In this document: positions 1-20,273 of the stretch, piece by piece | Layout of the letters: each line of letters opens with the position of its first letter | How positions within the stretch are numbered: position 1 is the stretch's first letter | DNA from: a virus | Length of the DNA stretch: 20,273 nt | IMG/VR virus record: IMGVR_UViG_3300033074_002003 | Strand: one strand, 5' to 3' | The notes under the pieces: generated by a model | What the model was told of the DNA's origin: nothing | What the model saw: the letters and a program-made list of their open reading frames with translations, nothing else | The model's database searches: none | Program-made: the position numbers and the translations under genes

Positions 1-41
1 TGTCTACTCGCCCAACGCCGGTTCGAATCCGGTCGTCATCG
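1..41 (+). tRNA. 3' portion of a tRNA gene truncated by the window start (T-arm and acceptor 3' strand only)
   Basis: GCCGG-TTCGAAT-CCGGT T-arm at 17-33, then a 7-nt acceptor 3' strand and discriminator. The 5' half lies outside the window. Confidence 0.5.
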
Positions 42-164
42 CAATCGAGCACCGAGAGGTGTGAGATCAGTTCCCCGCAAGGGAAACATTCGGGCCTGGT
101 GTATTGAGCAACACGCGTCCACTTTGGAGGACGAGAGCCACGAGCATAGCGTGGGGCCTGAGCC

Positions 165-236
165 GGGGAGGTAGTGTACGGGCGCACAGCGATCTATTGG
201 TGATCGACTGAGCTGGTTCAATTCCAGCCCTCCCCC
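165..236 (+). tRNA. tRNA-Gln(TTG)-like, 72 nt
   Basis: Acceptor GGGGAGG/CCTCCCC. T-arm GCTGG-TTCAATT-CCAGC. Anticodon stem CGATC/GATCG with loop TATTGGT, giving anticodon TTG. A33 is non-canonical and the D-loop is small. Confidence 0.5.
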
Positions 237-246
237 TGAATTATTT

Positions 247-318
247 GCACTGTTAGTGAAATGGGCATCACGTTTCTCTCTGAAAGAAAAATTGAAGGTT
301 CGAATCCTTCACAGTGTA
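247..318 (+). tRNA. tRNA-Gln(CTG), 72 nt, AT-rich
   Basis: Acceptor GCACTGT/ACAGTGT with one G-U pair. D-stem GTGA/TCAC. Anticodon stem TTTCT/AGAAA with loop CTCTGAA, giving CTG. T-arm GAAGG-TTCGAAT-CCTTC. The N-terminal extension of the track ORF 256..1080 overlaps this tRNA. Confidence 0.65.
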
Positions 319-360
319 CAATGTCTCGTTTCGAACCAATTATTCATCGTGACAACAATT

Positions 361-1080
361 TTGAAATGTGAATTGTGTGACGGTGATCACGAAGGGTTTT
401 ACGGGAGTGGAAGATTTTGCAGCAAAAAGTGTGCAAGGGCATTTTCAACACATAAATCGCGCAATGAAATCAACGAAAAAGTAAGTCAAACCCTTGTAGG
501 TAGAAGTCGTCGACTTCTACGTGCTGATGATAAACGCTTGCTGTTGAAAGTTGTCATTGATGAAAATCAGCTGCGCGAAGAAATCAAATTTGCTGTAAGC
601 TTTCGAAATCTAGCGCTAAGAATGAATTTGTCACTTAATCAAGTTCATAAAGTGAAAAAAACAGTTCAACGCTTGGGGCTTGATTATTCGCATTTTCGTT
701 TGGGACGAGCGCCTGAAAAAGTTCTTTGTCGCAGCAACAAACGAGGTGATTTGCGCGGAGCTCTCCTGAAATCAGAAAGAGAGTACAAGTGTGAAGAATG
801 TGGTCTCACGTCAAAATGGCAAGAAAAGAAGCTCACACTCCATGTCGATCACATTGACGGTGACAACGAGAATCACGAAGCGTCTAACTTAAGATTTCTT
901 TGTCCGAATTGTCATTCACAAACAGATACATTTTCGTGGAAGAACGTGCGACGCAAAAAGCTTCTTAAAAATGCGGGTTCGAGTCCCGCTCTCCCATCTG
1001 CCTGCTCGGCGCAGAGAGCTGTAGACACCTTGACAACAATGTGGTGTGACGTTCGAGAGAGATCGAAGACGGGGCTGTAA
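361..1080 (+). CDS. HNH homing endonuclease, probable TTG start; a paralog of the CDS at 9020..9622
   Basis: HNH motif HVDHIDGDNENHEASNLRFLCPNCH. The N-terminal KCELCDGDHEGFYGSGRFCSKKCARAFS matches MKCERCQVEHSGTYGSGRFCTVKCARSFS of the second copy, so the start is set at TTG 361, in frame with the listed ORF 256..1080. The gene is AT-rich in a GC-rich context. The C-terminal ~40 codons are GC-rich, read through a tRNA 3'-half remnant, and overlap tRNA-Ala, so the true C-terminus is uncertain. Confidence 0.6.
   Translation: MKCELCDGDHEGFYGSGRFCSKKCARAFSTHKSRNEINEKVSQTLVGRSRRLLRADDKRLLLKVVIDENQLREEIKFAVSFRNLALRMNLSLNQVHKVKKTVQRLGLDYSHFRLGRAPEKVLCRSNKRGDLRGALLKSEREYKCEECGLTSKWQEKKLTLHVDHIDGDNENHEASNLRFLCPNCHSQTDTFSWKNVRRKKLLKNAGSSPALPSACSAQRAVDTLTTMWCDVRERSKTGL
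937..997 (+). pseudogene. tRNA 3'-half remnant embedded in the 3' end of the HNH ORF (T-arm GCGGG-TTCGAGT-CCCGC plus acceptor strand)
   Basis: Perfect T-arm at 973-989 followed by TCTCCCA. The only upstream acceptor partner, TGGAAGA, is about 60 nt away, which is too short for a full tRNA, and no D or anticodon arm can be formed. Confidence 0.4.
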
Positions 1081-1143
1081 CTCAATTGGGAGAGTGCTAG
1101 CTTTGCAAGCTAGAAGTTGCCGGATCATCCCCGGTCAGCTCCA
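1071..1143 (+). tRNA. tRNA-Ala(TGC), 73 nt
   Basis: Acceptor GGGGCTG/CAGCTCC with the G3:U70 Ala identity pair. D-stem ACTC/GAGT. Anticodon stem CTAGC/GCTAG with loop TTTGCAA. T-stem GCCGG/CCGGT, but the T-loop ATCATCC is non-canonical. Confidence 0.55.
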
Positions 1144-1162
1144 CAAGGTCGTGATCGAGTTT

Positions 1163-1235
1163 CGGGATATAGTGCAACCTGGTAGCACACGAGTTTTGGG
1201 TACTTGAAATTTCGGTTCAAATCCGAATATCCCGA
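1163..1235 (+). tRNA. tRNA-Pro(TGG), 73 nt
   Basis: Acceptor CGGGATA/TATCCCG. D-stem GTGC/GCAC. Anticodon stem CGAGT/ACTTG with loop TTTGGGT. T-arm TTCGG-TTCAAAT-CCGAA. Confidence 0.7.
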
Positions 1236-1408
1236 CTAGTGAGAGAGAAGTGGCTGTCGATAAGCTTGGGCAGCACGGGACGAGCGACCGAGCCCTGATC
1301 AAGGCAGTGGGACTACTCTTCGCCGACGGGCGGGTCTAAGCCACCGAGCGCGGATCTATCGCGGTGTGCACTTGCGCACGCTCTCTCCAGTTTTAAGGAA
1401 ATGGGAAG

Positions 1409-1615
1409 ATGCCGACAAGTCCTGAAGACATTGGCGGGTTCGGTGGAGCGAAGGAGTCAAGGAAGAGGGTCGCAGACATCGACTTCATACAGAGGTGTCG
1501 AAGCTCCTCAGAAGAGGAACTTCTGAAGATGTTCTTCGCTCACTGTCGCAAGGGAGCTCCAGAGTGGAAAAGGGTCGCGATCAAGCGGGCGCTGGCCCGG
1601 ATCGCGAGGGAATAA
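1409..1615 (+). CDS. hypothetical protein (68 aa)
   Basis: ATG preceded by AAGGAAATGGGAAG. GC-rich codon third positions. No recognisable motif. Confidence 0.4.
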   Translation: MPTSPEDIGGFGGAKESRKRVADIDFIQRCRSSSEEELLKMFFAHCRKGAPEWKRVAIKRALARIARE

Positions 1616-1616
1616 T

Positions 1617-1689
1617 CAGCGTGTAAGTCAGAAGCTAGACAGCATCCCTCGGAAGGATGAAGACGGGGGTGCAAGTCCCTCCACGCTGA
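1617..1689 (+). tRNA. tRNA-Pro(CGG)-like, 73 nt
   Basis: Acceptor CAGCGTG/CACGCTG is perfect. Anticodon stem CATCC/GGATG with loop CTCGGAA, giving CGG. T-stem GGGGG/CCCTC with an unusual T-loop TGCAAGT. The D-stem is only 3 bp. Confidence 0.5.
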
Positions 1690-1753
1690 CTGAGAGTGGA
1701 TGTGTGAACATCCCGAGTGCTGTGCCGTACAATCACTCATAAGGAGAAATGTG

Positions 1754-2353
1754 ATGCAACTGAAGAGCTATTTCAGCCGTGTTCGTAGGCGCAGCGGTTG
1801 GCCCGATGGGTGTTCTTATCCCACAGCGAGGGCTGTTGTTGTCGCGAAGGACGTTCTCGCTGCGATCTCTGCCGGGAGGTTCAGGGTCGAGCAGGGTGCT
1901 TACGTAGACACAGACGTACCGGGTACTTCGGGTGACGGTGAGCCCCTGCGAGAGAACCTACGCCGCGCGGCTCTTCGCGCCCAGGACTACAGTCCGAAGG
2001 ATGAGTGCCGTGTCTGTGCGCTCGGCGCCTGCTTCATCGCAATGATCGATCGCGGCACGATTGTCAGAGACGATACGTGGTTCGACAATCGCTATGATCT
2101 CTACGAAGAGCTTCAGGACATCTTCACTCCAGAGGAGTTTGACCTCATCGAGGAGGCATTTGAGCTCGGCGGCGTGCACACCGACATCCACGACACGCTT
2201 CCCGCCCACCGCGCGAGGAACTTCGGTCGCCGTCGCAAGGACCCGGTGCAGAGGCTTGAGGCGATCATGCAGAACATCGTCGACAATCGCGGGGAGTTCA
2301 TTCCACCGACGAAGTACACGGACCCGCTCTCGAAGAGCTACCGTGGCGAATAG
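1754..2353 (+). CDS. hypothetical protein (200 aa)
   Basis: AAGGAG sits 7 nt upstream of ATG 1754. The listed ORF 1700..2353 would start inside tRNA-Pro, so the internal ATG is preferred. Followed by a strong hairpin terminator. Confidence 0.55.
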   Translation: MQLKSYFSRVRRRSGWPDGCSYPTARAVVVAKDVLAAISAGRFRVEQGAYVDTDVPGTSGDGEPLRENLRRAALRAQDYSPKDECRVCALGACFIAMIDRGTIVRDDTWFDNRYDLYEELQDIFTPEEFDLIEEAFELGGVHTDIHDTLPAHRARNFGRRRKDPVQRLEAIMQNIVDNRGEFIPPTKYTDPLSKSYRGE

Positions 2354-2361
2354 GTAAGATG

Positions 2362-2389
2362 TGTCGCGCTCTAGCGAGCGCGACAGTTT
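2362..2389 (+). terminator. rho-independent terminator-like hairpin (10-bp perfect GC-rich stem TGTCGCGCTC/GAGCGCGACA, loop TAGC, then GTTT)
   Basis: Seen directly in the sequence, 9 nt after the TAG stop of the 1754..2353 CDS. The T-tract is short, at 3 T. Confidence 0.45.
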
Positions 2390-2464
2390 GGGGATGTGGT
2401 CAAACGGCGAAGGCGTCTCCCTCAGAAGGAGAAGATTTTGTGGGTTCGAATCCCACCTTCCCCA
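2390..2464 (+). tRNA. atypical tRNA-like gene, anticodon CAG (Leu-type anticodon but short variable region), 75 nt
   Basis: T-arm GTGGG-TTCGAAT-CCCAC is perfect. Acceptor GGGGATG/CTTCCCC has one T:T mismatch. Discriminator A. Anticodon stem TCTCC/GGAGA with loop CTCAGAA. 3-bp D-stem with a 10-nt loop. The variable region is 7 nt. Confidence 0.4.
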
Positions 2465-2527
2465 CAGCGCACTGGGACCCGTAAAAAGCGAAAACAAGCG
2501 CAAAGAACGGGTTCCGGTGTGTCACAT

Positions 2528-2605
2528 GCGTCGGTGGACAAATTTCGGTAAAGTCGCTGCGTCGAGATCGCAGAGATTGTGTGGGTTCGAATCCCACCCG
2601 ACGCA
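2528..2605 (+). tRNA. atypical tRNA-like gene, anticodon GAG (Leu-type), 78 nt; a paralog of 2390..2464
   Basis: Same T-arm GTGGG-TTCGAAT-CCCAC and the same 7-nt variable AGATTGT. Acceptor GCGTCGG/CCGACGC is perfect. Discriminator A. Anticodon stem CTGCG/CGCAG with loop TCGAGAT, where C33 is non-canonical. 3-bp D-stem with a 13-nt loop. Confidence 0.4.
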
Positions 2606-2628
2606 CTAGTTACGAATGAGAGGGAACG

Positions 2629-2910
2629 ATGGCACCACAGGTACCCAACAAACAGGACGGAGAGGTCATCGCGTTCCTAGACGCCGCCCGGGCGAAGAAA
2701 GCCGCCCGCAAGTTCGAGGCGCTCGTGATGCCTTTTGTGAGGGGGTGGGACGAGCACTCTGAGCACCTCGAGCCCGGGTACCTCGCGGAGTTCATGAAGC
2801 CGGAGGACATGAGGGTGTTCGTACTTCTTCTCCGCGAATACAAGAGTGCCGCACAGCGACTCAGTGGGTTCCTCAAGGCACAGCGAACAAAGATTTCTGG
2901 GGGTCACTGA
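2629..2910 (+). CDS. hypothetical protein (93 aa)
   Basis: GAGAGGGAACG precedes the ATG. High GC3. Confidence 0.45.
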   Translation: MAPQVPNKQDGEVIAFLDAARAKKAARKFEALVMPFVRGWDEHSEHLEPGYLAEFMKPEDMRVFVLLLREYKSAAQRLSGFLKAQRTKISGGH

Positions 2911-2952
2911 GGGCACCCGGGATACAGACGCGGAGCGACTGAGTTCCGGGTC

Positions 2953-3141
2953 TTGACACACACACACGAGGTTACAATGGCTGAAAGTGGATACGAGCTG
3001 CGAGCGCGCATGCTCCAACTCTCTAAGGATATGCACTCGGAGCGCATGCACGCGCAAAATCCGAAAGTTCCGTACACGCTTGATGAAGTGCTGAAGGAAG
3101 CAGAGAGGCTCTACGCCTTTGTGCAGACAAAGACTCGGTGA
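2953..3141 (+). CDS. hypothetical protein (62 aa)
   Basis: GAGG 6 nt upstream of the ATG. Small basic protein. Confidence 0.4.
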   Translation: MTHTHEVTMAESGYELRARMLQLSKDMHSERMHAQNPKVPYTLDEVLKEAERLYAFVQTKTR

Positions 3142-3224
3142 CGAGATGACGTGAGCGTGAGTAGCTCGTTGCAGTTGACGGGCTAGCTCACGTCCGTATG
3201 AAGCAGGATAGAGAGGGTCGAGAC

Positions 3225-3536
3225 ATGGCACAGGTTCTTCACGTCACTGACGATGACATCGCGGACATTCGCCGGACGAGCAGGTCGCTGATCAAGTTCG
3301 GCGCGACGTGGTGCGGGCCCTGCAAGCTGATGGATCCGAAGTTCGAGGAGGTCGCGCTCGAGTGCACCTCACCCGCGAAGTTCTTCTCTGTCGACGTGGA
3401 CGAGTGCCCACAGCTCTCGAAGGTTTTCGGTATCAGGGGCGTCCCGACGATTGTGGTCGTCGAGGGAAATGACGAGGTCGCCCGCCTCGTGGGAAATGTC
3501 TCGAAGGAGAAGATCGTGGCGCTGTGCCGCGAGTGA
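3225..3536 (+). CDS. trx: thioredoxin
   Basis: Canonical WCGPC active site (FGATWCGPCKLMDP) and a thioredoxin-like length. Start set at the second ATG, 3225, after GAGAGGGTCGAGAC. The listed ORF starts at 3198. Confidence 0.7.
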   Translation: MAQVLHVTDDDIADIRRTSRSLIKFGATWCGPCKLMDPKFEEVALECTSPAKFFSVDVDECPQLSKVFGIRGVPTIVVVEGNDEVARLVGNVSKEKIVALCRE

Positions 3537-3538
3537 TT

Positions 3539-3610
3539 GCTGCGATGGTGTAGCTGGAAACACAGGGCTCTCGTAATGCCCAATCCCCGTTTCGAATACG
3601 GGTCGCAGCT
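3539..3610 (+). tRNA. tRNA-Thr(CGT), 72 nt
   Basis: Acceptor GCTGCGA/TCGCAGC. D-stem GTGT/ACAC with loop AGCTGGAA. Anticodon loop CTCGTAA. T-arm CCCGT-TTCGAAT-ACGGG. Confidence 0.65.
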
Positions 3611-3615
3611 CGAAT

Positions 3616-3688
3616 GCTATGTTAGCTCAGCTGGTAGAGCAGCTGTTTTGTAAACAGCAGGTCACCCGTTCGATCCGGGTACATAGCT
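3616..3688 (+). tRNA. tRNA-Thr(TGT), 73 nt
   Basis: Acceptor GCTATGT/ACATAGC. D-arm TAGCTCAGCTGGTAGAGC. Anticodon stem GCTGT/ACAGC with loop TTTGTAA. T-arm ACCCG-TTCGATC-CGGGT. Confidence 0.75.
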
Positions 3689-3689
3689 C

Positions 3690-3759
3690 CGGTGCGTGGT
3701 TTGGTCGACCTAGGTGGCCTTATGAGCACTGAAGGCAGGTTCGATTCCTGCCGTACCGA
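3690..3759 (+). tRNA. degenerate tRNA-like element (good acceptor and T-arm, no canonical D or anticodon arms), 70 nt
   Basis: Acceptor CGGTGCG/CGTACCG and T-arm GCAGG-TTCGATT-CCTGC are good. The central 38 nt (TGGTTTGGTCGACCTAGGTGGCCTTATGAGCACTGAAG) holds two nested palindromes, GGTCGACC and CCTAGG, but no 5-bp stem with a 7-nt loop. Confidence 0.3.
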
Positions 3760-3823
3760 CTGACACGACTTTCTTAACAGAGCTTGTTGACAGACGAATG
3801 CAAAATCTGTCAGTGGGGATAAA

Positions 3824-3894
3824 GCGCGCGTGGTGTAATGGTAGCACTTAAGAACGCCATTCTTAGGGTGAGGGTTCGAATCCCTCCGCGCGCT
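3824..3894 (+). tRNA. tRNA-Gly(GCC)-like, 71 nt
   Basis: Acceptor GCGCGCG/CGCGCGC. D-arm GTGTAATGGTAGCAC. Anticodon stem TAAGA/TCTTA with loop ACGCCAT, which has a non-canonical A32 and C33. T-arm GAGGG-TTCGAAT-CCCTC. Confidence 0.55.
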
Positions 3895-4009
3895 CAGGGG
3901 GCAAGTGTGAGAGCCCCTGCGAGCGATTAGATGCCGAAGCGATGTACTGGAAACGAGCGGGAGCGTCGTGACGGCGTAACCCCTCGCTGGTCGTCGCAAT
4001 CTCACAGAC

Positions 4010-4082
4010 GCGCGAGTAGCTCAACTGGTAGAGCGTCGGTTTTCCAAACCGAATGTTGCCCGTTCAAACCGGGTCTCGCGCA
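4010..4082 (+). tRNA. tRNA-Gly(TCC), 73 nt
   Basis: Acceptor GCGCGAG/CTCGCGC. D-arm TAGCTCAACTGGTAGAGC. Anticodon stem TCGGT/ACCGA with loop TTTCCAA. T-arm GCCCG-TTCAAAC-CGGGT. Confidence 0.75.
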
Positions 4083-4083
4083 C

Positions 4084-4165
4084 GCAAGTGTGGTGGAATG
4101 GCAGACACTGCGATCTCAAACATCGCTGTCCAGAGGACGTGAGGGTTCGAATCCCTCCTCTTGCA
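4084..4165 (+). tRNA. tRNA-Leu(CAA), type II, 82 nt
   Basis: Acceptor GCAAGTG/CTCTTGC has one mismatch. 3-bp D-stem. Anticodon stem GCGAT/ATCGC with loop CTCAAAC. Variable arm GTCC-AGA-GGAC. T-arm GAGGG-TTCGAAT-CCCTC. Discriminator A. Confidence 0.7.
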
Positions 4166-4169
4166 CTCT

Positions 4170-4219
4170 TGGGCGCCCAGGTGGGAACCACCACGGTCAC
4201 GAATTCGGGCGCCCGATTT
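4170..4219 (+). terminator. spacer hairpin: two copies of the palindromic octamer GGGCGCCC (4170-4177 and 4207-4214) can pair across a 29-nt loop, followed by GATTTT
   Basis: Seen directly. Sits between tRNA-Leu and tRNA-Asn. Could be a terminator or an RNA processing structure. Confidence 0.3.
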
Positions 4220-4292
4220 TGGGAGGTATCATAACTGGCAATGATGCGAACTGTTAATTCGTAGTATGCAGGTTCGAATCCTGCCCTCCCAG
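4220..4292 (+). tRNA. tRNA-Asn(GTT), 73 nt
   Basis: Acceptor TGGGAGG/CCTCCCA. D-stem TCAT/ATGA with loop AACTGGCA. Anticodon stem GCGAA/TTCGT with loop CTGTTAA. T-arm GCAGG-TTCGAAT-CCTGC. Confidence 0.75.
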
Positions 4293-4394
4293 CCCACTGT
4301 CCCGTGAAACGGACACCATCTTGCTCGTAGTTCGGTCAAACGGAAAGGGTTCACGTCTTGTTACGTAATGTTTCGTGTTGTGTAATATGTCTAC

Positions 4395-5048
4395 ATGGAC
4401 AACACGAAACGCTACATCTACTTCATTGTCAATCGCATAAACTCTAAACGATACGTTGGACAAACACGTGATTATGTAAAAAGATCTAAGCAACATTTTT
4501 CTGAGGGCAAGAAGGGTAGAAAACGACATCCACTCTACGATTCCATGTTTTCACACGGGATCGAAAATTTCGAATTTGTTGTGATACAAGAGTGTTGCGA
4601 AAATGACGTTGATGAGTGTGAGATAGCGTGGATTAAAGCATTGTGCACTCGTGATAGAAGATTTGGATACAATCTTACGCCGGGTGGTAGTGCAATGTCG
4701 AGTTGTGTCTATGAGAAAATTTCAAAATCAATGTCTGGTAGACATTTCACACCCGAACACAAGGCAAAAATAGCTCAAGCGTTGAGAGGACAAAAGAGAC
4801 CTCCTTTGAAAGTTGAGCACGTTGAAAAGATAAGAAAATTCAACTTAGAGTCGCCGCCCTTTGCGGGTAAAACTCATACTGTTGAAACGCGTGAGAAAAT
4901 ACGTTGCGCAAATTCCAAATTGACGCGTGAAATCGTGAAAGTGATTCGCGAAGAATTCAATAATGGAACATCTCGTAAAGAGCTTGCACAAAAATATCAG
5001 GTTTCGTATAGTGCAATCAAGAATATCGTTGCAGGTAGACGCTGGTGA
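4395..5048 (+). CDS. GIY-YIG homing endonuclease (I-TevI-like, with NUMOD-type repeats)
   Basis: N-terminal RYIYFIVNRINSKRYVGQT with the GIY-YIG signature, Arg (CTRDRRFGYN) and Glu. C-terminal repeated SGRHFTPEHKAKIAQA and GKTHTVETREKIR NUMOD3-like motifs and an HTH-like tail. AT-rich island directly after the tRNA array. Confidence 0.75.
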   Translation: MDNTKRYIYFIVNRINSKRYVGQTRDYVKRSKQHFSEGKKGRKRHPLYDSMFSHGIENFEFVVIQECCENDVDECEIAWIKALCTRDRRFGYNLTPGGSAMSSCVYEKISKSMSGRHFTPEHKAKIAQALRGQKRPPLKVEHVEKIRKFNLESPPFAGKTHTVETREKIRCANSKLTREIVKVIREEFNNGTSRKELAQKYQVSYSAIKNIVAGRRW

Positions 5049-5085
5049 ACAAGCGTCACCTCCGATGTAGCTATTCTAGGGTGCC

Positions 5086-5421
5086 ATGAGTTACTATTCG
5101 ACCGTCGAGCTCATTCGCATAATCGGAAGTGATCCGTTTGTGGCATGGGCGCGCAAGTGCGAAGAGTGTGGGGGTCGCCTCGTGCTGCGCAGGGACGTCG
5201 AGGTTCGCTACATGGAGCGCACGAAAGACTGCAAGGGCAAGTGGGTCTGGATCTCACACAGGGGCAACAAGCGCGGGAGGAAGCGAGTCCTCGAGAAGTG
5301 CTACCTGAAGCAGTGCGCGGCCTGCGGCGAGAGGACAGAGGACGCCTGGTGTATGATCAGGAACGCAGAAGCGAGCGATCACTACCGCACAGAACGGGAG
5401 GGTGCCGGCTATGAGTTTTAG
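5086..5421 (+). CDS. small zinc-ribbon protein, paralog 1 of 4 (two CxxC pairs)
   Basis: KCEECGGRLVLRR plus CAACGERTEDAWC. The ATGAGTT start is shared with the three downstream paralogs. GC-rich. Confidence 0.5.
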   Translation: MSYYSTVELIRIIGSDPFVAWARKCEECGGRLVLRRDVEVRYMERTKDCKGKWVWISHRGNKRGRKRVLEKCYLKQCAACGERTEDAWCMIRNAEASDHYRTEREGAGYEF

Positions 5422-5638
5422 CGCAGCAGTCGCCGCGATGCGCGCTCGCGGGACACGCGTATTCTCGAGGAGGAAGTGCCCGAACTGTGGCTACACACTC
5501 AGGCTGCACCGCGAGTCTTTTTACGACGAAGACATTGGCTACTACGAGCGCAAGTGGAGCAAGCTCTGTGGCTGGTGCGCCAGTATGTACTGCGATGCGT
5601 CAACTGACGTCAGAAATTCATATGAGAAGAGAGTATGA
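5411..5638 (+). CDS. small zinc-ribbon protein, paralog 2 of 4
   Basis: MSFSAAVAAMRARGTRVFSRRKCPNCGYTLRL plus CGWCASMYC. Start set at the second ATG, 5411, after the strong SD GGGAGGGTG. The track ORF starts at 5402. Overlaps the paralog 1 stop. Confidence 0.5.
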   Translation: MSFSAAVAAMRARGTRVFSRRKCPNCGYTLRLHRESFYDEDIGYYERKWSKLCGWCASMYCDASTDVRNSYEKRV

Positions 5639-5898
5639 GTTTCAGGCGTATTGTTCAGATTTTGAGGGACTGGAAGACAACAATATACTCTCGACGTCGC
5701 TGTACTTGTGGCGGTCTGCTTATCTTGCGTCGCAACATCAGAGCGTTCAGAAATCGTAGCAAGGGTGTGAAACAAATCGACCGCACTTTTTACAAGCGGT
5801 GTACCCGATGCAAGCAGGCGTTCGCAGATCCACAAACAGTCGTCATGAACGCCGAAGACACCAGACGTCGTTACAAGACGGGTGAGAAAGTAGGATGA
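5635..5898 (+). CDS. small zinc-ribbon protein, paralog 3 of 4
   Basis: MSFRRIVQIL..SRRRCTCGGLLILRR plus CTRCKQ. ATGA overlap with the upstream stop. Lower GC than paralogs 1 and 2. Confidence 0.5.
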   Translation: MSFRRIVQILRDWKTTIYSRRRCTCGGLLILRRNIRAFRNRSKGVKQIDRTFYKRCTRCKQAFADPQTVVMNAEDTRRRYKTGEKVG

Positions 5899-6137
5899 GT
5901 TTCCAGAGTGTCGTGAAGCTAATGAAAACGTACGGCGAACGCACTTTCTCGAGGAGGAAGTGTCAAGACTGCGGCCACCGCCTCGTCCTCCGAAAGGGCA
6001 GAGCGGTGATAAGAGTACGGCACTCAAACGGCACGTGTCGCGTGAACCGCAGCTTCTACATCAAAATTTGCGAGGGGTGTAAGATCGATGAAACTGACAT
6101 TCAGGTTCGCCTATTGAACAACCCAAATCAGAAATAA
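5895..6137 (+). CDS. small zinc-ribbon protein, paralog 4 of 4
   Basis: MSFQSVVKLMKTYGERTFSRRKCQDCGHRLVLRKGR plus CEGCK. ATGA overlap with the upstream stop. Confidence 0.5.
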   Translation: MSFQSVVKLMKTYGERTFSRRKCQDCGHRLVLRKGRAVIRVRHSNGTCRVNRSFYIKICEGCKIDETDIQVRLLNNPNQK

Positions 6138-6138
6138 C

Positions 6139-6211
6139 GCTGTCATAGCTCAGCTAGAAGAGCGCCACTTTGGTACAGTGGAGGCCGCCGGTGCGATTCC
6201 GGCTGACAGCT
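6139..6211 (+). tRNA. tRNA-Thr(GGT), 73 nt
   Basis: Acceptor GCTGTCA/TGACAGC. D-arm TAGCTCAGCTAGAAGAGC. Anticodon stem CCACT/AGTGG with loop TTGGTAC. T-stem GCCGG/CCGGC with loop TGCGATT. Confidence 0.65.
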
Positions 6212-6216
6212 CCAAT

Positions 6217-6296
6217 CCCGTCGTCGTCCAATGGAAGGGCACCGGTCTACGAAACCGGGCAGAGATGCAATGCAGGTTCGAGTCCTGCCGGCGGGG
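6217..6296 (+). tRNA. tRNA-Arg(ACG) with an unusually long (13-nt) variable region, 80 nt
   Basis: Acceptor CCCGTCG/CGGCGGG with one G-U pair. D-stem GTCC/GGGC. Anticodon stem CCGGT/ACCGG with loop CTACGAA. Extra GCA-GAGA-TGC mini-arm before the T-arm GCAGG-TTCGAGT-CCTGC. Confidence 0.5.
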
Positions 6297-6462
6297 CAAT
6301 AGGCGACAGTCGTCGTCCACACCGAAGACTATGACTCGGACGTGTGAGCCGCTCGGAAGCCCGTGCAGAGGGAAGAGAGCGGAAAGTGCCGAGGGCTGTC
6401 GCACTAGCTCGGAGCACCGAAGACAAGTGCTGTAAGTGGGTTGCTCCGCGATGCGGCACTCT

Positions 6463-6548
6463 GGAAGGTAAACCGGCTACGGAGCTGGGCCCGCCTCGAA
6501 AGCGGTGCGGGGCGGCAACGCCCTGGGGTTCGAGCCCTCTACCTTCCG
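6463..6548 (+). tRNA. tRNA-Ser(CGA), type II, 86 nt
   Basis: Acceptor GGAAGGT/ACCTTCC is perfect. Anticodon loop CTCGAAA. Variable arm GGGCG-GCAA-CGCCC. T-loop TTCGAGC. Overlaps the spurious N-terminal extension of track ORF 6505..6903. Confidence 0.6.
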
Positions 6549-6570
6549 CGGAGACGTCATACTTAACGGG

Positions 6571-6903
6571 ATGGCGAACGTGAACGACATCGTGAGGGCC
6601 CTCGTCAGAGAGGTGATTGAGACGTACGATCCGACGGGCGGCGGGTTCAATCCCTACGCTTCTGAGATGGAACTAGACGTCGCGATGATCGACGGAAACA
6701 CGGTGCGAGCGGTCATCGAGTACGGGTACGACGGCGACGAGGTCTCGATCGACAGGGTTCGCAACGCAGAGACCGGCGAGGTCATCCCTCCAGAGGCGCT
6801 CGCCGCAGAGGAAGACGAGCTGCAGATGATCGTGTGGGAGAAGAGAAAAGAAGACGACGAGGTAGAAGCGGCGGCTGACAGGGCCGATTCGCTCGACTGG
6901 TGA
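6571..6903 (+). CDS. acidic hypothetical protein (110 aa)
   Basis: Start moved to ATG 6571, downstream of tRNA-Ser. High GC3. Asp/Glu-rich C-terminus. Confidence 0.45.
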   Translation: MANVNDIVRALVREVIETYDPTGGGFNPYASEMELDVAMIDGNTVRAVIEYGYDGDEVSIDRVRNAETGEVIPPEALAAEEDELQMIVWEKRKEDDEVEAAADRADSLDW

Positions 6904-6913
6904 ACGAGAGATT

Positions 6914-7002
6914 GGAGGGCGTAGACCTGCGTGGTGCGGGCATTCGTTTGGAAAACGAATAGGTGCCGTGAGGTGCCTGCGGTTCGATTCCGCCGCCCTC
7001 CG
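6914..7002 (+). tRNA. tRNA-Ser(GGA), type II, 89 nt
   Basis: Acceptor GGAGGGC/GCCCTCC is perfect. Anticodon stem TTCGT/ACGAA with loop TTGGAAA. Long variable arm. T-loop TTCGATT. Discriminator G. Confidence 0.6.
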
Positions 7003-7042
7003 CTGCTGTGAACAACACAGTGACCCAGAGTAAAATTCTAGG

Positions 7043-7297
7043 GTGAAGCGGTCTGATTGGGTGCCCACCGTGGGCGACATCGTGACAAACAAGTCGTCTG
7101 TCGCGATGTTTCGGGTGATCGAAGTCACTGAGGAGTACGTGCGAGCTCGAAAGGTCTTCTCCCTCTCAAAGAAGAGGGGTGGGGTCTATCGAATTAGCAA
7201 GTTGGGCCTCAGGAAGTTTGTTGTGACCGACCTCCACGAGATGAGCAACTCTCTCGTCGCGCTCGTAGCGGGCGAGAGAAATAGGGGAGCTCGGTGA
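7043..7297 (+). CDS. hypothetical protein (84 aa as listed; start uncertain, GTG or an internal ATG)
   Basis: Open frame with GC-rich third positions. No clear RBS. The start overlaps a motif, ATTCTAGGGTG, that is also found before the CDS at 5086. Confidence 0.3.
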   Translation: MKRSDWVPTVGDIVTNKSSVAMFRVIEVTEEYVRARKVFSLSKKRGGVYRISKLGLRKFVVTDLHEMSNSLVALVAGERNRGAR

Positions 7298-7304
7298 CAG
7301 TTAT

Positions 7305-7380
7305 GGTGGTGTTAGCCTAGTGGTTAGGGCACTCGAATGTGACTCGAGAAATTCGCACGGTTCGATTCCGGCACATCACC
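7305..7380 (+). tRNA. tRNA-His(GTG) with G-1, 76 nt
   Basis: Acceptor GTGGTGT/ACATCAC, preceded by G-1, which can pair with discriminator C. This is the His hallmark. D-stem GCCT/GGGC. Anticodon stem CTCGA/TCGAG with loop ATGTGAC. The T-loop TTCGATT is present but the T-stem is weak, at 3 bp. Confidence 0.6.
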
Positions 7381-7393
7381 CTATGTAGCTTAC

Positions 7394-8272
7394 ATGCTTA
7401 GAACGTGTGATTATTGTGACTTGACTGATGACTTTAATAGCGTTCAATCTTGGGCAGCACACCGTTCGAATTGTATAAAAAATCCCAATCGAACAGCGAA
7501 GCTGGCGAGAATGAGTGAATCGGCAGCCAAAGTTTCACGTAAAATCCTTGCTTTGACGTGTAGTTGTGGTTCGCTATTTTCCATAGAAGTCACAGACGCT
7601 GAAATTACGCGTGGTGCACATAGACACTTCTGTTCGCGGCAATGTGCAAATCGTCGTCAGCATTCGTCTGAAACCAAACAGAAAATTTCGCAAAGTGTTT
7701 CCAGATTTTTTCCCGAATCTATTTCTGTCGAAGTTGAATGTGCCGAGTGCAAGCGTAAATTCGTTGGTAAAACAGGAAGAACGTGTTGTTCACAACAGTG
7801 CGCTCGCGTAATCAATAATCGAAAAAGAATGATTGCAGCACAGTTGCCAGAAACTAGAGCAAAGATCGCAGCGAAGACTTTAGAGGCTTATGCTAACGGT
7901 CGCGAACAGTGTGGTGGGCGAACGAAATGGTTTGATGTTTACACGCTTCGATACGGCAAAATTCGTGTGCAAGGGACGTATGAAGTTCGAGCGTGTCAAA
8001 TTCTTGACAAGATGCTTGCTTCTGGAGAATTGATCGCGTGGGAATATACACGAGCTAGATTTCCTTATGTAGACACGTCTGGCAAACAACGTATGTACAG
8101 ACCGGATTTCAAGCTTGTTTATCCTACACACGAAGAATTTGTTGAAACGAAGGGATTTTCAACACCAAATGACGAACGCAAATGGGAAGCTCTTCGTTTG
8201 TTGGGTCATCATTTGTCAGTGTGGCGTGAAGCTGATCTCAAACAACGTGAATCTAAAGAGCATATGTCCTGA
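7394..8272 (+). CDS. putative free-standing nuclease with a PD-(D/E)xK / Vsr-like (DUF559-like) C-terminal domain and two N-terminal Cys-rich C..CAR modules
   Basis: The C-terminal YEVRACQILD..WEYTRARFPY..YRPDFKLVYPTHEEFVETKG matches the PD..(D/E)xK arrangement. HFCSRQCANRRQ and TCCSQQCARVINNRK resemble the GRFCSKKCARAFS module of the two HNH genes. AT-rich island between tRNA-His and downstream genes. Confidence 0.5.
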   Translation: MLRTCDYCDLTDDFNSVQSWAAHRSNCIKNPNRTAKLARMSESAAKVSRKILALTCSCGSLFSIEVTDAEITRGAHRHFCSRQCANRRQHSSETKQKISQSVSRFFPESISVEVECAECKRKFVGKTGRTCCSQQCARVINNRKRMIAAQLPETRAKIAAKTLEAYANGREQCGGRTKWFDVYTLRYGKIRVQGTYEVRACQILDKMLASGELIAWEYTRARFPYVDTSGKQRMYRPDFKLVYPTHEEFVETKGFSTPNDERKWEALRLLGHHLSVWREADLKQRESKEHMS

Positions 8273-8284
8273 GAGGACACGACA

Positions 8285-8524
8285 ATGAACTGTTCGGTGG
8301 CGCTACGCAACACAATGGCAAACATCGCGCTCGATGCGTTCCCGTTCGCCACGGGCGCGTGGACAGACGGCGATCGCGTGGTCGTGTACGTTAGCGACGA
8401 CCACGACCTCACCGACCAGAGGTCAGGCGACGCGACGTTCAGGTTTCCGGAGTTCGACGGCGAGTCAGTGAGAGAAATTTCGAGGCCCGTCACCATCGAA
8501 TTCGTGAGACACTCGTTCACGTAG
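8285..8524 (+). CDS. hypothetical protein (79 aa)
   Basis: GAGAGGACACGACA precedes the ATG. High GC3. Confidence 0.45.
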   Translation: MNCSVALRNTMANIALDAFPFATGAWTDGDRVVVYVSDDHDLTDQRSGDATFRFPEFDGESVREISRPVTIEFVRHSFT

Positions 8525-8584
8525 CTTAATTGGTAAAGCACCGCATTTTGGCGGAGGCTGTGAGTTCGAATCTCATCGTGAACA
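8515..8584 (+). pseudogene. degenerate tRNA-like gene (70 nt) with a 4-bp anticodon stem and a 6-nt loop
   Basis: Acceptor GTTCACG/CGTGAAC is perfect. D-stem GCTT/AAGC. T-arm GTGAG-TTCGAAT-CTCAT. The anticodon arm is CCGC-ATTTTG-GCGG, which is 3 nt too short. Overlaps the stop of the 8285..8524 CDS. Confidence 0.35.
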
Positions 8585-8586
8585 CA

Positions 8587-8889
8587 ATGTGGGCAACATC
8601 ATACATAGAAGCGCTGCGCGCGGGTGAGACGGTGTCTTTTAGGCCCCGTGGGAACTCGATGCGTCCAAAGATCGAGTCCGGACAGCTTGTCACTGTCTCG
8701 CCCGTCGGCGAGCGCGAGCTGCAAACGGGAGACATCGTCTTGTGCAAGGTTTCTGGTCACCAGTACCTGCACATCATCACCGCCATCGATCAGGACGGCA
8801 GGTGCCAGATCAGCAACAACAGGGGTCACATCAACGGGTGGGCACAGCGACAGAATGTGTTCGGCGTTGTCGTGAAGGTAGAGGACTGA
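8587..8889 (+). CDS. S24-family (LexA/UmuD/signal-peptidase-like) peptidase domain protein
   Basis: GNSMRPKIESGQLVTVSP...GDIVLCKVSG resembles the S24 Ser-Lys dyad motifs (GxSMxP ... GDxVxxK). Start moved to ATG 8587, after the tRNA-like element. The track ORF starts at 8530. Confidence 0.45.
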   Translation: MWATSYIEALRAGETVSFRPRGNSMRPKIESGQLVTVSPVGERELQTGDIVLCKVSGHQYLHIITAIDQDGRCQISNNRGHINGWAQRQNVFGVVVKVED

Positions 8890-8895
8890 GAGAGC

Positions 8896-8982
8896 GGGAG
8901 ATTAGTTCAGAGGAAGAACGCGTCCCCTACAAGGACGATGCCCTTAGGGTTTACACAGGTTCGAATCCTGTATCTCCTACCA
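8896..8982 (+). tRNA. orphan type-II tRNA with anticodon loop CCTACAA (TAC by standard numbering, C33) and an encoded 3' CCA; isotype uncertain
   Basis: Acceptor GGGAGAT/ATCTCCT. D-stem GTTC/GAAC. Anticodon stem CGTCC/GGACG is perfect. 17-nt variable arm GCCC-TTA-GGGT. T-arm ACAGG-TTCGAAT-CCTGT. Discriminator A, then CCA. Confidence 0.45.
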
Positions 8983-9019
8983 CACCTAGTGTTCACATAG
9001 TTCGATATAACTATCGTTC

Positions 9020-9622
9020 ATGAAATGTGAACGCTGTCAAGTTGAACACAGTGGGACGTATGGTTCGGGAAGATTTTGCACAGTCAAGTGTGCGAGATCT
9101 TTTTCAACAGCGTCTACTTCTGAAAAACGTTCAGAGATCAACAAACGAGTATCAGCGACACTAACGCAACCGCCAAAAGTAGCGACCTGTTGCATGTGTA
9201 ACACGCGGTATGAAACGCGACATCAGCGTTCTACATGTTGTAGTAAAGAGTGTCGAAAAGCTCGTAAAGCTCAAGTACAACACAACGTAACTAGAGAACA
9301 AAGAATCGAATTGGGCATCAAGAGTTCCTTTGGCAAATATGTTCGAAATCCGACAAGTTTGTATGATTTGAGCAACCGAACAATCAGTAAGATTCTTACA
9401 AGACTCGGAATCGGGTGTTCTTTGTGTGGTTGGTCTGCTGGAAAGTGTGACATTCATCACATTCGTGGTCGGAAAATTGAAGAAGCAGACAGACACGAAA
9501 ATTTGGCCTACGTGTGTCCAAATTGTCACAGGCTGATTCACAACAAGAAAATCAAGATTGACAGTCTTGTATCACTTCAAGATCAGATTGGTGATCGCTG
9601 GAAAGAGCTCTATTACGGTTAA
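9020..9622 (+). CDS. HNH homing endonuclease, a paralog of 361..1080
   Basis: N-terminal MKCERCQVEHSGTYGSGRFCTVKCARSFS. HNH motif CDIHHIRGRKIEEADRHENLAYVCPNCHRLIHN. AT-rich. Confidence 0.75.
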   Translation: MKCERCQVEHSGTYGSGRFCTVKCARSFSTASTSEKRSEINKRVSATLTQPPKVATCCMCNTRYETRHQRSTCCSKECRKARKAQVQHNVTREQRIELGIKSSFGKYVRNPTSLYDLSNRTISKILTRLGIGCSLCGWSAGKCDIHHIRGRKIEEADRHENLAYVCPNCHRLIHNKKIKIDSLVSLQDQIGDRWKELYYG

Positions 9623-9623
9623 G

Positions 9624-10013
9624 ATGAAAGTACTGATTTCTGGCGATCGAGAGTGGACGGACGTCGAGACTATTGTTGCTGCACTCGAGATGCTCCCGCC
9701 CGGGTCTGTCATCGTTCACGGCAACTGTCGGGGCGCTGACATCATTGCTCGCGAGTGTGCGATCGCAATGGGCATCGAGCACAGGTCCTACCCCGCGAAG
9801 TGGCACTTGTACGGAAATTCGGCGGGCGCGATTCGCAACAGAGAGATGGTTCGCGAGGAACACCTGTCAGAAGAGCCCATTGAGCTGGTGCTGGCGTTTC
9901 ACGACTCACTCACAGAAAAAAGCAAGGGAACGAGAGACATGGTAACCGTTGCTGAGGCTGTGGGAATTCCCTGGGTGCTTTGCCTGTCCGCCGCGAAGCG
10001 CGCGAATATGTAA
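9624..10013 (+). CDS. SLOG / DUF2493-like (YspA-like Rossmann) protein
   Basis: MKVLISGDREWTD...VIVHGNCRGADIIARECA...YPAKWHLYGNSAGAIRNREMV matches the phage DUF2493/SLOG signature (GxxxGAD ... GPIRN). Start set at ATG 9624, just after the HNH stop. The track ORF starts at 9558 inside the HNH gene. Confidence 0.5.
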   Translation: MKVLISGDREWTDVETIVAALEMLPPGSVIVHGNCRGADIIARECAIAMGIEHRSYPAKWHLYGNSAGAIRNREMVREEHLSEEPIELVLAFHDSLTEKSKGTRDMVTVAEAVGIPWVLCLSAAKRANM

Positions 10014-10020
10014 GAGAGCA

Positions 10021-10506
10021 ATGTCGTCGCTTCGCACCTTCGTGCAGATTCTCGTCGAGAGGGTGGGTGCTCCGCTACCAGACGAGGCGATTAGTGCGAT
10101 CGTGGGGGAGTACGCAGAGTCGCCGAAGCACCCTGAGATGCGACTCACGTGGAAGTGGGGCTCTGTTCACAGCGGCAGGCGCGTTCCCGGGTGGGGAGCG
10201 TACGTTCCCGACGATTTCGCGATTGTGATGAAGAGGTCGAGGGGAGCGAGCCCAGAAGATTTTGTCCTGACGCTCCTGCACGAGCTCGAACACTACAACC
10301 AGCACGTGAGAATGGCAGATGAGCTCCCGCAGGGCGCGACGAGGCAGGAGATCGTCGACGCATGGACAGAGTCGTACGGCGGGGCACTGAACACCTCGTC
10401 CTACGATGATAATATGTACGAGGTCTCAGCAGAGGCATTTGCACAGTCAGAGTTGGAGAACGCTCTGCAGATCGCTGGGATCACCCCGTCGTGGCCGAAT
10501 GGATAG
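10021..10506 (+). CDS. putative zinc metallopeptidase (HExxH)
   Basis: LTLLHELEHYNQH HExxH motif. Start set at ATG 10021, after AAGAGAGCA. Confidence 0.4.
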   Translation: MSSLRTFVQILVERVGAPLPDEAISAIVGEYAESPKHPEMRLTWKWGSVHSGRRVPGWGAYVPDDFAIVMKRSRGASPEDFVLTLLHELEHYNQHVRMADELPQGATRQEIVDAWTESYGGALNTSSYDDNMYEVSAEAFAQSELENALQIAGITPSWPNG

Positions 10507-10510
10507 GCAC

Positions 10511-10559
10511 CTCCCTCCGAAGGAGACTCACGCAGGTTCGAATCCTGCCGAAGGGGCCA
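10511..10559 (+). pseudogene. tRNA 3' fragment: short hairpin CTCC-GAA-GGAG, T-arm GCAGG-TTCGAAT-CCTGC, acceptor strand, discriminator and encoded CCA
   Basis: The T-arm is identical to that of tRNA-Asn at 4268-4284. No acceptor 5' partner lies within 90 nt upstream. Confidence 0.4.
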
Positions 10560-10570
10560 TAGTTACAAAT

Positions 10571-10657
10571 GGGAATCTAGCTCAAAGTCCGCGTCAGCGG
10601 GGGCAGAGCGGTCCGTTAGTAAGCGGACAGGTCCCGGTTCGAGCCCGGGGATTTCCT
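10571..10657 (+). tRNA. atypical 87-nt tRNA-like gene (perfect acceptor and T-arm, 8-nt anticodon-type loop TTAGTAAG, hairpin inserted in the D region)
   Basis: Acceptor GGGAATC/GATTTCC. T-arm CCCGG-TTCGAGC-CCGGG. Stem GTCCG/CGGAC closes an 8-nt loop. The D region GCTC...GAGC encloses an extra 5-bp hairpin, TCCGC-GTCA-GCGGG. Confidence 0.35.
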
Positions 10658-10661
10658 CAGA

Positions 10662-11195
10662 TCACTTGTCGGTGCGTGGGATGGGAGGTTTTGCCGCGAC
10701 GGACGAGACTCTCTTTGTCTGTGTGCTGTCGTTCTTCGTGAGCGCCTTGTGAATCGCCGTCGGGCGAGGTGGCGGAGCGGTATCGCCCGTGTGGACCTCG
10801 CGGAGGCTCGGTATCGAGATCTTCTTTACGTTTGACTCGAGTGCAGCCTCGATTTCAGAGATTCGCCTCTGCACCTCGACGTACTTCGCGAGGAGCGCGT
10901 CGTAGTCCTCGCGCTGCGACGCGATCGTCGACATGAATGTCGTGTAGCCCGCCTGCGCATCTTTGATGTCGTTCAGCATGAAAGCGGCGTCCCGGCGCAG
11001 CTCGTTCAACTGAGCCTCCAGTGCCTGGTTTTCTTTCGTGGCCGTAAATCCGGTGACGATCTCTTCCTTTACGCGCCACAGCAGGTAGATCACGATCAGT
11101 CCGATAGCGAGCGCTCCCACCTTGATGCAGAGGTCTAGGAGGACTGGGTCGACGAAACGACCGAAATCGAACTGCGAGGCCGAGGACAAAAACAT
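10662..11195 (-). CDS. membrane-anchored coiled-coil protein (N-terminal transmembrane helix, type-II topology), the only minus-strand gene
   Basis: Hydrophobic LLDLCIKVGALAIGLIVIYLLW. Heptad-like ALEAQLNELRRDAAFMLNDIKDAQAGY. Pro-rich tail. Start set at the internal Met (ATG at 11195-11193 on the minus strand) because the listed start, 11285, would overlap tRNA-Ser(GCT) on the + strand. Confidence 0.45.
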   Translation of the reverse strand: MFLSSASQFDFGRFVDPVLLDLCIKVGALAIGLIVIYLLWRVKEEIVTGFTATKENQALEAQLNELRRDAAFMLNDIKDAQAGYTTFMSTIASQREDYDALLAKYVEVQRRISEIEAALESNVKKISIPSLREVHTGDTAPPPRPTAIHKALTKNDSTQTKRVSSVAAKPPIPRTDK

Positions 11196-11221
11196 GACAA
11201 AGTGTAAGTATTGAACGACAC

Positions 11222-11309
11222 GAGAACGAATGGAAGCATACTCAAGAGGCTGACGAGATCCGACTGCTAATCGGATGTGTCCCATAAAGGCACCGCGGGT
11301 TCGAATCCC
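11222..11309 (+). tRNA. tRNA-Ser(GCT), type II, 88 nt
   Basis: Acceptor GGAAGCA/TGCTTCC is perfect. Anticodon stem TCCGA/TCGGA with loop CTGCTAA. Variable arm GTGTC-CCATAAA-GGCAC. T-arm GCGGG-TTCGAAT-CCCGC. Confidence 0.65.
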
Positions 11310-11364
11310 GCTGCTTCCGCAAATCTGAACACCACCCAGTAGAGCGGTATGATAGGACGGACAG

Positions 11365-11454
11365 TCACACTGTTGGAGGCGTGGTGGAGTGGTCGATCAC
11401 GTCCGTCTTGAAAACGGAAGATCGGTGATGAGCCGGTCCGGGGGTTCGAATCCC
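11365..11454 (+). tRNA. tRNA-Ser(TGA), type II, 90 nt
   Basis: Acceptor GGAGGCG/CGCCTCC is perfect. 3-bp D-stem with a long loop. Anticodon stem TCCGT/ACGGA with loop CTTGAAA. Variable arm CGGT-GATGA-GCCG. T-arm GGGGG-TTCGAAT-CCCTC. Confidence 0.7.
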
Positions 11455-11596
11455 TCCGCCTCCGCAAATTCTGTACAAACCGCTCTCAGTGAGCCATAAT
11501 GAGCATGACCTGAAAATTGTCGCCGAGAACCGAAGTTTTCGGTGTCACCCATCACACCGTGTGTTACAACAGTCACTCTTGGAGGAGTGATACGCA

Positions 11597-12283
11597 ATGG
11601 AAGACACTGCTGTCGCAGAAGACGCTGTTGACGATGACATCAGCGTCTCGATGCCCGATGATGTCGTTCCCACAGAACCCCGTCCCGCGTGGAAGCCCGA
11701 TATCAGCGCGCTGCCGAACGCCTACGAGTGGGTGGGTGGAGAGCCGCGCCTCCTTGTTGGCGTGAAAGACAAGATTGTCATCGACTACTCTGCGCTCGAG
11801 GCGGGACTGTTCCTCGACACGAGGTGTTGGGTGATCGACAAGGTGGGCGAGGACGGGTACCTCGGTCTCTACGATCCACACCAGCGACAGTACGGGTGCA
11901 CGAACTGGATCACCGGTCCGAAGCGGGGACTTCTCATCAAGATTCCCGGTTCTGCGAGCGACCTCGTCGGTGTGGGCGTGATGTCGCGCAAGGGAGCGAG
12001 GAGAGCGGTGGCGCGAGCCCTGAAAGAGCAGCGCGCGGCGGACGAGGCCGCTACGAAGAAGACTGCTGATGCACCCGGTGGAGAGAAGAAGCGCGGGAGG
12101 GGTAGGCCGAAGGGGACGATCAACAGCAAGACGCGAGATCGCCTCGTTGCTGCGGGTCACGATCCCGCGAAGCTCACGAAACAGCAGATCGACGAAATCA
12201 TGGCGGGAATTCGCAAAGCTGAGTACGAGAACGCGAAGGCAGAGAAACGTAGGCTGAAGGAACTGAAGAAGGACGGACGATGA
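11597..12283 (+). CDS. hypothetical DNA-binding protein with an AT-hook (GRGRPKG) and a Lys/Arg-rich C-terminus
   Basis: Strong SD GGAGGAG 8 nt upstream. KKRGRGRPKGT AT-hook motif. Acidic N-terminus. Confidence 0.55.
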   Translation: MEDTAVAEDAVDDDISVSMPDDVVPTEPRPAWKPDISALPNAYEWVGGEPRLLVGVKDKIVIDYSALEAGLFLDTRCWVIDKVGEDGYLGLYDPHQRQYGCTNWITGPKRGLLIKIPGSASDLVGVGVMSRKGARRAVARALKEQRAADEAATKKTADAPGGEKKRGRGRPKGTINSKTRDRLVAAGHDPAKLTKQQIDEIMAGIRKAEYENAKAEKRRLKELKKDGR

Positions 12284-12600
12284 AGAAGAGGCAGCAGCAG
12301 TCGGGTCGTGGTCAGAGCAACGTGATCGAGTTCGAGCGTGTGGATGTCAATGACATCTGTTACGCCTCCGACGACGAGCTCTACCAGCTCTCGCACGAAC
12401 TTACTTCTGCCCGCGAGCGCGGGCGTGACCTCGATACCCGCGATGTGGAGATCGAGATCTGCTACGTGCAGCGCGAGAAGAAGATTCGCGCGGCTCGCAG
12501 GGAGGCTCACGAGCTGTACGTGCAGAACCTGCAGAACGAGAACGCCGCGCTGGGAAATGCGATGGCCCTCTCGCTCTCGCCCACCGAGGTGGCGAACTGA
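12280..12600 (+). CDS. hypothetical protein (106 aa)
   Basis: ATGA overlap with the upstream stop. High GC3. Coiled-coil-like. Confidence 0.5.
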   Translation: MKKRQQQSGRGQSNVIEFERVDVNDICYASDDELYQLSHELTSARERGRDLDTRDVEIEICYVQREKKIRAARREAHELYVQNLQNENAALGNAMALSLSPTEVAN

Positions 12601-13466
12601 TGACACACGTCAGGTCTTCGAAAAAGGGAGGACGCGGAAGGGTCGGAAAGAGCTCACTTCAGTGGGAGCAGGCAAAGAGGAAGTCGATTTCTTCGCTGGA
12701 GTGTGACACAGTGTCCTGGATGATGTCCAAGGCGGGCAAGATCCCGCTCCTCACTCACGACGAGAGCACCGAGCTTTTCAAGAAGCTCGAGGCGGGCGAC
12801 ACGCGCGTCCGCGAGAAGATCGTGAGCTCCAACCTGAAGCTCGTGATCTCCATCGCGAAGAAGTACAAGAAGCACACCGGCGTCGACTTCGAGGACCTCC
12901 TGCAGGAGGGCAACATCGGCCTCATGAAGGCGGTCGAGAAGTTCGATCACCGCCGCGGCTTCAGGTTCTCCACCTACGCGACGTGGTGGATCCGGCAGGC
13001 AGTCGGTCAGTTCGTCGCGAAGACGAGCCGGACGATCAGGCTTCCCGCACACGCGATCGGCGTCTCGCGCAAGATCGAGGACGTGAAGCGCGAGTACAGG
13101 GAGAAGTTCGGTGAGGAGCCCACCGAGGCGGACCTCTCTGAGATGATGGACGTCTCCGAGAGCATCATCAAGGCCGCTTCTCGAGGTGCCAGGCGGACGA
13201 TCTCGCTGTCCTCGCCCATCGATCGAGACTCTGACGGCGGAGACACCCTCGCGGACACGATCCCCGACACCTCTGCGGGTAGTAACCCGTTCGAGGCCTT
13301 CCTCGAGAAGGAGTCGTACCAGATCGTGAAGGAGTCGTTCGCGAAGCTCACTCCGAAAGAGGAACAGATCATCAGGCTCAGGTTCGGAATCTCTGATTCT
13401 ACGCCCGAGATGGAGATCAGCGAAGCCGAGGAGGAGGAGATCGCGCGGGCAGGAGGAGCACAGTGA
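12600..13466 (+). CDS. sigma-70 family RNA polymerase sigma factor (regions 2, 3 and 4.1 present; region 4.2 HTH absent)
   Basis: NLKLVISIAKKYKKHTGVDFEDLLQEGNIGLMKAVEKFDHRRGFRFSTYATWWIRQAV...RTIRLP is a near-consensus sigma-70 region 2.1-2.4. LTPKEEQIIRLRFGI is region 4.1. The ORF ends 24 aa later without the recognition HTH. TGATG overlap with the upstream gene. Confidence 0.8.
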   Translation: MTHVRSSKKGGRGRVGKSSLQWEQAKRKSISSLECDTVSWMMSKAGKIPLLTHDESTELFKKLEAGDTRVREKIVSSNLKLVISIAKKYKKHTGVDFEDLLQEGNIGLMKAVEKFDHRRGFRFSTYATWWIRQAVGQFVAKTSRTIRLPAHAIGVSRKIEDVKREYREKFGEEPTEADLSEMMDVSESIIKAASRGARRTISLSSPIDRDSDGGDTLADTIPDTSAGSNPFEAFLEKESYQIVKESFAKLTPKEEQIIRLRFGISDSTPEMEISEAEEEEIARAGGAQ

Positions 13467-13639
13467 AAGCCACGTACTGGTTCGTCTTCGATCGAAGGAA
13501 GCAATTCACCGAGTACGAGGCGTCGTTCCTCGACCGAGCGGAGGCTGACACCTACGCGAGCGACAAGCTCGGCGAGTTCGCGCACGTCACTCAGGACCTG
13601 AAAAATACGCTAGTCGTGCTGAAAGCGGGAGGACGATAG
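13463..13639 (+). CDS. unlisted small ORF (58 aa), GTG start overlapping the sigma stop (GTGA), preceded by AGGAGGAG
   Basis: Hand translation: VKATYWFVFDRRKQFTEYEASFLDRAEADTYASDKLGEFAHVTQDLKNTLVVLKAGGR. GC-rich third positions. Strong SD. The stop TAG lies 1 nt before the next ATG. Confidence 0.35.
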   Translation: MKATYWFVFDRRKQFTEYEASFLDRAEADTYASDKLGEFAHVTQDLKNTLVVLKAGGR

Positions 13640-13640
13640 G

Positions 13641-13919
13641 ATGGCAATGCCCTTGGGGAAGAAAATCAGCGGTGGGTACGCCACCGTGAAGGACGGCGGC
13701 GACTACCGCAAGATCGCCGAGGAGCTCACGCGCCGCGGGTTCAAGATGAATCACAGCAGCGCACGGAACAAGTTCCTCGCCGCGATGAAGAGCATCGCCG
13801 AAGACATCCTCCGGGCGGGCGGCAAGTCTCCCACGGACGAGGAGGTGTCTGAGCTCGCGAAGTCTCCCATGTTCCAGTCAGCGATCCACGACATGTACGA
13901 ACGTCACCTCGCTGAGTAA
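13641..13919 (+). CDS. hypothetical small protein with an HTH-like segment (92 aa)
   Basis: SD GGGAGGA 6 nt upstream. YRKIAEELTRRGFKMNHSSARNKFLAAMKSI has a helix-turn-helix pattern. Confidence 0.45.
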   Translation: MAMPLGKKISGGYATVKDGGDYRKIAEELTRRGFKMNHSSARNKFLAAMKSIAEDILRAGGKSPTDEEVSELAKSPMFQSAIHDMYERHLAE

Positions 13920-13963
13920 GCTCTCTCCTGTGAGAATACTTATCCTCGTCTACACGCGGGACG

Positions 13964-14125
13964 ATGATGAATACCTCACAGGATAGTGCTGAGTCTGCCG
14001 AGCGCGAGGCTCTCGAAGAATTGCTGAAGAAGAAGCCTGGCAGACCGAAGAAGAAGCAACCGAGGCACGGGGCCACATCGTGGCGTCACTGGCTCGAGAG
14101 CGATGAAGGAGTAGATTCCCAATGA
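13964..14125 (+). CDS. unlisted small ORF (53 aa) with a GRPKKK AT-hook-like motif; ATGA overlap with the next gene
   Basis: Hand translation: MMNTSQDSAESAEREALEELLKKKPGRPKKKQPRHGATSWRHWLESDEGVDSQ. Ends TGA at 14123-14125, overlapping ATG 14122. Confidence 0.3.
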   Translation: MMNTSQDSAESAEREALEELLKKKPGRPKKKQPRHGATSWRHWLESDEGVDSQ

Positions 14126-14469
14126 AGCCGTACAGTCGCAAGCCCACAGTGTGGGATCTGATCCAACGTCGCGGGGTGTCGCTCGCGGAGTGGGATCGTC
14201 ACTTCGGTGTCGCCTCGTACGCTGCACACGCGGCGCAGTGCGCTGTCGTTGGCGTCGAGCCGGCGACCGAGAGCGAATGGCTCGCGTCGAGGCCCGCACC
14301 GCCCGTGCAGGAGGTGTCCCAGCCCGAGAAGAAGCCCGAACTGCTCGTCTTTGTGCCGCTCGAGGAGCCGCGCGAGGTTGTGGCAGAGCCCGCCTCGCGC
14401 AAGGGCAAGGGCCGCAAGAGAGAAACAGATGTGACGACCGAGGGTGATGACGTGGTGCCGGAACGGTAA
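14122..14469 (+). CDS. hypothetical protein (115 aa)
   Basis: High GC3. The 3' end overlaps the start of tRNA-Cys by about 20 nt. Confidence 0.45.
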   Translation: MKPYSRKPTVWDLIQRRGVSLAEWDRHFGVASYAAHAAQCAVVGVEPATESEWLASRPAPPVQEVSQPEKKPELLVFVPLEEPREVVAEPASRKGKGRKRETDVTTEGDDVVPER

Positions 14470-14520
14470 CGGCTGCGTCTGCAAAACGCATGTGTGTGGG
14501 TTCGAATCCCGCCCACGTCT
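14449..14520 (+). tRNA. tRNA-Cys(GCA), 72 nt
   Basis: Acceptor GACGTGG/CCACGTC is perfect. D-stem GCCG/CGGC. Anticodon stem TGCGT/ACGCA with loop CTGCAAA. T-arm GTGGG-TTCGAAT-CCCGC with one G-U pair. Confidence 0.65.
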
Positions 14521-14530
14521 CGACGAGTAG

Positions 14531-14581
14531 CACAGTGTACCCAGATATGGTACACTGTGTACATTTTACACCCAGAGTGTA
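14531..14581 (+). promoter_or_regulatory. perfect 11-bp-stem hairpin (CACAGTGTACC / GGTACACTGTG, 7-nt loop) followed by ACATTTT, plus a third AGTGTAC copy 41 nt downstream; candidate terminator and/or operator upstream of the kinase-ligase-deacetylase block
   Basis: Inverted and direct repeats of AGTGTAC/GTACACT at 14534, 14551 and 14575, seen directly. Lies between tRNA-Cys and the ATG at 14595. Confidence 0.4.
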
Positions 14582-14594
14582 CTATGGCCACTGC

Positions 14595-15134
14595 ATGAGA
14601 TGCAAGTCTGATTTTCTCGGTCGCCTCTGTGCATACGAACCCGACGCGCTCGTACGATTCGGCGTCGGGAGGCGCGTCGGTTCCGGTCGAAGCGGCACTG
14701 TGTATGAGTCCGCCCGTGGGTGTGTCATCAAGGTGGCGTCAGCGGGAATCGAATTTTGGGACGAGATCGACGGGATCCTCTCGTACCTCAAGGACGTCAA
14801 GAACCCATCGGTGATGGACGTGAAGGAGTACCACTTCATCGGATCTGACGCGTCTGACGTGCTCTACTGCCTCATCTCGGAGCGGCTTCACCCGATCGAC
14901 AATGACGACGAGGGCGAATTTGCCTGTGCTGTTGTCGACGACGTGTGGAACCCAGAGAACGTGCCAGACGAGACTCGGGCCGACCCGCGCTGGCACTCGC
15001 GCCCTTTCGAGGAGCTCAGGAAAAATCTCAGGGCGCTCCCATATGTCCACAAGGACATTCACTGGGGGAATATCATGAAGGACTGTTTCGGAAACTACAA
15101 GCTCATCGATGTGGAGGCTTTCAATGTCACGTGA
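14595..15134 (+). CDS. minimal Hanks-type (eukaryotic-like) protein kinase-like protein, about 180 aa, lacking the activation segment/C-lobe
   Basis: Gly-rich loop GVGRRVGSGRSGTVYE. VIKV, the beta3 Lys. HKDIHWGNIM (an HRDxxxxN-like catalytic loop). KLIDVE (DFG-like). Start set at ATG 14595. The track ORF starts at 14490 inside tRNA-Cys. Confidence 0.55.
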   Translation: MRCKSDFLGRLCAYEPDALVRFGVGRRVGSGRSGTVYESARGCVIKVASAGIEFWDEIDGILSYLKDVKNPSVMDVKEYHFIGSDASDVLYCLISERLHPIDNDDEGEFACAVVDDVWNPENVPDETRADPRWHSRPFEELRKNLRALPYVHKDIHWGNIMKDCFGNYKLIDVEAFNVT

Positions 15135-16452
15135 TGTCATCCGCGCATTTGCGACGCTTCTTGCGCTCGAGGGCGCACAGGGATCGAACGCGAAGAAGGC
15201 GCTGCTCGAGGCAGAGTTCGACAACGAGGCCCTTCGCGACCTCGTATTTGCCGCGTACGGCGGCGATGTGTACGGGTCGTATTCGACGCTGAAGTTCGAC
15301 GACGAAGAAGGGCCCGCACCGTCGCCAGAGCGCTTCGATGACTTCTTCGCGATGCTGAAGCGCCTCGCTCGCCGTGAGGTGACGGGCGACGCAGCCGTTG
15401 CAGAGATCGACGCGTTCATCGGCGGCTGCAACGTCACCGAGAAGAAGTGGTACAGGCGTGTGATCGACCACGACCTGAAGGTCGGTTGCAACAAGAGGAC
15501 GTTCTCGAAGGTCTGGGACTTCAAGTCGCTCGCGCTCGGCGGCGACGTGAAGGACATAGCGGACGTCACCTTCCCGGGCGTCATGCTGTGTGAACCGAAG
15601 GAGAAGTACGTCGCGAAGTTCACAGGCGATCTCCTCGTCGAACCGAAGCTCGATGGCCTGCGCCTCGTCTTCGTGTGGGAGGGCCGTGACAAGTGGTCTT
15701 TCTTCTCGCGATCGGGGAAGAATGACAGGTACAACGACAACCTGAAGCACATTGCGGCGAACCTCGTGGGCGCGATGCACGTCTGTGGCTGGCGCAAGGG
15801 AATCATCGACGGCGAGGTGATGGGTGAGACGTGGAACAGCACGCTCGCCGTGAAGCGCAAGGAGCTCACCGCACAGGACCTCGAGGAGATCGCCCGCTGC
15901 AAGTTCCACGCGTTCGATCACCTCACTGGCCCGGACGACGTGCGACCGCAGCACAAGAGACGGGCGACGCTCGCGGGGATCTGCGGGCACATCGAGTCTA
16001 ACTACGCGGGTTCGAAGGTGACGCTCGTGCCGCAGACGCGGGTGAAGTCGCTCGAAGAGGCCCGGGCGCTCTTCAACACGTTCCTCACACAGGGGTACGA
16101 GGGCGCGATCGTGAAGGACTCGGACGCTGTCTACAAGTTCGACAACAAGCGCTCGAAGCTCTGGATCAAGATCAAGCCCGTCGACACACAGGACGTTCGC
16201 GTCACCGGATTCTATCCCGGGAAGGAGCGCACGAAGTACGAGGGCACTCTCGGGGGCTTCAACGTGATCGACGCGGGCGGGCAGGAGTTCAATGTCGGCG
16301 GCGGGTTCACCGACGCACAGCGGAACGCCTTCTGGGAGGGCCGCGAGGGGTACGTGGGCAAGTACTGTGAGATCGAGTTCCAACCCGATCCCGCACAGGT
16401 CGCAAAGGGAAGGTTTCCGGTATTCATTCGCTGGCGGGAGGACTTGGAGTGA
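15124..16452 (+). CDS. lig: ATP-dependent DNA ligase
   Basis: Nucleotidyltransferase motifs: I EPKLDGLRL (KxDGxR), III IIDGEVM, IV EGAIVKD, V LWIKIKP. C-terminal OB-like GKYCEIEFQ...RFPVFIRWREDLE. GGAGG 6 nt upstream of ATG 15124. Overlaps the kinase stop. Confidence 0.8.
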   Translation: MSRDVIRAFATLLALEGAQGSNAKKALLEAEFDNEALRDLVFAAYGGDVYGSYSTLKFDDEEGPAPSPERFDDFFAMLKRLARREVTGDAAVAEIDAFIGGCNVTEKKWYRRVIDHDLKVGCNKRTFSKVWDFKSLALGGDVKDIADVTFPGVMLCEPKEKYVAKFTGDLLVEPKLDGLRLVFVWEGRDKWSFFSRSGKNDRYNDNLKHIAANLVGAMHVCGWRKGIIDGEVMGETWNSTLAVKRKELTAQDLEEIARCKFHAFDHLTGPDDVRPQHKRRATLAGICGHIESNYAGSKVTLVPQTRVKSLEEARALFNTFLTQGYEGAIVKDSDAVYKFDNKRSKLWIKIKPVDTQDVRVTGFYPGKERTKYEGTLGGFNVIDAGGQEFNVGGGFTDAQRNAFWEGREGYVGKYCEIEFQPDPAQVAKGRFPVFIRWREDLE

Positions 16453-17321
16453 TGAGAGAGCACAATTCGTACGCGCTGCCCGTTTTCTACTCAGACCTGA
16501 TGGTCGCCGATTCCCAGTCGATCTCGCCCTCGGCGGCGAAACCCAAGGCTGTGGTGAGATCGTGGATCGAACGCGCCCTGCACATCGAGCTCTACGAGCC
16601 CGAGCCCGTCACGCCAGCACAGTTCGCGCTCGCTCACGATCCCGAGTATGTTCGACAGATCCTTGCGTGCGAGCGTGACAACGGGTTTGGGAACAGGAGC
16701 GCCGCTGTCGCTGCGGCACTTCCTTACACTACGGGCGCGATGCTCTCCGGTGCTCGCCACGCTCTGAAGCACAGGTGCGCGGTCGCCGCACCATGTTCCG
16801 GATTTCACCATGCCGAGTATGACCAAGAACAGGGCTTCTGCACGTTCAACGGGCTCATGGTCACCGCGCTCGCGCTCGAGGCAGAAGGGCTCGCGAGGCG
16901 CGTTGGGATCCTCGATTGCGACATGCACTACGGCAACGGCACAAATGAGATCGCACACAGGCTGCGAAAGTTCGGTCTCATCTCCCATTTCACTGCTGGC
17001 GCGCACTTCGAGGAGGTCGAAGACGCCGATCGCTTCATGTCGAGCATCGCAGATATCGCCTGGCAGTTCAACGACTGCGACATTATTCTCTATCAGGCGG
17101 GTGCGGATCCACACGTCAACGATCCCTACGGTGGGTTTCTCACGACGGCGCAGATGAAGGAGCGCGACAGGATCGTGTTCAGCGCGTTCCGTGCGATGAA
17201 CAAGCCGGTCGTCTGGAACCTCGCTGGCGGCTATCAGGTCGAGCGCGACGGGAGCATTCCGAAAGTGCTCGAGATCCACGACAACACCGCTATCGAGTGC
17301 ATCAAGGCTTTCTCTTACTAG
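16449..17321 (+). CDS. histone-deacetylase-family (HDAC/AcuC/acetylpolyamine amidohydrolase-like) zinc-dependent deacetylase
   Basis: ILDCDMHYGNGT, YQAGADPHVNDPYGGFLTT, VVWNLAGGY and GFCTFNG match the conserved HDAC-fold metal and substrate motifs. ATGA overlap with the ligase stop. Confidence 0.75.
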   Translation: MMREHNSYALPVFYSDLMVADSQSISPSAAKPKAVVRSWIERALHIELYEPEPVTPAQFALAHDPEYVRQILACERDNGFGNRSAAVAAALPYTTGAMLSGARHALKHRCAVAAPCSGFHHAEYDQEQGFCTFNGLMVTALALEAEGLARRVGILDCDMHYGNGTNEIAHRLRKFGLISHFTAGAHFEEVEDADRFMSSIADIAWQFNDCDIILYQAGADPHVNDPYGGFLTTAQMKERDRIVFSAFRAMNKPVVWNLAGGYQVERDGSIPKVLEIHDNTAIECIKAFSY

Positions 17322-17375
17322 GTGCACGTGCCCCTCGTGTGCCCGTGTGATATGATGCGGTGAAAGGAGCACACA

Positions 17376-18092
17376 ATGAGCGAAGAGAAGAGAGTCGACC
17401 TCTACAAGGCCACCGAAGAGCAACTGCAATTCGCGGCGACGCGTCCCACTGTGTGGGAGGAGAGGTGGGCCAAAGGCGACGGCTGCGTGGGCATCCCGTT
17501 GCAGGAATGGTTCAACGCTCGCCTCGACGCCGCTCGCACGAGGGGTGGCAGGGAAGCTGAGGACCGCGTTTCCGCGTGTCCTGGTCAACAGATCATGCGC
17601 ATCAGAGACAACATTGCGGGTGTCTTCGGCGCCACGAGCGCGGAGGTCATCTCGACGCACCGGTCGAAGTCTGTGGAGCTTCCCGTCTACAGGCTCACGA
17701 ACGATCGCCTGAAGGTGCGAGCGTACCTCCGTGACAACTTCTACAACATCAAGCTGTCGATCGATTCGGAGCGCCCGGTGAACGCAGACTTCACCGGTCT
17801 CTTCGAGACAGCGCACACGCACGAGCACGACGATTACTCGGGCGACGACCTCGCGTCGTGCTACTTCGAGGGCTTCCCTGAGTCGCTGGTGTTCGACTAC
17901 TATGGTCACACCGACGGTCGGAGATGGAGCGCCCAACTGCGTGGGTACGAGTCGCTGTGGACGGCACTCTTCCTCATCAGAAGGTCGTTCGGTGACATTC
18001 ACAGGATCGAATCGAATGGTGACGTCGATCACACGCGGGAAATGGACCGCGACACGGCCCTGAGGCTCATCAGAGAACGGAAAACGAAGTGA
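17376..18092 (+). CDS. hypothetical protein (238 aa)
   Basis: AAGGAG 8 nt upstream of the ATG. High GC3. Confidence 0.55.
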   Translation: MSEEKRVDLYKATEEQLQFAATRPTVWEERWAKGDGCVGIPLQEWFNARLDAARTRGGREAEDRVSACPGQQIMRIRDNIAGVFGATSAEVISTHRSKSVELPVYRLTNDRLKVRAYLRDNFYNIKLSIDSERPVNADFTGLFETAHTHEHDDYSGDDLASCYFEGFPESLVFDYYGHTDGRRWSAQLRGYESLWTALFLIRRSFGDIHRIESNGDVDHTREMDRDTALRLIRERKTK

Positions 18093-18418
18093 TGGACGCG
18101 GAATTTGTCATTCCTTTCACGACAACGAAACCAGTCGTCGGCGGTACGTACCACGGGAAGCAGTGGCGATGGGCGTTGTTCATCGCCACCTCCGCGTCGC
18201 GCTTCCCACTCGACATCCTGCTGACGAGAGAGGCATCAGACGACGGCGTCAAGTTCTACCCCATCTCATCGTACTTCGACTTCAACCTGAGACTGAAGAA
18301 CATGAAGTTTGGGCGGGACCACCTCTGGTACGATGGCCCACACGACTCGCTTCACCTCGGGCCCATCAACTTCGCGTGGTCTTGGTGGTCGTGTGAGAAG
18401 TGCGAAGAGGGGATCTGA
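18089..18418 (+). CDS. hypothetical protein (109 aa)
   Basis: ATGA overlap with the upstream stop. Trp-rich C-terminus with CEKCEE. Confidence 0.5.
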   Translation: MMDAEFVIPFTTTKPVVGGTYHGKQWRWALFIATSASRFPLDILLTREASDDGVKFYPISSYFDFNLRLKNMKFGRDHLWYDGPHDSLHLGPINFAWSWWSCEKCEEGI

Positions 18419-18419
18419 G

Positions 18420-18737
18420 ATGGCGAAGAAGATCGGTGTCGAGGCGCTCGCGCGCATTCTGTTCAGTACTGTCGAAGCGTGCTACGAGAAATGCGATCAC
18501 ACGTATCGCGTTGACATGCCACTCGAACTCGTTGGTCGCCTGCGCGGGAACGTCGAAATCCCAGATCGCGAAAAAGAATCAGAGTTCTACCACCTGGGAG
18601 ATCCACGCTTGAGGAACATGTATCGCGACGTCGCGCGATCGATCATCAGCGGGATCTCGTACAACGAGATCGTAGACGCGCGAGCCAGGGCTAAAGCGAA
18701 GTCAGCGAAGAGGAAGAAGAGCAAGAAGAAGGGCTAG
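18420..18737 (+). CDS. hypothetical protein with a Lys-rich C-terminal tail (105 aa)
   Basis: Start moved to ATG 18420, after GAGGGGATCTGAG. The upstream in-frame extension would overlap the previous gene. Confidence 0.45.
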   Translation: MAKKIGVEALARILFSTVEACYEKCDHTYRVDMPLELVGRLRGNVEIPDREKESEFYHLGDPRLRNMYRDVARSIISGISYNEIVDARARAKAKSAKRKKSKKKG

Positions 18738-18742
18738 GCACA

Positions 18743-19120
18743 ATGGAGCATCTCCCGCTCGTGCTCGTATGGAACCACGCCGAGAAGAACCCAGAGACGT
18801 CTGCGTCGCCCGCGAAGATCGTCGGTGAGTTCGCGAGCCACATGGCGCTCGCTGTGCACGTCGAGCTCATGGACAGAGAGGTGTGGTCCGGCCGCTCGCT
18901 CTACGTCGTGCTGGGACCCAGCACGCACCCGCGTCCCAGTGATTCGATTTGCAATATCGGTCGCTCGCGTCCCTCTTCGGGCGACTGGTGGGCCTCGCGC
19001 CCAGGATCACACGGGTGGTGCAGGTCGCTGCTCTACCAGTGGGCAAACCTTGGTGGCGACTGGGAACAAGAGTCTAAGCAGTTTGCCGCCGAAGAGCTGG
19101 AGAGGCGAGGTTGGCGATGA
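18743..19120 (+). CDS. hypothetical protein (125 aa)
   Basis: Open frame with high GC3. Directly follows the previous stop. Confidence 0.45.
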   Translation: MEHLPLVLVWNHAEKNPETSASPAKIVGEFASHMALAVHVELMDREVWSGRSLYVVLGPSTHPRPSDSICNIGRSRPSSGDWWASRPGSHGWCRSLLYQWANLGGDWEQESKQFAAEELERRGWR

Positions 19121-19428
19121 GCGAGAAGTTCGTGATCAAGTACAGTGACGGGCTCTACGAGCACGAATCGGGATTTCCGGTCACACTCGAGGGCGCGACA
19201 CGGTACGAAACAGCCGAAGCAGCGTGCGCGCAAGCCGCGAATCTCTGTTGGGACCCAGTCGTCATTCCTGAGCCGCCACCGACTGCAAACTTGTCTGATA
19301 TGCGAAGGGCTCTCGCTGCGATCGCCAGAGACATCGCAGAAGAGCCGACGGTCACGACCGGTGAGGTGGACGCTGCGTATGCCCTCGCTCGCGAGTGTGC
19401 GAGAGAAGAAGGGTTTGAGATTCCGTGA
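19117..19428 (+). CDS. hypothetical protein (103 aa)
   Basis: ATGA overlap (ATG 19117) with the upstream stop. The track ORF starts at TTG 19111. Confidence 0.45.
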   Translation: MSEKFVIKYSDGLYEHESGFPVTLEGATRYETAEAACAQAANLCWDPVVIPEPPPTANLSDMRRALAAIARDIAEEPTVTTGEVDAAYALARECAREEGFEIP

Positions 19429-19459
19429 ACTCTGTCATCCTGTGTGATAGAGTGACGGC

Positions 19460-19660
19460 ATGTCTTCAACGCACCTCGATGACGGTCTGTTCTGCTACCC
19501 ACCGACGATCGTGAAGAACAAGACGCGATGCAAGCACGGTGAGGGCACGTGCGCCCTGTGTGGAACTTGTGATGCCACAGACGAAGTCCACACCACAACA
19601 GACGGTGTGGGACCCGTTGCTGCGCTCACGACTCACAAGAAGCGCAAGCGTCGGAAGTAA
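19460..19660 (+). CDS. small Cys-rich protein with a basic tail (66 aa)
   Basis: CKHGEGTCALCGTC cluster. KKRKRRK C-terminus. Confidence 0.4.
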   Translation: MSSTHLDDGLFCYPPTIVKNKTRCKHGEGTCALCGTCDATDEVHTTTDGVGPVAALTTHKKRKRRK

Positions 19661-19669
19661 GGAGCAACA

Positions 19670-20273
19670 GTGTCTCTAGGCGTCGTCTGTCACTGGCTCG
19701 TCGAGCGATCCCGCCCGCGGTCTGCCCCCATCATGGTCAACGCGCTCGACGAGAAGAAGCTGATGCTCGGCGTCTACCGTGCGGGCGGTTACACTCGGCA
19801 GCGAATTGTCGACACATACGTCCACAACGCCGAGTCGCTCCTTGCGCTCCTGCGAGACCACGTTGTCCCGGCGGGCGTCCGGTGCTACAGAATCTCGTCG
19901 TCGCTCTTCCCACTCAGTGACCTCGTGGGCGACGCCATCTTTGACAAGCACCCGCGCGTTTGCAGCGCCCTCCAGAAAATCGGTCACCTCGCGCGCGAGC
20001 ACGGCCTGCGACTCACGATGCACCCGGGACAGTTCTGTGTCCTGTCATCCTCGCGCGAAGATGTCGTCCGGAATGCCGTCGCAGAGATCGAGCGTCACTC
20101 GTGGGTCTTCGATGCGATGGGCATGCCCGAGTCTCCGTACGCGGCCATCAACGTCCACGGCGGCGCACGAGACAGCGCGGACGCGCTCTGTCGCGGCATC
20201 GAGTTGCTGTCCAGTGCAGCGCGGTCACGCCTCACACTCGAAAATTGCGAGAGCGCGTACGGGATCGACGAGC
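19670..20273 (+). CDS. uvdE: UV-damage endonuclease (UvdE)-like TIM-barrel protein, 3'-truncated by the window end; not in the supplied ORF track
   Basis: Hand translation of the open frame from GTG 19670, with AAGGAG 5 nt upstream, or from ATG 19733. It gives ...YRISSSLFPL...RLTMHPGQFCVLSSSREDV...INVHGGA...LTLENCE. These match the UvdE blocks RFSSRLIPL, LSLHPDHFVVLNSP, HTGGA and FENDD. No stop before the window end. Confidence 0.5.
   Translation, partial: MSLGVVCHWLVERSRPRSAPIMVNALDEKKLMLGVYRAGGYTRQRIVDTYVHNAESLLALLRDHVVPAGVRCYRISSSLFPLSDLVGDAIFDKHPRVCSALQKIGHLAREHGLRLTMHPGQFCVLSSSREDVVRNAVAEIERHSWVFDAMGMPESPYAAINVHGGARDSADALCRGIELLSSAARSRLTLENCESAYGIDE

Follow-up and report, generated by a model that had tools for sequence, protein, structure and literature searches.

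A tRNA gene array in a viral genome fragment

The window analysed here, a stretch of 20,273 nucleotides from the IMG/VR virus record IMGVR_UViG_3300033074_002003, holds 26 tRNA genes called by ARAGORN between positions 90 and 14521, all on the + strand. The Rfam tRNA model confirms 22 of these at its gathering score (E-values 2e-4 to 3e-13), and laxer filters add three more: Ser(CGA), Ser(GGA) and a tRNA-like gene at 10571-10657. For the two serine genes the support comes from the tRNA-Sec model of the same clan as tRNA, at 39-44 bits, below the gathering score. Taken together, the Rfam support for the calls is far beyond chance. The window captures most of a longer array that starts about 1 kb upstream of it with Lys(CUU), Ile(GAU), a 73-nt gene with the anticodon GCU and Asp(GUC); no further tRNA genes were found in about 5.5 kb on the upstream side of the array and about 11 kb on its downstream side. 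The whole comprises about 30 tRNA or tRNA-like genes in ~15 kb (about 2 genes per kb), at least three of which encode CCA, and serves 15 amino acids; tRNAs for Glu, Phe, Met (the initiator included), Trp and Tyr are absent from it. Genes for an AAA-ATPase and a DNA ligase bound the array, and between its tRNA genes there are small phage ORFs and the gene for a sigma factor.

The window edge cuts the first gene, tRNA-Asp(GUC), leaving its 3' part (1..42, identical to the last 42 nt of L039:6521-6593). The ordinary tRNAs called by both ARAGORN and Rfam are: Gln(UUG) (165..236; Rfam 36 bits), with A33 replacing U33; Ala(UGC) (1071..1144), with G3:U70 and an unusual T loop, AUCAUCC; Pro(UGG) (1163..1236) and Pro(CGG) (1617..1690), the latter with the T loop UGCAAGU; Leu(CAG) (2390..2465), with a short variable arm; a 79-nt allele of Leu(GAG) with C33 (2528..2606); Thr(CGU) (3539..3611) and Thr(UGU) (3616..3690); Gly(GCC) with C33 (3824..3895) and Gly(UCC) (4010..4083); Leu(CAA) (4084..4166); Asn(GUU) (4219..4296); Thr(GGU) (6139..6214), with an encoded CCA and the T loop UGCGAUU; Arg(ACG) (6217..6297), with an enlarged variable region; His(GUG) (7306..7381), with an encoded G-1 and C73; Arg(CCG) (10485..10559), with an encoded CCA; Ser(GCU) (11232..11320) and Ser(UGA) (11375..11465); and Cys(GCA) (14449..14521), the last gene of the array. 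Ser(CGA) (6463..6549) and Ser(GGA) (6914..7003) are called by ARAGORN and match the tRNA-Sec model at 39.4 bits (E=6e-5) and 43.5 bits (E=5e-6), respectively.

ARAGORN, one of the two programs that the original prediction had named as a check, recovered all 21 of the tRNAs listed there, with identical anticodons and the common orientation, including complete sets of four serine (CGA, GGA, GCU, UGA) and three threonine (CGU, UGU, GGU) isoacceptors. That list was incomplete: it had overlooked Val(UAC) (8896-8982), Arg(CCG), the partial Asp(GUC), a decayed Ile(UAU) (3690-3760) and three tRNA-shaped genes whose anticodon loop is not 7 nt long (90-164, 8515-8585 and 10571-10657). The genes also form about nine small groups, with ORFs between them, instead of the four clusters originally described.

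Probable affiliation with a large uncultivated phage

Between Ser(UGA) and Cys lies a gene for a sigma-70 family factor (12600..13466, + strand; Pfam regions 2 and 3, PHROG 351), with orthologs both in IMG/VR contigs and in the relatives. A module combining this factor with a 92-aa protein, the ligase and UvdE also occurs on viral contigs in IMG/VR that are up to 288 kb long. The ligase, the sigma factor and an exonuclease whose gene lies ~6 kb upstream of the array match PHROG families. An exonuclease 96% identical to the latter occurs on contigs of up to 306 kb, and one 71% identical on a contig of 209.7 kb whose gene order is the same; contigs of the lineage span 210-306 kb. No capsid, portal or terminase genes were found in the ~55 kb reachable, and hence the phage identity rests on gene content and relatives.

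The lack of structural phage genes in the reachable sequence, along with the clustering of so many tRNA genes, might instead point to a bacterial or plasmid 'tRNA array unit', as in mycobacteria or cyanobacteria. We regard this as extremely unlikely: the tRNA genes are separated by small same-strand ORFs, mostly without family matches, and by homing endonucleases; the neighbouring module and the PHROG matches are those just described; and housekeeping, plasmid replication and conjugation genes were not found in the same ~55 kb. The source is very probably a large phage. Its proteins are at best about 30-40% identical to those of isolated phages, and no tRNA sequences resembling the present ones were found in the phage collection; it represents a new uncultivated lineage with no cultured relative. 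Within this lineage, relatives at 50-70% protein identity have syntenic tRNA arrays, and this conserved gene order indicates that the island was inherited vertically.

Homing endonucleases and the replacement of tRNA genes

Four low-GC endonuclease genes are embedded in the array, each starting 12-98 nt 3' of a tRNA gene. The first encodes an HNH homing endonuclease (HNH-1; 361..1080, + strand; GC3 0.38; Pfam HNH match) with an N-terminal FCS-type zinc finger. It follows a foreign, low-GC (41% GC) allele of tRNA-Gln(CUG) (247..319, + strand; ARAGORN, Rfam), the cargo of its cassette, and its ORF, the start codon of which is uncertain, runs through the T arm and acceptor strand of a second tRNA (972..998, + strand). 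This remnant is identical to the 3' end of L039:6801-6873; L039, L042, L044 and L046 all lack HNH-1. It is what is left of the resident Gln(CUG) gene, which the HNH-1 cassette destroyed. HNH-1 homologs likewise adjoin tRNAs in unrelated viral arrays, one of them with Leu(GAG) genes on both sides. The second gene, 98 nt 3' of tRNA-Asn, encodes a GIY-YIG/NUMOD3 homing endonuclease (4395..5048, + strand; GC3 0.37); the site after tRNA-Asn in the relative L062 holds a different endonuclease. The third (7394..8272, + strand; GC3 0.34), assigned through PHROG endonuclease families and composition, starts 12 nt after tRNA-His and its product has repeated C-S-x-x-C-A zinc-finger-like motifs. The fourth, HNH-2 (9020..9622, + strand; GC3 0.36; Pfam HNH match), is a paralog of HNH-1 (31% identity, E=5e-17) and is missing from L034, L037, L038 and L039. 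It is linked to an allele of tRNA-Val(UAC) (8896..8982, + strand; ARAGORN, Rfam) with C33, an insertion in the variable arm and an encoded CCA.

Sequence comparison shows that each HNH cassette brings its own tRNA copy, Gln(CUG) or Val(UAC), and has overwritten the resident gene with the same anticodon; selfish, free-standing homing endonucleases thereby remodel the island, swapping some of its tRNA genes. It could be asked if such cassettes and recombination, by passing tRNA genes among co-infecting phages, maintain much of the island irrespective of any benefit from each tRNA. The position of all four endonuclease genes, the two foreign alleles, the occurrence of aberrant genes, of a tRNA remnant and of the Ile(UAU) pseudogene, and the spread of T4 tRNA genes by SegB in a like manner (PMC2330249) are consistent with this proposal. 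However, demonstrable cassette cargo amounts to just two of about 30 genes. Moreover, gene order and most isoacceptors are conserved at 50-70% protein identity and compensatory changes keep the cloverleaves intact, which argues for purifying selection; we therefore consider the proposal unlikely.

Codon usage and the tRNA complement

Codon fit was computed on 7634 codons from 52 genes. The phage genes are GC3-rich (0.65-0.85), and the tRNA set reads the top codon for 14 of the 15 amino acids covered. Under standard wobble, about 68% of codons are covered and about 32% are not; the five amino acids that have no tRNA make up 18% of codons. Of the eight C34 species, five correspond to the codon most used in their family (AAG, CAG, CCG, ACG and UCG); the codons read by Arg(CCG) and Leu(CAA) are rare, at 11% and 6% of the respective families.

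The relatives have a GC3 of 0.55 and 0.51, and comparison with the former shows changes in step with composition. Leu(CAG) is identical at 61 of 76 nt to its ortholog in the lower-GC relative (L099:14505-14580), which has the anticodon UAG. Ile(UAU) is intact in the relative with a GC3 of 0.55 and decayed here, where the AUA share of Ile codons is down from 20% to 4%; Lys(UUU) is present in that relative and absent here. The set fits the phage's own codon preferences, with the Leu switch, the Ile decay and the missing Lys(UUU) following GC3.

The original prediction went further, reading the array as a near-complete, self-sufficient complement with C34 species evolved for a high-GC coding bias. 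The complete serine and threonine sets, the C34 species matching top codons and the Leu anticodon switch speak for it, and the link to codon bias survives in the top codons and the GC3-tracking changes. A special high-GC adaptation through C34 species is, however, unsupported: Thr(CGU), Arg(CCG), Gln(CUG), Pro(CGG), Lys(CUU) and Ser(CGA) all occur in relatives whose GC3 is 0.51-0.55. Near-complete self-sufficiency is contradicted by the uncovered codons and by the want of tRNAs for five amino acids and the initiator. Nor is the assumption supported that phage tRNA sets are usually small: arrays of this size are ordinary in large phages, with clusters of 15-37 genes in 228 virus genomes (PMC6409571, Morgado & Vicente 2019) and up to 67 tRNAs encoded by huge phages (PMC7162821). 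For the array itself this reading is largely refuted, and as a whole we hold it to be very unlikely.

Aberrant genes and unusual anticodon loops

Four elements of the array depart from a functional canonical tRNA. A doubtful tRNA-shaped element (90..164, + strand), called by ARAGORN alone, has the 8-nt anticodon loop ACUUUGGA, the T loop AGCAUAG and G3:U70; it has no Rfam match at E<=5, and its minimum-energy fold is a cloverleaf, but with a z of only -1.6. The Ile(UAU) pseudogene (3690..3760, + strand; Rfam 25.5 bits, E=0.13) retains the acceptor and T arms with a broken anticodon stem, and aligns with its intact counterpart, which L062 has at the equivalent position; a cloverleaf fold was not obtained for it. 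A tRNA-like gene (8515..8585, + strand; Rfam 60 bits, ARAGORN '???') has an anticodon arm of just 14 nt, made up of 4 bp and the 6-nt loop AUUUUG; it is identical across 11 population contigs and no homolog was found in the relatives. Finally, in the RNA at 10571..10657 (+ strand; Rfam tRNA 38 bits) a closed tetraloop hairpin occupies the place of the anticodon arm and the D loop carries an inserted hairpin. It has three homologs, every one immediately 3' of Arg(CCG), with compensatory changes at 14 of 26 base pairs. It also has a conserved G3:U70, the alanine identity element, and lacks an anticodon; it is a conserved, covarying tRNA-like RNA of the alanine type.

U33 is nearly universal in tRNAs. 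In this lineage, however, non-U33 or otherwise odd anticodon loops are found in 9 of 62 distinct tRNAs, as against 2 of 78 in the unrelated viral arrays compared. The C33 of Gly(GCC) is kept in both relatives, i.e. in all three lineage members, indicating that the change is maintained. It is possible that the island serves mainly in anti-defence: its tRNAs would replace host tRNAs cleaved or depleted in infection by anticodon nucleases, PARIS, retron or Septu effectors or general host shutdown, the unusual loops would make the phage copies resistant, and codon fit would be secondary. There is published precedent (PMC10264068, PMC11555353, PMC11464382, PMC13096335), and the retention of C34 species and rare-codon tRNAs regardless of GC3 fits as well. 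Conversely, other loop changes could be drift or hitch-hiking: the relatives' orthologs lack the A33 of Gln(UUG) (U33 in L099) and the C33 of Val(UAC), while in Leu(GAG) just one of two population alleles has C33 and the other, of 88 nt, has U33. That the anticodon switch and the gene decay track GC3 indicates a role for codon demand as well. The proposal, drawn from sequence, is tentative; it overlaps with codon supply and does not exclude it.

A probable codon-supplementing tRNA island

We consider it likely that the window represents most of the tRNA island of an uncultivated, GC-rich jumbo tailed phage, supplementing its codon needs. Transcribed along with the surrounding genes during infection, the tRNAs would be matured by the host's RNase P and CCA-adding enzyme and charged by its synthetases; they would then top up the most-used tRNAs, keeping phage mRNAs translated, and possibly substitute for depleted or cleaved host tRNAs. 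The island does not give the phage translational self-sufficiency. Certain observations sit less easily with codon supply: Glu(CUC), found in a relative, is lost here though GAG makes up 6% of all codons; the codons served by Arg(CCG) and Leu(CAA) are rare; several of the anticodon loops (A33 or C33, 6 or 8 nt) may not decode normally; and what looks like codon supply may be plain mirroring of host usage.

Comparison with known systems

The endonuclease cassettes recall SegB of T4, a GIY-YIG homing endonuclease whose gene lies in the tRNA cluster of that phage; SegB spreads T4 tRNA genes and targets a T-psi-C stem-loop motif (PMC2330249; see also PMC13096335). In both cases free-standing endonuclease genes lie within a phage tRNA cluster, are present or absent among related phages and are co-inherited with flanking tRNA genes; the HNH-1 cassette has its right-hand junction immediately 5' of the T arm of the destroyed tRNA. 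In contrast to SegB, two of the four endonucleases here belong to the HNH type and have an FCS-type zinc finger, the tRNA gene in each HNH cassette is a diverged version of the isoacceptor that the cassette overwrites, and cleavage and homing are putative.

Among non-decoding tRNA mimics, the RNA at 10571-10657 resembles the tRNA-like domain of tmRNA in its acceptor G3:U70, normal T arm and lack of an anticodon. It differs in being a free-standing gene of ~87 nt with all four cloverleaf arms and the extra D-loop hairpin, without an mRNA-like domain, tag reading frame or pseudoknots, and its charging is putative; ARAGORN called no tmRNA in the window.

Phage tRNAs with anticodon-loop changes have been proposed to evade host tRNA nucleases (PMC10264068), and the present set likewise has deviating loops, with A33 in Gln(UUG) and C33 in three other tRNAs, Gly(GCC), Leu(GAG) and Val(UAC). 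The published changes are relative to known host tRNAs and nucleases, whereas the main feature of the present tRNAs is a change at the otherwise near-invariant position 33.

The jumbo-phage tRNA island itself is an already known kind of feature. Like the clusters of other large phages (PMC6409571, PMC7162821), it packs dozens of tRNA genes into a large viral genome, and its density of about 2 genes per kb and 15 isotypes compare with 2-10 per kb and, in most, 16 of the 20 isotypes in the published virus clusters (PMC6409571). What sets it apart from these is its origin in a new lineage and its unusually large share of non-canonical anticodon loops.

Extent and composition of the tRNA array

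ARAGORN predicts 26 tRNA genes in the window (90-14521), all on the + strand, and the Rfam tRNA model supports 22 of them at gathering score (E-values between 2e-4 and 3e-13). Laxer Rfam filters add three genes, so that 25 of the 26 ARAGORN calls are backed by Rfam: under these filters Ser(CGA) and Ser(GGA) are matched via the related tRNA-Sec model at 39-44 bits, and the gene at 10571-10657 scores 38 bits with the tRNA model. The two serine genes were rejected as selenocysteine tRNAs, since their anticodons are wrong and their scores lie under the Rfam cut-off. The 21 tRNA species named in the original prediction were all recovered by ARAGORN with identical anticodons; that prediction had overlooked Val(UAC) at 8896-8982, Arg(CCG) at 10485-10559, the aberrant tRNA-like genes at 8515-8585 and 10571-10657, and the 3' end of a tRNA-Asp(GUC) at 1-42. 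Other than the genes starting at 90, 8515 and 10571, the remaining 23 are canonical cloverleaves: their D and T loops are conserved and their anticodon loops have 7 nt, with single-position exceptions.

Sister contigs place the start of the array about 1 kb before the window, where Lys(CUU), Ile(GAU), a 73-nt gene with a GCU anticodon and Asp(GUC) are found. Cys(GCA) is its last gene: no further tRNAs occur on these contigs within about 5.5 kb before the array or 11 kb after it. The whole array thus comprises about 30 tRNA or tRNA-like genes in about 15 kb and serves 15 amino acids; on L040, a contig of the same population with the full array, ARAGORN makes 29 calls in 15.0 kb, i.e. about 2 per kb. 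This falls within the range of viral tRNA gene clusters (15-37 bona fide genes at about 2-10 per kb). Such clusters have 15-37 genes of mostly 16 isotypes (PMC6409571) and huge phages carry up to 67 tRNAs (PMC7162821), so that the premise of small phage tRNA sets, from which the original prediction had started, is not supported: arrays this big are ordinary in large phages. The array is hence a further example of a well-documented kind, from an unsampled jumbo-phage lineage, and leaves knowledge of phage tRNAs unchanged.

Genomic context and affinities

At the DNA level, a megablast search of 50,697 phage records with the complete window returned only a 55-nt tRNA-Thr match, and there is therefore no close cultured relative. 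In tblastn searches the ligase, sigma factor, UvdE and a 92-aa protein had at most 30-44% identity or no match. The population itself has been sampled in several JGI, ENA and Logan assemblies, as exact-protein look-ups show, with contigs of up to 58 kb that are 94-100% identical; such look-ups gave no match for the ORFs at 1700-2353 and 3198-3536. When metagenomes were scanned with the C1 peptidase encoded upstream, one contig of 1.7 kb came back, which is unrelated and did not extend the genome.

The genes among and after the tRNAs code for a thioredoxin, a YspA-type SLOG protein, a sigma-70 family factor, an ATP-dependent DNA ligase, a histone-deacetylase-like protein and UvdE, together with many small same-strand ORFs that match no family. 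The genes for the sigma-70 factor, the 92-aa protein (without a match among cultured phages), the ATP-dependent ligase and UvdE (12600-13919, 15109-16452 and 19670-20272) form a module that recurs at 30-52% identity in distantly related IMG/VR viral contigs (L001-L012), some of 180-288 kb. Close-variant contigs carry a 5'-3' exonuclease gene some 6 kb upstream of the array. Its homolog, 96% identical, is found on contigs of up to 306 kb, and an ortholog, 71% identical, is found in the same gene order on a 209.7-kb contig; contigs of the lineage span 210-306 kb. Because of the gene module shared with viral contigs and the exonuclease homologs on contigs of 209.7-306 kb, we conclude that the window very probably belongs to a jumbo-phage lineage, with the caveat that no capsid, portal or terminase gene was found in the approximately 55 kb reached; PHROG scans of the large upstream ORFs likewise found no structural gene. 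PHROG hits and homing endonucleases are further signs of a phage.

No bacterial housekeeping or plasmid genes were found in the sequence surveyed around the array. The surroundings are phage-like ORFs and homing endonucleases, which is not the setting of a bacterial tRNA array unit or L-array, and we regard a bacterial or plasmid origin as highly unlikely. The histone-deacetylase-family gene (16449-17321) adjoins the ligase gene and has its best matches, at 50-60% identity, on short contigs of GC-rich MAGs assigned to Myxococcales, Chromatiaceae and Steroidobacteraceae; these are too weak to name a host, and the MAG contigs are possibly phage fragments themselves.

Four tandem paralogous ORFs (5086-6137; 78-111 aa) with paired CxxC zinc-ribbon motifs, without a match to known families, lie between two tRNA groups. 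Within the population, a 282-bp segment (2930-3211) upstream of the thioredoxin gene is found in part of the contigs, the others having 4 bp in its place. The promoter scan gave 16 promoter-like sites against 6.2 expected, from which we draw no conclusion, and the terminator scan gave none above chance. An unrelated 181-kb viral contig with a homologous sigma factor has a tRNA array (L021:172-1952) that opens with a tmRNA gene and also includes a tRNA with a CUA anticodon (amber suppressor type).

Inheritance of the array and its relation to codon usage

Two relatives, at 50-60% protein identity, have the array in the same order: Lys, Ile, ..., Asp, Gln, Gln, Pro, Pro, Leu, Leu, Thr, Thr, (Ile), Gly, Gly, Asn, ..., Arg, His, Val, Arg, Ser, Ser, sigma factor, Cys, ligase. 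This shared order argues that the array is a feature inherited within the lineage. An IS605-type TnpB (OrfB) gene interrupts the array of the 209.7-kb relative, where it separates Leu(GAG) from Thr(CGU) (L099:15394-16572).

We compared the anticodon set with the codons of 52 non-endonuclease genes of the population (7634 codons), assuming standard wobble. The array reads the commonest codon for 14 of the 15 amino acids it covers, the exception being Val GUC, and about 68% of all codons. It has no tRNA for Glu, Phe, Met, Trp and Tyr, which together account for 18% of codons, and the initiator tRNA is also absent. The array therefore gives no self-sufficiency, and the near-complete translational independence suggested in the original prediction is largely refuted as far as the array goes; we see scant chance that it is right. 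The prediction also linked tRNAs with C34 to a high-GC coding bias. Of the eight C34 species, five correspond to the commonest codon of their family (AAG, CAG, CCG, ACG and UCG); the other three are Leu(CAG), Leu(CAA) and Arg(CCG). Yet C34 tRNAs, namely Lys(CUU), Gln(CUG), Pro(CGG), Thr(CGU), Arg(CCG) or Ser(CGA), are also present in relatives with a GC3 of 0.55 and 0.51, as against 0.65-0.85 for most ORFs of the window; they are thus a trait of the lineage rather than a special adaptation to high GC.

Changes in step with codon usage are seen on comparing the window with the lower-GC relative. Leu(CAG) here is orthologous to Leu(UAG) there (61/76 positions identical), with compensatory changes in the anticodon stem. 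Ile(UAU), which is intact after Thr(UGU) in the relative, is decayed here at 3690-3760 with a broken anticodon stem, and AUA makes up 4% of Ile codons here versus 20% in the relative. Lys(UUU) is present in the relative and absent here, with AAA at 45% of Lys codons there and 17% here. As read from these alignments, the Leu anticodon switch, the decay of Ile(UAU) and the absence of Lys(UUU) do show tuning to codon usage, and sister lineages of differing GC3 offer direct comparative support for it. The absence of Glu(CUC), although GAG is common, runs against pure optimisation. The observation behind the original prediction stands, and its interpretation is supported in part.

Non-canonical tRNAs and altered anticodon loops

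Four otherwise good tRNAs lack U33: Gln(UUG) at 165-236 has A33, and Leu(GAG) at 2528-2606, Gly(GCC) at 3824-3895 and Val(UAC) at 8896-8982 have C33, which in Gly(GCC) is found in three of three members of the lineage. Counting distinct sequences, loops that lack U33 or are otherwise odd occur in 9 of 62 tRNAs of the lineage versus 2 of 78 in the unrelated viral arrays that we fetched. Phage tRNAs have been proposed to escape host nucleases through changes in the anticodon loop (PMC10264068), and the excess seen here would be in keeping with that proposal. An anti-defence role of the tRNAs, which is compatible with their serving in translation and may be the larger benefit, is a possibility that we entertain, though not as the likelier one.

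The remaining oddities go beyond single positions. The gene at 8515-8585, identical in 11 contigs of the population and without a homolog in the relatives, has a 60-bit tRNA score and an anticodon arm of only 14 nt (4 bp and the 6-nt loop AUUUUG), unlike that of a canonical elongator. The element at 90-164 abuts Gln(UUG) and folds as a cloverleaf with G3:U70, an 8-nt anticodon loop and a non-canonical T loop; it was called by ARAGORN only, with no Rfam match at E<=5, and is doubtful as a tRNA gene. The 73-nt GCU gene, about 0.3 kb upstream of the window (L039:6230-6302, on another contig of the population), has no long variable arm, C33 (loop CCGCUAG) and a D loop without GG; the same place in the lower-GC relative (L099:12086-12291) holds two odd genes, a 'Gly(ACC)' and one with the 6-nt loop CGCAAG. 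Unusual T loops are found in Pro(CGG) at 1617-1690 (UGCAAGU) and Thr(GGU) at 6139-6214 (UGCGAUU), both with G55, and in Ala(UGC) at 1071-1144 (AUCAUCC). Bacterial tRNA-Leu typically has a long variable arm; the Leu tRNAs CAG, GAG and UAG of the lineage (2390-2465, 2528-2606 and L099:14505-14580) have short ones and are 76-79 nt long. In its 3' half, the Leu(GAG) allele of the window is similar to the adjacent Leu(CAG), suggesting gene conversion.

An anticodon-less tRNA-like RNA

Two diverged relatives have a homolog of the gene at 10571-10657 (L063:7941-8027 and L098:923-1013), in each case, as in the window, immediately downstream of Arg(CCG); two IMG/VR pattern scans followed by a covariance-model search returned no additional ones. 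In a model-based alignment of the three sequences 98.7% of the cells are paired and 14 of 26 pairs show compensatory double changes, a result reached by none of 500 shuffles, although these counts lean towards structure, since the model served to fit the alignment. Covariation is seen in the acceptor pairs adjoining G3:U70, itself invariant, and in a hairpin inserted in the D loop (4, 4 and 7 bp). The D stem does not vary. The place of the anticodon is taken by a closed hairpin with a tetraloop, varying in length among the homologs, where an elongator tRNA would have a 5-bp stem and a 7-nt loop with U33 and a purine at position 37. From the invariant G3:U70, the covarying D-loop hairpin and the tetraloop arm at the anticodon site, we infer a conserved RNA of tRNA shape that has the alanine identity element but lacks an anticodon.

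Two other readings of this gene were rejected. The ARAGORN fold (10571-10658), with a 4-base anticodon 'agcg' and a long variable arm, is not shared by the homologs, which do conserve the Infernal fold; and a quadruplet anticodon in the loop is at odds with the third homolog, which has a 4-bp stem with a tetraloop there. It is also no tmRNA: G3:U70 is conserved, but the gene is a self-contained 87-nt cloverleaf, and the ARAGORN tmRNA search found none in the window.

If AlaRS charges this RNA, decoding would be impossible and its role would lie outside normal decoding: it might donate alanyl groups to a transferase, titrate by mimicry a tRNA-binding host factor or defence sensor, or help to handle stalled ribosomes. 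This alanine-type mimic is the one element of the array that may be new. We tentatively advance it, with less than even confidence, as an undescribed class of phage RNA that is tRNA-shaped, has G3:U70 and lacks an anticodon. As a covarying mimic, it is a concrete candidate for phage 'tRNA genes' acting outside decoding, which bears on the debate over codon supply versus anti-defence.

Homing endonucleases and replacement of tRNA genes

Four ORFs stand out by their low GC (40-43%; GC3 0.34-0.38). Two are paralogous HNH genes (HNH-1, 361-1080; HNH-2, 9020-9622) and one is a GIY-YIG/NUMOD3 gene (4395-5048), all above Pfam cut-offs; the fourth (7394-8272) matches PHROG endonuclease families. Each starts 12-98 nt after a tRNA gene. 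No contig lacking the GIY-YIG gene or that at 7394-8272 was found. HNH-1 and HNH-2 are each absent from some contigs that are otherwise 99-100% identical, and the neighbouring tRNA allele changes in step (241-998 and 8896-9623, against L039:6792-6873 and L039:14502-14576 on a contig with neither gene). Contigs without HNH-2 have Val(UAC) as a canonical gene of 73 nt, and those with it have a very different allele of 87 nt, which has C33, encodes CCA and bears an insertion in the variable arm. HNH-1, when present, is preceded by a low-GC Gln(CUG) gene, and the resident Gln(CUG) is reduced to its 3' third (27 nt, 972-998), fused to the end of the HNH-1 reading frame. The Gln(CUG) of the relative is closer to the resident allele than to that of the cassette. 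Each HNH cassette thus brings a tRNA that has diverged from the resident gene it replaced but shares its anticodon.

In unrelated IMG/VR contigs, every homolog of HNH-1 sits within a tRNA array and adjoins tRNA genes, one of them between two diverged Leu(GAG) genes; a peptide scan of IMG/VR returned no relatives of HNH-2. In the 209.7-kb relative the site after Asn holds another endonuclease, which shares the N-terminal zinc finger of HNH-1. HNH cassettes with a spare copy of the tRNA that they destroy may be a general route for exchange of phage tRNA repertoires, and a single population with and without them shows how homing endonucleases can turn over such repertoires.

These elements raise the alternative that the array is purely selfish cargo. 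While this suits two genes, it accommodates poorly the conserved order and the compensatory evolution of the remaining ones, and we hold it to be improbable. With considerable confidence we favour a vertically inherited tRNA island of a jumbo phage, which would supply the tRNAs preferred by the phage during infection, follows the codon usage of the phage in part, and is remodelled by homing-endonuclease cassettes.

A known counterpart is SegB of phage T4, which recognises the T-psi-C motif and spreads itself along with the surrounding tRNA genes (PMC2330249). Both HNH genes resemble it in having a nuclease-family domain and in being present or absent together with replacement of the flanking tRNA; cleavage and homing themselves are what we infer here. 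They differ in that each HNH cassette includes a copy of the isoacceptor that it overwrites. The comparison of alleles thus points to a cassette-borne replacement of tRNA genes that is a variant of SegB-type homing.

Follow-up and report, generated by a model that had tools for sequence, protein, structure and literature searches.

A tRNA-Gln(CTG) and HNH endonuclease cassette that has supplanted the 5' two-thirds of a resident gene in a phage tRNA cluster

Within the tRNA cluster of the uncultured phage represented by IMGVR_UViG_3300033074_002003, a GC-poor segment carries a tRNA gene and an HNH endonuclease gene whose reading frame continues, through what resembles the 3' part of another tRNA, into a tRNA-Ala gene. 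This arrangement raises the question of how the segment arrived and what became of the remainder of the interrupted tRNA. We analysed a stretch of 20,273 nucleotides (hereafter, the window; 56% GC overall, with a cluster of 26 ARAGORN tRNA calls), in which all mapped parts of the locus (165-1143) lie on the plus strand. On the evidence presented below, it is probable that an HNH cassette with its own tRNA-Gln(CTG) invaded the GC-rich tRNA cluster at a resident tRNA-Gln(CTG).

Composition and content of the island

Relatives lacking the HNH gene were located through a flanking 199-aa protein, which is 88% identical in genome L097 and 72% identical in L098-L101; in viral_contigs, a search with the same protein returned just one 30%-identical locus without useful synteny, and in a DNA comparison with INPHARED the near search gave no match, while the distant search yielded nothing beyond stretches of 40-73 nt that correspond to tRNAs or to HNH motifs, the latter being 40-50 nt long. 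The island is found in two other genomes, L002 and L003, and is missing from L097 and L098-L101, in which the flanks are conserved, the presence/absence polymorphism expected of a free-standing homing endonuclease. The AT-rich replacement island, consisting of the tRNA and HNH cassette, spans positions 241-970 at 40% GC. In 100-nt windows across approximately positions 201-950, GC content is 0.34-0.48, compared with 0.53-0.68 in the flanks, and that of 237-972 is 0.40 versus 0.56 for the whole window. The AT-rich segment of the preliminary description is therefore real, but its extent, given as 238-960, is corrected by the HNH-free relatives: homology to them runs to position 240, diverges from 241 and resumes at 971/972. 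The last stretch held in common on the left, 165-240, comprises a resident GC-rich tRNA-Gln(TTG) (165-236) and the four nucleotides TGAA. The island itself is made up of a 6-nt leader, the tRNA, a 42-nt spacer and the HNH ORF, which lacks a stop codon of its own; the tRNA and the HNH gene form a single unbroken low-GC block, both ends of which match the homology breaks. With the HNH gene at 0.41 GC, against 0.60-0.62 in adjacent phage genes, and the lowest-GC tRNA of the window, the composition of the island is foreign.

The cassette tRNA-Gln(CTG) (247-318; ARAGORN and Rfam) folds into a canonical cloverleaf with a G1-U72 pair, A73, a canonical T-loop and a 7-nt anticodon loop with U33. Its full-length Rfam match (1-71) has 65.6 bits (gathering score, 29), more than any other tRNA match in positions 1-1400, with zero non-canonical pairs flagged. 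At 41% GC, the tRNA is the GC-poorest of the 23 typed tRNAs of the window (the other 22 have a mean of 0.58 and a minimum of 0.46), in agreement with its earlier description as AT-rich but well formed. L002 and L003 keep this tRNA except for one D-loop indel. Among 594 tRNAs we found no close kin, the top match being a tRNA-Trp at 74%; an apparent kinship to the tRNA-Gln(CTG) genes beside homologous HNH genes was unconvincing (65% for L012, the 95th percentile being 63%). With no close relative of the cassette tRNA to go by, the case for common descent of the tRNA and HNH pair in different phages is drawn from synteny and composition and not from the tRNA sequence itself.

The part of the HNH gene with homology support covers 361-966, within an ORF of 361-1080. 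Pfam PF01844 (HNH) matches residues 144-187 with 26.2 bits (cut-off 21.4) and PHROG 10822, "HNH endonuclease", matches with E=2.4e-34, which bears out the assignment of an HNH gene to the island. The HNH motif is C-terminal (about nt 790-921), and the N-terminus carries an FCS-like zinc finger, CxxC...GSGRFCSxxCAR, with a weak PDB match (E=0.2). Translation most likely begins at TTG 361, where the alignment places Met1 of the homologs. In an alignment of 20 sequences the columns C144, C147, H164, N176, C181, C184 and H185 are invariant, and the HNH regions of the window and L002 differ by 6 synonymous and 3 non-synonymous changes; by these features the protein looks functional. The ORF could also be on its way to decay, given its TTG or GTG start, the lack of an obvious Shine-Dalgarno sequence ahead of it and the loss of its stop codon. 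The 3066 HNH homologs are typically 190-210 aa long and end near WKNVKK/RRKRLL; the most similar one outside this phage is 53% identical, and no donor of the cassette was found. The HNH gene at 9020-9622, previously taken for a paralog, is merely 29% identical to the island gene and represents a separate element.

No homolog extends beyond approximately residue 203 of the HNH ORF, the last ~38 codons of which (967-1080) constitute a non-native C-terminal tail. The tail passes through a tRNA remnant and a resident spacer to the TAA at 1078-1080, inside tRNA-Ala(TGC) (1071-1143; ARAGORN; 58.7 bits in Rfam), and it is not conserved, since a 1-bp deletion at ~1030 in L003 shifts the frame and shortens it (earlier stop at 1030-1032). 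The remnant, 973-998, consists of the T-arm GCGGG-TTCGAGT-CCCGC (973-989), the acceptor 3' strand TCTCCCA (990-996), the discriminator T (997) and one further nucleotide, and it is invariant across the window, L002 and L003. The orphan T-arm without a 5' partner and the read-through into tRNA-Ala are thus present as first described. The sequence 5' of the orphan is conserved HNH coding sequence, and neither ARAGORN nor Rfam (E<=10) calls a tRNA there. An "armless" tRNA was also considered, in which TGGAAGA (937-943) would supply the 5' acceptor strand and form 6 of 7 pairs with TCTCCCA. It was rejected because the distance from this strand to the T-stem is only 29 nt, the segment is conserved HNH coding (WKN) and the relatives reveal the true 5' strand, TGGGAGA. 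Exact matches to the orphan number zero in viral_contigs, genome_contigs and metagenome_contigs, and its 21-mer is absent from the cellular tRNAs of 185,579 species genomes. In an annotation, the final 38 codons of the HNH ORF are best treated as a read-through artefact and 973-998 as a tRNA pseudogene fragment.

Replacement of the 5' part of a resident tRNA-Gln(CTG)

In L097 and L098-L101, the interval between the odd tRNA-Gln(TTG) and tRNA-Ala is occupied by an intact, GC-rich tRNA-Gln(CTG), TGGGAGA...GCGGGTTCGAGTCCCGCTCTCCCATC, and neither the HNH gene nor the AT-rich tRNA-Gln(CTG) is present. The final 26 nt of the intact gene (4635-4709 in L097, 4069-4141 in L098) are the same as window positions 973-998. 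The orphan is therefore not a chance resemblance but matches the 3' end of a syntenic tRNA, and the island occupies the site of the leader and 5' portion of a resident tRNA whose anticodon equals that of the cassette tRNA. On the left, window positions 1-235/240 align by blastn with L098 3821-4055 and L097 4399-4625 at 96.6-98.2% identity; on the right, 972-1067 align with L098 4115-4210 at 97.9% and 971-1089 with L097 4682-4801 at 92.5%. Beyond the remnant, the resident spacer that formerly separated tRNA-Gln(CTG) from tRNA-Ala is recognised at 999-1070 by its identity to L098 and L097. As judged from these alignments, it is shown that the cassette replaced a 9-nt leader and ~nt 1-46 of the resident tRNA-Gln(CTG), and that the T-arm and acceptor 3' strand of that tRNA were left fused in frame to the HNH C-terminus. 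No recognisable homology was found at the left junction in the alignment with the HNH-free relatives.

The comparison with HNH-free relatives that the preliminary description had called for thus recovers the intact ancestral tRNA and the junctions. It supports the claim that a resident tRNA lost its 5' part when the endonuclease arrived, with the amendment that ~56 nt were replaced by 730 nt, which is not a simple insertion. The suggestion that the tRNA-Gln(CTG) rides with the endonuclease also stands, the AT-rich copy being confined to HNH-bearing genomes and lying inside the replaced block, as in a co-conversion. The destroyed tRNA shares its anticodon with the tRNA that rides in, and the two differ at the acceptor end, with G1-U72, C2-G71, A3-U70 and A73 in the cassette tRNA versus U1-A72, G2-C71 and G3-C70 in the resident copy.

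Integrative elements, too, often leave the 3' end of a tRNA beside one edge of a foreign, compositionally distinct segment, and group I introns can carry HNH ORFs, so that the locus might be read as an integrase/att-type island targeting a tRNA, or as a tRNA split by an intron. These readings are effectively refuted. No integrase is encoded among the island ORFs, the two borders do not share an att-like direct repeat derived from the tRNA 3' end, and the tRNA is destroyed, with its 5' part missing, where integrase-mediated islands have a duplicated att core and a restored tRNA. For an intron, the 5' half (TGGGAGA...) would be preserved, and it was not found upstream; in positions 1-1400, Rfam gives no intron match at E<=10, which places the HNH ORF as a free-standing gene between tRNA sequences, outside any intron or intein. 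A direct repeat, D1 (288-307 and 967-986, 80%), is taken neither for an att site nor for a sign of recombination between the two tRNAs, as it is mostly generic T-arm sequence and an A-run.

Parallel events and the HNH family

In a phage pair unrelated to the window phage, L013 encodes an HNH protein (P0018) 46% identical to that of the window, with its own tRNA-Gln(CTG) 39 nt upstream and a C-terminus fused to the orphan GAAGGTTCGAATCCTTCCCTCTCGTCCA; L190, which is 95-96% identical to L013, has no HNH gene and carries an intact tRNA-Gln(CTG) that ends in GAAGGTTCGAATCCTTCCCTCTCGTCCA with one T-loop difference. Here 695 nt stand in place of 53 nt, and L013 has gained the same pairing of tRNA and HNH relative to L190. 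A 223-aa endonuclease of L097, which shares the N-terminal zinc finger, has replaced a 5-nt leader and nt 1-46 of a tRNA-Asp; no replacement tRNA came with it, so a passenger tRNA is not obligatory. Truncation of a tRNA at a defined position has thus occurred three times independently, and the right junctions of all three events lie 1-4 nt 5' of the T-stem.

These coincidences bear on the reading that the break arose by illegitimate recombination independent of endonuclease activity, with the HNH protein inactive or serving another role (for example, a packaging-associated HNH) and its position at a tRNA incidental. The TTG start, weak ribosome-binding site and lost stop codon, together with a left junction without homology, could be accommodated in this way, but three independent events all have their break at one tRNA position, to within 1-4 nt, which argues against it. 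In addition, the catalytic and zinc-binding residues are conserved and the substitutions are mostly synonymous, members of the HNH family are almost always located in tRNA clusters (tRNAs are nearby at 151 of 160 loci of the wider family, and at about half of the loci a same-strand tRNA overlaps or lies <=150 nt downstream), and four different endonuclease genes of the window are each present in some relatives and absent from others, the polymorphism going in every case with an altered or destroyed tRNA. We consider illegitimate recombination very improbable.

Among the closest homologs (40-53% identity), a tRNA-Gln lies 17-47 nt upstream of the HNH start in 7 of 8 other contexts, the eighth reading through a tRNA-Gln(TTG), and the upstream tRNA-Gln(CTG) has the lowest GC content of its locus in 4 of 5 cases, the window counted among the five. 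A scan of metagenomes with the HNH alignment yielded distant homologs only (<=40% over full length); it supports the tRNA association at the family level and adds nothing to the HNH subfamily. The association could also have arisen in two events, with the HNH gene inserting site-specifically just downstream of any tRNA-Gln, the AT-rich tRNA being gained independently or representing an older duplicate, and the resident copy decaying later. The tRNA-Gln(CTG) upstream of HNH in L108 and the tRNA-Gln(TTG) in L107, L017 and L105 are not AT-rich but of ordinary GC for their loci and may be native, in which case the association could reflect the choice of target site rather than co-mobility; the failure to recognise kinship between the cassette tRNA and the tRNA-Gln(CTG) genes beside homologous HNH genes points in the same direction. 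Against two events, the tRNA and HNH gene share one low-GC block that ends where homology breaks, neither is found alone in any relative, L013 and L190 document a joint gain with the same truncation, and the resident copy, whose retained 26 nt are unmutated, has not undergone gradual decay. A two-event origin is accordingly unlikely, and invasion by a cassette carrying both genes is the reading we adopt.

Precedents, a possible mechanism and significance

Intronless homing with co-conversion of a resistant allele is known for T4 SegF, SegG and SegE, and the insertion of the endonuclease gene mobE splits nrdA in Aeromonas phage Aeh1. The cassette resembles the former in that an endonuclease spreads with differing flanking sequence that replaces the recipient allele, and the latter in that insertion can interrupt a gene. 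Unlike in these systems, the interrupted tRNA is not reconstituted, and a second, complete tRNA in the mobile block would take over its function; we found no published case in which the loss of part of a resident tRNA is paired with the arrival of another that has the same anticodon.

Of the known systems, T4 SegB comes closest. Its recognition sequence includes the T-arm motif GGTTCRANTCC, it cleaves tRNA genes, and its homing brings flanking tRNA genes into the recipient, erasing tRNA markers there; segB is absent from close relatives, and its stop codon lies at a tRNA processing site (PMC2330249). The window HNH is likewise a free-standing gene in a phage tRNA cluster, absent from close relatives, and the end of its ORF overlaps the downstream tRNA-Ala. 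In contrast, SegB is a GIY-YIG protein with NUMOD3, sits between tRNA genes and cuts at the tRNA 3' end, and its activity has been demonstrated; the window protein, with an HNH motif and an FCS-like zinc finger and a predicted activity, is associated with junctions 5' of the T-stem and with loss of the 5' two-thirds of the presumed target, for which the cassette supplies a tRNA of the same anticodon. Being an HNH protein, it is a functional analogue only and not a member of the SegB family. The window also contains a SegB-like GIY-YIG gene, at 4395-5048. Compared by description, F-TflI, F-TflII and F-TflIV of phage T5 and the HNH genes of mycobacteriophage tRNA arrays, proposed generators of diversity in tRNA repertoires (PMC2330249, PMC6409571), are similar in being HNH-type ORFs in a phage tRNA region.

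The three junctions suggest that the enzyme would cut an HNH-free tRNA-Gln(CTG) at or close to the variable loop, immediately before the T-stem. In a mixed infection, a cassette-bearing genome may serve as template for repair of the break; the right end of the recipient, from the T-arm onward, would survive intact and so mark the cut, and the left end would be resected beyond the 5' end of the tRNA. The incoming tRNA would keep CAG decoding available, probably without presenting a target site. Because the HNH stop codon lies within tRNA-Ala, it would be cut off when the 5' end of that tRNA is matured, which may keep endonuclease expression low, as proposed for T4 segB.

This locus provides a fairly ordinary but clear, nucleotide-resolved natural example of endonuclease genes remodelling the tRNA set of a phage, in which a resident tRNA was cut short at a defined point and a foreign one sharing its anticodon was brought in. 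It also offers a candidate enzyme-target pair, the HNH subfamily and tRNA-Gln(CTG) genes, with a predicted cut immediately 5' of the T-stem. Across the lineages, each of at least five different endonuclease genes has a link to an altered tRNA, and the tRNA cluster of this phage lineage appears as a patchwork of such events. More tentatively, and with the balance of our judgement somewhat against it, the tRNA-Gln(CTG) and HNH pair may be a discrete, self-sufficient mobile unit across unrelated phages, whose putative enzyme would recognise tRNA-Gln(CTG), perhaps its T-arm via the FCS-like zinc finger, cut the variable loop, destroy the resident gene and install a cleavage-immune tRNA of the same anticodon. 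If so, the phage would stay viable while the element becomes fixed, and the T-arm fused to the endonuclease C-terminus would be the scar of its arrival.

Replacement of the 5′ part of a resident tRNA gene

The window, which comes from an uncultured phage, has a GC content of 56%, 26 tRNA calls by ARAGORN, and genes for a sigma factor and a DNA ligase among further phage genes; a search of deposited phage genomes returned no close relative. From about 240 to about 970, GC values are 0.34–0.48 (0.40 for the block 237–972), whereas both flanks have 0.53–0.68. The AT-rich segment placed at 238–960 in the preliminary description was thus seen again, with its limits refined to 241–970. It carries an HNH endonuclease gene from 361, preceded by a tRNA-Gln(CTG) at 247–318 that is, as had been claimed, well formed and AT-rich: its Rfam score of 65.6 bits is the highest for a tRNA in the first 1.4 kb, it has no irregular pairs, and its GC content of 0.41 is the minimum among the window's 23 typed tRNAs.

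Immediately downstream lies a perfect T-arm with the 3′ strand of an acceptor stem (973–996; GCGGG-TTCGAGT-CCCGC-TCTCCCA), which neither ARAGORN nor Rfam extends to a full tRNA. Using a 199-aa protein encoded 0.7 kb downstream, we found relatives of the phage (homologs with 88% and 72% identity), on contigs L097 and L098–L102, which are syntenic with the window. Beside an odd tRNA-Gln(TTG), L097 and L098–L101 have an intact, GC-rich tRNA-Gln(CTG) (TGGGAGATGG...GCGGGTTCGAGTCCCGCTCTCCCATC; 4635–4709 in L097, 4069–4141 in L098), the final 26 nt of which are identical to window 973–998. Homology with the relatives stops on the left at 240 (TGAA after tRNA-Gln(TTG)) and restarts on the right at 971/972, one or two bases 5′ of the T-stem; 730 nt of AT-rich DNA therefore occupy the place of a 9-nt leader and tRNA nucleotides 1–46. 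Both the HNH gene and the AT-rich tRNA are absent from these HNH-free relatives. Genome comparison shows a replacement whose junctions are defined, in which the T-arm of the recipient was retained and a tRNA of the same anticodon came in together with the HNH gene. The truncated tRNA is, by the same comparison, the derived state, since a deletion could not recreate the missing 46 nt. The preliminary description, which had the endonuclease island destroy the 5′ part of a resident tRNA, was right on every main point. An integrase-type insertion, which would come with an integrase gene and an att repeat, is excluded by the absence of both, as are an intron, given the lack of an intron signal in Rfam, and a split tRNA, the 5′ half being absent.

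The region left of the island has peculiarities of its own. ARAGORN reports a 'tRNA-???' at 90–164, which is tRNA-like with a paired acceptor stem, an anticodon loop of 8 nt (ACUUUGGA, with UUG inside) and AGCAUAG as a non-canonical T-loop. Its immediate neighbour is the tRNA-Gln(TTG) at 165–236, which has A33 in place of U33, a G1-C72 pair and an Rfam score of just 36 bits. The two are 96–98% conserved in L097 and L098, where a pair in the acceptor stem of 90–164 changes from G-U to G-C.

The endonuclease gene and its read-through tail

The preliminary identification of the HNH gene is borne out by a Pfam score of 26.2 bits (cut-off 21.4) and a match to PHROG 10822 (E=2e-34). We found 3066 homologs, the best beyond this phage being 53% identical. 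In an alignment of 20 sequences, the homologs' N-termini (MKCE) align with the TTG at 361, the columns of zinc ligands and catalytic residues do not vary, and the homologs end a few residues past a conserved WKNV(K/R)(K/R), leaving about 38 extra residues in the window protein that align with none of them. The gene has lost its own stop codon, and its frame runs, as previously noticed, through the orphan T-arm to a TAA (1078–1080) ten bases inside tRNA-Ala. The window and two further genomes, L002 and L003, are near-identical (99%), and in L003 a 1-bp deletion at about 1030 moves the stop from 1080 to 1030–1032. Since the tail aligns with no homolog and is cut short in L003, it is an accidental read-through rather than a conserved domain. 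The gene body looks maintained; it differs between the window and L002 at nine positions (six synonymous, three non-synonymous).

Across the island part 264–971 the window and L002 have 12 differences in 708 nt, against none in the adjoining 729 nt (972–1700), so that the cassette and its right flank differ in their recent history in the population. Elsewhere, the window and L007 share a 282-nt segment (2930–3211) for which L002, L003 and L004 have about 4 nt instead, and L003 and L098 carry an insertion of about 244 nt with a 90-aa ORF at window ~1410 (1409–1413).

Parallel events and a shared breakpoint

In seven of eight other contexts of the closest HNH homologs, a tRNA-Gln lies 17–47 nt upstream of the HNH start, with anticodon CTG in L012, L013, L103 and L108 and TTG in L017, L105 and L107; in the eighth, L014, the HNH reading frame runs through an entire tRNA-Gln(TTG). 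Counting the window, the upstream tRNA-Gln(CTG) is the GC minimum of its locus in four of five cases. The HNH protein of L013 (P0018, 46% identical) likewise runs at its C-terminus into an orphan, GAAGGTTCGAATCCTTCCCTCTCGTCCA. An HNH-free relative of L013, L190, with flanks 95–96% identical, carries a complete tRNA-Gln(CTG) whose 3′ end is GAAGGTTCGAATCCTTCCCTCTCGTCCA, one T-loop difference aside; L013 has 695 nt, comprising a different tRNA-Gln(CTG) and the HNH gene, in place of 53 nt (leader and tRNA nucleotides 1–43). The two comparisons indicate that the arrangement of a tRNA-Gln(CTG), an HNH gene and the 3′ stump of a resident tRNA-Gln(CTG) arose independently in two unrelated phages.

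Two separate acquisitions, the tRNA first and the HNH gene second, are the less probable reading. In their favour, we found no recognisable relative of the cassette tRNA, and some HNH homologs adjoin a tRNA-Gln of ordinary GC content. The unbroken low-GC block, the lack of intermediates among the genomes found, and the joint gain repeated in L013 relative to L190 speak instead for the co-mobilisation put forward earlier.

A third event is seen in L097 (3658–4400), where a 223-aa endonuclease (PHROG 15137) has replaced a 5-nt leader and nucleotides 1–46 of tRNA-Asp(GTC), leaving the T-arm. Its N-terminal zinc finger is that of the HNH protein (GSGRFCxxxCARSFST), with a different nuclease domain, and the 12.6-kb locus shows no tRNA-Asp that could stand in for the lost one. 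A 12-bp hairpin lies upstream of its ORF. In all three events the left junction is 5–10 nt upstream of the tRNA and the right junction 1–4 nt 5′ of the T-stem. Because the three breakpoints fall at the same tRNA position, illegitimate recombination of an incidental kind is improbable. The 1–4 nt in common at the right junctions (AT, AC, ACGT) would fit microhomology-based priming or joining; no homology was seen at the left junction. In L012, the AT-rich tRNA-Gln(CTG) in front of the closest HNH homolog has, 15 nt upstream, an uncalled T-arm and acceptor-like sequence (2308–2332; GTCTGTTCGATTCAGAC TATGATGA), which may be one more tRNA stump, bordering that cassette on the left.

Endonucleases and the tRNA cluster

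The broad HNH family is a tRNA-cluster family: at 151 of 160 loci drawn from IMG/VR and JGI metagenomes there are tRNAs within 1.5–2.5 kb, and at about half a same-strand tRNA overlaps the ORF end or follows within 150 nt. Other endonuclease genes of the window (GC 0.40–0.44, against about 0.60 in ordinary genes) are, by comparison with relatives, also polymorphic and tied to a changed tRNA. A GIY-YIG/NUMOD3 (SegB-like) gene (4395–5048) is absent from L098, which has at that site (8601–8676) a second tRNA-Asn(GTT), of which the window retains about the first 8 nt (GCTCGTAG; region 4325–5048). L097 and L098 also lack the gene for a 292-aa endonuclease (PHROG 15137; 7394–8272); the adjoining tRNA-His of the window (7306–7381) has only about its first 20 nt in common with theirs, the 3′ two-thirds differing, a mosaic that looks like a co-conversion tract ending within the tRNA. 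The HNH gene at 9020–9622, described earlier as a paralog, proved merely 29% identical overall, the N-terminal zinc finger being common to both.

This second HNH gene follows tRNA-Val(TAC) at a distance of 37 nt (region 8896–9622), with no orphan T-arm 3′ of the gene; L097 stops just short of the matching position. The tRNA-Ala(TGC) occurs as three alleles in three lineages: in the window (1071–1160) with an unusual T-loop (GGAUCAUCCCC), in L097 (4783–5408) upstream of a 178-aa HNH gene and a changed tRNA-Pro(TGG), and in L098 (4215–5149) followed by a 268-aa ORF (PHROG 23051). A T-arm-like hairpin outside the called tRNAs (3735–3751; GCAGGTTCGATTCCTGC), between tRNA-Thr(TGT) and tRNA-Gly(GCC), is kept in all relatives, L097 and L098 included, and may be either an ancient remnant or an atypical tRNA missed by ARAGORN.

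The closest experimental precedent is SegB of phage T4. This enzyme cleaves tRNA genes, recognising the motif GGTTCRANTCC in the T-arm, and adjacent tRNA genes spread along with it; its stop codon falls at a site of tRNA processing, and the authors of that study suggested that this limits expression (PMC2330249). A review of viral tRNA clusters also mentions the HNH genes of mycobacteriophage tRNA arrays, as probable sources of diversity in tRNA repertoires (PMC6409571). We propose that the HNH endonuclease would cut tRNA-Gln(CTG) genes of the HNH-free type close to where the variable loop meets the T-stem, and that the break would be repaired during co-infection by copying a cassette-bearing genome, the right-hand end of the recipient being preserved as far as the cut; the incoming tRNA would lack the target site and would keep decoding going. 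Judged by sequence, the cassette belongs to a familiar class, that of free-standing homing endonucleases which sit in phage tRNA clusters and take tRNA genes along, with some novelty apparent in the association of an HNH subfamily with tRNA-Gln, the exchange of a resident tRNA for one of the same anticodon, and the recurrent breakpoint just 5′ of the T-stem.

Follow-up and report, generated by a model that had tools for sequence, protein, structure and literature searches.

A shuffled FCS-type zinc-finger module in putative homing endonuclease genes of a phage tRNA array

The window, i.e. the whole 20,273-nt stretch of viral DNA under analysis, contains three nuclease genes, g1, g2, and g3, situated among tRNA genes and sharing a cysteine-rich module (Table 1). 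Their G+C content is 41.4% in g1 (positions 361-985), 43.5% in g2, and 42.5% in g3 vs 60% in the segment 10000-20273, in agreement with the AT-richness ascribed to them in a preliminary description of this DNA, whose coordinates and quoted peptides are also correct. The genes can be regarded as free-standing, as proposed there, since no intron family was found with Rfam. The fourth nuclease gene, at 4395, has a G+C content of 40.4%.

Table 1. Nuclease genes, module copies, and tRNA genes of the window
Feature	Position	Strand	Basis
tRNA-Gln(CTG), 42 nt upstream of g1	247..319	+	
g1, free-standing HNH endonuclease gene, one N-terminal FCS-type module	361..1080	+	Pfam HNH 26.2 bits (cut-off 21.4)
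g1 canonical module, aa 2-48, C-x2-C...GSGRFCSKKCARAFST + EINEKVSQTL helix	364..504	+	73.8 bits, family HMM without window sequences
g1 HNH catalytic core, CEEC...HVDHIDGDNENHEASNLRFLCPNCH	790..921	+	Pfam HNH aa 144-187
Orphan tRNA-gene 3' piece in g1 3' tail, T-arm GCGGGTTCGAGTCCCGC + acceptor strand TCTCCCA	973..996	+	read from sequence
tRNA-Ala(TGC), 10 nt overlap with g1 stop codon	1071..1144	+	
Context: fourth AT-rich nuclease gene, free-standing, GIY-YIG + NUMOD3 + HTH, without FCS module	4395..5048	+	Pfam GIY-YIG 5.7e-11, NUMOD3 1.2e-08
tRNA-His(GTG), 12 nt upstream of g2	7306..7381	+	
g2, free-standing PD-(D/E)xK (T7 endonuclease I-like) nuclease gene	7394..8272	+	
g2 module a, aa 56-103, CSCG...HFCSRQCANRRQHSSETKQKISQSVS	7559..7702	+	16.8 bits, family HMM
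g2 module b, aa 116-163, CAECKRKFVGKTGRTCCSQQCARV...ETRAKIAAKTL	7739..7882	+	7.7 bits, family HMM
g2 nuclease domain, aa 174-290	7913..8263	+	AlphaFold pLDDT 77-94
tRNA-Val(TAC), 37 nt upstream of g3	8896..8982	+	
g3, free-standing HNH endonuclease gene, two N-terminal FCS-type modules	9020..9622	+	Pfam HNH 25.9 bits (cut-off 21.4)
g3 canonical module a, aa 2-50	9023..9169	+	74.4 bits, family HMM; AlphaFold pLDDT 82
g3 module b, aa 57-103, CCMCNTRYETRHQRSTCCSKECRKARK + helix	9188..9328	+	regex match
g3 HNH catalytic core, CSLCG...CDIHHIRG...NLAYVCPNCH	9416..9547	+	Pfam HNH aa 133-176

Judging by their catalytic motifs, g1 and g3 appear to code for intact HNH nucleases. The g1 product begins with KCELCDGDHEGFYGSGRFCSKKCARAFSTHKSRNEINEKVSQTL, the TTG start codon being deduced from the N-termini of the family, and also matches phrog_10822 (2.4e-34 over aa 67-207). 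The last ca. 32 codons of g1 traverse a GC-rich tRNA remnant, and the G+C content is 56.8% at 986-1080 vs 41.4% at 361-985; locally, the orphan tRNA piece matches best with the 3' ends of tRNA genes in the window. The closest relatives of g1 (L055 and L012) likewise lie downstream of tRNA-Gln(CTG), and the gene for P0003, a module-bearing nuclease, similarly ends within tRNA-Ala(TGC). The tRNA-Gln(CTG) gene of the window is itself unusually AT-rich (41% G+C). The g3 product, beginning with KCERCQVEHSGTYGSGRFCTVKCARSFSTASTSEKRSEINKRVSATL, has 367 homologs at E<=1e-3, the majority full length, and its HNH core matches the HNH domain of IscB in the PDB (E=0.009). The second g3 module (CCMCNTRYETRHQRSTCCSKECRKARK), overlooked at first, is kept in the closest relatives, P0006-P0011, and P0006 (55% identical to g3) is encoded 53 nt downstream of tRNA-Val(TAC).

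The g2 product comprises a CxxC..HxxxC finger, two diverged FCS-type modules, and the C-terminal nuclease domain, with the peptides HFCSRQCANRRQHSSETKQKISQSVS, TCCSQQCARV...IAAKTL, and YRPDF...VETKG. In the nuclease family the columns E217, D238, and E251-x-K253 are invariant, and the family profile matches T7 endonuclease I (3CAE/1M0D) with E=0.006-0.008; g2 itself scores 13.1 against Pfam Phage_endo_I, far under the cut-off of 29.1. Of its initial designation as PD-(D/E)xK/Vsr-like, the first part holds, while the Vsr-like identity is rejected, the nearest relative being T7 endonuclease I and not the Vsr/EDxHD-like enzymes. The g2 relative P0002 is also encoded directly 3' of tRNA-His(GTG).

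The module unit follows the pattern C-x(1-2)-C…[F/C]-C-[S/T]-x2-C-[A/R], continued by a basic helix, and g1 carries one of the five copies in the window and g2 and g3 two each, with none elsewhere. A six-frame scan of the 20-kb window with the regex [FCYW]C[STA]xxC[ARQ] gave five matches, every one within these genes. An HMM of 94 family modules, with the window's own sequences excluded, was scored at Z=1e6 and gave 73.8 bits for g1 and 74.4 bits for g3, while the two g2 copies obtained 16.8 bits (E=0.32 at this Z, about 1e-6 for the seven proteins searched) and 7.7 bits, which bears out the earlier recognition of two diverged copies in g2. In BLASTP, g1 and g3 align full length (5e-17), g3 and g2 over both tandem modules (E=0.003), and g1 and g2 with E=0.03 only; g2 module b aligns with g3 module b, and g2 module a fits the CANxR..S.ETK.KIS sub-variant of the HNH family. 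The low scores of the g2 copies taken alone and the g1-g2 value would suit a likeness limited to generic cysteine spacing, due to chance or to unrelated zinc ribbons having converged, but this explanation is rejected by the family alignments and is left with practically no probability. Besides the cysteines, E4, G15, G17, R18, F19, and A25 are conserved at >=90%, and the EIN-KVS helix is conserved across canonical modules; the g3-g2 alignment runs over both modules, the regex matches are confined to the three genes, and g2 is full-length homologous (1e-35, aligned from the FCS motif onward) to IMG/VR proteins that have the canonical module in the corresponding place. The cysteine module originally noticed in all three nucleases is confirmed by the regex matches, the family HMM, and BLASTP, and the likeness is real and well above chance.

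In the PDB, the module profile matches the FCS finger of polyhomeotic-like 1 (PHC1, 2L8E) with E=1e-5, followed by L3MBTL2 (0.27) and ZMYM5 (1.3), and the profile positions corresponding to g2 module b match 2L8E with E=0.036. The Pfam family matched most often by the modules is zf-FCS_1 (12/31). No module of g1, g2, or g3 passes the gathering cut-off of the Pfam FCS and NUMOD3 models (g1 vs zf-FCS_1, E=0.0099; g2 module a vs NUMOD3, E=0.018 and 15.4 bits at a cut-off of 20.4, and vs zf-FCS, E=0.12). The module helix resembles NUMOD3 in its motif S-E-x-K/N-x-K-[IV]-S, and a looser second FCS finger or NUMOD3 repeats often lie downstream of the module. The AlphaFold model of g3 module a (pLDDT 82) comprises a zinc knuckle and a helix at 22-49, with L24e, 2L8E (rmsd 2.2 A, 30 columns), and YacG as the best structural neighbours; L24e, the FCS finger, and YacG are TRASH-type treble clefs (PMC4999995). 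Foldseek returned no significant matches for the module model and the g2 nuclease model. By homology and predicted structure, the module appears to be a four-cysteine FCS-type zinc finger, a treble clef of the TRASH clan, running directly into a basic alpha-helix. Its homology to FCS fingers supports the suggested shared zinc-binding module of a nucleic-acid-binding type, and the module would be expected to bind zinc and DNA.

Since the homology of g1 and g3 extends from end to end, including the HNH domain, the module shared by this pair reflects common descent and not shuffling. To extend ordinary whole-gene paralogy within one family to all three genes is highly improbable, as the catalytic domain of g2 has another fold, PD-(D/E)xK, for which reason paralogy is rejected for g2 and holds for the g1/g3 pair only; moreover, the module also occurs with GIY-YIG, DUF559, TnsA-like, and other domains, and the g1-type HNH domain also occurs with unrelated N-termini. 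The swapping of the module between unrelated nuclease folds is seen directly in P0003 and six IMG/VR proteins (L064, L071, L050, L062, L066, and L029), in which the canonical GSGRFC module, otherwise typical of HNH genes, is joined to a g2-type nuclease domain. The domain shuffling proposed earlier is thus upheld for the g2 fold vs HNH and not for g1 and g3. This reading generalises well past the window. With the module profile, 2,719 clusters (50% identity) are obtained at E<=1e-3, and the best 141 module-bearing representatives represent at least six nuclease families, with HNH_3 (16), HNH (13), DUF559 (14), MTES_1575 (13), TnsA-like (3), endonuclease I (3), DUF2726 (3), GIY-YIG (1), and endonuclease VII (1) as partner domains and NUMOD3 in six (best E 9e-14). 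Among GenBank phages the canonical module is found in the metagenome-derived Lak megaphages only, and it was not found in other cultured-phage records, as far as tested. The module is widespread and interchangeable, lies outside Pfam annotation, and is undescribed. Protist-like proteins, such as P0241 from an MMETSP transcript, have tandem copies as well.

Each of the 58 non-redundant IMG/VR module loci is situated in or next to tRNA genes (median of 10 tRNA genes), with a tRNA <=150 bp from the module-gene end in 41 of them. Right beside the module gene there are 3.1 tRNAs per kb, and at a distance of 4-5 kb the density has dropped to 0.3-0.8 per kb; of 658 tRNAs, 637 share the orientation of the module gene. 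The real loci contain 1,743 tRNAs and shuffled control loci 0 in 1.36 Mb. Any tRNA gene at all is present in only some 14% of virus genomes (PMC6409571). The G+C content of module genes is lower than that of their own flanks by a median of 6.9 points. The g1-type HNH subtype adjoins tRNA genes in 80 of 80 IMG/VR loci, other N-termini included, and its genes devoid of any FCS-like module do so in 60 of 60; since genes with other N-termini are restricted to tRNA arrays to the same degree, tRNA targeting is not creditable to the module. The siting of the genes in or beside tRNA genes, as first described, therefore stands, while a target preference set by the module is not established.

It is also conceivable, though unlikely, that the module does not target DNA at all and binds RNA (e.g., precursors of the array tRNAs) or a protein partner, or stabilises the fold, with the variable linker or the nuclease domain recognising the DNA. 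Such a role would agree with the independence of tRNA-array residence from the module and with its near invariance across genes adjoining many different tRNAs, which argues against the module as a determinant of site specificity; the FCS fingers of Polycomb proteins reportedly bind RNA and DNA non-specifically. The plant FLZ domain, related to FCS fingers, mediates protein-protein contacts (PMC4047054). DNA binding is favoured by the position of the module, which is that of DNA-binding modules in modular homing endonucleases, by the true NUMOD3 repeats following it in many members (e.g., P0017, P0024, and P0042), and by the HTH-like domains at the same position in sister HNH genes.

Probably, g1, g2, and g3 together with the GIY-YIG gene are free-standing homing-endonuclease-type genes colonising the tRNA array of a large uncultivated phage, with a shuffled FCS-type DNA-binding module. 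The module would serve as an anchor holding the enzyme on its target, and the C-terminal nuclease, an HNH domain of either of two subtypes or the T7-endonuclease-I-like PD-(D/E)xK domain, would cut near the anchored site on its variable linker, an I-TevI-like design in which the domains stand in the opposite order. Recombination between the numerous nuclease genes co-residing in phage tRNA arrays has exchanged modules and nuclease domains, and, by analogy with T4 SegB, the likely targets would be tRNA-gene DNA or tRNA-tRNA junctions. No HEG-less allele was found among seven contigs of this phage, all with identical arrangement, so mobility is something that we infer. A mobile-element signature is seen in the low G+C content of these genes against the 60% around them, in the similar deficit of module genes relative to their flanks, and in the orphan tRNA 3' end within the g1 tail. 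It is rather doubtful that the genes persist for a reason other than selfish homing, or in addition to it, being retained as useful to the phage, either excluding co-infecting phages by cuts in their tRNA arrays or promoting recombination and amplification that reshuffle the tRNA repertoire. Such a benefit would fit the intact catalytic motifs of g1, g2, and g3, the arrangement common to the seven contigs, the core status of HNH genes in some phage tRNA cluster groups (PMC6409571), and the role of SegB, through which the T4 tRNA region is inherited preferentially (PMC2330249) and which reportedly amplifies anti-defence tRNA loci (PMC13096335). Against it stand the strong G+C contrast, pointing to a recent foreign origin of the nuclease genes, and the varying positions among tRNAs in relatives, and such a benefit is compatible with homing.

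As free-standing nuclease genes between phage tRNA genes, g1, g2, and g3 resemble T4 SegB and F-TflI, F-TflII, and F-TflIV, the HNH enzymes of the T5 tRNA region, but differ from them in catalytic and binding domains, as far as tested. SegB, a GIY-YIG homing endonuclease encoded in the T4 tRNA cluster, recognises a 27-bp site including an 11-bp TpsiC motif, from the TpsiC arm of tRNA genes, and neighbouring tRNA genes are dragged along (PMC2330249). The g2 catalytic signature E...PDF...ETKG aligns with that of T7 endonuclease I (1M0D, 3CAE), from which g2 differs by its long N-terminal zinc-finger region. The PD-(D/E)xK fold is already known in a homing-endonuclease role from I-Ssp6803I and I-Bth0305I. 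With Polycomb FCS fingers (PHC1 2L8E, L3MBTL2 2W0T; Pfam zf-FCS/zf-FCS_1; TRASH clan) the module shares the pattern C-x2-C...[GS]-x-RFCS-x2-CA-[KR] and 37% identity over the finger (profile E=1e-5); unlike these chromatin proteins, it sits on phage nucleases, is extended by a conserved helix, and stays under the Pfam gathering scores. Like the NUMOD modules of homing endonucleases (Pfam NUMOD1, NUMOD3, and NUMOD4), reportedly described by Sitbon and Pietrokovski in 2003, it would be a short DNA-binding module shuffled among HNH, GIY-YIG, and other enzymes, and some of its bearers have true NUMOD3 repeats downstream; g1 and g3 are not matched by Pfam NUMOD3, and to our knowledge the FCS finger is not among the described NUMODs. 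The module profile gave no I-TevI match in the PDB at E<=10. In the I-TevI DNA-binding domain (PDB 1I3J), made up of a zinc finger, a NUMOD3 minor-groove helix, and an HTH, the helix aligns with the helix segment of the module (hhalign probability 16%, helix only). In both systems a small Cys4 finger leads directly into a basic S-x-x-x-K-x-K-I-S helix, and a flexible linker connects this unit to a nuclease domain of its own. Unlike in I-TevI, a GIY-YIG enzyme, the binding module is N-terminal here, the order being reversed, the finger is of the FCS type, and the partners are HNH and PD-(D/E)xK domains.

The proteins encoded by g1 and g3, the two HNH nuclease genes, and by g2, the PD-(D/E)xK nuclease gene, share an N-terminal module composed of a four-cysteine finger and a basic helix. 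All the peptides quoted for it in the preliminary description are present in the sequence where they had been placed. A six-frame scan of the window for [FCYW]C[STA]xxC[ARQ] gave five matches, one in g1, two in g2 (copies a and b), and two in g3, where the second copy had been missed. All five copies have four cysteine ligands in the order C-x2-C ... [F]-C-[S]-x2-C, with the exception of the first pair of g2 copy a, which is C-x-C; the columns C3, C6, C20, and C24 of the module alignment are invariant. In BLASTP, the alignment of the g1 and g3 proteins is full-length (5e-17), and that of g3 with g2 spans both tandem units (E=0.003). Scored with a family HMM built from 94 modules of database relatives, with the window's own proteins left out (Z=1e6), g1 and g3 reach 73.8 and 74.4 bits, respectively, and g2 copies a and b 16.8 and 7.7 bits (ca. 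1e-6 and 1e-3 for the seven proteins tested). Conservation extends to the non-cysteine positions E4, G15, G17, R18, F19, and A25 and to the EIN-KVS helix, and the similarity therefore exceeds cysteine spacing; the alignment thus upholds the claim of a shared module against that of generic spacing. The g2 product also has a separate CxxC..HxxxC finger N-terminal of its modules, and similar CxC/CxxC...H...H/C fingers open the relatives P0118, P0122, L165, and L166.

A profile of 31 modules searched against PDB found the FCS zinc finger of human polyhomeotic-like 1 (2L8E) at E=1e-5, followed by the FCS finger of L3MBTL2 (2W0T) and the MYM finger (2DAS). Among Pfam models, zf-FCS_1 is the one most often matched by the modules (12 of 31, every time under the cut-off). 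The gathering cut-offs are reached neither by g1 with zf-FCS_1 (PF21319; 16.4 vs 26.6 bits) nor by g2 with zf-FCS (PF06467; 12.7 vs 22.4 bits), g3 has no Pfam match to either model, and of the 141 best module-bearing representatives one matches the FCS models at E<1e-3. The AlphaFold model of the 50-residue module (pLDDT 82) is a zinc knuckle running into a helix (residues 22-49), whose top Foldseek matches, all at E>0.6 and none significant for a domain of this short length, are ribosomal protein L24e, 2L8E (rmsd 2.2 Å over 30 columns), and YacG, all of them treble-clef fingers of the TRASH family (PMC4999995). The similarity to the established FCS domain is significant in sequence, and the module is best described as a predicted FCS-type zinc finger; its earlier description as a module of zinc-binding type is in line with the 2L8E match, and it would be expected to bind zinc.

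The helix of the module resembles NUMOD3 by position and motif only. NUMOD3 (PF07460) scores 15.4 bits in g2 against a cut-off of 20.4, has no Pfam match in g1 or g3, and is matched by 3 of the 31 modules at E<=1. In many relatives (e.g., P0017, P0024, and P0042) unmistakable NUMOD3 repeats follow the module, while elsewhere, g3 and g2 included, the next element is another FCS finger, of looser form. In I-TevI, a zinc finger is likewise followed by a NUMOD3 helix. This minor-groove helix aligns weakly with that of the module; hhalign gave a probability of 16% for the 130-245 region, covering the helix only and with an I-TevI sequence entered by hand, and I-TevI is not among the PDB matches of the module profile at E<=10. 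Homology to the I-TevI finger was therefore rejected, and the likeness is kept as an analogy.

The catalytic parts differ. Both HNH domains exceed the PF01844 cut-off of 21.4 bits (26.2 for g1, 25.9 for g3), and in both the H-N-H core is intact and accompanied by two CxxC pairs; they belong to different subtypes, phrog_10822 in g1 vs phrog_1271/740 in g3. The C-terminal 115 residues of g2 have a fold predicted with high confidence (pLDDT 77-94). The g2 protein alone matches the Phage T7 endonuclease I-like model (PF05367) with 13.1 bits vs a cut-off of 29.1, and PDB with E=0.18; a profile of ten members of its family finds T7 endonuclease I at E=0.006 (3CAE) and E=0.008 (1M0D), and E217, D238, E251, and K253 (E251-x-K253), invariant in the ten members, coincide with the endonuclease I motifs in the alignment. 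The better Foldseek matches of the g2 model, in which the N-terminus has pLDDT <50, are mostly PD-(D/E)xK nucleases (Bax1, RecU, Hjc, and VRR-NUC; probability up to 0.97, weak at E>=0.01); none is significant, and like those of the 50-residue module model they were used as consistency checks only. Of the former label 'PD-(D/E)xK/Vsr-like', the first part is supported by the invariant E, D, and E-x-K residues, and the Vsr-like (EDxHD) part was rejected, no Vsr or DUF559-type match having been found in Pfam at E<=1 or PDB at E<=10; DUF559 is found on other module-bearing proteins. The g2 product is thus better labelled a putative T7-endonuclease-I-like PD-(D/E)xK nuclease.

The combination of one module with different nuclease domains had been proposed as a case of domain shuffling, and this holds for g2. 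In its relative P0003, the nuclease domain of g2 stands behind a canonical GSGRFC module (76.6 bits) nearly identical to that of g1, and six IMG/VR proteins whose similarity to g2 starts at the FCS motif and continues through the C-terminus (32-38% identity, E down to 1e-35) comprise the canonical module, a second finger, and the PD-(D/E)xK domain. It does not hold for the g1-g3 pair, full-length homologs whose shared module simply reflects common descent. When the module profile was run exhaustively against 1.84 billion representatives, 2,719 clusters were recovered at E<=1e-3, including 1,025 at E<=1e-10. Partner domains were taken from this search with Pfam, a word-index search having given only fragments of <=93 aa, without domain information. 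Among the best 141 representatives, they are HNH_3 (16), DUF559 (14), HNH and MTES_1575 (13 each), DUF7487 (8), TnsA-like, endonuclease I, and DUF2726 (3 each), and GIY-YIG, endonuclease VII, NinG, and Tox-REase-7 (one each); fusions to GIY-YIG, DUF559-type domains, and several PD-(D/E)xK cores were also recognized by inspection. The g1-type HNH domain, in turn, is also found behind quite different, HTH-looking N-termini. With modules paired with other nucleases and this HNH domain with other N-termini, module and nucleases are exchanged as units.

The window represents the tRNA region of a phage-like genome. ARAGORN predicts 26 tRNA genes in it, without exception on the + strand, of which 22 reach the gathering score in Rfam. 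Proteins matching those of the window exactly are encoded on a 329,329-bp metagenomic contig, and the GenBank phage collection (INPHARED) contains no relatives of this phage beyond a 55-nt tRNA match in Synechococcus phage S-CAM3. In a backbone of ca. 60% G+C, the three nuclease genes and a fourth, GIY-YIG one form AT-rich islands (see the table). At gathering thresholds, Rfam has matches to tRNAs alone, which rejects a group I or II intron setting; this and an intein context were discarded, and the nuclease genes are therefore regarded as free-standing. The genes beside the array, with Pfam tags of a sigma-70-like factor, an ATP-dependent DNA ligase, and a histone-deacetylase-family protein, and a likely thioredoxin judged from its WCGPC motif alone, are typical of a large phage. 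Within the array, four tandem paralogous small ORFs with two CxxC pairs each (e.g., RRKCPNCGYTLRLHR...CGWC) make up an unannotated zinc-ribbon mini-family. Three tRNA calls have non-standard anticodon loops and could be frameshift-suppressor-like or decayed genes.

Nuclease genes and other features of the window
Feature	Coordinates	G+C content	Remark
tRNA call	90-164		anticodon 'tt'
tRNA-Gln(CTG)	247-319	41%	neighbouring tRNAs 55-65%
g1, HNH	361-985	41.4%	
Orphan tRNA piece	973-996		in a 57% G+C stretch
g1, 3' tail	986-1080		
Likely thioredoxin	3198-3536		
GIY-YIG/NUMOD3/HTH gene	4395-5048	40.4%	
Small zinc-ribbon ORFs	5086-6137		111, 78, 87, and 80 aa
g2, PD-(D/E)xK	7394-8272	43.5%	
Separate finger of g2	7406-7474		aa 5-27
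tRNA call	8515-8585		anticodon 'tt'; 60 bits in Rfam
tRNA-Val(TAC)	8896-8982		87 nt; variable-region insertion of ca. 13 nt, unusual for Val; directly upstream of g3
g3, HNH	9020-9622	42.5%	
tRNA call	10571-10658		anticodon 'agcg'
Sigma-70-like factor	12600-13466		
ATP-dependent DNA ligase	15109-16452		
Histone-deacetylase-family protein	16449-17321		

The three genes were said to lie in or beside tRNA genes, and according to ARAGORN each abuts them: g1 starts 42 nt past tRNA-Gln(CTG) and runs with its stop codon into tRNA-Ala(TGC), g2 starts about 13 nt past tRNA-His, and g3 about 38 nt past tRNA-Val(TAC). The same is seen among relatives, since P0003 ends inside tRNA-Ala(TGC), P0006 and P0002 lie downstream of tRNA-Val(TAC) and tRNA-His, respectively, and P0017, P0004, and P0062 are within tRNA arrays. 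A scan of IMG/VR for [GE]xYGSGRFC, the mark of canonical modules, gave 215 confirmed relatives; 80 of their loci were kept for tRNA statistics, and 58 remained after 90% dereplication. All 58 have tRNA genes within 5 kb (median 10), in 41 of them no more than 150 bp separate a tRNA from a gene end, and 17 genes have a stop codon no farther than 20 nt from the next tRNA. The density is 3.1 tRNAs per kb adjoining the gene and 0.3-0.8 per kb at a distance of 4-5 kb, 637 of the 658 tRNAs are co-oriented with the gene, and no tRNA was called in 1.36 Mb of shuffled loci. Among virus genomes, only ca. 14% encode any tRNA (PMC6409571).

The module alone could account for this residence if it directed the nucleases to tRNA genes, and it had been suggested that it may set target preference. 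As a control, 80 IMG/VR loci (L097-L176) were fetched by the g1-type HNH domain alone (LxLxxxHIDGxxxNNxxxNLxxLCPNCHSQT), whatever the N-terminus, which is mostly HTH-like: the canonical module is present in only one of the genes, FCS-like fingers of other kinds in 19, and no FCS finger in the remaining 60. tRNA genes occur at all 80 loci; of the 60 genes that lack an FCS finger, 55 are no more than 300 bp away from a tRNA gene. The module was accordingly dropped as the sole explanation; as g1-type HNH genes devoid of the finger also occupy tRNA arrays, residence there belongs to the nuclease guild and not to the FCS module, and the g1-type HNH domain itself suggests a tRNA-array-specific lineage in its own right. 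A corresponding control with the GIY-YIG gene found no relatives of it in IMG/VR. Moreover, the module is near-invariant beside many different tRNAs, which argues against its setting site specificity, and the proposal is not borne out in that form.

As is characteristic of homing endonuclease genes, g1, g2, and g3 are free-standing, lie between tRNA genes, and have 41-44% G+C vs 60% in the genome. The arrangement is identical in all seven contigs with g2, among which no gene-less (empty-site) allele was found; relatives in other phages occupy different inter-tRNA positions. The 3' tail of g1 contains an orphan tRNA T-arm with the 3' acceptor strand (GCGGGTTCGAGTCCCGC TCTCCCA), without a matching 5' half, and the g1 ORF runs through it up to the overlap with tRNA-Ala; it looks like a remnant of a resident tRNA gene broken by the arrival of g1. 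The AT-rich tRNA-Gln(CTG) may have arrived with g1, a co-transfer not supported by its identity of only 60-62% to the tRNA-Gln genes preceding the closest relatives of g1. In the proposed mechanism, the three genes would code for free-standing homing endonucleases, anchored on DNA by the N-terminal FCS finger and helix together with a second finger or NUMOD3 repeats; the tethered C-terminal nuclease would cut near the anchor site, and repair would copy the gene, often with adjacent tRNA genes, into the cut genome. Zinc and DNA binding, cleavage, and mobility are deduced here, and the AT-richness of the genes, the orphan tRNA piece in the GC-rich tail of g1, and the presence of four nuclease genes within 9 kb fit such a scheme. 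Their crowding also provides an opportunity for domain-shuffling recombination.

Much of this has precedents. NUMODs are modular DNA-binding units common to homing endonuclease families. Modular homing endonucleases serve as the standard example of how selfish elements shuffle domains, and they supply programmable nucleases. PD-(D/E)xK enzymes are already established as homing endonucleases, as are SegB and the T5 enzymes, whose genes lie in phage tRNA clusters. What appears to be new is the FCS-type finger as a homing endonuclease module, of which no description was found in the literature searched; published work on the FCS domain goes no further than to state its occurrence in viruses and prokaryotes (PMC4047054). 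The module region is unannotated in Pfam, and in 50,697 GenBank phage records the canonical module was found only in 11 unannotated Lak megaphage assemblies. A compact finger-plus-helix module of some 2,700 protein clusters, absent from cultured phages, thus constitutes an annotation gap. Borne naturally by at least six nuclease families of at least three catalytic folds, it offers a ready-made system for studying how binding and catalytic domains are matched. That all loci examined lie in tRNA arrays points to a dedicated nuclease community, which is probably behind the turnover of phage tRNA repertoires, lately linked to anti-defence.

Tandem canonical modules are also found in protist-like proteins. 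P0239 (IMG, 1051 aa) and P0241 (MMETSP transcript, 622 aa) are eukaryote-like and of low complexity, with 3-4 tandem GSGRFC modules and no nuclease; NUMOD1 and I-HmuI NUMOD-like domains are additionally matched in P0239. The module might nevertheless recognize some element that tRNA genes have in common. A bolder proposal, put forward as a speculation with rather little expectation of its being right, is that the FCS-plus-helix unit is an undescribed fifth kind of nuclease-associated DNA-binding module, which reads such an element, e.g., the TpsiC box (GGTTCGAATCC), as T4 SegB does, and that a guild with interchangeable catalytic domains cuts, spreads, and reshuffles tRNA arrays between unrelated phages. 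SegB, encoded in the T4 tRNA cluster, recognizes a 27-bp site around the TpsiC motif (PMC2330249). The similarity of the module to the Polycomb FCS finger raises the question of the origin of that eukaryotic domain; if the proposal were true, the Polycomb finger and the tandem GSGRFC repeats of protist proteins would descend from mobile-element modules. The AP2 domain of plants is likewise thought to have been derived from HNH homing endonucleases.

Follow-up and report, generated by a model that had tools for sequence, protein, structure and literature searches.

Two short-armed tRNA-Leu genes in a phage tRNA array are probably working leucine decoders of a widespread phage lineage

In an uncultured phage genome, two neighbouring genes on the + strand, tRNA-Leu(CAG) (2390-2464) and tRNA-Leu(GAG) (2528-2605), carry leucine anticodons but lack the long variable arm. 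Judged from their sequences and those of their relatives, both are very likely working elongator tRNA-Leu isoacceptors of a widespread phage lineage in which the variable stem-loop has collapsed, to 7 nt in these two genes and to 5 nt in most relatives. Short-armed tRNA-Leu is common in phages, and the pair is an ordinary member of a group that has been little discussed.

The genes lie in a stretch of 20,273 nt (IMG/VR record IMGVR_UViG_3300033074_002003), here called the window, which is dominated by a + strand tRNA array. ARAGORN finds 26 tRNA genes in it, and 22 score above threshold with Rfam. Between the tRNAs there are small ORFs and ORFs for HNH and GIY-YIG homing endonucleases, a thioredoxin, a sigma-70 factor, an ATP-dependent DNA ligase and a deacetylase-like protein. 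The homing-endonuclease ORFs (HNH, GIY-YIG/NUMOD3; 256-1080, 4395-5048 and 9020-9622, + strand), which sit inside the tRNA array and recall SegB in the tRNA cluster of phage T4, are AT-richer (about 45-48% GC vs 56-62%) and have a leucine codon preference of their own. When GenBank phages were searched with the whole window for near-identical DNA, the sole match was a 55-nt tRNA-Thr and thus no close cultured relative; with the ligase and the sigma factor as protein queries, identity reached at most 30-44%. Overall, the proteins of this phage show no relationship to those of any cultured phage beyond about 30-40% identity. By exact-protein look-ups the same phage population was found in JGI and Logan contigs with 99-100% identity. 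The region of the tRNA-Leu pair is conserved to the same degree (99-100%) across 7 contigs from several samples, and apart from four variable positions these contigs are too close for comparative analysis. The upstream ORF (1700-2353), used as a query for related loci, retrieved one distant locus, which has no tRNA-Leu.

Both genes are recognised by the Rfam model RF00005, tRNA-Leu(CAG) with 57.3 bits (E 3e-10) and tRNA-Leu(GAG) with 52.6 bits (E 6e-9), where the gathering score is 29; they take ranks 12 and 15 among the 22 Rfam tRNA matches of the window. ARAGORN calls the same anticodons, CAG and GAG, within 2390-2465 and 2528-2606. Up to A73 the genes measure 75 nt and 78 nt, and the anticodons occupy 2423-2425 and 2564-2566, respectively. 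The T arm, GTGGG-TTCGAAT-CCCAC (2440-2456 and 2581-2597), is identical in both. It is preceded by variable loops of 7 nt that contain no helix, AGATTTT at 2433-2439 in the CAG gene and AGATTGT at 2574-2580 in the GAG gene. The D stem has 3 bp in both (G10-C25, N11-N24, C12-G23) with A13 and A22 not pairing, the D loops comprise 10 and 13 nt, and the discriminator is A73 in both; a 3' CCA is encoded in neither. The features listed in the original prediction (identical T arm, 7-nt loops, 3-bp D stem, large D loops, A73) can all be read in the sequence, and the missing long arm that it had pointed out for this pair with leucine anticodons is borne out as well.

Less straightforward is the assignment to a structural class. 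The original prediction spoke of a class-I architecture, a term that is slightly loose: with 7 nt the loop falls between class I (4-5 nt) and class II (>10 nt), and the D arm corresponds to that of class II tRNA-Leu. Indeed both genes display A73, the 3-bp D stem, unpaired 13/22, A15-U48 and a leucine anticodon, all traits of class II tRNA-Leu, whereas the class II variable arm itself (>10 nt, stem-loop) is absent from both. With a leucine anticodon and a loop of at most 8 nt without a variable stem, both belong to the short-variable-loop type. Folds of the 8/4 or 9/3 kind, as in allo-tRNAs or tRNA-Sec, were considered and dismissed, as the acceptor stem (7 bp) and the T stem (5 bp) are standard in both genes.

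Both genes have a canonical cloverleaf. tRNA-Leu(CAG) has U8, A14, G18G19, the T loop UUCGAAU and a 7-nt anticodon loop with U33. In tRNA-Leu(GAG) all of these are kept except for the near-universal U33, which is replaced by C33 (C2563, loop UCGAGAU), so that the usual U-turn nucleotide is missing. This counts against a working decoder. So does A37 in tRNA-Leu(CAG), since G37 is usual in bacterial tRNA-Leu that reads CUN codons. tRNA-Leu(CAG) also has a U6/U67 mismatch, which it shares with its closest homologue, L190. A population variant, L277, adds a second mismatch, U5/U68, and the same double U/U recurs in L183, an independent member of the clade described below.

Comparison of the two paralogs shows that their helices are maintained. 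Their overall identity is 66.7%; unpaired positions match in 28 of 35 cases and paired positions in 22 of 40. Of the 20 base pairs, nine have both partners exchanged, eight of these without loss of pairing in either gene, and one-sided differences are absent. The original prediction was to be abandoned if covariance models scored both genes below the tRNA threshold and if the paralogs showed no compensatory changes. Both scores are well above the threshold and compensatory changes are present, between the paralogs as well as across the large family, and therefore it stands at the level of sequence. Among the matches listed, 26 unique sequences form a clade with 7-nt loops of the type AGAUUNU, namely the two window genes and 24 others. 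On the cloverleaf, 98.3% of the cells of this clade are standard pairs, and two-sided changes affect 12 of the 20 pairs (121 cells). These values were not reached in any of 500 shuffles, and controls with slid partners were 37-51% paired. The T stem is invariant in the clade, but this is forced by the search pattern. Minimum-energy folds of the bare transcripts, in contrast, miss the cloverleaf (z -1.5 and -2.3), which was counted against the two genes. Such failures are common for tRNAs. As the single-sequence folds did not show the cloverleaf, we relied on covariation.

The covariation extends to the tertiary core. In 202 parsed short tRNA-Leu sequences among the matches listed, positions 15 and 48 are A15-U48 in 191, G15-C48 in 7, A15-C48 in 2 and G15-U48 in none. 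Fisher's test gives p 1.6e-11, a value that overstates the independence of the observations because the sequences are related.

How widespread this architecture is was assessed by pattern scans, which were seeded with one T arm, and the resulting prevalence figures are thus lower bounds. An exact-pattern scan of IMG/VR (variable loop plus T arm) found 16 contigs. Complete genes were present in 15 of the 16, all of them tRNA-Leu of 75-79 nt, with the anticodons UAG, CAG, CAA and AAG. A looser viral scan gave at least 120 contigs and at least 109 unique short tRNA-Leu sequences. A metagenome scan without any condition on the anticodon again gave at least 120 contigs; among the matches listed, 103 of 114 tRNAs with the signature had leucine anticodons, nearly all of these being 72-77 nt long, and most matches were located in dense arrays with up to 35 tRNAs in 6.5 kb. 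In 185,579 species genomes the signature matched at 15 places only, and the leucine matches were mostly in dense arrays on metagenome-assembled contigs. One species-genome match, L031 (453-531), is a tRNA-Leu(UAA) on a 127-kb contig of an Actinopolymorphaceae MAG; it shares the T arm and has a variable loop of 8 nt. No other tRNA occurs in 8 kb of this long contig, and the gene may therefore be a cellular, actinobacterial one rather than part of a phage array.

Pooling the scans gave at least 236 unique short-loop tRNA-Leu sequences, with A73 in 234 of 236. Among the matches listed, the 202 parsed relatives have loops of 5 nt (161), 7 nt (26), 6 nt (11), 4 nt (3) and 8 nt (1). The AGAUUNU clade is defined by the D arm UGGNNAAA..GG.AAAGNNG, the T arm GUGGGUUCGA[A/G]UCCCAC, A73 and a leucine anticodon, a signature into which the window pair fits. 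Its alignment has 37 invariant columns, both window genes align readily, and the anticodons CAG, GAG, UAG, AAG and CAA occur in it. L178 and L192, close homologues of tRNA-Leu(GAG), share its D arm and variable loop.

Codon usage points in the same direction. In the 18 GC-rich core ORFs of the window, leucine is encoded by CUC (55%), CUG (25%), CUU (12%), UUG (6%), CUA (1.7%) and UUA (0%). The array contains a third leucine isoacceptor, tRNA-Leu(CAA) (4084-4165, + strand; called by ARAGORN, Rfam 49.6 bits), which in alignment with the two short genes shows a normal long (class II) variable arm. Together the GAG, CAG and CAA genes cover 98% of the leucine codons of the core ORFs, with 67% served by tRNA-Leu(GAG), and the two leucine codons for which the array has no matching gene hardly occur there. 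This coverage leads us to read both short genes as working decoders. They would be transcribed together with the + strand array of tRNAs and ORFs and be excised by RNase P and 3' processing, possibly with help from the flanking hairpins, and CCA would be added post-transcriptionally. Host LeuRS would then leucylate both through A73 and the tertiary core (U8-A14, A15-U48, G18G19) and not through the anticodon or the variable arm. During infection, tRNA-Leu(CAG) would read CUG, and tRNA-Leu(GAG) would read CUC and CUU.

Each of the two genes is preceded by a stable hairpin on the + strand. Directly past the stop codon of ORF 1700-2353 there is a perfect GC-rich hairpin of 10 bp (2362-2385; inverted repeat I17, TGTCGCGCTC/GAGCGCGACA), followed by AGTTT. 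It folds with -19.3 kcal/mol (z -3.75) and stops 4 nt before tRNA-Leu(CAG) begins; a role in termination or in processing is conceivable. A second hairpin, of 16 bp, takes up the spacer between tRNA-Leu(CAG) and tRNA-Leu(GAG) (2467-2522; -32.3 kcal/mol, z -7.6), and none of 200 shuffles folded as well. Of its variants in the phage population, those at 2469 and 2478 preserve the pairing, and one pair is lost through the change at 2510. This hairpin may be a processing site of the precursor. A promoter and terminator scan near the genes yielded nothing usable; the lone local 'terminator' was the anticodon arm of tRNA-Leu(CAG).

That a bacterial LeuRS can accept such tRNAs is known from Streptomyces coelicolor, whose enzyme leucylates a natural short-loop tRNA-Leu and also charges a long-arm tRNA-Leu from which five pairs of the variable stem were removed, leaving 7 nt; nucleotide 48 was essential in that system (PMC6614811). 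For the Aquifex system, tRNA-Leu without the variable arm mainly showed a lower affinity (PMC2377443). E. coli LeuRS, however, did not charge the short-loop tRNA-Leu of Streptomyces (PMC6614811), and therefore acceptance by the LeuRS of an arbitrary host is not guaranteed.

The C33 of tRNA-Leu(GAG) is a recurrent feature. Among the matches listed, C33 was found in 9 of 20 unique short tRNA-Leu(GAG) sequences with different bodies (the window gene at 2563, and L144, L128, L185, L186, L194, L197, L199 and L215), in 0 of 13 long-arm tRNA-Leu(GAG) and in 1 of 216 other short tRNA-Leu. For phage tRNA-Leu(GAG) as a whole this amounts, among the matches listed, to 9 of 33 vs about 3-4% overall: of the 1748 unique tRNAs contained in the fetched arrays, some 3-4% lacked U33, and nearly all of those had C33. 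Within the window, 4 of 24 tRNAs with a parsed 7-nt anticodon loop do not have U33, namely tRNA-Gln(UUG) (165-236) with A33 and tRNA-Gly(GCC) (3824-3895), tRNA-Val(UAC) (8896-8982) and tRNA-Leu(GAG) with C33. Yeast tRNA-Leu(GAG) has a natural C33 at little functional cost (bioRxiv 10.64898/2026.02.20.707122). Because C33 recurs in phage tRNA-Leu(GAG) and the yeast precedent works, it need not point to a pseudogene.

Some other + strand genes of the array are unusual as well. tRNA-Val(UAC) (8896-8982; Rfam 57.2 bits) has a long class II-like variable arm, the loop CCUACAA with its C33, a G1/U72 pair and an encoded CCA. It is the reverse oddity to the short tRNA-Leu genes, and a similar 86-nt 'Val(UAC)' gene is present at L007. 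In the 80-nt tRNA-Arg(ACG) (6217-6297; Rfam 49.8 bits) the variable region is enlarged to about 12 nt with a short stem. Two tRNA-like genes, at 90-164 and 8515-8585, have 6-nt anticodon loops and are reported by ARAGORN as 'tRNA-???'; the second scores 60.1 bits with Rfam. They could be pseudogenes or unusual decoders.

According to the original prediction, decoys, tRNA-derived regulatory RNAs or pseudogenes were equally likely as short-arm tRNA-Leu. This balance does not hold, because covariation, the conserved tertiary pairs, the link to leucine anticodons and the match with codon usage favour working decoders. That one or both genes are decaying copies which arose by duplication within the array and dropped out of translation appears very improbable. 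The U6/U67 mismatch with the U5/U68 added in L277, the C33, the lack of an encoded CCA and the presence of genes with 6-nt anticodon loops in the same window would fit such decay. Yet the U/U mismatch in the CAG gene and C33 in the GAG gene are the only defects in otherwise intact tRNAs, the same oddities recur in independent relatives, and all stem differences between the paralogs are two-sided. Both Rfam scores lie within the normal range of the window, the conservation across the 7 contigs is nearly complete, and 67% of the leucine codons of the core ORFs are of the kind that tRNA-Leu(GAG) serves. It is highly implausible that the pair act as decoys resembling tRNAs or as regulatory RNAs, such as sponges for a host enzyme, and never enter the ribosome. 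Their unusual architecture and the tight placement between stable hairpins and ORFs are compatible with it, but a decoy has no need for six leucine anticodons on one body, for A73 or for the tertiary pair 15-48, and the codon-usage match would then be a coincidence. Charging with another amino acid, by which CUN codons would be recoded, is scarcely credible. Bacterial LeuRS ignores the anticodon, and an altered body could in principle switch identity; the nearest neighbours of the D arm also include Glu, Asp and Arg tRNAs besides Leu, and these tRNAs of phage arrays have similar D arms. However, A73 and the A15-U48 core of tRNA-Leu are kept, and there is neither a G3-U70 pair (alanine identity) nor a long arm (serine identity). 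By the established identity rules, anticodon-dependent aminoacyl-tRNA synthetases would reject CAG and GAG, and the ORFs of the window give recognisable Pfam domains under the standard code.

A different kind of proposal adds to the reading as working decoders and does not replace it: the main value of the two tRNA-Leu could be resistance to host tRNA-cleaving enzymes that deplete long-arm tRNA-Leu, for which tRNAs without the variable arm (and with C33 in the GAG gene) would be poor substrates. We regard this as possible but unlikely. In its favour, phage tRNAs have been proposed to evade anticodon nucleases through changes in the anticodon loop (PMC10264068), and the mycobacterial toxin VapC52, a contributor to phage defence, cleaves tRNA-Ser(GGA) in its long variable loop (PMC13273310). 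Consistent with it are also the frequent non-U33 loops in the window, the enrichment of C33 in phage tRNA-Leu(GAG) and the occurrence of short tRNA-Leu genes almost entirely in arrays of the phage type. On the other hand, the same array keeps the long-arm tRNA-Leu(CAA) and four long-arm tRNA-Ser genes, the literature searched described no nuclease that specifically targets the tRNA-Leu variable arm, and the paper on bacterial Schlafen proteins showed no specificity for long-arm tRNAs. The more general form, in which collapse of the variable arm is a recurrent adaptation of phages that, together with non-U33 loops, serves the escape from host enzymes recognising long-arm tRNAs, is decidedly doubtful.

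For the window itself, the outcome is a tidied annotation: two ordinary, probably functional leucine decoders and no new class of RNA. Textbooks present short-loop tRNA-Leu as a rarity in bacteria. The 2019 Streptomyces study also treats it as such (PMC6614811), and in the literature searched, Streptomyces coelicolor is the only bacterium for which a type I tRNA-Leu is named (PMC6614811). Despite this supposed rarity, short tRNA-Leu genes occur by the hundred in the tRNA arrays of phages, across many environments and many host phyla. Searches of the open literature for type I or class I tRNA-Leu of phages brought up the Streptomyces paper alone and no paper that discusses the phage copies. The general reading of arm collapse as a phage adaptation would imply that short-loop tRNA-Leu is charged by the LeuRS of many bacterial phyla, including E. 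coli and Salmonella in the case of T5-like phages, which would contradict the published view that Streptomyces LeuRS alone does so. Charging of the phage copies would mean that tolerance of LeuRS for the loss of the arm is general. If the short forms were favoured through resistance to host tRNases, a structural route would be added to the idea of phage tRNAs as a counter-defence. The points of wider interest are the prevalence in phages, the charging in hosts of the E. coli type and the link between C33 and GAG.

As to known systems, the possibility raised in the original prediction that these are novel short-arm tRNAs has to be given up: the architecture is widespread in phage arrays, is annotated as tRNA-Leu in hundreds of GenBank phages and has a bacterial precedent that was studied biochemically (PMC6614811). 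BLAST against GenBank phages showed that short tRNA-Leu genes have already been deposited and are annotated as plain tRNA-Leu, their carriers being phages of Prochlorococcus, Enterococcus, Streptomyces, Mycobacterium, Rhodococcus, Erwinia, Bacillus, Lactobacillus, Rhizobium and others. The closest cultured match is a tRNA-Leu(CAG) of the Tunturiibacter phage Tunturi_5, 79 nt long with CCA and unannotated in its record. Its loop, AGAUUCU, is of the 7-nt type of the window, and over 64 nt it matches the CAG gene with 88% identity. T5-like Tequintavirus phages of Salmonella and E. coli have a short tRNA-Leu(UAA) in about 335 GenBank records, and the Gordonia phages GodonK, with a tRNA-Leu(CAA), and BrutonGaster are carriers as well. 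The cultured-phage genes and those of the window have in common the T arm GUGGGUUCGA[A/G]UCCCAC, A73, the 3-bp D stem, leucine anticodons and the setting in a tRNA array. The T5-like and GodonK genes differ in their 5-nt loops (GUUUU and AUGUU) and in their anticodons, and several encode CCA.

S. cerevisiae tRNA-Leu(GAG) combines the GAG anticodon with C33 and decodes CUC; as a eukaryotic tRNA it is a parallel to the window gene and not a homologue. In mitochondrial tRNAs, D and T loops are often reduced or atypical, whereas those of the window genes are fully canonical bacterial loops. The type I tRNA-Leu of animal mitochondria resembles the window genes in its short variable loop and in A73, but a mitochondrial LeuRS of its own charges it and the S. 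coelicolor enzyme does not (PMC6614811). The type I tRNA-Leu(CAA) of S. coelicolor (Fan et al. 2019, PMC6614811; compared by description) resembles the window pair in its short variable loop and coexists with long-arm isoacceptors and a single LeuRS. Unlike the window genes it is chromosomal and has a 5-nt loop and the anticodon CAA, and A73 is no identity element there (PMC6614811); the loop sequence, ACAGC, occurs in short tRNA-Leu of phages as well. The class II tRNA-Leu(UAA) of phage T4 has A73 and, in its D arm (UGGUCAAAUUGGUAAAGGCA) and T arm (GUGGGUUCGAGUCCCAC), is nearly identical to the window genes. It possesses a variable arm of 15 nt with a 4-bp stem, where the window genes have 7 unpaired nucleotides instead. 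As the D and T arms of the clade are almost those of T4 tRNA-Leu, the simplest history is a collapse of the variable stem-loop within a phage tRNA-Leu lineage.

Follow-up and report, generated by a model that had tools for sequence, protein, structure and literature searches.

PylSn, a compact domain with a single zinc ion, binds tRNA-Pyl at its elbow (T-loop and variable loop) (PMC11467909). It is small and basic, has about 90 residues, and in bacteria is a free-standing protein (PMC11467909, section 3.3-3.4). The tRNA arrays of phages are usually discussed with respect to codon usage or to escape from tRNA-targeting defences, and the small proteins interleaved with the tRNA genes are ignored. 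Among phage proteins, Com of Mu (PF10122) and Ogr of P2 and Delta of P4 are small Cys4 zinc proteins that act via nucleic acid or RNA polymerase; Com binds the mom mRNA and activates its translation. Zinc ribbons in the PDB are mostly associated with RNA (ribosomes, polymerases), and for basic zinc ribbons in general, DNA and proteins are equally possible partners.

The locus and its four genes

The window, i.e. the whole 20.3-kb stretch of DNA that was analysed, is a phage-like tRNA array. All 26 tRNA genes detected by ARAGORN are on the + strand; of these, 22 were confirmed by Rfam. Protein genes are scattered among the tRNA genes and include a thioredoxin (3198-3536) and four homing-type endonucleases, namely two low-GC HNH endonucleases (256-1080 and 9020-9622), a low-GC GIY-YIG/NUMOD3 homing endonuclease (4395..5048, + strand), and a further endonuclease in a low-GC island (7394-8272). 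The four endonuclease islands have GC contents of 0.40-0.44 and GC3 values of 0.34-0.38. No DNA-level similarity to the window was found among sequenced phages; the contigs closely related to it are metagenomic, with lengths of 11-70 kb, and one of the source records bears the label 'aquatic metagenome'.

Four consecutive, co-oriented open reading frames on the + strand, P1 to P4, occupy positions 5086-6137. P1 (5086..5421, 111 aa) includes the Cys knuckles CEEC (5158-5169) and CAAC (5314-5325). P2 (5411..5638), the shortest member, has knuckles CPNC (5477-5488) and CGWC (5567-5578). P3 (5635..5898, 87 aa), which occupies a variable slot (see below), has knuckles C-T-C (5701-5709) and CTRC (5800-5811), and P4 (5895..6137, 80 aa) has CQDC (5961-5972) and CEGC (6069-6080). 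A first-pass annotation of this DNA had described a tandem array of four small zinc-ribbon paralogs of 78-111 aa. The array was borne out by BLASTP, a family HMM, and a shared architecture, and the lengths of P1, P3 and P4 fall within the range given; P2, however, has 75 aa from its ATGAGTT start, and 78 aa only if counted from an upstream GTG at 5402. Gene callers often skip P3 and P4 in public contigs.

All four genes begin with ATGAGTT, and the three overlapping stop/start junctions were found as reported. The P1 stop and P2 start overlap by 11 nt (5411..5421, + strand; TATGAGTTTTAG; ATGAGTTTTAG), and the P2/P3 and P3/P4 junctions are both ATGA (5635..5638 and 5895..5898, respectively, + strand). 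The GC contents of P1, P2, P3 and P4 are 0.59, 0.55, 0.49 and 0.50, respectively. The earlier description of P1 and P2 as GC-rich thus reflects a real gradient, but the difference is moderate. The respective GC3 values are 0.77, 0.67, 0.52 and 0.65, as compared with 0.69-0.84 for the window's other non-endonuclease genes.

A 17-nt stretch, TTCTCGAGGAGGAAGTG, that encodes FSRRKC and contains AGGAGG is located in P2 (5462..5478, + strand), and a second, identical copy is found in P4 (5946..5962, + strand). Alternative-frame open reading frames that follow the internal AGGAGG (5476-5607 and 5960-6082) were not accepted as genes, since the two encode unrelated products.

The array is bounded upstream by tRNA-Asn(GTT) (4219..4296, + strand) and downstream by tRNA-Thr(GGT) (6139..6214, + strand), which begins 1 base after the P4 stop. 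Both boundaries are conserved; the array lies between these two tRNA genes in every lineage, and the gap between the P4 stop and the tRNA is 1 or 2 bases. The GIY-YIG/NUMOD3 endonuclease is an insertion that separates tRNA-Asn from P1 in the window lineage. It also occurs in lineage L015 but not in L001; it belongs to the context of the array and lies outside the zinc-ribbon family. No terminator-like site was found on the + strand in 5000-6200, nor between P1 and tRNA-Thr. A sigma-70 family gene (12600-13466), with Sigma70_r2/r3 on its 288-aa product, lies 6.5 kb downstream of the array, and an ATP-dependent DNA ligase gene is also found downstream.

Paralogy, fold and selection

BLASTP comparisons between the products (P2/P4, 8e-11; P1/P4, 1e-8; P3/P4, 3e-12) and a family HMM indicated a common origin. 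The HMM recovered P1 to P4 with E<=1e-27 in all cases, as compared with E>2 for every other six-frame open reading frame of the window, a gap of >25 orders of magnitude. Additional paralogs were found neither elsewhere in the window nor within +/-10 kb in relatives. Judged from their sequences, P1 to P4 are paralogs that arose by tandem duplication and divergence. The serial duplication proposed in the first-pass annotation is in keeping with the BLASTP matches, the invariant Cys4 set and the shared architecture.

The motifs reported for all four proteins vary more than had been stated. SRRKC is literal in P2 and P4, but P1 has ARKC and P3 has SRRRC; the first knuckle is CxxC in P1, P2 and P4, but C-x-C in P3. 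The second CxxC, placed earlier about 30-40 residues further on, follows after 27 residues in P2, 31 in P3, 33 in P4 and 49 in P1, the gap being measured between the last Cys of the first knuckle and the first Cys of the second. In P1, a 17-residue insertion between the knuckles accounts for the spacing of 49.

An alignment of 13 family members showed that the four Cys residues are invariant, as are M1, S2, the G after knuckle 1, and three residues around knuckle 2 (a K ahead of it, a D and an N following it). The family layout consists of a conserved N-terminal helix, knuckle 1 (..SRRKC-x1-2-CG-x2-L-x-L), a beta-hairpin that varies in both length and sequence, a CxxC knuckle 2, and a D-x6-N tail that is likewise conserved. 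The 13 members thus all have two Cys knuckles with four predicted zinc ligands. AF2, which was run with a shallow family alignment on P4 (pLDDT 78) and P1 (pLDDT 72), placed a beta-hairpin between the two knuckles with moderate confidence. The two models share one scaffold, with an N-terminal helix (residues 3-12) ahead of knuckle 1, a long beta-hairpin between the knuckles, and a short C-terminal helix after knuckle 2. The strands comprise residues 29-43 and 46-59 in P4, and 31-47, 53-58 and 65-77 in P1, the hairpin of which is longer by one strand. The paralogs are strongly basic, with pI values of 8.5-11.4 (P3 being at 11.4) and 14-24 Lys+Arg residues each. P1 to P4 are therefore predicted to be small, strongly basic ribbon proteins with a single zinc ion.

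In eight near-identical strains, the four frames are intact in all, with 2-5 SNPs per 1053 nt. Pseudogenisation of P3 and P4, which the skipped gene calls had suggested, was rejected because the frames are intact at this level of variation. Between distant lineages (dS 0.2-0.9), dN/dS is 0.1-0.3 for P1, P2, P3a and P4 (P3a being a third-slot type described below); P1 orthologs in L001, L015 and L018 gave 0.09-0.22, and P2 orthologs 0.13-0.30. These values indicate that the four genes are real and under purifying selection, and the term 'diversifying', applied to the family earlier, is overstated. Pooled pN/pS was lowest in the N-terminal helix and knuckle (0.13), intermediate in the C-terminal part (0.23) and highest in the hairpin (0.39). 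The hairpin of P4 reached 0.7-1.1, whereas the parts on either side of it were mostly at 0.00-0.24, with a single N-terminal value of 0.97 in one pair of close relatives; because the counts are small, these values fit relaxed and positive selection of the hairpin alike.

P1, P2 and P4 are orthologous across lineages; those of the window and of L001 are approximately 90% identical in nucleotide sequence. The third slot, in contrast, is occupied by four distinct, non-orthologous types, and arrays include 4 or 5 genes. P3w (87 aa, C-x-C) is the type of the window lineage. In L001-L006, the slot is filled by P3' (106 aa, CxxC), in which about half of the aligned bases match P3w and which is followed by a short spacer and a P4 with a GTG start. 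L015-L019 have P3a (92-93 aa; in L016-L019, 93 aa with C-P-C), and L015 has an extra member, P3b (100 aa, C-A-C), beside P3a, which gives a five-gene array. The first knuckle is C-x-C in the P3w, P3a and P3b types. Comparison of P3w with P3a gave a dN of 0.55 and a saturated dS. In every lineage, GC3 is lowest in the genes of this slot. The non-orthologous third slot and its low GC3 therefore point to growth of the array by tandem duplication, with the middle position being, on this comparison, a cassette hot spot within the family. The suggestion that members were acquired at different times is thus partly supported, as the third slot is non-orthologous and AT-richest in every lineage in arrays that are otherwise approximately 90% identical.

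Word-indexed profile searches of 5.8 billion proteins and an exhaustive HMMER search of 1.84e9 cluster representatives recovered family types from the same phage lineage only, and the search for the signature in other phages thus revealed no relatives beyond it. The array had no match in 50,697 phage records by megablast and tblastn, scans of IMG/VR with P4, P1 and the 17-mer gave chance matches only, and a pattern scan of JGI metagenomes gave no match. Searches of Pfam, PHROGs, NCBIfam and PADLOC with single proteins and with all 13 members returned only sub-threshold, generic zinc-ribbon matches. The statement that no characterised family can be recognised here is thus upheld; no well-known housekeeping family turned up in the profile searches, and homologs retain the Cys pairs. 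The literature search gave no relevant report on zinc ribbons within tRNA clusters of phages. The proteins constitute a new orphan zinc-ribbon family, restricted to one metagenomic phage lineage and comprising a handful of distinct sequences.

Possible functions of the array

It is tentatively proposed, with low confidence, that the paralogs are basic nucleic-acid binders, of RNA or tRNA, with a variable hairpin. Translation would be coupled across P1 to P4 from one message that is part of a pre-tRNA transcript, and all four paralogs would appear together and in step with the phage tRNAs. The helix and knuckles provide a conserved basic face that may bind a common polyanionic partner, most likely nucleic acid and, as first choice, RNA or tRNA, and the targets of the individual paralogs may be set by the variable hairpin. 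Related phages would exchange the third slot as a cassette. The position of the array is weak evidence by itself, because the tRNA array also hosts unrelated genes (the thioredoxin and the four homing endonucleases). Weak matches to RNA binders are to be expected anyway because zinc ribbons in the PDB are mostly RNA-associated.

A role in host takeover or anti-defence, as favoured in the first-pass annotation, is possible though doubtful. The scaffold would then be constant and each hairpin would block a different host defence or housekeeping protein, with diversification driven by an arms race. The restriction of an orphan family to one phage lineage would fit such a role, as would surroundings rich in mobile accessory genes, the four non-orthologous third-slot types and varying copy number in otherwise similar arrays, and the near-neutral or faster change of the P4 hairpin between mostly constrained flanks. 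However, orthologs of P1, P2, P3a and P4 are under clear overall purifying selection, and very high positive charge is commoner in nucleic-acid binders. There was also no credible match in PADLOC, and matches to predicted viral structures were sub-threshold and differently annotated, but these negatives weigh little, since few anti-defence proteins are represented in the libraries and PADLOC is built for defence proteins rather than for anti-defence. The proposals can be combined, since an RNA-binding protein that protected tRNAs from the anticodon nucleases of the host would also serve in anti-defence. It is unlikely that the paralogs are transcription regulators that bind DNA or RNA polymerase in the manner of P2 Ogr and P4 Delta, in which case each paralog would serve its own promoter or stage. 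In favour of this view, the proteins are basic zinc ribbons, the phage sigma-70 family gene lies downstream, and sub-threshold matches to DNA-binding ribbons were seen (Zn_ribbon_Top1 in 4 of 13 members, best E 0.008; the PriA CRR; a recombinase ribbon), but all of these matches are at noise level, Ogr_Delta gave no match, and Com matched one member only (see below).

A more specific form of the RNA-binding proposal, which we consider rather improbable, is that the paralogs are PylSn-like binders of the tRNA elbow. They would be free-standing 'readers' made together with the approximately 30 tRNAs of the phage, and each hairpin would recognise its own subset of tRNAs. Such proteins might protect the tRNAs of the phage from anticodon nucleases of the host, distinguish the two sets of tRNAs by marking, or sequester host tRNAs, and exchange of the third slot would fit the set to different hosts. 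Very improbable is the view that the genes are decaying duplicates or debris of mobile elements, such as DNA-binding modules associated with homing endonucleases, that persist in a recombination hot spot. Although the array adjoins the GIY-YIG homing endonuclease, and P3 and P4 are of atypical composition and often skipped by gene finders in public contigs, the four frames are intact in every strain examined, dN/dS is 0.1-0.3, the Cys ligands are invariant, and the family has no similarity to the endonucleases. By the intact frames, the invariant Cys residues and dN/dS, this view appears largely refuted.

The array is a translationally compact, selected set of zinc-ribbon paralogs at a fixed position in a tRNA array, with a constant scaffold and one exchangeable member. 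If tRNA is their target, the paralogs would represent phage tRNA-handling factors of a new class, and the tRNA-binding PylSn domain would gain its first relatives outside pyrrolysine systems. If host proteins are the target, the family would provide a compact, naturally diversified scaffold for anti-host functions.

Comparison with PylSn and other zinc proteins

The family profile, searched against the PDB by hmmsearch, matched best to 5ud5_A, the tRNA-binding N-terminal domain of PylRS, with E 0.0022 close to the noise floor. The next matches were eL34 (0.028) and Rpp21 (0.59). The PylRS match is barely above noise because a reversed profile gave E 0.0089 in the PDB, which makes the real profile only about four-fold better. 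A comparison of the family with a PylSn alignment by hhalign gave a probability of 74% (0.2% for the reversed-profile control) and a P-value of 2.9e-5, which fails correction for multiple choice because PylSn was picked as the best of the PDB. The match covers 58 columns and pairs SR.K, CG..L, Y.K.C..C and D. When columns were shuffled with the knuckles fixed, the null was 12.9 +/- 2.6 (maximum 20), as compared with the observed 32.5, and 0 of 150 shuffles reached the observed value. Reciprocally, a PylSn HMM placed P4 orthologs first among 2378 six-frame open reading frames of all loci. A word-indexed search for more diverse, bacterial PylSn sequences with which to sharpen the profile comparison gave Methanosarcina-type sequences only. 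Single paralogs did not find PylSn, and their matches (RPB12, Nop10, C2H2 fingers) were all at noise level; at database scale, no significant match was found for the family.

Membership of the PylSn family was rejected. With the PylSn model TIGR03912, P4 scored 12.9 bits (E 0.11), below the curated cutoff of 51.15 bits, and any match at all was obtained in 3 of 13 members (best E 0.01). The predicted fold did not match PDB 5UD5 chain A. The invariant residues of the PylSn alignment, from which alone its zinc ligands were deduced, are C42, C69, C72, H24 and H28. The fourth ligand of PylSn cannot be a conserved Cys, because there are only three invariant Cys residues plus invariant His; its zinc site would comprise three conserved Cys residues and a ligand far off towards the N-terminus, as compared with Cys4 with an adjacent CxxC or CxC in the phage family. 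PylSn further includes extra residues ahead of the CG motif and lacks the long hairpin of the phage family. No class II synthetase and no pylSc, pylT or pylBCD was found among the precomputed Pfam families listed for called genes within +/-10 kb in related loci or among the 15 window proteins scanned, and no tRNA in the window has a CUA anticodon. The phage proteins nevertheless resemble PylSn in being small, basic and, by prediction, single-zinc, and their genes sit among tRNA genes. PylSn is, from these profile comparisons, the single lead for the likeness of the family and is taken here as a hypothesis about its mode of action.

Mu Com, P2 Ogr and P4 Delta have other Cys spacing and length, and are encoded by single-copy genes rather than tandem families. 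Ogr_Delta (PF04606) gave no match to the family and Com (PF10122) matched one member only (E 0.073), which places the family outside both regulator groups. Lar-type restriction alleviation proteins are also small, zinc-ribbon-like accessory proteins of phages, and two of them were among the Foldseek matches in BFVD; these were not significant (E 0.2-0.26, TM-score about 0.39), and no sequence similarity to Lar-type proteins was found in Pfam. PADLOC-DB gave only a spurious Cas10 match (E 0.021) for one member, and thus no membership in a defence protein family.

Generic zinc ribbons, such as Zn_ribbon_Top1 (PF01396), RPB12/RPABC4, archaeal Nop10 and eL34, have two knuckles that clamp a beta-hairpin, as predicted for the phage family, and share the local motif K-C-x2-C-G-x2-L. 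Many of them bind nucleic acids, and sub-threshold matches to them recur, none of which reached a curated cutoff. In contrast to these proteins, the N-terminal helix MSFxSxVxLMR, the D-x6-N tail, and the organisation of 4-5 genes in a putatively coupled array are peculiar to the phage family.

Nucleotide identity and gene calls in the paralog array

P2 and P4, the second and last of the four tandem zinc-ribbon paralog genes, have in common an exact 17-nt stretch, TTCTCGAGGAGGAAGTG (encoding FSRRKC; window 5462-5478 and 5946-5962, respectively), despite a protein identity of only ~31%. The two AGG codons for Arg in this stretch form the Shine-Dalgarno-like sequence AGGAGG. The 17-nt stretch is invariant in P2 and P4 across four lineages (those of the window, L001, L015 and L017), and synonymous divergence elsewhere between these lineages is 0.2-0.9. 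Maintenance of the identity despite this divergence suggests that the stretch is either under constraint at the nucleotide level or a product of gene conversion.

At codons 58 and 61 of P2 (window 5582 and 5592), the window encodes ..CASMYCDAS.., and all eight near-identical strains encode ..CARMYYDAS... The additional Cys61, private to the window, does not belong to the conserved ligands.

P3 and/or P4 are missing from the public gene calls of many contigs (L007, L008 and L010-L014), where the frames are intact, and P4 of L001 (10553-10795, GTG start) is likewise uncalled. The two genes were probably skipped owing to their atypical composition, together with the GTG start in L001. As a result of these omissions, the family is under-represented in protein databases.

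Endonuclease genes and atypical tRNA predictions in the tRNA array

The tRNA array of the window holds four low-GC islands (256-1080, 4395-5048, 7394-8272 and 9020-9622) with a GC content of 0.40-0.44 and a GC3 of 0.34-0.38; GC3 of the other genes is 0.69-0.84. The products of all four are HNH, GIY-YIG or other endonuclease-like proteins, and endonuclease presence differs among related contigs. This array is a hot spot for homing endonucleases.

The GIY-YIG homing endonuclease gene at 4395-5048 occupies the site where the L001 lineage carries a second tRNA-Asn(GTT) copy (L001 9548-9625). Comparison of window 4297-5085 with L001 9523-9675 revealed that the window retains only the initial ~10 nt of this copy, TTGCTCGTAG, and that homology resumes at GTGAACAA, just upstream of P1. 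Hence the tRNA gene appears to have been replaced by insertion of the endonuclease gene.

ARAGORN predicted tRNA-like genes with abnormal anticodon loops at window 90-164, 8515-8585 and 10571-10658, and at L001 17102-17189. Two have a 2-base 'anticodon' and one the 4-base 'agcg', the latter gene being conserved in L001. That at 8515-8584 scores 60 bits as a tRNA (Rfam). These genes may specify unusual or frameshift-type tRNAs, or may be mis-folds. The ARAGORN 'tmRNA' at L001 4928-5241 overlies three ordinary tRNA genes (Gln, Gln and Ala) and is almost certainly a false positive.

Phage lineage

No close relative of the window phage was found among 50,697 sequenced phages, and it therefore represents a large phage lineage that has not previously been described and that encodes at least 30 tRNAs. 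Its other genes include those for thioredoxin (3198-3536), a sigma-70 family protein (12600-13466; Sigma70_r2/r3) and an ATP-dependent DNA ligase (15109-16452) that is 29% identical to SPO1-group ligases.

Follow-up and report, generated by a model that had tools for sequence, protein, structure and literature searches.

The window, by which we mean the whole stretch of 20,273 nucleotides analyzed here, belongs to the tRNA array of an uncultured phage, probably a jumbo phage. It contains two tRNA-like genes on the plus strand, which we denote tRNA1 (8515–8584, 70 nt) and tRNA2 (8896–8982, 84 nt plus an encoded CCA). Both were listed in an initial annotation, and both are real and far beyond chance: ARAGORN reports each of them, and they match the Rfam tRNA family RF00005 (gathering threshold: 29 bits) at 60.1 bits (tRNA1: E = 1.6e-12) and 57.2 bits (tRNA2: E = 1e-11, match at 8896–8979). 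Apart from tRNA, no Rfam family matched the region with E < 0.01, and there was no ARAGORN call of a tmRNA anywhere in the window; on these results we rejected three other explanations, namely an intron, a tRNA-Sec, and a tmRNA. tRNA1 is wedged between two ORFs with 0–2 nt to spare, the ATG of an S24-like gene following it after 2 nt. tRNA2 is followed by a spacer (8983–9019, plus strand) and by a free-standing HNH endonuclease gene (9020–9622, plus strand), whose 200-aa product has a Cys-rich domain at its N-terminus.

Each of the window's four nuclease genes lies within or adjoins a tRNA gene. A paralog of the HNH gene at 9020–9622 occupies 322–1080 and, with a variant tRNA-Gln(CUG) at 247–319, makes up a second plus-strand cassette (247–1080), which is inserted where the variable loop of the resident tRNA-Gln(CUG) gene meets the T stem; the old T arm and 3′ acceptor of the resident gene are left over at ~972–998. 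A GIY-YIG endonuclease gene (4395–5048, plus strand; Pfam GIY-YIG and NUMOD3) stands where a sister lineage (L242) keeps an intact second tRNA-Asn, of which ~9 nt of the 5′ end are left upstream of the nuclease gene in the window. An endonuclease-like gene (7394–8272, plus strand; PHROG 15137 endonuclease, E = 4.4e-11) lies directly downstream of tRNA-His, whose alleles in the window lineage and the sister lineage have only their first 23 nt in common. The junctions of these last two nuclease genes fall inside tRNA genes. Free-standing homing-endonuclease genes would have colonized the array in this way, each in or beside one tRNA gene, and we consider it likely that tRNA2 is the tRNA-Val(UAC) of an HNH cassette in such a nuclease-colonized array and that tRNA1 is a decaying elongator tRNA.

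Among GenBank phages there was no near match, and the distant matches were at the level of tRNA-Ser only. In IMG/VR and JGI metagenome contigs, searching with the S24-like protein gave relatives at 53–64% identity; five of the six loci that encode them have no tRNAs at all, and the one with a tRNA array (L002) has no counterpart of tRNA1 or tRNA2. In a large protein database, S24 homologs are either 99% identical or at most 70% identical, those of low identity being mostly bacterial, and relatives of the DNA ligase in IMG/VR are only ~30% identical. Searches of IMG/VR with D-arm patterns did not find a close copy of either tRNA gene.

The long-armed tRNA gene at 8896–8982

tRNA2 had been described as an 84-nt tRNA with a long variable arm, and it is one: its variable region (8938–8954, plus strand) has 17 nt, ATGCCCTTAGGGTTTAC, with a 4-bp hairpin GCCC-TTA-GGGT at 8940–8950. 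The minimum-free-energy fold is a cloverleaf with all stems intact, in which each of the five helices is perfectly paired and both the T loop and the D loop have canonical form. The gene has the 7/5 geometry (7-bp acceptor and 5-bp T stem) and not the 8/4 or 9/3 one, a D arm with a 4-bp stem and a 7-nt loop, a G1·U72 pair, and discriminator A73. Its loop CCUACAA corresponds to C32 C33 U34 A35 C36 A37 A38, with C33 at 8927 and the anticodon at 8928–8930, so that the anticodon UAC (Val) and the C33 of the initial annotation are both confirmed, ARAGORN also calling tRNA-Val(tac). The encoded CCA, previously taken to be unique to this tRNA, recurs in the window in Thr(GGU) (6139–6214, ...GCT-CCA) and Arg(CCG) (10485–10559, ...G-CCA).

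The long arm had suggested a Leu, Ser, or Tyr architecture. The variable region is indeed of class-II length (at least 10 nt), but the anticodon is not one of Leu, Ser, or Tyr, the D arm and core are not of class II, and A73 and the body are those of a class-I tRNA-Val, from which tRNA2 departs in two respects, the variable loop (4–5 nt in class I) and U33. In an alignment of tRNA2 with eight Val tRNAs (A1), a single clean gap of 12 nt runs through all eight others. We conclude that tRNA2 consists of a class-I Val body with a 12-nt hairpin insertion in the solvent-exposed part of the variable loop and a U33C substitution.

Several comparisons identify this body as valine. The D arm of tRNA2 is identical to that of Val tRNAs of bacteria and phages; its 19-mer has 60 matches in 185,579 species genomes (GTDB), 56 of them in type-I tRNA-Val(GAC or UAC). 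When 263 unique tRNAs were compared, Val(UAC) and Val(GAC) came closest to tRNA2, and not Leu, Ser, or Tyr. The sole difference between its loop and the CTTACAA of bacterial Val(UAC) is U33C. A G1·U72 or A1-U72 pair together with A73 is common to tRNA2 and other phage Val(UAC) tRNAs, and the acceptor stem of tRNA2 differs from the L003 relative by a compensated change at 4:69. With UAC in the standard register, A35, C36, and A73 in place, homology to Val tRNAs, and a Val(UAC) allele at the same site, tRNA2 is on sequence grounds a tRNA-Val(UAC), and it belongs neither with the Leu, Ser, and Tyr tRNAs nor with the suppressors. The idea of a decaying Tyr or Leu gene is accordingly abandoned, and ARAGORN, reading the normal register, does not re-register the stem to Tyr(GTA) or Leu. 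The determinants of ValRS are A35, C36, and A73 (PMC9976931); because all three are intact, ValRS most likely still charges tRNA2, which would read GUA and GUG. If it is valylated, it would be a natural tRNA-Val of class-II shape, which would inform which synthetases accept a long arm and be of use in tRNA engineering.

The triplet CUA lies one position out of register in the loop, as had been noticed, at positions 33–35, where it is made up of C33, U34, and A35 of a UAC loop. It had prompted the proposal that tRNA2 is an amber suppressor or recoding tRNA, a reading now largely refuted and to which we attach next to no credence. Positions 34–36 hold UAC, where a suppressor would have CUA, UCA, or UUA; neither ARAGORN nor Rfam re-registers the anticodon; the homologous loops are all NTTACAN with TAC at 34–36; and the allele that tRNA2 replaces is a canonical Val(UAC). 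The 29 called genes (about 20 kb of a roughly 329-kb genome) end in TGA (19), TAG (6), and TAA (4), one of the TAG-ending ORFs terminating inside tRNA1. With TAG as the terminator of 6 of these 29 genes, the amber codon is not reassigned, and a false lead toward stop-codon recoding is thereby removed.

A hairpin-bearing variable region of 17 nt might instead serve to mistranslate, on the pattern of nematode nev-tRNAs or bacterial allo-tRNAs. The identity for SerRS is mainly the long arm, and that for LeuRS is A73 with tertiary features, both being independent of the anticodon (PMC9976931). SerRS could then recognize tRNA2 through the arm, or LeuRS through A73, and a mischarged tRNA spread by a selfish nuclease cassette would make infected cells read GUA as Ser or Leu. 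We regard such deliberate mistranslation, and its spread by the cassette, as very unlikely. The body is of class I, with a 4-bp D stem and a core of the G15-C48 type; the Leu features A15-U48 and A20a are lacking, and so are the Ser features G73 and G1-C72, in place of which A73 and G1·U72 are found; and the arm has only 3–4 bp. Moreover, the tRNA whose locus tRNA2 has taken over is an ordinary Val tRNA, and the ValRS determinants of tRNA2 are intact.

Of the 440 unique phage tRNAs in our sample, 13 have a C at position 33. In the source phage at least five tRNAs lack U33; besides tRNA2, they include Leu(GAG), Gly(GCC), Gln(UUG), and a type-I GCU tRNA.

The exchanged block and its HNH gene

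The population of the source phage carries two alleles at the tRNA2 site. Three contigs without the HNH gene (L037, L038, and L040) have at this site a canonical Val(UAC), GGGACCA...CTTACAA...TGGTCCTA, and the difference between contigs with and without the HNH gene is confined to 8894–9623. This plus-strand block, which comprises tRNA2, the spacer, and the HNH gene, is replaced in the variants without HNH by the 73-nt canonical tRNA-Val(UAC). The flanks of the window and L037 are identical except at position 8894, with no mismatch over 9624–12000. GC content is 0.48 in the block versus 0.56–0.61 in its flanks.

The protein encoded at 9020–9622 matches Pfam HNH (25.9 bits vs. a cut-off of 21.4) and PHROG 1271, HNH endonuclease (E = 1.8e-14); peptide patterns did not find its gene in IMG/VR. 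Homologs at 51–55% identity follow tRNA-Val(UAC) in all six cases examined (among them P0002, P0003, P0004, P0007, and P0008). These genes and the window's own lie 10–130 nt downstream of a tRNA-Val(UAC), and the pairing is seen in at least four different gene neighborhoods. The spacer motifs ACACC and GTTCGAT (the latter at 9000–9006 and T-loop-like) recur in the homologous cassettes of other phages, an alignment of the window with L241, L050, L055, and L051 (A2) having the invariant columns CCTAC..ACAC..GTTCG..ATG. Presumably, the HNH protein acts as a homing endonuclease with a link to tRNA-Val(UAC).

The history of the block differs from that of its flanks. In the sister lineage the cassette is 97–100% identical to that of the window, and the flanks are 91–94% identical; in L242, tRNA2 is identical at 87 of 87 positions and the HNH gene at 97.0%, versus 93.7% for the S24-like gene and 90.8% for YAcAr. 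Because of this contrast, we regard the cassette as mobile. It combines a nuclease domain, a presence/absence polymorphism, and a history unlike that of its surroundings, as a homing cassette does; in some members of the population it has taken the place of the canonical tRNA-Val(UAC) native to the phage, and it has been shared between diverged lineages more recently than the lineages split. The locus is a clean natural example of a presumed homing endonuclease moving with a replacement copy of its associated tRNA gene: a single phage population holds both alleles, and a sister lineage that has diverged from it carries the same cassette.

The HNH enzyme would cut tRNA-Val(UAC) genes near the variable-loop/T-arm region, because in tRNA-Gln this very junction is where the paralogous cassette lies, and because SegB of T4 recognizes the T-psi-C motif. 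If it cuts there, then the 12-nt insertion in tRNA2 may protect the cassette's own copy from cleavage. Tentatively, we propose that conflict with the HNH enzyme selects insertions and substitutions in the variable loop and T arm of the cassette's tRNA copy, leading to self-immunity, a possibility on the doubtful side of even that we nevertheless rank as likelier than mischarging of tRNA2. Odd tRNAs are found across phage arrays, with long arms on Ile(UAU), Met(CAU), Asn, Thr, Arg, and Cys tRNAs, with aberrant T loops, and with residues other than U33. If self-immunity is true, homing endonucleases would be a general driver of such shapes, the suggested cause being that selfish nucleases recognizing conserved motifs select changes where a tRNA tolerates them.

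A nonfunctional tRNA2 would give the same data another meaning. It would be a passenger of the nuclease, crippled by U33C and the 12-nt insertion, and phages bearing the cassette would have lost their own tRNA-Val(UAC) and depend on that of the host. U33 is near-universal and a long arm is abnormal on a class-I body, so either change could impair function; other cassette Val copies are aberrant too (T loop AGCGTAA in L241; C33 and T loop TCCGAGT in L056), and GUA is the rarest Val codon in the phage genes (21 of 294). The substitutions between the window and L242 in the HNH gene are spread evenly over the three codon positions (4/9/5), without the third-position bias of the S24-like gene (17 of 19 changes), so that the nuclease, too, may be in decay, with tRNA2 perhaps a dead passenger. 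Against this, all helices of tRNA2 are paired, its T and D loops are canonical, and A35, C36, and A73 are kept; the insertion lies at the one site where tRNAs tolerate extra arms, C33 is present both in this phage and in others in tRNAs that are normal in other respects, and the acceptor change relative to L003 is compensated. There is also no change in the 87 nt of tRNA2 between lineages, which we discarded as more than weak evidence of constraint because the cassettes have diverged by only 3% (2.6 changes expected per 87 nt, P(0) ~0.07). On balance a dead passenger is unlikely, and we retain a chargeable tRNA-Val(UAC) as the preferred reading.

The short-armed tRNA-like gene at 8515–8584

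tRNA1 reads GTTCACG-TA-GCTT-AATTGGTA-AAGC-A-CCGC-ATTTTG-GCGG-AGGCT-GTGAG-TTCGAAT-CTCAT-CGTGAAC-A. The anticodon arm is 3 nt short, as initially reported, with 14 nt in place of the usual 17: a 4-bp stem (CCGC/GCGG) carries a 6-nt loop, AUUUUG, whereas a canonical elongator has a 5-bp stem and a 7-nt loop with U33. ARAGORN places the gene at 8515–8585 as a tRNA-??? with a 2-nt "anticodon" (tt). The remaining arms had been called perfect; the 7-bp acceptor, the D arm, and the T arm are intact, but the T stem contains one G·U pair. The body is closest to phage tRNA-Lys(UUU), and 11 of 18 IMG/VR matches of the D-arm 22-mer are Lys(UUU).

The gene is identical in 11 near-identical contigs. In the sister lineage (L242–L245) its interior (8519–8577, 59 nt) is deleted, leaving an acceptor-stem remnant, GTTC-GT-GTGAAC, with ORF79 and the S24-like gene 5 nt apart, which bears out the original view of a degenerate gene. 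A single 3-nt deletion suffices to produce the arm, turning 5 bp and 7 nt into 4 bp and 6 nt; for example, removal of positions 37–39 from an A31-UUUUGNN-U39 arm yields exactly CCGC-AUUUUG-GCGG. The notion that several independent mutations, and hence selection, were needed was wrong, one 3-nt deletion across the stem-loop junction being enough. tRNA1 is probably a decaying tRNA gene, a former elongator whose identity was probably Lys(UUU), with Gln(UUG) as a possible alternative. The anticodon arm would have lost 3 nt, and the sister lineage has already deleted the gene's interior.

Lacking those 3 nt, tRNA1 does not present a 7-nt loop on a 5-bp stem, and it could have taken on a role other than decoding. 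As a functional tRNA-like RNA it might act as "punctuation" at which RNase P and RNase Z release the downstream S24-like mRNA, or as a decoy for host nucleases that target tRNAs, phage tRNAs being known counter-defenses (PMC10264068, PMC11555353). The pristine arms outside the anticodon arm (60 bits) and the position between two ORFs with next to no room are consistent with such a role. A scan of IMG/VR also returned at least 46 distinct intact tRNA-likes from 30 lineages with arms of 13–14 nt; the stem has at least 4 bp in 18 of these lineages, Rfam scores reach 50–60 bits, many lie in tRNA arrays, and families such as L061/L094 and L007/L014 retain the short arm across diverged phages. We dropped them as proof of a functional class and take them as suggestive only, because the search pattern chose shortened spacing, by which simple deletion pseudogenes are caught as well, and an arm of 5 bp and 4 nt can result from one loop deletion. 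An anticodon-less element at 10571–10658 in the window is conserved at 88 of 88 positions between flanks that are 87.5% identical, so a non-decoding function of tRNA1 is possible. However, its deletion in the sister lineage means that it is dispensable there, one 3-nt deletion would account for the arm, and no ortholog that maintains its short arm was found. We consider a non-decoding function improbable, though deserving of attention, and keep decay as the preferred reading.

Abnormal decoding is a further alternative. The loop keeps a run of U, and a six-membered loop with UU(U)U might support doublet decoding or −1 frameshifting on A-rich sites; anticodon replacements by Bruce, Atkins and Gesteland (PNAS, 1986) reportedly tied shortened anticodons to doublet decoding. 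The stem of tRNA1 is one pair short too, which leaves the arm unable to bridge the usual distance. In the sister lineage the gene has been lost, and no programmed frameshift site is known here. Abnormal decoding by tRNA1 is thus extremely doubtful. We also searched the literature on 6-nt anticodon loops, on phage tRNA-likes without an anticodon, and on tRNA decoys, and no relevant paper came up.

Comparison with known systems

tRNA1 resembles the tRNA pseudogenes of phage arrays in that its arm is unable to decode and the gene is absent from the sister lineage. It differs from them in being intact except for the anticodon arm, and in that similar short-armed tRNA-likes recur in other phages.

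tRNA2 shares with nev-tRNAs and allo-tRNAs the pairing of a long variable arm with an anticodon other than Leu, Ser, or Tyr. The nev-tRNAs of nematodes and the allo-tRNAs of bacteria are built on genuine class-II or 8/4–9/3 architectures, and their amino acid is Leu or Ser (for allo-tRNAs, PMC7609411). In contrast, tRNA2 is a 7/5 class-I Val body with an added hairpin and without G73, G1-C72, or the Leu core features.

As with the evasive tRNAs of the T5 type, the source phage has non-canonical loop nucleotides in otherwise normal tRNAs. We know of no nuclease that targets tRNA-Val, and a link between C33 in tRNA2 and evasion of anticodon nucleases is speculative. Changes in the anticodon loops of phage tRNAs have been hypothesized to evade host anticodon nucleases, in a study that does not mention position 33 (PMC10264068), and the Septu defense cleaves tRNA-Tyr in its variable loop (PMC13096335).

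There are also parallels with free-standing homing endonucleases of phages. The F-Tfl endonucleases of the T5 tRNA region are free-standing HNH enzymes of this kind. MobE of T4 belongs with the free-standing HNH homing endonucleases as well (PMC2790892). The gene at 9020–9622 shares with these enzymes the HNH motif, a presence/absence polymorphism between near-identical genomes, a GC content below that of its surroundings, and a divergence below that of its flanks. Unlike MobE-type genes, its mobile unit adds a structurally altered RNA gene that replaces the disrupted one.

SegB of T4 drives the preferential inheritance of itself and of neighboring tRNA genes, its 27-bp site including the T-psi-C motif of tRNA genes (PMC2330249), and SegB homologs are significantly co-located with tRNAs (PMC13096335). 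As in that system, a free-standing nuclease gene sits inside a phage tRNA array; the four nuclease genes of the window lie in or at tRNA genes, with one junction at the boundary between variable loop and T stem. Three differences set the present case apart: SegB is a GIY-YIG enzyme, whereas the protein at 9020–9622 matches HNH only and has a Cys-rich N-terminal domain; SegB has no isotype preference, whereas the HNH clade keeps to a single isoacceptor, tRNA-Val(UAC); and the HNH cassette brings its own copy of the presumed target tRNA, which replaces the resident allele.

tRNA2 as an allele of an ordinary tRNA-Val(UAC)

ARAGORN called 26 tRNA or tRNA-like genes on the + strand of the whole window, including a short-armed gene at 8515-8584 (tRNA1; 8515-8585 in ARAGORN, "???", with a 2-nt "anticodon" tt) and a gene with a long variable arm at 8896-8982 (tRNA2; Val, tac). 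Both match the Rfam tRNA model in a 601-nt search (tRNA1: 60.1 bits, E = 1.6e-12; tRNA2: 57.2 bits, E = 1e-11). tRNA1 reads GTTCACG-TA-GCTT-AATTGGTA-AAGC-A-CCGC-ATTTTG-GCGG-AGGCT-GTGAG-TTCGAAT-CTCAT-CGTGAAC-A, with an anticodon arm of 14 nt vs. the normal 17. tRNA2 reads GGGAGAT-TA-GTTC-AGAGGAA-GAAC-G-CGTCC-CCTACAA-GGACG-ATGCCCTTAGGGTTTAC-ACAGG-TTCGAAT-CCTGT-ATCTCCT-A-CCA, and its minimum-free-energy fold is the cloverleaf with a 4-bp variable-arm hairpin. ARAGORN, Rfam, sequence, and fold thus confirm both structures as described in the initial annotation, which erred in taking tRNA2 for the only tRNA with an encoded CCA: CCA also follows Thr(GGU) at 6139-6214 and Arg(CCG) at 10485-10559.

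A search of GenBank phages with the window gave no match. Twelve metagenome contigs encode a protein identical to the S24-peptidase-like product of the gene between the two tRNAs (S24, 8587-8889); since a 329-kb contig also encodes the HNH protein of 9020-9622, the source phage is probably a jumbo phage. Near-identical contigs either carry tRNA2 and the HNH gene as in the window (HNH-plus: L041, L042, L044, and L058) or lack 9020-9622 (HNH-minus: L037, L038, and L040), and the latter have, at the exact site of tRNA2, GGGACCATAACTCAACGGTAGAGTGCATTCCTTACAAGAATGAAGCTGTCGGTTCGAATCCGACTGGTCCTA, a canonical 73-nt tRNA-Val(UAC). The two classes are identical outside 8894-9623 except at 8894, with 9624-12000 free of differences, which makes tRNA2 an allele of an ordinary tRNA-Val(UAC).

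Sequence comparison further indicates that tRNA2 descends from valine tRNAs. The 19-mer of its D arm, TTAGTTCAGAGGAAGAACG, searched with the anticodon unconstrained in bacteria and archaea (one genome per species), gave 60 matches, 56 of them in type-I tRNA-Val, for the most part Val(GAC) of Synergistota, with Val(UAC) in two genome loci (L229 and L230). Against the 263 unique tRNAs of the first 59 loci, tRNA2 comes closest to Val(UAC) and Val(GAC), with or without the extra arm, and alignment with eight Val tRNAs reduces the difference in the variable loop to one clean 12-nt insertion. The D arm is of class I, and G1.U72 (or A1-U72) and A73 are common to tRNA2 and other phage Val(UAC) genes. 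The main determinants of valine identity (PMC9976931), A35, C36, and A73, are all present in tRNA2. The D arm GTTCAGAGGAAGAAC is nearly restricted to Synergistota tRNA-Val, with a few cases in Atribacterota and Caldisericota (genome loci L180-L238), which may hint at the hosts infected by the phage from which tRNA2 and the HNH gene came.

The initial annotation had proposed a suppressor or recoding tRNA, or a decaying Tyr or Leu gene. The anticodon loop is CCTACAA, vs. CTTACAA in bacterial Val(UAC), so that the "CUA out of register" is U33C beside U34 A35 and nothing more. Among 29 genes called on the HNH-minus contig, stop-codon use (TGA 19, TAG 6, TAA 4) gives no sign of amber reassignment. 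The suppressor reading is thus refuted, and we give it hardly any credence. Nor is C33 peculiar to tRNA2, as it is present in 13 of 440 unique tRNAs (ARAGORN calls, all fetched loci), and other non-U33 tRNAs of the same phage are Leu(GAG), Gly(GCC), Gln(UUG), and one type-I GCU tRNA. The ARAGORN call, Val(tac), yields no conventional Tyr or Leu anticodon. Mischarging by SerRS or LeuRS is very improbable; tRNA2 is without G73 and G1-C72 (Ser identity) and without A15-U48 and A20a (Leu identity). Because helices, loops, and identity nucleotides are intact, we infer that tRNA2 still works as a valine tRNA; that it is a dead passenger is unlikely.

Long variable arms recur beyond Leu, Ser, and Tyr in the sampled phage loci, on Ile(UAU) (four), Met(CAU) (three), Asn, Thr, Arg, and Cys, so tRNA2 is one case of a wider pattern, undescribed as far as we could find. 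Examples are Ile(UAU) of 90-92 nt on unrelated contigs (L005 3609-3700, L063 2396-2486, L124 9046-9135, and L173 4717-4807; several with CAGATAA in the arm), Met/Ile2(CAU) of 92 nt (L075 6851-6942, L076, and L133), Asn(GUU) of 87 nt (L070 4737-4823), and the source phage's own Arg(ACG) of 81 nt (window 6217-6297).

SerRS normally needs a long variable arm. The type-I GCU tRNA (Ser codon family; 73 nt, L037 2038-2110, ~250 nt upstream of window position 1; loop CCGCTAG, C33) is without one. tRNA-Gln(UUG) at 165-236 scores only 36 bits, with A33 and loop TATTGGT; it adjoins a second "???(tt)" ARAGORN call at 90-164, which has no Rfam match and is probably not a tRNA.

tRNA1 and anticodon-less tRNA-like genes

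The body of tRNA1 resembles phage tRNA-Lys(UUU): its 22-nt D-arm segment occurs in 18 IMG/VR tRNAs, 11 of them Lys(UUU). Lys is also ARAGORN's guess, and the sequenced part of the array has Lys(CUU) and no Lys(UUU). A single 3-nt deletion across the stem-loop junction of a normal arm suffices for CCGC-AUUUUG-GCGG, e.g., CCGCA-UUUUGNN-UGCGG minus positions 37-39, where the parent has a UUG (Gln) loop; from a Lys(UUU) parent, two or more events are required, which leaves the original anticodon uncertain.

All 11 near-identical contigs carry an identical tRNA1 and are uninformative. A sister lineage (L242-L245), found by way of a homolog of ORF 8285-8524 with 85% identity, has "GT" in place of the tRNA1 interior (8519-8577, 59 nt), with a gap of 5 nt between ORF79 and S24. 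Because the remnant, GTTC-GT-GTGAAC, holds both acceptor-stem ends, this state is best read as deletion of an older tRNA gene and not as insertion in the window lineage. Crippled in one lineage and deleted in the other, tRNA1 looks like a gene that selection has ceased to maintain; the earlier suggestion of decay thus holds for tRNA1 and fails for tRNA2. Given the nuclease genes lodged in or at neighboring tRNA genes, we speculate that the lesion is a repair scar or a resistance mutation from nuclease attack.

That tRNA1 instead keeps a non-decoding function is possible but doubtful. An IMG/VR scan for the common D arm and T arm 22-23 nt apart (usually 25-26) returned at least 120 loci, with at least 46 distinct sequences among the matches listed, in at least 30 acceptor-stem lineages with intact acceptor and T stem. 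At least 18 of those lineages form a clean mini-hairpin of at least 4 bp in the 13-14-nt arm, several capped by GAAA, GAGA, or UUCG; these tRNA-likes score 50-60 bits as tRNA in Rfam, many lie within tRNA arrays, and two families (L061/L094 and L007/L014) keep the short arm across phages with differing T stems. A second anticodon-less tRNA-like gene of the same phage (10571-10658) is identical between lineages, and tRNA1, 2 nt from the S24 start codon, could act as a processing signal. However, the scan pre-selected shortened spacing, single deletions can make such arms, and the sister lineage manages without tRNA1. Loss of selection remains our preferred reading.

The short-armed tRNA-likes (69-70 nt; acceptor, D, and T arms intact; IMG/VR loci L060-L179) are numerous in phage contigs (e.g., L139 2611-2680, L161 9022-9091, L162 1372-1441, L105 2413-2482, and L151 2510-2579). 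Common forms of the hairpin are a 5-bp stem capped by a tetraloop (GNRA or UUCG) and a 4-bp stem with 5-6 nt. ARAGORN misses 80 of 120 such loci among the matches listed, and the 14 checked in Rfam score 40-60 bits; possible identities are deletion pseudogenes and an undescribed class of tRNA-like RNAs that lack an anticodon. One, on an unrelated contig (L159 9779-9848), is followed 13 nt downstream by a ROOL RNA (9861-10430; RF03087, 283 bits).

In the 88-nt gene at 10571-10658 (+; ARAGORN "???", Rfam tRNA 38.1 bits), an inserted hairpin extends the D loop, the acceptor stem contains G3.U70, and the anticodon arm folds into 7 bp + AGUA or into 5 bp closing an 8-nt loop (UUAGUAAG). The gene's 88/88 identity with L242, amid 880 nt of 87.5% identity, points to strong constraint. 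Genes starting 2-3 nt past a discriminator base are the S24-like gene after tRNA1 (8584-8589), YAcAr after canonical Val (L037 10382-10387), and the HNH gene after Gln(CUG) (318-324); tRNA 3' processing there would yield nearly leaderless mRNAs.

The HNH cassette and nuclease genes at tRNA loci

tRNA2, the spacer 8983-9019, and the HNH gene 9020-9622 form one mobile cassette. A large protein database yields 334 homologs of the HNH protein, and contigs were inspected for several of these: tRNA-Val(UAC) lies 10-130 nt upstream of five (P0002, P0003, P0004, P0007, and P0008; 51-55% identity), in varying neighborhoods (RNase HII/SET, Kelch, PARG, and others), and homologs at 44-46% identity come after Asp, Lys, or Arg tRNAs. 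Between the tRNA 3' end and the HNH start codon, five cassettes are homologous (CCTAC..ACACC..GTTCGAAT..GATATAT..ATG); the tRNA is thus part of the mobile unit. The L241 Val copy matches the acceptor stem of tRNA2 (GGGAGAT/ATTTCCT-A-CCA) and scores 51 bits in Rfam; ARAGORN misses it because of its aberrant T loop, AGCGTAA. The L056 copy has C33 and T loop TCCGAGT.

In the sister lineage, whose DNA is 84-94% identical to that of the window, the cassette lies at the corresponding site, with tRNA2 87/87, the spacer 36/37, and the HNH gene 97.0% identical (18 changes, 4/9/5 by codon position), compared with 93.7% for S24 (third positions = 17 of 19 changes), 90.8% for the YAcAr gene, and 91.4% for the following ORF. 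The cassette is thus far younger than the lineage split, as expected of a homing element. Zero changes in tRNA2, against 2.6 expected at 3% divergence (P ~0.07), are weak evidence of constraint.

All four nuclease genes of the window lie in or at tRNA genes. The HNH gene at 322-1080, a paralog of the Val-linked one (E = 2e-16), belongs to a cassette (247-1080) that brings its own low-GC variant tRNA-Gln(CUG) allele (247-319) and splits the resident tRNA-Gln(CUG) exactly at the variable loop/T stem junction, the remnant (T arm and 3' acceptor strand) falling at ~972-998, within the 3'-terminal part of the HNH ORF. A GIY-YIG gene (4395-5048) takes the place of all but the first ~9 nt of a second tRNA-Asn(GUU), the replacement beginning at about nucleotide 10 of the tRNA gene (window 4325-5048 vs. 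L242 5152-5229); L242 carries both Asn genes and lacks a GIY-YIG gene. The tRNA-His alleles of both lineages have only the first 23 nt in common (window 7306-8272 vs. L242 7565-9998), followed in the window by an endonuclease-like gene (7394-8272, 292 aa) and in the sister lineage by unrelated genes, an AAA_18 protein among them.

The variable arm is the sole place where tRNAs tolerate an extra arm. By analogy with SegB and from the Gln junction, the Val-linked HNH would cut tRNA-Val(UAC) genes near the variable-loop/T-arm region, and the cassette's own Val copy would have to differ there to escape cleavage. The 12-nt hairpin of tRNA2 would give such escape without ruining the fold, and the L241 and L056 copies, with their changed T loops, fit the same idea.

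Among known systems, the nearest is the SegB type, in which homing endonucleases are associated with phage tRNA genes. SegB, a GIY-YIG enzyme encoded within the tRNA cluster of T4, drives inheritance of that region and has a 27-bp site that includes the T-psi-C motif (PMC2330249); co-location of SegB homologs with tRNAs is significant (PMC13096335). In contrast to SegB, the enzyme here belongs to an HNH clade linked to one isoacceptor, the cassette brings a replacement tRNA, and that tRNA has gained a class-II-like arm.

What the first reader, a model, noticed from the sequence alone, without database searches (positions are those of the whole stretch)
10507..10660. tRNA 3' fragment ending in encoded CCA directly abutting an aberrant 87-nt tRNA-like gene
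10511-10559 reproduces the tRNA-Asn T-arm exactly and adds acceptor strand, G and CCA, but has no 5' half. Twelve nt later an 87-nt element follows, with perfect acceptor and T-arm, an 8-nt anticodon-type loop (UUAGUAAG, containing UAG) and an extra hairpin inside the D region. This resembles the partial-tRNA duplications left at integration or attachment sites. It also resembles tRNAs with expanded anticodon loops, which are frameshift-suppressor-like.
Basis: seen in the sequence. Interest (0 to 1): 0.5.

Follow-up and report, generated by a model that had tools for sequence, protein, structure and literature searches.

The report
Intact tRNA-Arg plus conserved five-helix tRNA
The supposed tRNA fragment is simply the back half of a complete arginine tRNA, and the odd 87-base neighbour is a real, evolutionarily conserved tRNA-shaped gene of a group of giant phages that carries an extra hairpin in its D-loop and an abnormal anticodon loop, a shape not among the natural tRNA types in the reviews read here and missed by routine annotation.

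Summary
The window is part of the tRNA array of an uncultured jumbo phage (contig up to 329 kb). The "3' fragment" (10511-10559) is the 3' half of a complete tRNA-Arg(CCG), 10485-10559 (Rfam 49.3 bits). Its 5' half was hidden under the end of an upstream ORF. There is no partial duplication and no attachment-site signature.

The 87-nt element (10571-10657) is described correctly. It passes the Rfam tRNA threshold (38.1 vs 29 bits) only with relaxed filters. Syntenic homologues exist in four related phages whose sigma factors, where read, are 54-58% identical. Across the four intact copies 99% of base-pair cells are standard pairs. Fifteen of 25 pairs show compensatory double changes (0 of 500 shuffles), including 3 of 4 pairs of the extra D-loop hairpin. 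All tertiary-core nucleotides are canonical.

The 8-nt loop follows Y-U-N-G-N-A-R-G. It is identical (CUGGAAGG) in three phages despite different stems, and its ends can pair (Y:G in 5/5 members vs 2/93 ordinary tRNAs). G3:U70, the AlaRS determinant, is otherwise found here only in tRNA-Ala.

Verdict: a functional non-canonical tRNA family, a new structural variant of a known kind. It is probably alanine-accepting and probably not a standard triplet decoder. Its role (mimic or decoy versus frameshift or missense decoder) is unresolved.

The parts
10485..10559 (+). Complete tRNA-Arg(CCG), 75 nt with encoded CCA. Has one G4.A69 mismatch in the acceptor stem.
   Evidence: ARAGORN and fold; Rfam RF00005 49.3 bits, model 1-71; complete orthologues in L021 7758-7831 and L023 845-919
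10560..10570 (+). 11-nt spacer between the two tRNA genes
10571..10657 (+). 87-nt non-canonical tRNA ('D-loop-hairpin tRNA'), five helices; discriminator U at 10657, followed by CAG (no encoded CCA)
   Evidence: Rfam tRNA 38.1 bits vs gathering 29; MFE cloverleaf -40.1 kcal/mol, z -3.3; homologues and covariation
10571..10577 (+). Acceptor stem 5' strand GGGAATC, pairing with 10650-10656 GATTTCC; pair 3:70 is G.U
10580..10609 (+). D-arm: stem GCTC (10580-10583) / GAGC (10606-10609) enclosing a 22-nt loop that keeps A14, A15, G18 G19 and A21
10589..10600 (+). Extra hairpin inside the D-loop: CCGC-GTCA-GCGG
   Evidence: 3 of its 4 pairs show compensatory double changes among four phages; predicted de novo by RNAalifold
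10611..10628 (+). 'Anticodon' arm: 5-bp stem GTCCG/CGGAC with 8-nt loop TTAGTAAG (10616-10623). Energy models close it further to 7 bp plus tetraloop AGTA.
10633..10649 (+). T-arm CCCGG-TTCGAGC-CCGGG with a canonical T-loop
10021..10506 (+). Upstream ORF (161 aa, HExxH motif, weak DUF6782 metallopeptidase match) whose last 22 nt overlap the 5' half of tRNA-Arg; context only
   Evidence: called as a 161-aa gene on contig L030
10662..11195 (-). Convergent 177-aa membrane / coiled-coil gene ending 4 nt after the element. Conserved next to the element in L022, L025 and L033, and also present in L021, which lacks the element; context only.

Best explanation
Two adjacent genes of a jumbo-phage tRNA array. 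The first (10485-10559) is an ordinary, complete tRNA-Arg(CCG). The second (10571-10657) is a functional member of a previously unannotated family of structurally expanded tRNAs found in a clade of related jumbo phages. Shown: it keeps the whole canonical tRNA core (7-bp acceptor, 4-bp D-stem, 5-bp anticodon stem, 5-bp T-stem, U8, A14, A15:U48, G18 G19, A21, G26.A44, T-loop UUCGA). It adds a hairpin in the alpha region of the D-loop and an 8-nt loop Y-U-N-G-N-A-R-G. All five helices are maintained by compensatory substitutions. Inferred: it is transcribed with the array and matured like its neighbours by RNase P, 3' trimming and CCA addition. It folds into an L-shape with the extra hairpin projecting near the elbow. 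In this phage it is charged by AlaRS through G3:U70, which does not read the anticodon. My committed guess for its role: it is not a standard triplet decoder. Its loop ends pair (Y:G), giving a longer stem with a 4-6-nt loop. I therefore think it acts as a tRNA mimic: a competitor or decoy for a tRNA-binding host factor such as an anticodon-directed defence nuclease, or an Ala-tRNA donor kept off the ribosome. About 0.9 that it is a selected, functional tRNA-type RNA. About 0.4 for the mimic / non-decoding role specifically. The overall confidence given (0.6) is for the statement as a whole.
For: tRNA-Arg. Element is tRNA-like: Rfam 38.1 bits, full model. The cloverleaf is recovered by MFE in every member and de novo by RNAalifold. 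Syntenic homologues: L022 7941-8027, L025 1887-1973, L033 5302-5387 and L023 923-1013, in phages with sigma factors 54-58% identical where read. Covariation: 99% of cells paired, 15/25 pairs with double changes, 0/500 shuffles, slid controls 33-51% paired. The element is 100% identical in 9 contigs of the same phage from several samples. The loop CUGGAAGG is identical in L022, L025 and L033 over three different stems. Loop ends are Y:G in 5/5 members against 2/93 ordinary tRNAs of the same phages at 32:38. G3:U70 occurs only in tRNA-Ala, this element and other abnormal-loop tRNAs. Its 3' end (C after the discriminator, no CCA) is like most tRNAs of the array, and L033's copy encodes CCA. Precedent for phage tRNAs countering tRNA-targeting defences: PMC10264068, PMC11555353.
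Against: There is no expression, processing or charging data. Only four intact homologues plus one degenerate copy (L023) are known. G3:U70 is not universal (L025 has G3-C70, L033 has G4:U69), and the window copy has U73, not the A73 that AlaRS prefers. The two loop-closing pairs vary on one side only, so pairing is not proven. The constant 5-bp stem, the U at the U33 position and a purine at the 37 position fit a decoder equally well. Relatives L021 and L026 lack the element, so it is dispensable. No defence nuclease or binding partner is identified.
Confidence: 0.6

Rival explanations
1. Non-standard decoder. The element is an aminoacylated tRNA that works on the ribosome with its expanded loop. 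It would act either as a +1 / quadruplet reader (anticodon AGUA for UACU here; GGAA for UUCC in relatives) or as a triplet reader with the anticodon displaced in an 8-nt loop, as in yeast mitochondrial tRNA-Thr1. Two registers are possible: loop positions 4-6 G-N-A (UAY here, UUY in relatives) or positions 3-5 N-G-N (ACU here, UCC in relatives). With G3:U70 it would insert alanine.
For: The 8-nt loop has invariant U at the U33 position and A/R at the 37 position. A constant 5-bp stem is kept by covariation. The loop sequence is strictly conserved in three phages. The tRNA core is fully canonical. An 8-nt loop that decodes triplets, with the anticodon at loop positions 4-6, is documented (PMC3113583). 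No canonical Tyr or Phe tRNA was found in the array stretches read. L029, a cellular gene with the same D-loop-hairpin layout, has a normal 7-nt GUA loop, suggesting that the hairpin is compatible with decoding.
Against: The loop ends are C-G or U.G in all members, which is very rare at 32:38 in ordinary tRNAs (2/93), and both energy methods close the loop. The putative anticodon differs between orthologues (GUA / GAA / GCA) without matching identity elements; for example the window copy has U73, unsuitable for bacterial TyrRS by established identity rules. No frameshift sites were sought or seen. The ligase and sigma genes read through normally in the standard code.
Confidence: 0.3
2. Decaying pseudogene or spacer: a tRNA gene damaged by insertions, no longer functional.
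For: ARAGORN cannot assign an anticodon. The element is missed by Rfam with default filters. The L023 copy has a shortened anticodon stem and a bulged acceptor. The array holds other degenerate tRNA-like pieces, such as 3690-3759 at 25.5 bits.
Against: Four copies only 56-68% identical (three-way comparison) keep 99% of pairs, with 15 compensatory pairs, including in the inserted hairpin. The loop sequence is conserved over changing stems. All tertiary nucleotides are kept.
Confidence: 0.04
3. Integration / attachment-site remnant: a partial tRNA duplication left by a mobile element.
For: The T-arm is shared exactly with tRNA-Asn. Homing endonucleases are abundant and polymorphic in the array.
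Against: The 'fragment' is part of a complete tRNA-Arg. Only the generic T-arm recurs. No integrase domain was found in the neighbouring ORFs scanned. The gene pair is conserved in L023.
Confidence: 0.02
4. Class II-type tRNA as folded by ARAGORN: anticodon arm at the first hairpin (anticodon 'agcg'), with the second hairpin as a long variable arm.
For: ARAGORN output for the window and L022.
Against: That fold needs a 3-bp D-stem with a 3-nt loop and an anticodon stem with mismatches. The covariation-supported GCTC/GAGC helix encloses the first hairpin. The length of the first hairpin varies from 4 to 8 bp between members.
Confidence: 0.02

Closest known systems
Canonical bacterial / phage elongator tRNA (Rfam RF00005)
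   Same: 7/5 acceptor/T branch, 4-bp D-stem, 5-bp anticodon stem, canonical T-loop and all tertiary-core nucleotides; location inside a phage tRNA array; 3' end like its neighbours.
   Different: 22-nt D-loop holding a covarying hairpin (normal D-loops are 7-11 nt). 8-nt anticodon loop with pairable ends. 4-nt variable loop. Not detected by routine scans.
Yeast mitochondrial tRNA-Thr1(UAG) with an 8-nt anticodon loop (PMC3113583)
   Same: A natural tRNA with an 8-nt loop that is conserved across species; the anticodon sits at loop positions 4-6 after an extra 5' base.
   Different: That tRNA has a normal D-arm, a known synthetase (MST1) and proven triplet decoding. Its loop ends (U...U) cannot pair.
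+1 frameshift-suppressor tRNAs such as sufD and sufB2 (own knowledge; mentioned in PMC3113583 and PMC9094753)
   Same: One extra base in the anticodon loop.
   Different: Those are mutant derivatives of identifiable isoacceptors with an otherwise normal cloverleaf. Here no progenitor isoacceptor stands out (53-68% identity to all) and there is an added D-loop hairpin.
tRNA-Sec and allo-tRNAs (PMC7609411, PMC5389517)
   Same: Natural tRNAs with non-canonical cloverleafs, some found in phage tRNA clusters. The enlarged D-arm of tRNA-Sec serves as a protein recognition handle (SelA, PSTK).
   Different: tRNA-Sec lengthens the D-stem to 6 bp with a 4-nt loop and has 8/5 or 9/4 branches and a long variable arm. 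Here the D-stem stays 4 bp, G18 G19 are kept, and a separate hairpin is inserted.
Phage tRNAs that counter tRNA-targeting defences (PMC10264068, PMC11555353)
   Same: Phage-encoded tRNAs whose anticodon-loop sequence departs from the host's. This offers a rationale for unusual loops in large phage tRNA arrays.
   Different: Those are normal 7-nt-loop decoders with point substitutions. No case with changed loop size or an added hairpin came up in the text of PMC10264068.
tmRNA tRNA-like domain
   Same: G3:U70 alanine identity combined with absence of a working anticodon.
   Different: tmRNA lacks an anticodon arm and carries pseudoknots and a tag ORF. There is no Rfam tmRNA match here.

Membership tests
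tRNA (Rfam RF00005) | Score at or above the curated gathering threshold over the full model | tested here: met
   38.1 bits vs 29, model 1-71, but only when 361 nt are searched with lax filters. Missed at window or locus scale.
tRNA (Rfam RF00005) | Cloverleaf helices 7/4/5/5 supported by covariation | tested here: met
   99% of cells paired; 15/25 pairs compensatory
tRNA (Rfam RF00005) | D-loop of 7-11 nt and anticodon loop of 7 nt | tested here: not met
   D-loop is 22 nt with an internal 4-bp hairpin; anticodon loop is 8 nt
tRNA (Rfam RF00005) | Aminoacylation and ribosomal decoding | not testable with these tools
   Needs charging assays and reporters
Alanine-accepting tRNAs (AlaRS substrates) | G3:U70 wobble pair in the acceptor stem | tested here: met
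   Present in the window copy, L022 and L023. Absent in L025; shifted to 4:69 in L033. Otherwise found only in tRNA-Ala and other abnormal-loop tRNAs of these phages.
Alanine-accepting tRNAs (AlaRS substrates) | Discriminator A73 | tested here: not met
   U73 in the window copy; A73 in L022, L025, L033 and L023
+1 frameshift-suppressor / quadruplet-decoding tRNA | 8-nt anticodon loop that stays open | tested here: inconclusive
   8 nt between the 5-bp stem strands, but the ends are Y:G in 5/5 members and are closed by MFE and RNAalifold
+1 frameshift-suppressor / quadruplet-decoding tRNA | Cognate quadruplet or frameshift sites in phage genes | not tested
   Only about 30 kb of a ~329-kb genome was available. 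The genes examined read through normally.
Attachment-site partial tRNA duplication | A truncated copy of the 3' part of a tRNA, separate from the intact gene, flanking an integrated element with an integrase | tested here: not met
   The 'fragment' is inside a complete tRNA-Arg. No repeat beyond the T-arm. No integrase domain in the neighbouring ORFs scanned.
tmRNA / Y-RNA (YrlA) tRNA-like domains | Match to the curated covariance models | tested here: not met
   Only RF00005 matched at E<=10 in 10400-10760, apart from two weak plastid cis-regulatory hits far below threshold
Class II tRNA (long variable arm) | Extra arm located between the anticodon stem and the T-stem | tested here: not met
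   The extra hairpin lies inside the D-loop, enclosed by the covarying GCUC/GAGC helix; the variable loop is 4 nt

The most novel reading that the evidence does not exclude
A clade of jumbo phages encodes alanine-accepting tRNAs (G3:U70) whose anticodon arm has been freed from alanine codons. They would be used on the ribosome for programmed recoding: alanine insertion at UAY / UUY or ACU / UCC codons, or +1 reading of UACU / UUCC. The conserved D-loop hairpin would serve as a handle for a phage protein that controls when this tRNA is used. That would be a natural, virus-encoded equivalent of engineered tRNA-Ala-based suppressors.
Probability: 0.15. Interest if true: 0.85.

Novelty: new variant of a known kind. 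Interest (0 to 1): 0.6.

Why it matters
All natural non-canonical bacterial and phage tRNAs in the reviews I could read change the acceptor/T branch, the D-stem length or the variable arm (PMC7609411, PMC5389517). A covarying hairpin inserted into the D-loop, combined with a conserved non-7-nt anticodon loop, is not among them. It is invisible to ARAGORN's identity assignment and to Rfam at normal filter settings, so such genes are probably under-counted in phage genomes.

If it is a mimic or decoy, it adds an RNA-based layer to the phage-host conflict over tRNAs. If it decodes, it is a natural example of expanded-loop decoding by an anticodon-blind identity. Either way it is a compact, testable object: 87 nt, with four natural variants. 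It also shows that the tRNA elbow region tolerates a sizeable insertion, which is of interest for tRNA engineering.

The first half of the finding is ordinary and should be dropped.

Tried and rejected
**Searches that found nothing useful**
- Close relatives in GenBank phages: megablast, tblastn with the flanking ORF, and blastn with the element gave nothing, or only generic T-arm hits. Ligase and sigma hits are 30-44% identical at most.
- IMG/VR: an exact pattern, two degenerate patterns and three protein queries gave no member.

**Dead ends**
- Near-identical JGI contigs L001-L008 and L030-L032 are the same phage and carry no covariation information.
- MAFFT misaligned the variable-length hairpins. 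I replaced it with a covariance-model-guided alignment and a manual parse.
- Two contig look-ups failed on frame or start choice.

**Ideas rejected**
- ARAGORN's class II-like fold is rejected: mismatches, and it is contradicted by covariation.
- L026 3550-3636 as a family member is rejected: it has a different architecture, with a 6-bp D-stem and a short extra arm.
- L024 and L029 score no better with the family model than ordinary tRNAs (about 41 bits vs 40-43). I keep them only as architecturally similar, with homology unproven.
- A progenitor isoacceptor: the hairpin-deleted core is 53-68% identical to all tRNAs of the phage, with no clear parent.
- Stop-codon recoding suggested by 'UAG' in the loop: UAG is not in anticodon orientation, and conserved genes are uninterrupted in code 11.
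- A promoter or terminator specific to the element: none found.

Full report
**Context.** The window is phage-like DNA. ARAGORN tRNA genes, all on the + strand. They are interspersed with low-GC HNH and GIY-YIG homing endonucleases and followed by a sigma-70-type factor and an ATP-dependent DNA ligase. The same sequence (at least 99.9% identical over most of its length) occurs on contigs from several JGI metagenomes and one ENA assembly. The sigma-factor cluster is recorded on a contig of 329 kb, so this is an uncultured jumbo phage. Nothing close exists in 50,697 GenBank phage records. The host is unknown.

**The 'fragment'.** ARAGORN calls a complete tRNA-Arg(CCG) at 10485-10559 and Rfam RF00005 scores it 49.3 bits over the whole model. 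The 17-nt T-arm identity with tRNA-Asn is real. It is the only part of 10485-10660 that recurs in the window, and similar T-arms occur in many of the tRNAs. Complete tRNA-Arg(CCG) genes sit at the same place in relatives L021 and L023. No integrase domain was found in the neighbouring ORFs scanned. The attachment-site idea is therefore rejected.

**The 87-nt element.** In tRNA numbering it reads:
- acceptor GGGAAUC / GAUUUCC, with G3:U70
- U8 A9
- D-stem GCUC / GAGC, enclosing AAAGU-[CCGC GUCA GCGG]-GGGCA
- G26
- stem GUCCG / CGGAC with loop UUAGUAAG
- variable loop AGGU
- T-arm CCCGG-UUCGAGC-CCGGG
- discriminator U

Rfam's tRNA model gives 38.1 bits (threshold 29), but only when a short stretch is searched. 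The extra bases are 19 nt in place of 4 in the D-loop and 4 in place of 3 in the anticodon loop. The MFE fold is this cloverleaf (-40.1 kcal/mol, better than 200/200 shuffles). ARAGORN instead forces a class II-like fold with mismatches, which I reject. The absence of an encoded CCA is normal here: 22 of the 23 Rfam-defined tRNAs of the window have C after the discriminator, and only three encode CCA directly after it.

**Relatives.** The neighbouring 228-aa protein has four homologues at about 50% identity, and a sigma-factor profile gave a graded series. Their contigs show the same gene order: YAcAr-domain gene, tRNAs, a convergent membrane-protein gene, a tRNA-Ser cluster, the 228-aa homologue, sigma and ligase. 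Clear homologues of the element lie at the syntenic spot in four of them:
- L022 7941-8027
- L025 1887-1973
- L033 5302-5387
- L023 923-1013, which directly follows tRNA-Arg(CCG) as in the window

L021 and L026 lack it, even with the covariance model's filters off. So it is present in 5 of the 7 lineages whose syntenic region could be read. Two degenerate-pattern scans of large collections returned two further genes with the same layout. L024 is an AT-rich metagenome contig. L029 is a contig binned as Ca. Saccharibacteria, next to an HtpX-like ORF, with a promoter-like TTGACG-17-TATAAT and a terminator-like hairpin plus T-run read from the sequence. These two score no better with the family model than ordinary tRNAs. 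I count them only as architecturally similar.

**Selection on structure.** The window, L022 and L025 copies are 56-68% identical. On the four-member alignment that adds L033:
- 99% of 100 pair cells are standard pairs.
- 15 of 25 pairs have changes on both sides (0 of 500 shuffles reach this).
- Sliding the 3' partners by 1-3 columns drops pairing to 33-51%, with 0-3 double changes.
- Every helix covaries, including the inserted hairpin: CCGC/GCGG, CCUA/UAGG, CUCU/AGAG and CUCC/GGAG, 3 of 4 pairs.

RNAalifold predicts the same five helices without being given a structure. The hairpin length varies between members: 4 bp in four members, 6 bp in L023, and 5-8 bp in the outliers. Its flanks, AA(A/G/U)GU and (G/C)GG(C/U)A, are conserved. 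So it is an expansion segment between position 17 and G18 that leaves A14, A15, G18 G19 and A21 in place. This excludes spacer and pseudogene readings for the intact copies. L023's copy, with a 2-nt shorter anticodon stem and a bulged acceptor, may be degenerating.

**The anticodon arm.** The 5-bp stem covaries (4 of 5 pairs). The loop is CUGGAAGG in L022, L025 and L033, UUAGUAAG in the window and CUCGCAAG in L023, giving Y-U-N-G-N-A-R-G. The identical loop over three different stems shows selection on the loop itself. Two anticodon registers fit:
- Positions 4-6 G-N-A (GUA here, GAA in the relatives), as in the 8-nt loop of yeast mitochondrial tRNA-Thr1, which decodes triplets (PMC3113583).
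- Positions 3-5 N-G-N (AGU here, GGA in the relatives), with the extra base on the 3' side.

Against an open loop: its first and last bases are C-G or U.G in all five phage members. Among 93 ordinary tRNAs of the same phages only 2 have C-G or U.G at 32:38. Both MFE and RNAalifold extend the stem to 7 bp with a tetraloop. The two extra pairs change on one side only, so pairing is plausible but unproven.

**Identity.** G3:U70 is the established major AlaRS determinant, and AlaRS does not read the anticodon (established knowledge; review PMC9976931 is in the library). G3:U70 occurs in the window only in tRNA-Ala(UGC) and this element. Among 45 tRNAs of the relatives it occurs only in two tRNA-Ala genes and two other abnormal-loop tRNAs, and L026's odd 87-nt tRNA-like has it too. 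Within the family it is present in the window, L022 and L023. It is shifted to 4:69 in L033 and absent in L025. The discriminator is A in all members but the window (U). Alanine identity is therefore likely for this copy but is not a family constant. An anticodon-blind synthetase would explain how the loop could diverge between orthologues.

**Function.** What is shown is a selected, tRNA-shaped RNA gene. What is inferred is processing, charging and role. I lean (about 0.4) to a non-decoding tRNA mimic. It would act as a decoy or competitor for a tRNA-binding factor, in the setting of phage-host conflicts over tRNAs (PMC10264068, PMC11555353), or as an Ala-tRNA kept away from normal decoding. 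The reasons are the closed loop ends and the recurrence of other 6-nt-loop tRNA-like genes in these phages. A non-standard decoder (about 0.3) remains a serious rival. The array stretches read contain no canonical Tyr or Phe tRNA, but only about 30 kb of the genome was visible.

**Comparison with the known.** The reviews and surveys I could read list tRNA-Sec, tRNA-Pyl, 8/4 and 9/3 allo-tRNAs, armless mitochondrial tRNAs and engineered variable-arm hairpin fusions. None lists a natural D-loop hairpin (PMC7609411, PMC5389517, PMC7590224). CPR tRNA-Tyr with C1-G72 is known, but no D-arm insert was mentioned (PMC5370408). I therefore rate this a new structural variant of a known kind. The caveat is that the literature library is incomplete.

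**Limits.** There are few homologues, no transcript data, an unknown host, and only partial genomes.

Noticed in passing
window 8515-8585: A strong tRNA (Rfam 60.1 bits) whose anticodon arm is CCGC/GCGG with a 6-nt loop AUUUUG (Lys-UUU-like, one base short). ARAGORN gives 'tRNA-??? (tt)'. tRNA-Lys is a known target of anticodon nucleases, so an altered Lys-like loop may be meaningful.
   Followed up: partly
window 90-164; L033 3404-3477: Two tRNA-like genes in different phages share the same 8-nt loop ACUUUGGA (Gln-UUG-like). The window copy has a non-canonical T-loop and does not reach the Rfam gathering score at window scale; the L033 copy scores 39.8 bits.
   Followed up: partly
L021 4052-4120; L022 2398-2469; L026 3550-3636: Other abnormal tRNAs in related phages, close to tRNA-Ala genes, all with G3:U70 and A73. 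L021's has a 6-nt loop AUUUAG. L026's is 87 nt with a 6-bp D-stem, a 6-nt loop AUAAAA and a short extra arm. Together with the studied family this suggests a wider set of alanine-identity tRNAs with non-standard anticodon arms in this phage clade.
   Followed up: partly
window 3690-3759: Sub-threshold tRNA-like sequence (RF00005 25.5 bits vs 29) between tRNA-Thr and tRNA-Gly. It has a good acceptor and T-arm but a degenerate D region; probably a decaying tRNA.
   Followed up: partly
window 256-1080, 4395-5048, 9020-9622: Low-GC HNH and GIY-YIG homing-endonuclease genes are scattered in the tRNA array. The HNH gene at 9020-9622 is absent from otherwise near-identical contigs (L002, L003, L006, L030, L031), so it is a presence/absence polymorphism.
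   Followed up: partly
window 1-2929: This stretch is only 95-97% identical to the other contigs of the same phage, while the rest is at least 99.6% identical: a locally divergent or recombined segment at the start of the array.
   Followed up: no
window 10021-10506 and 10485-10559: An HExxH metallopeptidase-like ORF (weak DUF6782 match) ends 22 nt inside tRNA-Arg(CCG). That tRNA has a G4.A69 mismatch in its acceptor stem.
   Followed up: partly
L022 1385-1504: A 120-nt sequence matching the full tRNA model (52 bits) with an insertion of about 50 nt in the anticodon loop; possibly an intron-containing or disrupted tRNA.
   Followed up: no
L031 6230-6302 (same phage, about 0.3 kb upstream of the window start): A 73-nt tRNA with anticodon GCU (Ser AGY) but no long variable arm, and C at position 33. 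It cannot be a standard class II tRNA-Ser.
   Followed up: no
L033 1-32: The start of the contig matches the 3' end of the tmRNA model (34 bits, cut off at the contig end), suggesting that a relative of this phage encodes a tmRNA.
   Followed up: no
L029 424-519: In a contig binned as Ca. Saccharibacteria, next to an HtpX-like ORF, lies a stand-alone tRNA gene with C1-G72, A73 and a normal 7-nt loop with anticodon GUA, but a 22-nt hairpin insertion in the D-loop. ARAGORN misses it. It may be an archaeal-type CPR tRNA-Tyr with an undescribed D-loop expansion.
   Followed up: partly

Follow-up and report, generated by a model that had tools for sequence, protein, structure and literature searches.

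A conserved reverse-strand gene for a predicted membrane-anchored, coiled-coil-like protein in the tRNA island of uncultured, tRNA-rich phages

Organization of the locus

The window (the whole 20,273-nt stretch of phage DNA analysed here) carries 26 tRNA genes, all on the + strand. On contigs that match the window exactly or almost exactly (L002-L005), gene calls place every other protein-coding gene on that strand as well, with a single exception: a minus-strand gene, here named TMCC (Table 1). A preliminary description of the locus, made from the sequence, had presented this as a lone minus-strand gene, and the gene calls and tRNAs bear this out.

At its 3' end TMCC converges, as that description had it, on an atypical tRNA-like gene. 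The stop codon of TMCC occupies 10662-10664 and the tRNA ends at 10657 or 10658, so only 3-4 nt separate the two. The D-loop of this tRNA carries a large insertion, and its anticodon loop has 8 nt (Rfam). Its adjacency to TMCC is confined to the window clade: in three relatives (L018, L019 and L020) the 3' end of TMCC instead adjoins, or overlaps, a protein gene that converges on it. We record the atypical tRNA as a neighbour of TMCC, and no functional link is implied.

At the 5' end two starting points were considered. The stop-to-stop ORF would lengthen the product to 207 amino acids and would overlap tRNA-Ser(GCT) by 54 nt – an overlap already pointed out in the preliminary description, and one that belongs to an artefactual extension. 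The internal ATG at 11195, which gives the 177-aa product, is the true start: positions 11196-11231 contain no ATG, GTG or TTG in frame, the extension upstream of the ATG varies between haplotypes, and distant homologues all begin 4-12 residues ahead of a conserved DxGxFxDP motif.

Table 1. Coordinates of TMCC, its predicted protein regions and the adjacent features within the window.
Feature	Position	Strand	Details or basis
Protein-coding gene (TMCC)	10662..11195	-	177 aa + TGA stop
Stop-to-stop ORF	10662..11285	-	207 aa
Residues 1-18, short acidic N-tail, most conserved family motif	11142..11195	-	Alignments A2, A3
Residues 19-40, predicted transmembrane helix (LLDLCIKVGALAIGLIVIYLLW)	11076..11141	-	Kyte-Doolittle, AlphaFold2
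Residues 58-125, two predicted amphipathic heptad-like helices	10821..11024	-	AlphaFold2, heptad occupancy
Residues 126-177, predicted disordered basic Pro-rich tail	10665..10820	-	pLDDT, composition, alignments
Divergent spacer, 36 nt, TMCC ATG to tRNA-Ser(GCT) 5' end	11196..11231	.	AT-rich, no SD
tRNA-Ser(GCT)	11232-11320	+	ARAGORN and Rfam (54.2 bits); head-to-head with TMCC
Atypical tRNA-like gene	10571-10657/8	+	ARAGORN and Rfam tRNA (38.1 bits)

The start region and its signals

Most + strand genes are preceded by GGAG-type SD sequences. The last 20 nt before the TMCC start are 65-70% A+T and contain no SD-like tetramer, and this is true of all five lineages. The spacer is identical in the window and in L012 and L015, and differs by two changes in L006, even though the adjacent tRNA-Ser has diverged. 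The head-to-head gap between TMCC and tRNA-Ser is 36 nt in the window and 19, 18 and 23 nt in L018, L019 and L020, respectively. In L026 the pairing is interrupted by a 126-aa gene.

The minus strand around the TMCC start, where the preliminary description had suggested looking for a promoter, was scanned for signals (consensus sigma-70 promoters and intrinsic terminators only). No sigma-70 consensus promoter was found for TMCC, and no intrinsic terminator after its stop codon. A terminator-like match inside the ORF (+ strand, 10942-10958) was rejected as chance level (one found against 0.9 expected). The spacer does contain TACACT at -11 to -6 on the minus strand; TANNNT elements, however, show no consistent placement across lineages, and the 21-mer upstream of TMCC is unique in the window and therefore not a repeated phage promoter motif. 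Because the spacer is only 36 nt long, any TMCC promoter located further out must fall within the tRNA-Ser(GCT) gene. With no promoter found and the placement of TANNNT inconsistent, leaderless initiation of TMCC is a possibility. TMCC and tRNA-Ser(GCT) are consistently arranged head to head across an SD-less spacer of 18-36 nt, which makes this a compact control region and a candidate for bidirectional or leaderless expression.

Substitution patterns identify TMCC as a gene

No good + strand promoter was found for tRNA-Ser(GCT) either, suggesting that + strand transcription reads through the region. This, together with the lack of an SD and of a recognisable promoter for TMCC, favours a null interpretation in which there is no protein gene at all: the reading frame would be an antisense ORF that arose by chance where a + strand tRNA precursor transcript has a GC-rich spacer. 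Long antisense ORFs are indeed frequent here. The minus strand holds 25 of the 64 window ORFs of at least 90 aa (one, of 513 aa, lies antisense to real genes), and for this reason ORF length alone is uninformative in the window.

Comparison between haplotypes gives a different picture from that expected of a chance ORF. All 13 codon differences between the window and haplotype L006 are synonymous, and the stop codon has changed from TGA to TAA; for the window against L012, dN/dS is 0.069. Most amino-acid changes between haplotypes are located in the Pro-rich tail. Substitutions in the TMCC frame fall at third positions only, and the + strand has no open frame: besides the TMCC frame, dN/dS is low only in the antisense frame with the same wobble positions, which on the + strand is not open. 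Furthermore, homologues at 28-44% identity keep the length, the motifs and the transmembrane (TM) helix. The substitution pattern is the decisive evidence, and judged by it TMCC is under purifying selection. The chance-ORF interpretation is, on these sequence comparisons, effectively refuted and retains next to no probability; minus-strand 10662-11195 is almost certainly a real gene. In this GC-rich genome, comparative substitution patterns are evidence for a gene, and ORF length and orientation are not.

A very small family in a fixed genomic position

An exhaustive HMMER search of 1.84 billion representatives returned only four family clusters, and a profile search of 5.8 billion returned five at 90% identity. 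TMCC thus belongs to a defined, very small family: five 90%-identity clusters among some 15 billion proteins. The homologues (P0010-P0013) are 181-186 aa long, and the family as a whole spans 177-186 aa with the same layout. Their sites are on related large-phage contigs of 22.8, 131 and 209 kb, with one more on a 2.4-kb fragment.

Among 50,697 cultured-phage records (megablast and tblastn) there was no relative of the region or of TMCC, nor of the 44% homologue or the neighbouring 228-aa protein. Pattern scans of IMG/VR and JGI metagenomes with TMCC and the family alignment found no relative, profile searches of Pfam, PHROGs, PADLOC and PDB gave coiled-coil noise only, and Foldseek, run with the low-confidence TMCC model against BFVD, gave no match at E ≤ 0.001. 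IMG names the identical sequence 'septal ring factor EnvC', which is probably coiled-coil noise too, since nothing corroborates it. A second 177-aa reverse-strand gene, found in L012-type relatives, was considered as a paralogue and rejected: it is unrelated and the equal length is coincidental. Scanning the genome collection with TnpB of the L019 relative yielded only 27-33% matches in assorted MAGs, uninformative as to the host.

In all lineages found, TMCC is on the strand opposite to every neighbour shown. It occupies the left edge of a conserved block (tRNA-Ser / 228-aa / 106-aa / sigma factor / ... / DNA ligase); position and orientation are the same in each of the 20 related loci with this region (L001-L020), as well as in L026, and the comparison reaches down to 28% identity. 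The neighbours have diverged in parallel with the TMCC homologues, at 45-60%. Synteny in related phages, named in the preliminary description as a check, was examined in this way: position and reversed orientation are kept in every relative found. TMCC has been passed on vertically within a small clade of large, uncultured phages rich in tRNA genes.

These data bear directly on a further claim of that description, namely that TMCC is a typical moron-like insertion. According to this interpretation the tRNA island acquired the gene recently, either as a moron or as defence (abortive-infection) cargo. Its orientation opposite to its neighbours is in keeping with such an origin, as is the uptake of mobile genes (low-GC HNH and GIY-YIG) by the same island; morons of lambdoid phages (lambda bor, HK97 gp15) are, like TMCC, single membrane-protein genes oriented against their neighbours. 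Unlike them, TMCC has a native composition, an ancestral position fixed across deep divergence, and no flanking pair of sigma-70 promoter and terminator. Its GC content is 0.584 and its GC3 0.764, as compared to a GC3 of 0.66-0.84 for the phage's native genes; the evident mobile inserts of the island have a GC content of 0.40-0.44 and are variably present between haplotypes. Given this native composition the moron interpretation is unsupported. For an abortive-infection factor, also named in the preliminary description, searches of PADLOC-DB gave no credible match to defence or Abi models, but only weak coiled-coil-type matches at E ≥ 0.001 (LmuB, E = 0.012; HerA, E = 0.0011, in one member), none of them consistent across members. 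Recent insertion as moron or defence cargo is therefore highly improbable – the moron interpretation is close to refuted – and TMCC is very probably ancestral. A gene is not a moron simply because it is reversed within a tRNA island.

Predicted architecture and topology

TMCC is likely to be a single-pass membrane protein with coiled-coil-like helices and a Pro-rich tail, the three elements that the preliminary description had recognized. The N-tail and the start of the TM helix share the motif D-x-G-x-F-[IV]-D-P-x-L-L-D-L-x-x-K, within which D10, G12, F14, D16, P17, L19, L20, D21, L22 and K25 are invariant (alignments A2 and A3). The single N-terminal TM helix is borne out by a Kyte-Doolittle 19-residue maximum of 2.50 at residues 18-36 (1.95-2.92 in homologues) and by an AlphaFold2 helix at residues 17-52 (block-mean pLDDT 57-82, and about 80 over residues 21-40), in a model that is of low confidence overall (pLDDT 61.7, pTM 0.23). 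The sole Cys, C23, is inside this helix.

Beyond a short linker, two further AlphaFold2 helices (58-93 and 98-125), with a four-residue break between them, form a coiled-coil or helical-hairpin region. The heptad coiled coil is upheld in the sense of coiled-coil-like helices: hydrophobic occupancy of heptad a/d positions shows a modest excess, with the observed value matched by 1-59 of 500 shuffles depending on the homologue, and the region gives generic coiled-coil matches only (vimentin, Beclin, GCN4, CENPH). The remainder, residues 127-177, is predicted to be disordered (pLDDT < 50 for 127-170 and 172-177). With 8 Pro in 52 residues, 9 K/R and 4 D/E, the tail is Pro-rich, as are the tails of the homologues (16-22% Pro). 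It contains conserved islands – K-I-S-x-P, E-V-H-T-G-D-T and a C-terminal K-x-P-I-P-R-[ET]-[DE] – and I172, P173 and R174 are invariant (alignments A2 and A3).

Charges flanking the TM helix suggest how the protein is inserted. In all lineages the N-flank has 0-1 K/R and 2 D/E, and the 15-residue C-flank has 2-5 K/R; four lineages have a positive net C-minus-N charge, and in the window clade it is zero. N-out/C-in insertion is predicted with a modest preference, in a call that uses the charge-bias rule only and by which the window protein is neutral. The rule is weak for this class of protein, because lambda Rz (L027), known to be N-in/C-out, also has more K/R after its TM domain (TMD) than before it.

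Comparison with spanins

The architecture raises the possibility of an envelope lysis protein with its C-terminus outside, be it i-spanin-like, a single-chain spanin, or a large single-TMD holin or antiholin. When infection ends, periplasmic coiled coils and the Pro-rich tail would then target the outer membrane or the cell wall. By Kyte-Doolittle, TMCC and all homologues have an N-terminal TM domain, as i-spanins do. Lambda Rz is of similar size (153 aa against 177 aa for TMCC) and likewise starts with a TMD, after which come two helical coiled-coil segments that a short linker joins; its layout is described as TMD, CC1-linker-CC2, with a Pro-rich region in Rz1 (PMC6139136). The succession of TMD, helix 1, short linker, helix 2 and Pro-rich region in TMCC mirrors Rz plus the Pro-rich region of Rz1, with the difference that the Pro-rich element of TMCC belongs to the one polypeptide and is not lipid-anchored. 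The T4 spanin genes also lie apart from the T4 holin and endolysin (PMC6139136), and a gene reversed within an early region could be one expressed late.

If TMCC were an i-spanin, however, a partner would be expected, and none was detected: no o-spanin (lipobox) ORF, embedded, overlapped or adjacent, was found in any frame within the gene or in the 400 nt downstream, at six loci. The downstream neighbour of TMCC is an antisense tRNA or a convergent gene, and the 51-aa ORF downstream in L006 and L010 has no lipoprotein signal. Synonymous sites of TMCC vary freely, which argues against an embedded second gene. Among neighbours with Pfam matches there are no lysis genes, and no endolysin or holin lies within 20 kb. 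Alignment of TMCC with lambda Rz by hhalign showed no similarity (probability 0.2%), nor was there a PHROG match above coiled-coil noise. Intermolecular disulfides have been described as general for spanins (PMC6139136); the family alignments contain no invariant Cys outside the membrane. Finally, i-spanins have class II topology (N-in, C-out) and a periplasmic helical domain (PMC6139136), whereas the flank charge bias of TMCC suggests the topology opposite to that of lambda Rz in four of five lineages and is neutral in the window protein. Taken together these observations run counter to the i-spanin named among others in the preliminary description, and a lysis protein in the broader sense is quite unlikely. 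A single-chain spanin or fusogen, in which Rz and Rz1 modules would be fused without a lipoprotein anchor and expressed from a reversed, SD-less, late-type start in the tRNA island, is more doubtful still and has very little probability.

A possible membrane-tethered adaptor

With N-out/C-in insertion, the coiled coil and tail of TMCC would face the cytoplasm. The coiled coil may oligomerise, and the conserved terminal peptide of the tail would dock a cytoplasmic phage or host partner and hold it at the membrane. Reversed orientation, combined with an SD-independent (possibly leaderless) start from the divergent region shared with tRNA-Ser(GCT), would place TMCC under a separate expression programme, distinct from that of the surrounding + strand operons.

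The analogy that suggests such a role is with phi29 p16.7, which, like TMCC, is a small phage protein with an N-terminal membrane anchor and a coiled coil. Its layout is reportedly TM, coiled coil and functional domain (Meijer et al. 2001). TMCC is likened to p16.7 also in its presumed cytoplasmic C-terminal functional part and in the location of its gene among early and DNA-metabolism genes. The two would share a logic, the tethering of a partner to the membrane: this is analogy, not homology. The C-terminus of p16.7 is a folded DNA-binding and dimerisation domain, whereas the C-terminal ~50 residues of TMCC are a predicted disordered, basic, Pro-rich tail, and so TMCC lacks a folded effector domain like that of p16.7. 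A PDB profile search, whose library should include p16.7 chains, returned no p16.7 chain and coiled-coil noise only. In phi29, p16.7 organises membrane-associated DNA replication (PMC11476376). A role for TMCC as a membrane-tethered cytoplasmic adaptor is, by this analogy, the best guess, but one of low confidence; the explanation of the locus as a whole, inferred mechanism included, is offered tentatively, at rather less than an even chance.

Superinfection exclusion is a live rival. Here TMCC would be an early host-takeover or superinfection-exclusion membrane protein, expressed early from its own promoter and lodged in the inner membrane, that blocks DNA entry by later phages or disturbs a host envelope or division complex; T4 Imm/Sp and SPO1 gp56 are models named for such a role. 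A membrane anchor combined with conservation at both termini, in a short N-terminal motif and a C-terminal peptide, is consistent with this, as are an orientation and start signals of its own, unlike those of its neighbours, in a region that looks early or middle (sigma factor, ligase, tRNAs). There is in addition a DivIC-like match (PF04977) across the TM/coiled-coil junction, at 15.9 bits against the Pfam gathering threshold of 28.9 bits and therefore below threshold. FtsB, FtsL and DivIC are, like TMCC, bitopic, with a short N-tail, one TM helix and a coiled coil immediately after the membrane; TMCC differs in being longer, in its Pro-rich tail and in its predicted topology, which is opposite. 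The DivIC match, however, is restricted to two near-identical window-clade sequences (two of five members) and absent from distant homologues, hhalign against E. coli FtsL finds nothing, and neither sequences nor profiles link TMCC to a known exclusion or division protein. We consider takeover or exclusion unlikely, and somewhat more so than the tethered adaptor.

Significance

The preliminary description stands in its account of the gene and protein, in the convergence on the tRNA and in treating the 5' extension with suspicion (it is an artefact); the moron and i-spanin interpretations do not stand. The useful points are mostly corrective. What emerges is a family whose conserved motifs are clear and whose position and orientation in the genome are strictly kept within a clade of large, tRNA-rich, uncultured phages. 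If the function of TMCC were found – as membrane tether, exclusion factor or lysis factor – one conserved gene of this phage group would be annotated.

Evidence for the gene and its start

ORF length carries no evidential weight in this 58% GC sequence: the window contains 64 ORFs of at least 90 aa, 25 of them on the minus strand, including examples of 513 and 418 aa antisense to real genes. The evidence we take to be decisive is comparative. At least 23 metagenomic contigs encode the exact 177-aa protein (the longest, from the cluster listing, is 329 kb), and nine members make up its 90%-identity cluster. Relative to the window, haplotype L006/L010 has 13–14 nucleotide differences, all synonymous third-position changes, plus a stop codon altered from TGA to TAA; the more diverged haplotype L012–L017 differs at 48 nucleotides (approximately 38 of the changes are synonymous and nine amino acids are altered, several in the C-terminal tail). 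The corresponding dN/dS values (Nei-Gojobori) are 0 (0/13) and 0.069. Just one other frame gives a low value, an antisense frame that has its wobble positions in common with the gene, and this is closed on the plus strand (longest ORF, 55 aa). By these comparisons the membrane-protein gene is real and selected.

On contigs that match the window exactly or almost exactly, gene calls place all other genes in the opposite orientation, and the 26 tRNA genes predicted by ARAGORN likewise all lie on the plus strand, in agreement with the preliminary description of a lone minus-strand gene. It converges, as had been noted, on the atypical tRNA, whose 3' end is 3–4 nt from the stop codon (10662–10664). 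The 5' extension expected to overlap tRNA-Ser(GCT) would do so by 54 nt in the 207-aa version. However, the gene is the 177-aa reading, which begins at the ATG at 11195, because no in-frame ATG, GTG or TTG is present in 11196–11231, the extension upstream of the ATG varies by haplotype (207-, 212- and 245-aa versions), and all distant homologues start 4–12 residues ahead of the conserved N-terminal motif.

Coordinates of window features (tRNA assignments from ARAGORN)
Feature	Position	Strand	Remarks
Stop-to-stop ORF	10662..11285	-	207 aa
tRNA-Arg(CCG)	10485-10559	+	Rfam tRNA match
Atypical tRNA	10571-10657/8	+	Rfam tRNA match
tRNA-Ser(GCT)	11232-11320	+	Rfam tRNA match
tRNA-Ser(TGA)	11375-11465	+	Rfam tRNA match
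tRNA-??? (two genes)	90-164, 8515-8585	+	2-base anticodon (tt)
GIY-YIG gene	4395-5048	+	GC 0.40-0.44, in tRNA island
292-aa unknown gene	7394-8272	+	GC 0.40-0.44, in tRNA island
HNH endonuclease gene	9020-9622	+	GC 0.40-0.44, in tRNA island
161-aa protein	10021-10506	+	Directly upstream of tRNA-Arg
TGAACA/TGTACA-N16/17-TAnnAT sites	1705-1733, 7009-7036, 11326-11353, 11472-11500	+	Consensus scan

The RNA predicted as an atypical tRNA (Rfam tRNA, 38.1 bits) is tRNA-like and conserved. About 22 nt inserted in its D-loop fold into a separate hairpin, its 'anticodon' loop is 8 nt long (UUAGUAAG), and it is unchanged across window-clade haplotypes. Its homologue in L018 (11013–11100, minus strand), which belongs to the clade with 44% identity in the membrane protein, has compensatory changes in both the extra hairpin and the anticodon stem but a different loop, CUGGAAGG. 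This RNA may be something other than an ordinary decoding tRNA. The two 'tRNA-???' genes of the island are likewise irregular and tRNA-like.

A small family with a conserved position

HMMER searches of 1.84 billion representatives recovered only three further clusters, P0010, P0011 and P0012 (44%, 38% and 33% identity), and a profile search of 5.8 billion clusters added one, P0013; no relatives were found in the scanned cultured-phage, IMG/VR or JGI metagenome contig collections. Members are 177–186 aa long and have a common layout, with invariant positions in four groups: an N-terminal D-x-G-x-F-[IV]-D-P-x-L-L-D-L-x-x-K that continues into the TM helix; Q62, E65, R68, A71, L101, K104 and Y105, scattered through the helices; I126-S127; and a C-terminal I-P-R followed by [ET]-[DE]. 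The family is new, tiny and unannotated, and of a familiar kind (the phage single-pass membrane coiled-coil protein).

Synteny was proposed earlier as a check. Tblastn with window proteins shows that a block on the right-hand side of the gene (228- and 106-aa proteins, a sigma factor, 58- and 92-aa proteins, a 179-aa protein and DNA ligase) is kept at distant loci at 34–62% identity, and the membrane protein itself at 28–40%. At four such loci (L018, L019, L020 and L026) the homologue runs opposite to all immediate neighbours and to nearly every called gene. The start codon and the 5' end of a divergent tRNA-Ser(GCT) are 19, 18 and 23 nt apart in L018, L019 and L020, respectively, as against 36 nt in the window, and L026 has a 126-aa gene lying between the two. 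The 3' side is variable, being occupied by the atypical tRNA in the window clade and by a convergent protein gene, abutting or overlapping the stop, in other clades.

The preliminary description had regarded the gene as a moron-like insertion. Its composition (GC 0.584; GC3 0.764) is native (GC3 of native genes, 0.66–0.84), whereas the GIY-YIG, 292-aa and HNH genes are low in GC (vs approximately 0.59) and look like homing-endonuclease-type mobile inserts. Given this difference, and a position and reversed orientation kept down to 28% identity, we conclude that the gene was ancestrally present in a small clade of large, uncultured phages and is not a moron.

Several neighbouring features were also recorded. 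The three low-GC genes are without Shine-Dalgarno sequences, and some contigs that are otherwise nearly identical (L002, L006, L010 and L011) lack the HNH gene. The 161-aa protein, a homologue of which is present elsewhere in the L018 locus, carries a HELEH (HExxH) motif and has a weak, below-cut-off match to the putative metallopeptidase DUF6782 (E = 0.0017). The 209-kb relative L019 has, within its tRNA island, a TnpB/IS605-family gene (18560–19738, minus strand; OrfB_IS605, Cas12f1-like TNB), whose closest genomic matches are only 27–33% identical and so give no host clue. A second reverse-strand gene, by coincidence also of 177 aa, is found in L012 (8110–8643, plus strand in that locus), L015, L016 and L017; it has no TM helix and no sequence relation to the membrane protein, and adjoins an AAA_18-like gene missing from the window.

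Architecture and candidate identities

The expected N-terminal transmembrane helix is predicted at about residues 19–40 (LLDLCIKVGALAIGLIVIYLLW; Kyte-Doolittle maximum 2.50, residues 18–36). AlphaFold2, run on a five-sequence alignment, gives helices at 17–52, 58–93 and 98–125 and a disordered tail (127–177), although with a mean pLDDT of 61.7 and pTM of 0.23 only the secondary structure is usable. The coiled coil and Pro-rich tail also find support: hydrophobic occupancy of heptad a/d positions in the helical region is modestly above shuffles (1–59 of 500 reach the observed value, depending on homologue), and residues 126–177 include 8 Pro, 9 K/R and 4 D/E (Pro content of homologue tails, 16–22%). 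Database matches are without exception of the generic coiled-coil type (vimentin, Beclin, GCN4 and CENPH among them). An FtsB/FtsL/DivIC identity found no support, the DivIC match being sub-threshold and confined to the window clade, with nothing against FtsL.

The succession of TMD, helix, linker, helix and Pro-rich region resembles lambda Rz and the Rz1 Pro-rich region, and T4 spanin genes are located apart from other T4 lysis genes (PMC6139136). Nevertheless, several defining features of an i-spanin fail: no lipobox ORF is embedded in, overlaps or adjoins the gene in six loci, its synonymous sites are unconstrained, hhalign to Rz gives a probability of 0.2%, no Cys outside the membrane is conserved in the family, no lysis genes were found nearby, and the charge bias is opposite. 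The spanin interpretation is not supported. A defence or abortive-infection role, the latter also suggested, found no credible PADLOC match. The strongest rival to the reading developed below is a superinfection-exclusion or host-takeover protein.

Expression signals

Strong GGAG-type Shine-Dalgarno sequences precede most plus-strand genes; across five lineages, none is found ahead of the minus-strand gene. The final 20 nt before its start are 65–70% A+T in a genome of approximately 59% GC. The window has a TANNNT element, TACACT, at -11..-6, and there is a GATATT at -13..-8 in L018 and L019 (read by eye; in L019 counted from the second ATG), but such elements have no consistent placement across lineages. 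The suggested minus-strand promoter search returned no sigma-70 site, and no terminator was found after the stop (consensus scans). Initiation may be SD-independent, either leaderless or with a short leader rich in A/U, and a promoter lying farther out than the spacer would be located within the tRNA gene. In none of the lineages is tRNA-Ser(GCT) preceded by a good plus-strand promoter; transcription could read through the gene on the plus strand and hence cause antisense interference. The 36-nt spacer is identical in the window and the 9% diverged L012 haplotype. The head-to-head pairing with tRNA-Ser(GCT), with the gene reversed and SD-less, is conserved and forms a mildly unusual regulatory feature.

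Between the window and L012, tRNA-Ser(GCT) is heavily diverged, with many changes (L012 4578–4670), the flanking protein genes are 91–100% identical, and the spacer and atypical tRNA are unchanged. Sigma-70-like sites are enriched in the window (16 found vs 6.4 expected), mostly on the plus strand and several adjoining tRNA genes; a plus-strand promoter-like motif, TGAACA (or TGTACA)-N16/17-TAnnAT, recurs.

Topology and proposed role

In every lineage the N-flank of the TM helix has 0–1 K/R and two D/E, and the 15 residues past it have 2–5 K/R. The net C-minus-N charge (N-terminal amine counted) comes to 0 in the window protein and ranges from +2 to +5 in the other four lineages, and on this difference an N-out/C-in topology is somewhat favoured. 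The rule is weak, since in lambda Rz (L027), known to be N-in/C-out, K/R are by our own count also commoner after the TMD than before.

If N-out/C-in holds, the coiled coil and basic Pro-rich tail would be cytoplasmic, and the most economical mechanism would be an adaptor, tethered to the membrane, that oligomerises and docks a partner through its invariant C-terminal peptide. Phage phi29 p16.7, which reportedly has a TM, coiled-coil and functional-domain layout, is an architectural analogue, not a homologue: a PDB profile search gave only coiled-coil noise. That protein is a membrane organiser of phi29 (PMC11476376). Our best guess, held with low confidence, is that the family may provide these phages with a membrane-tethered cytoplasmic adaptor that has its own expression programme.
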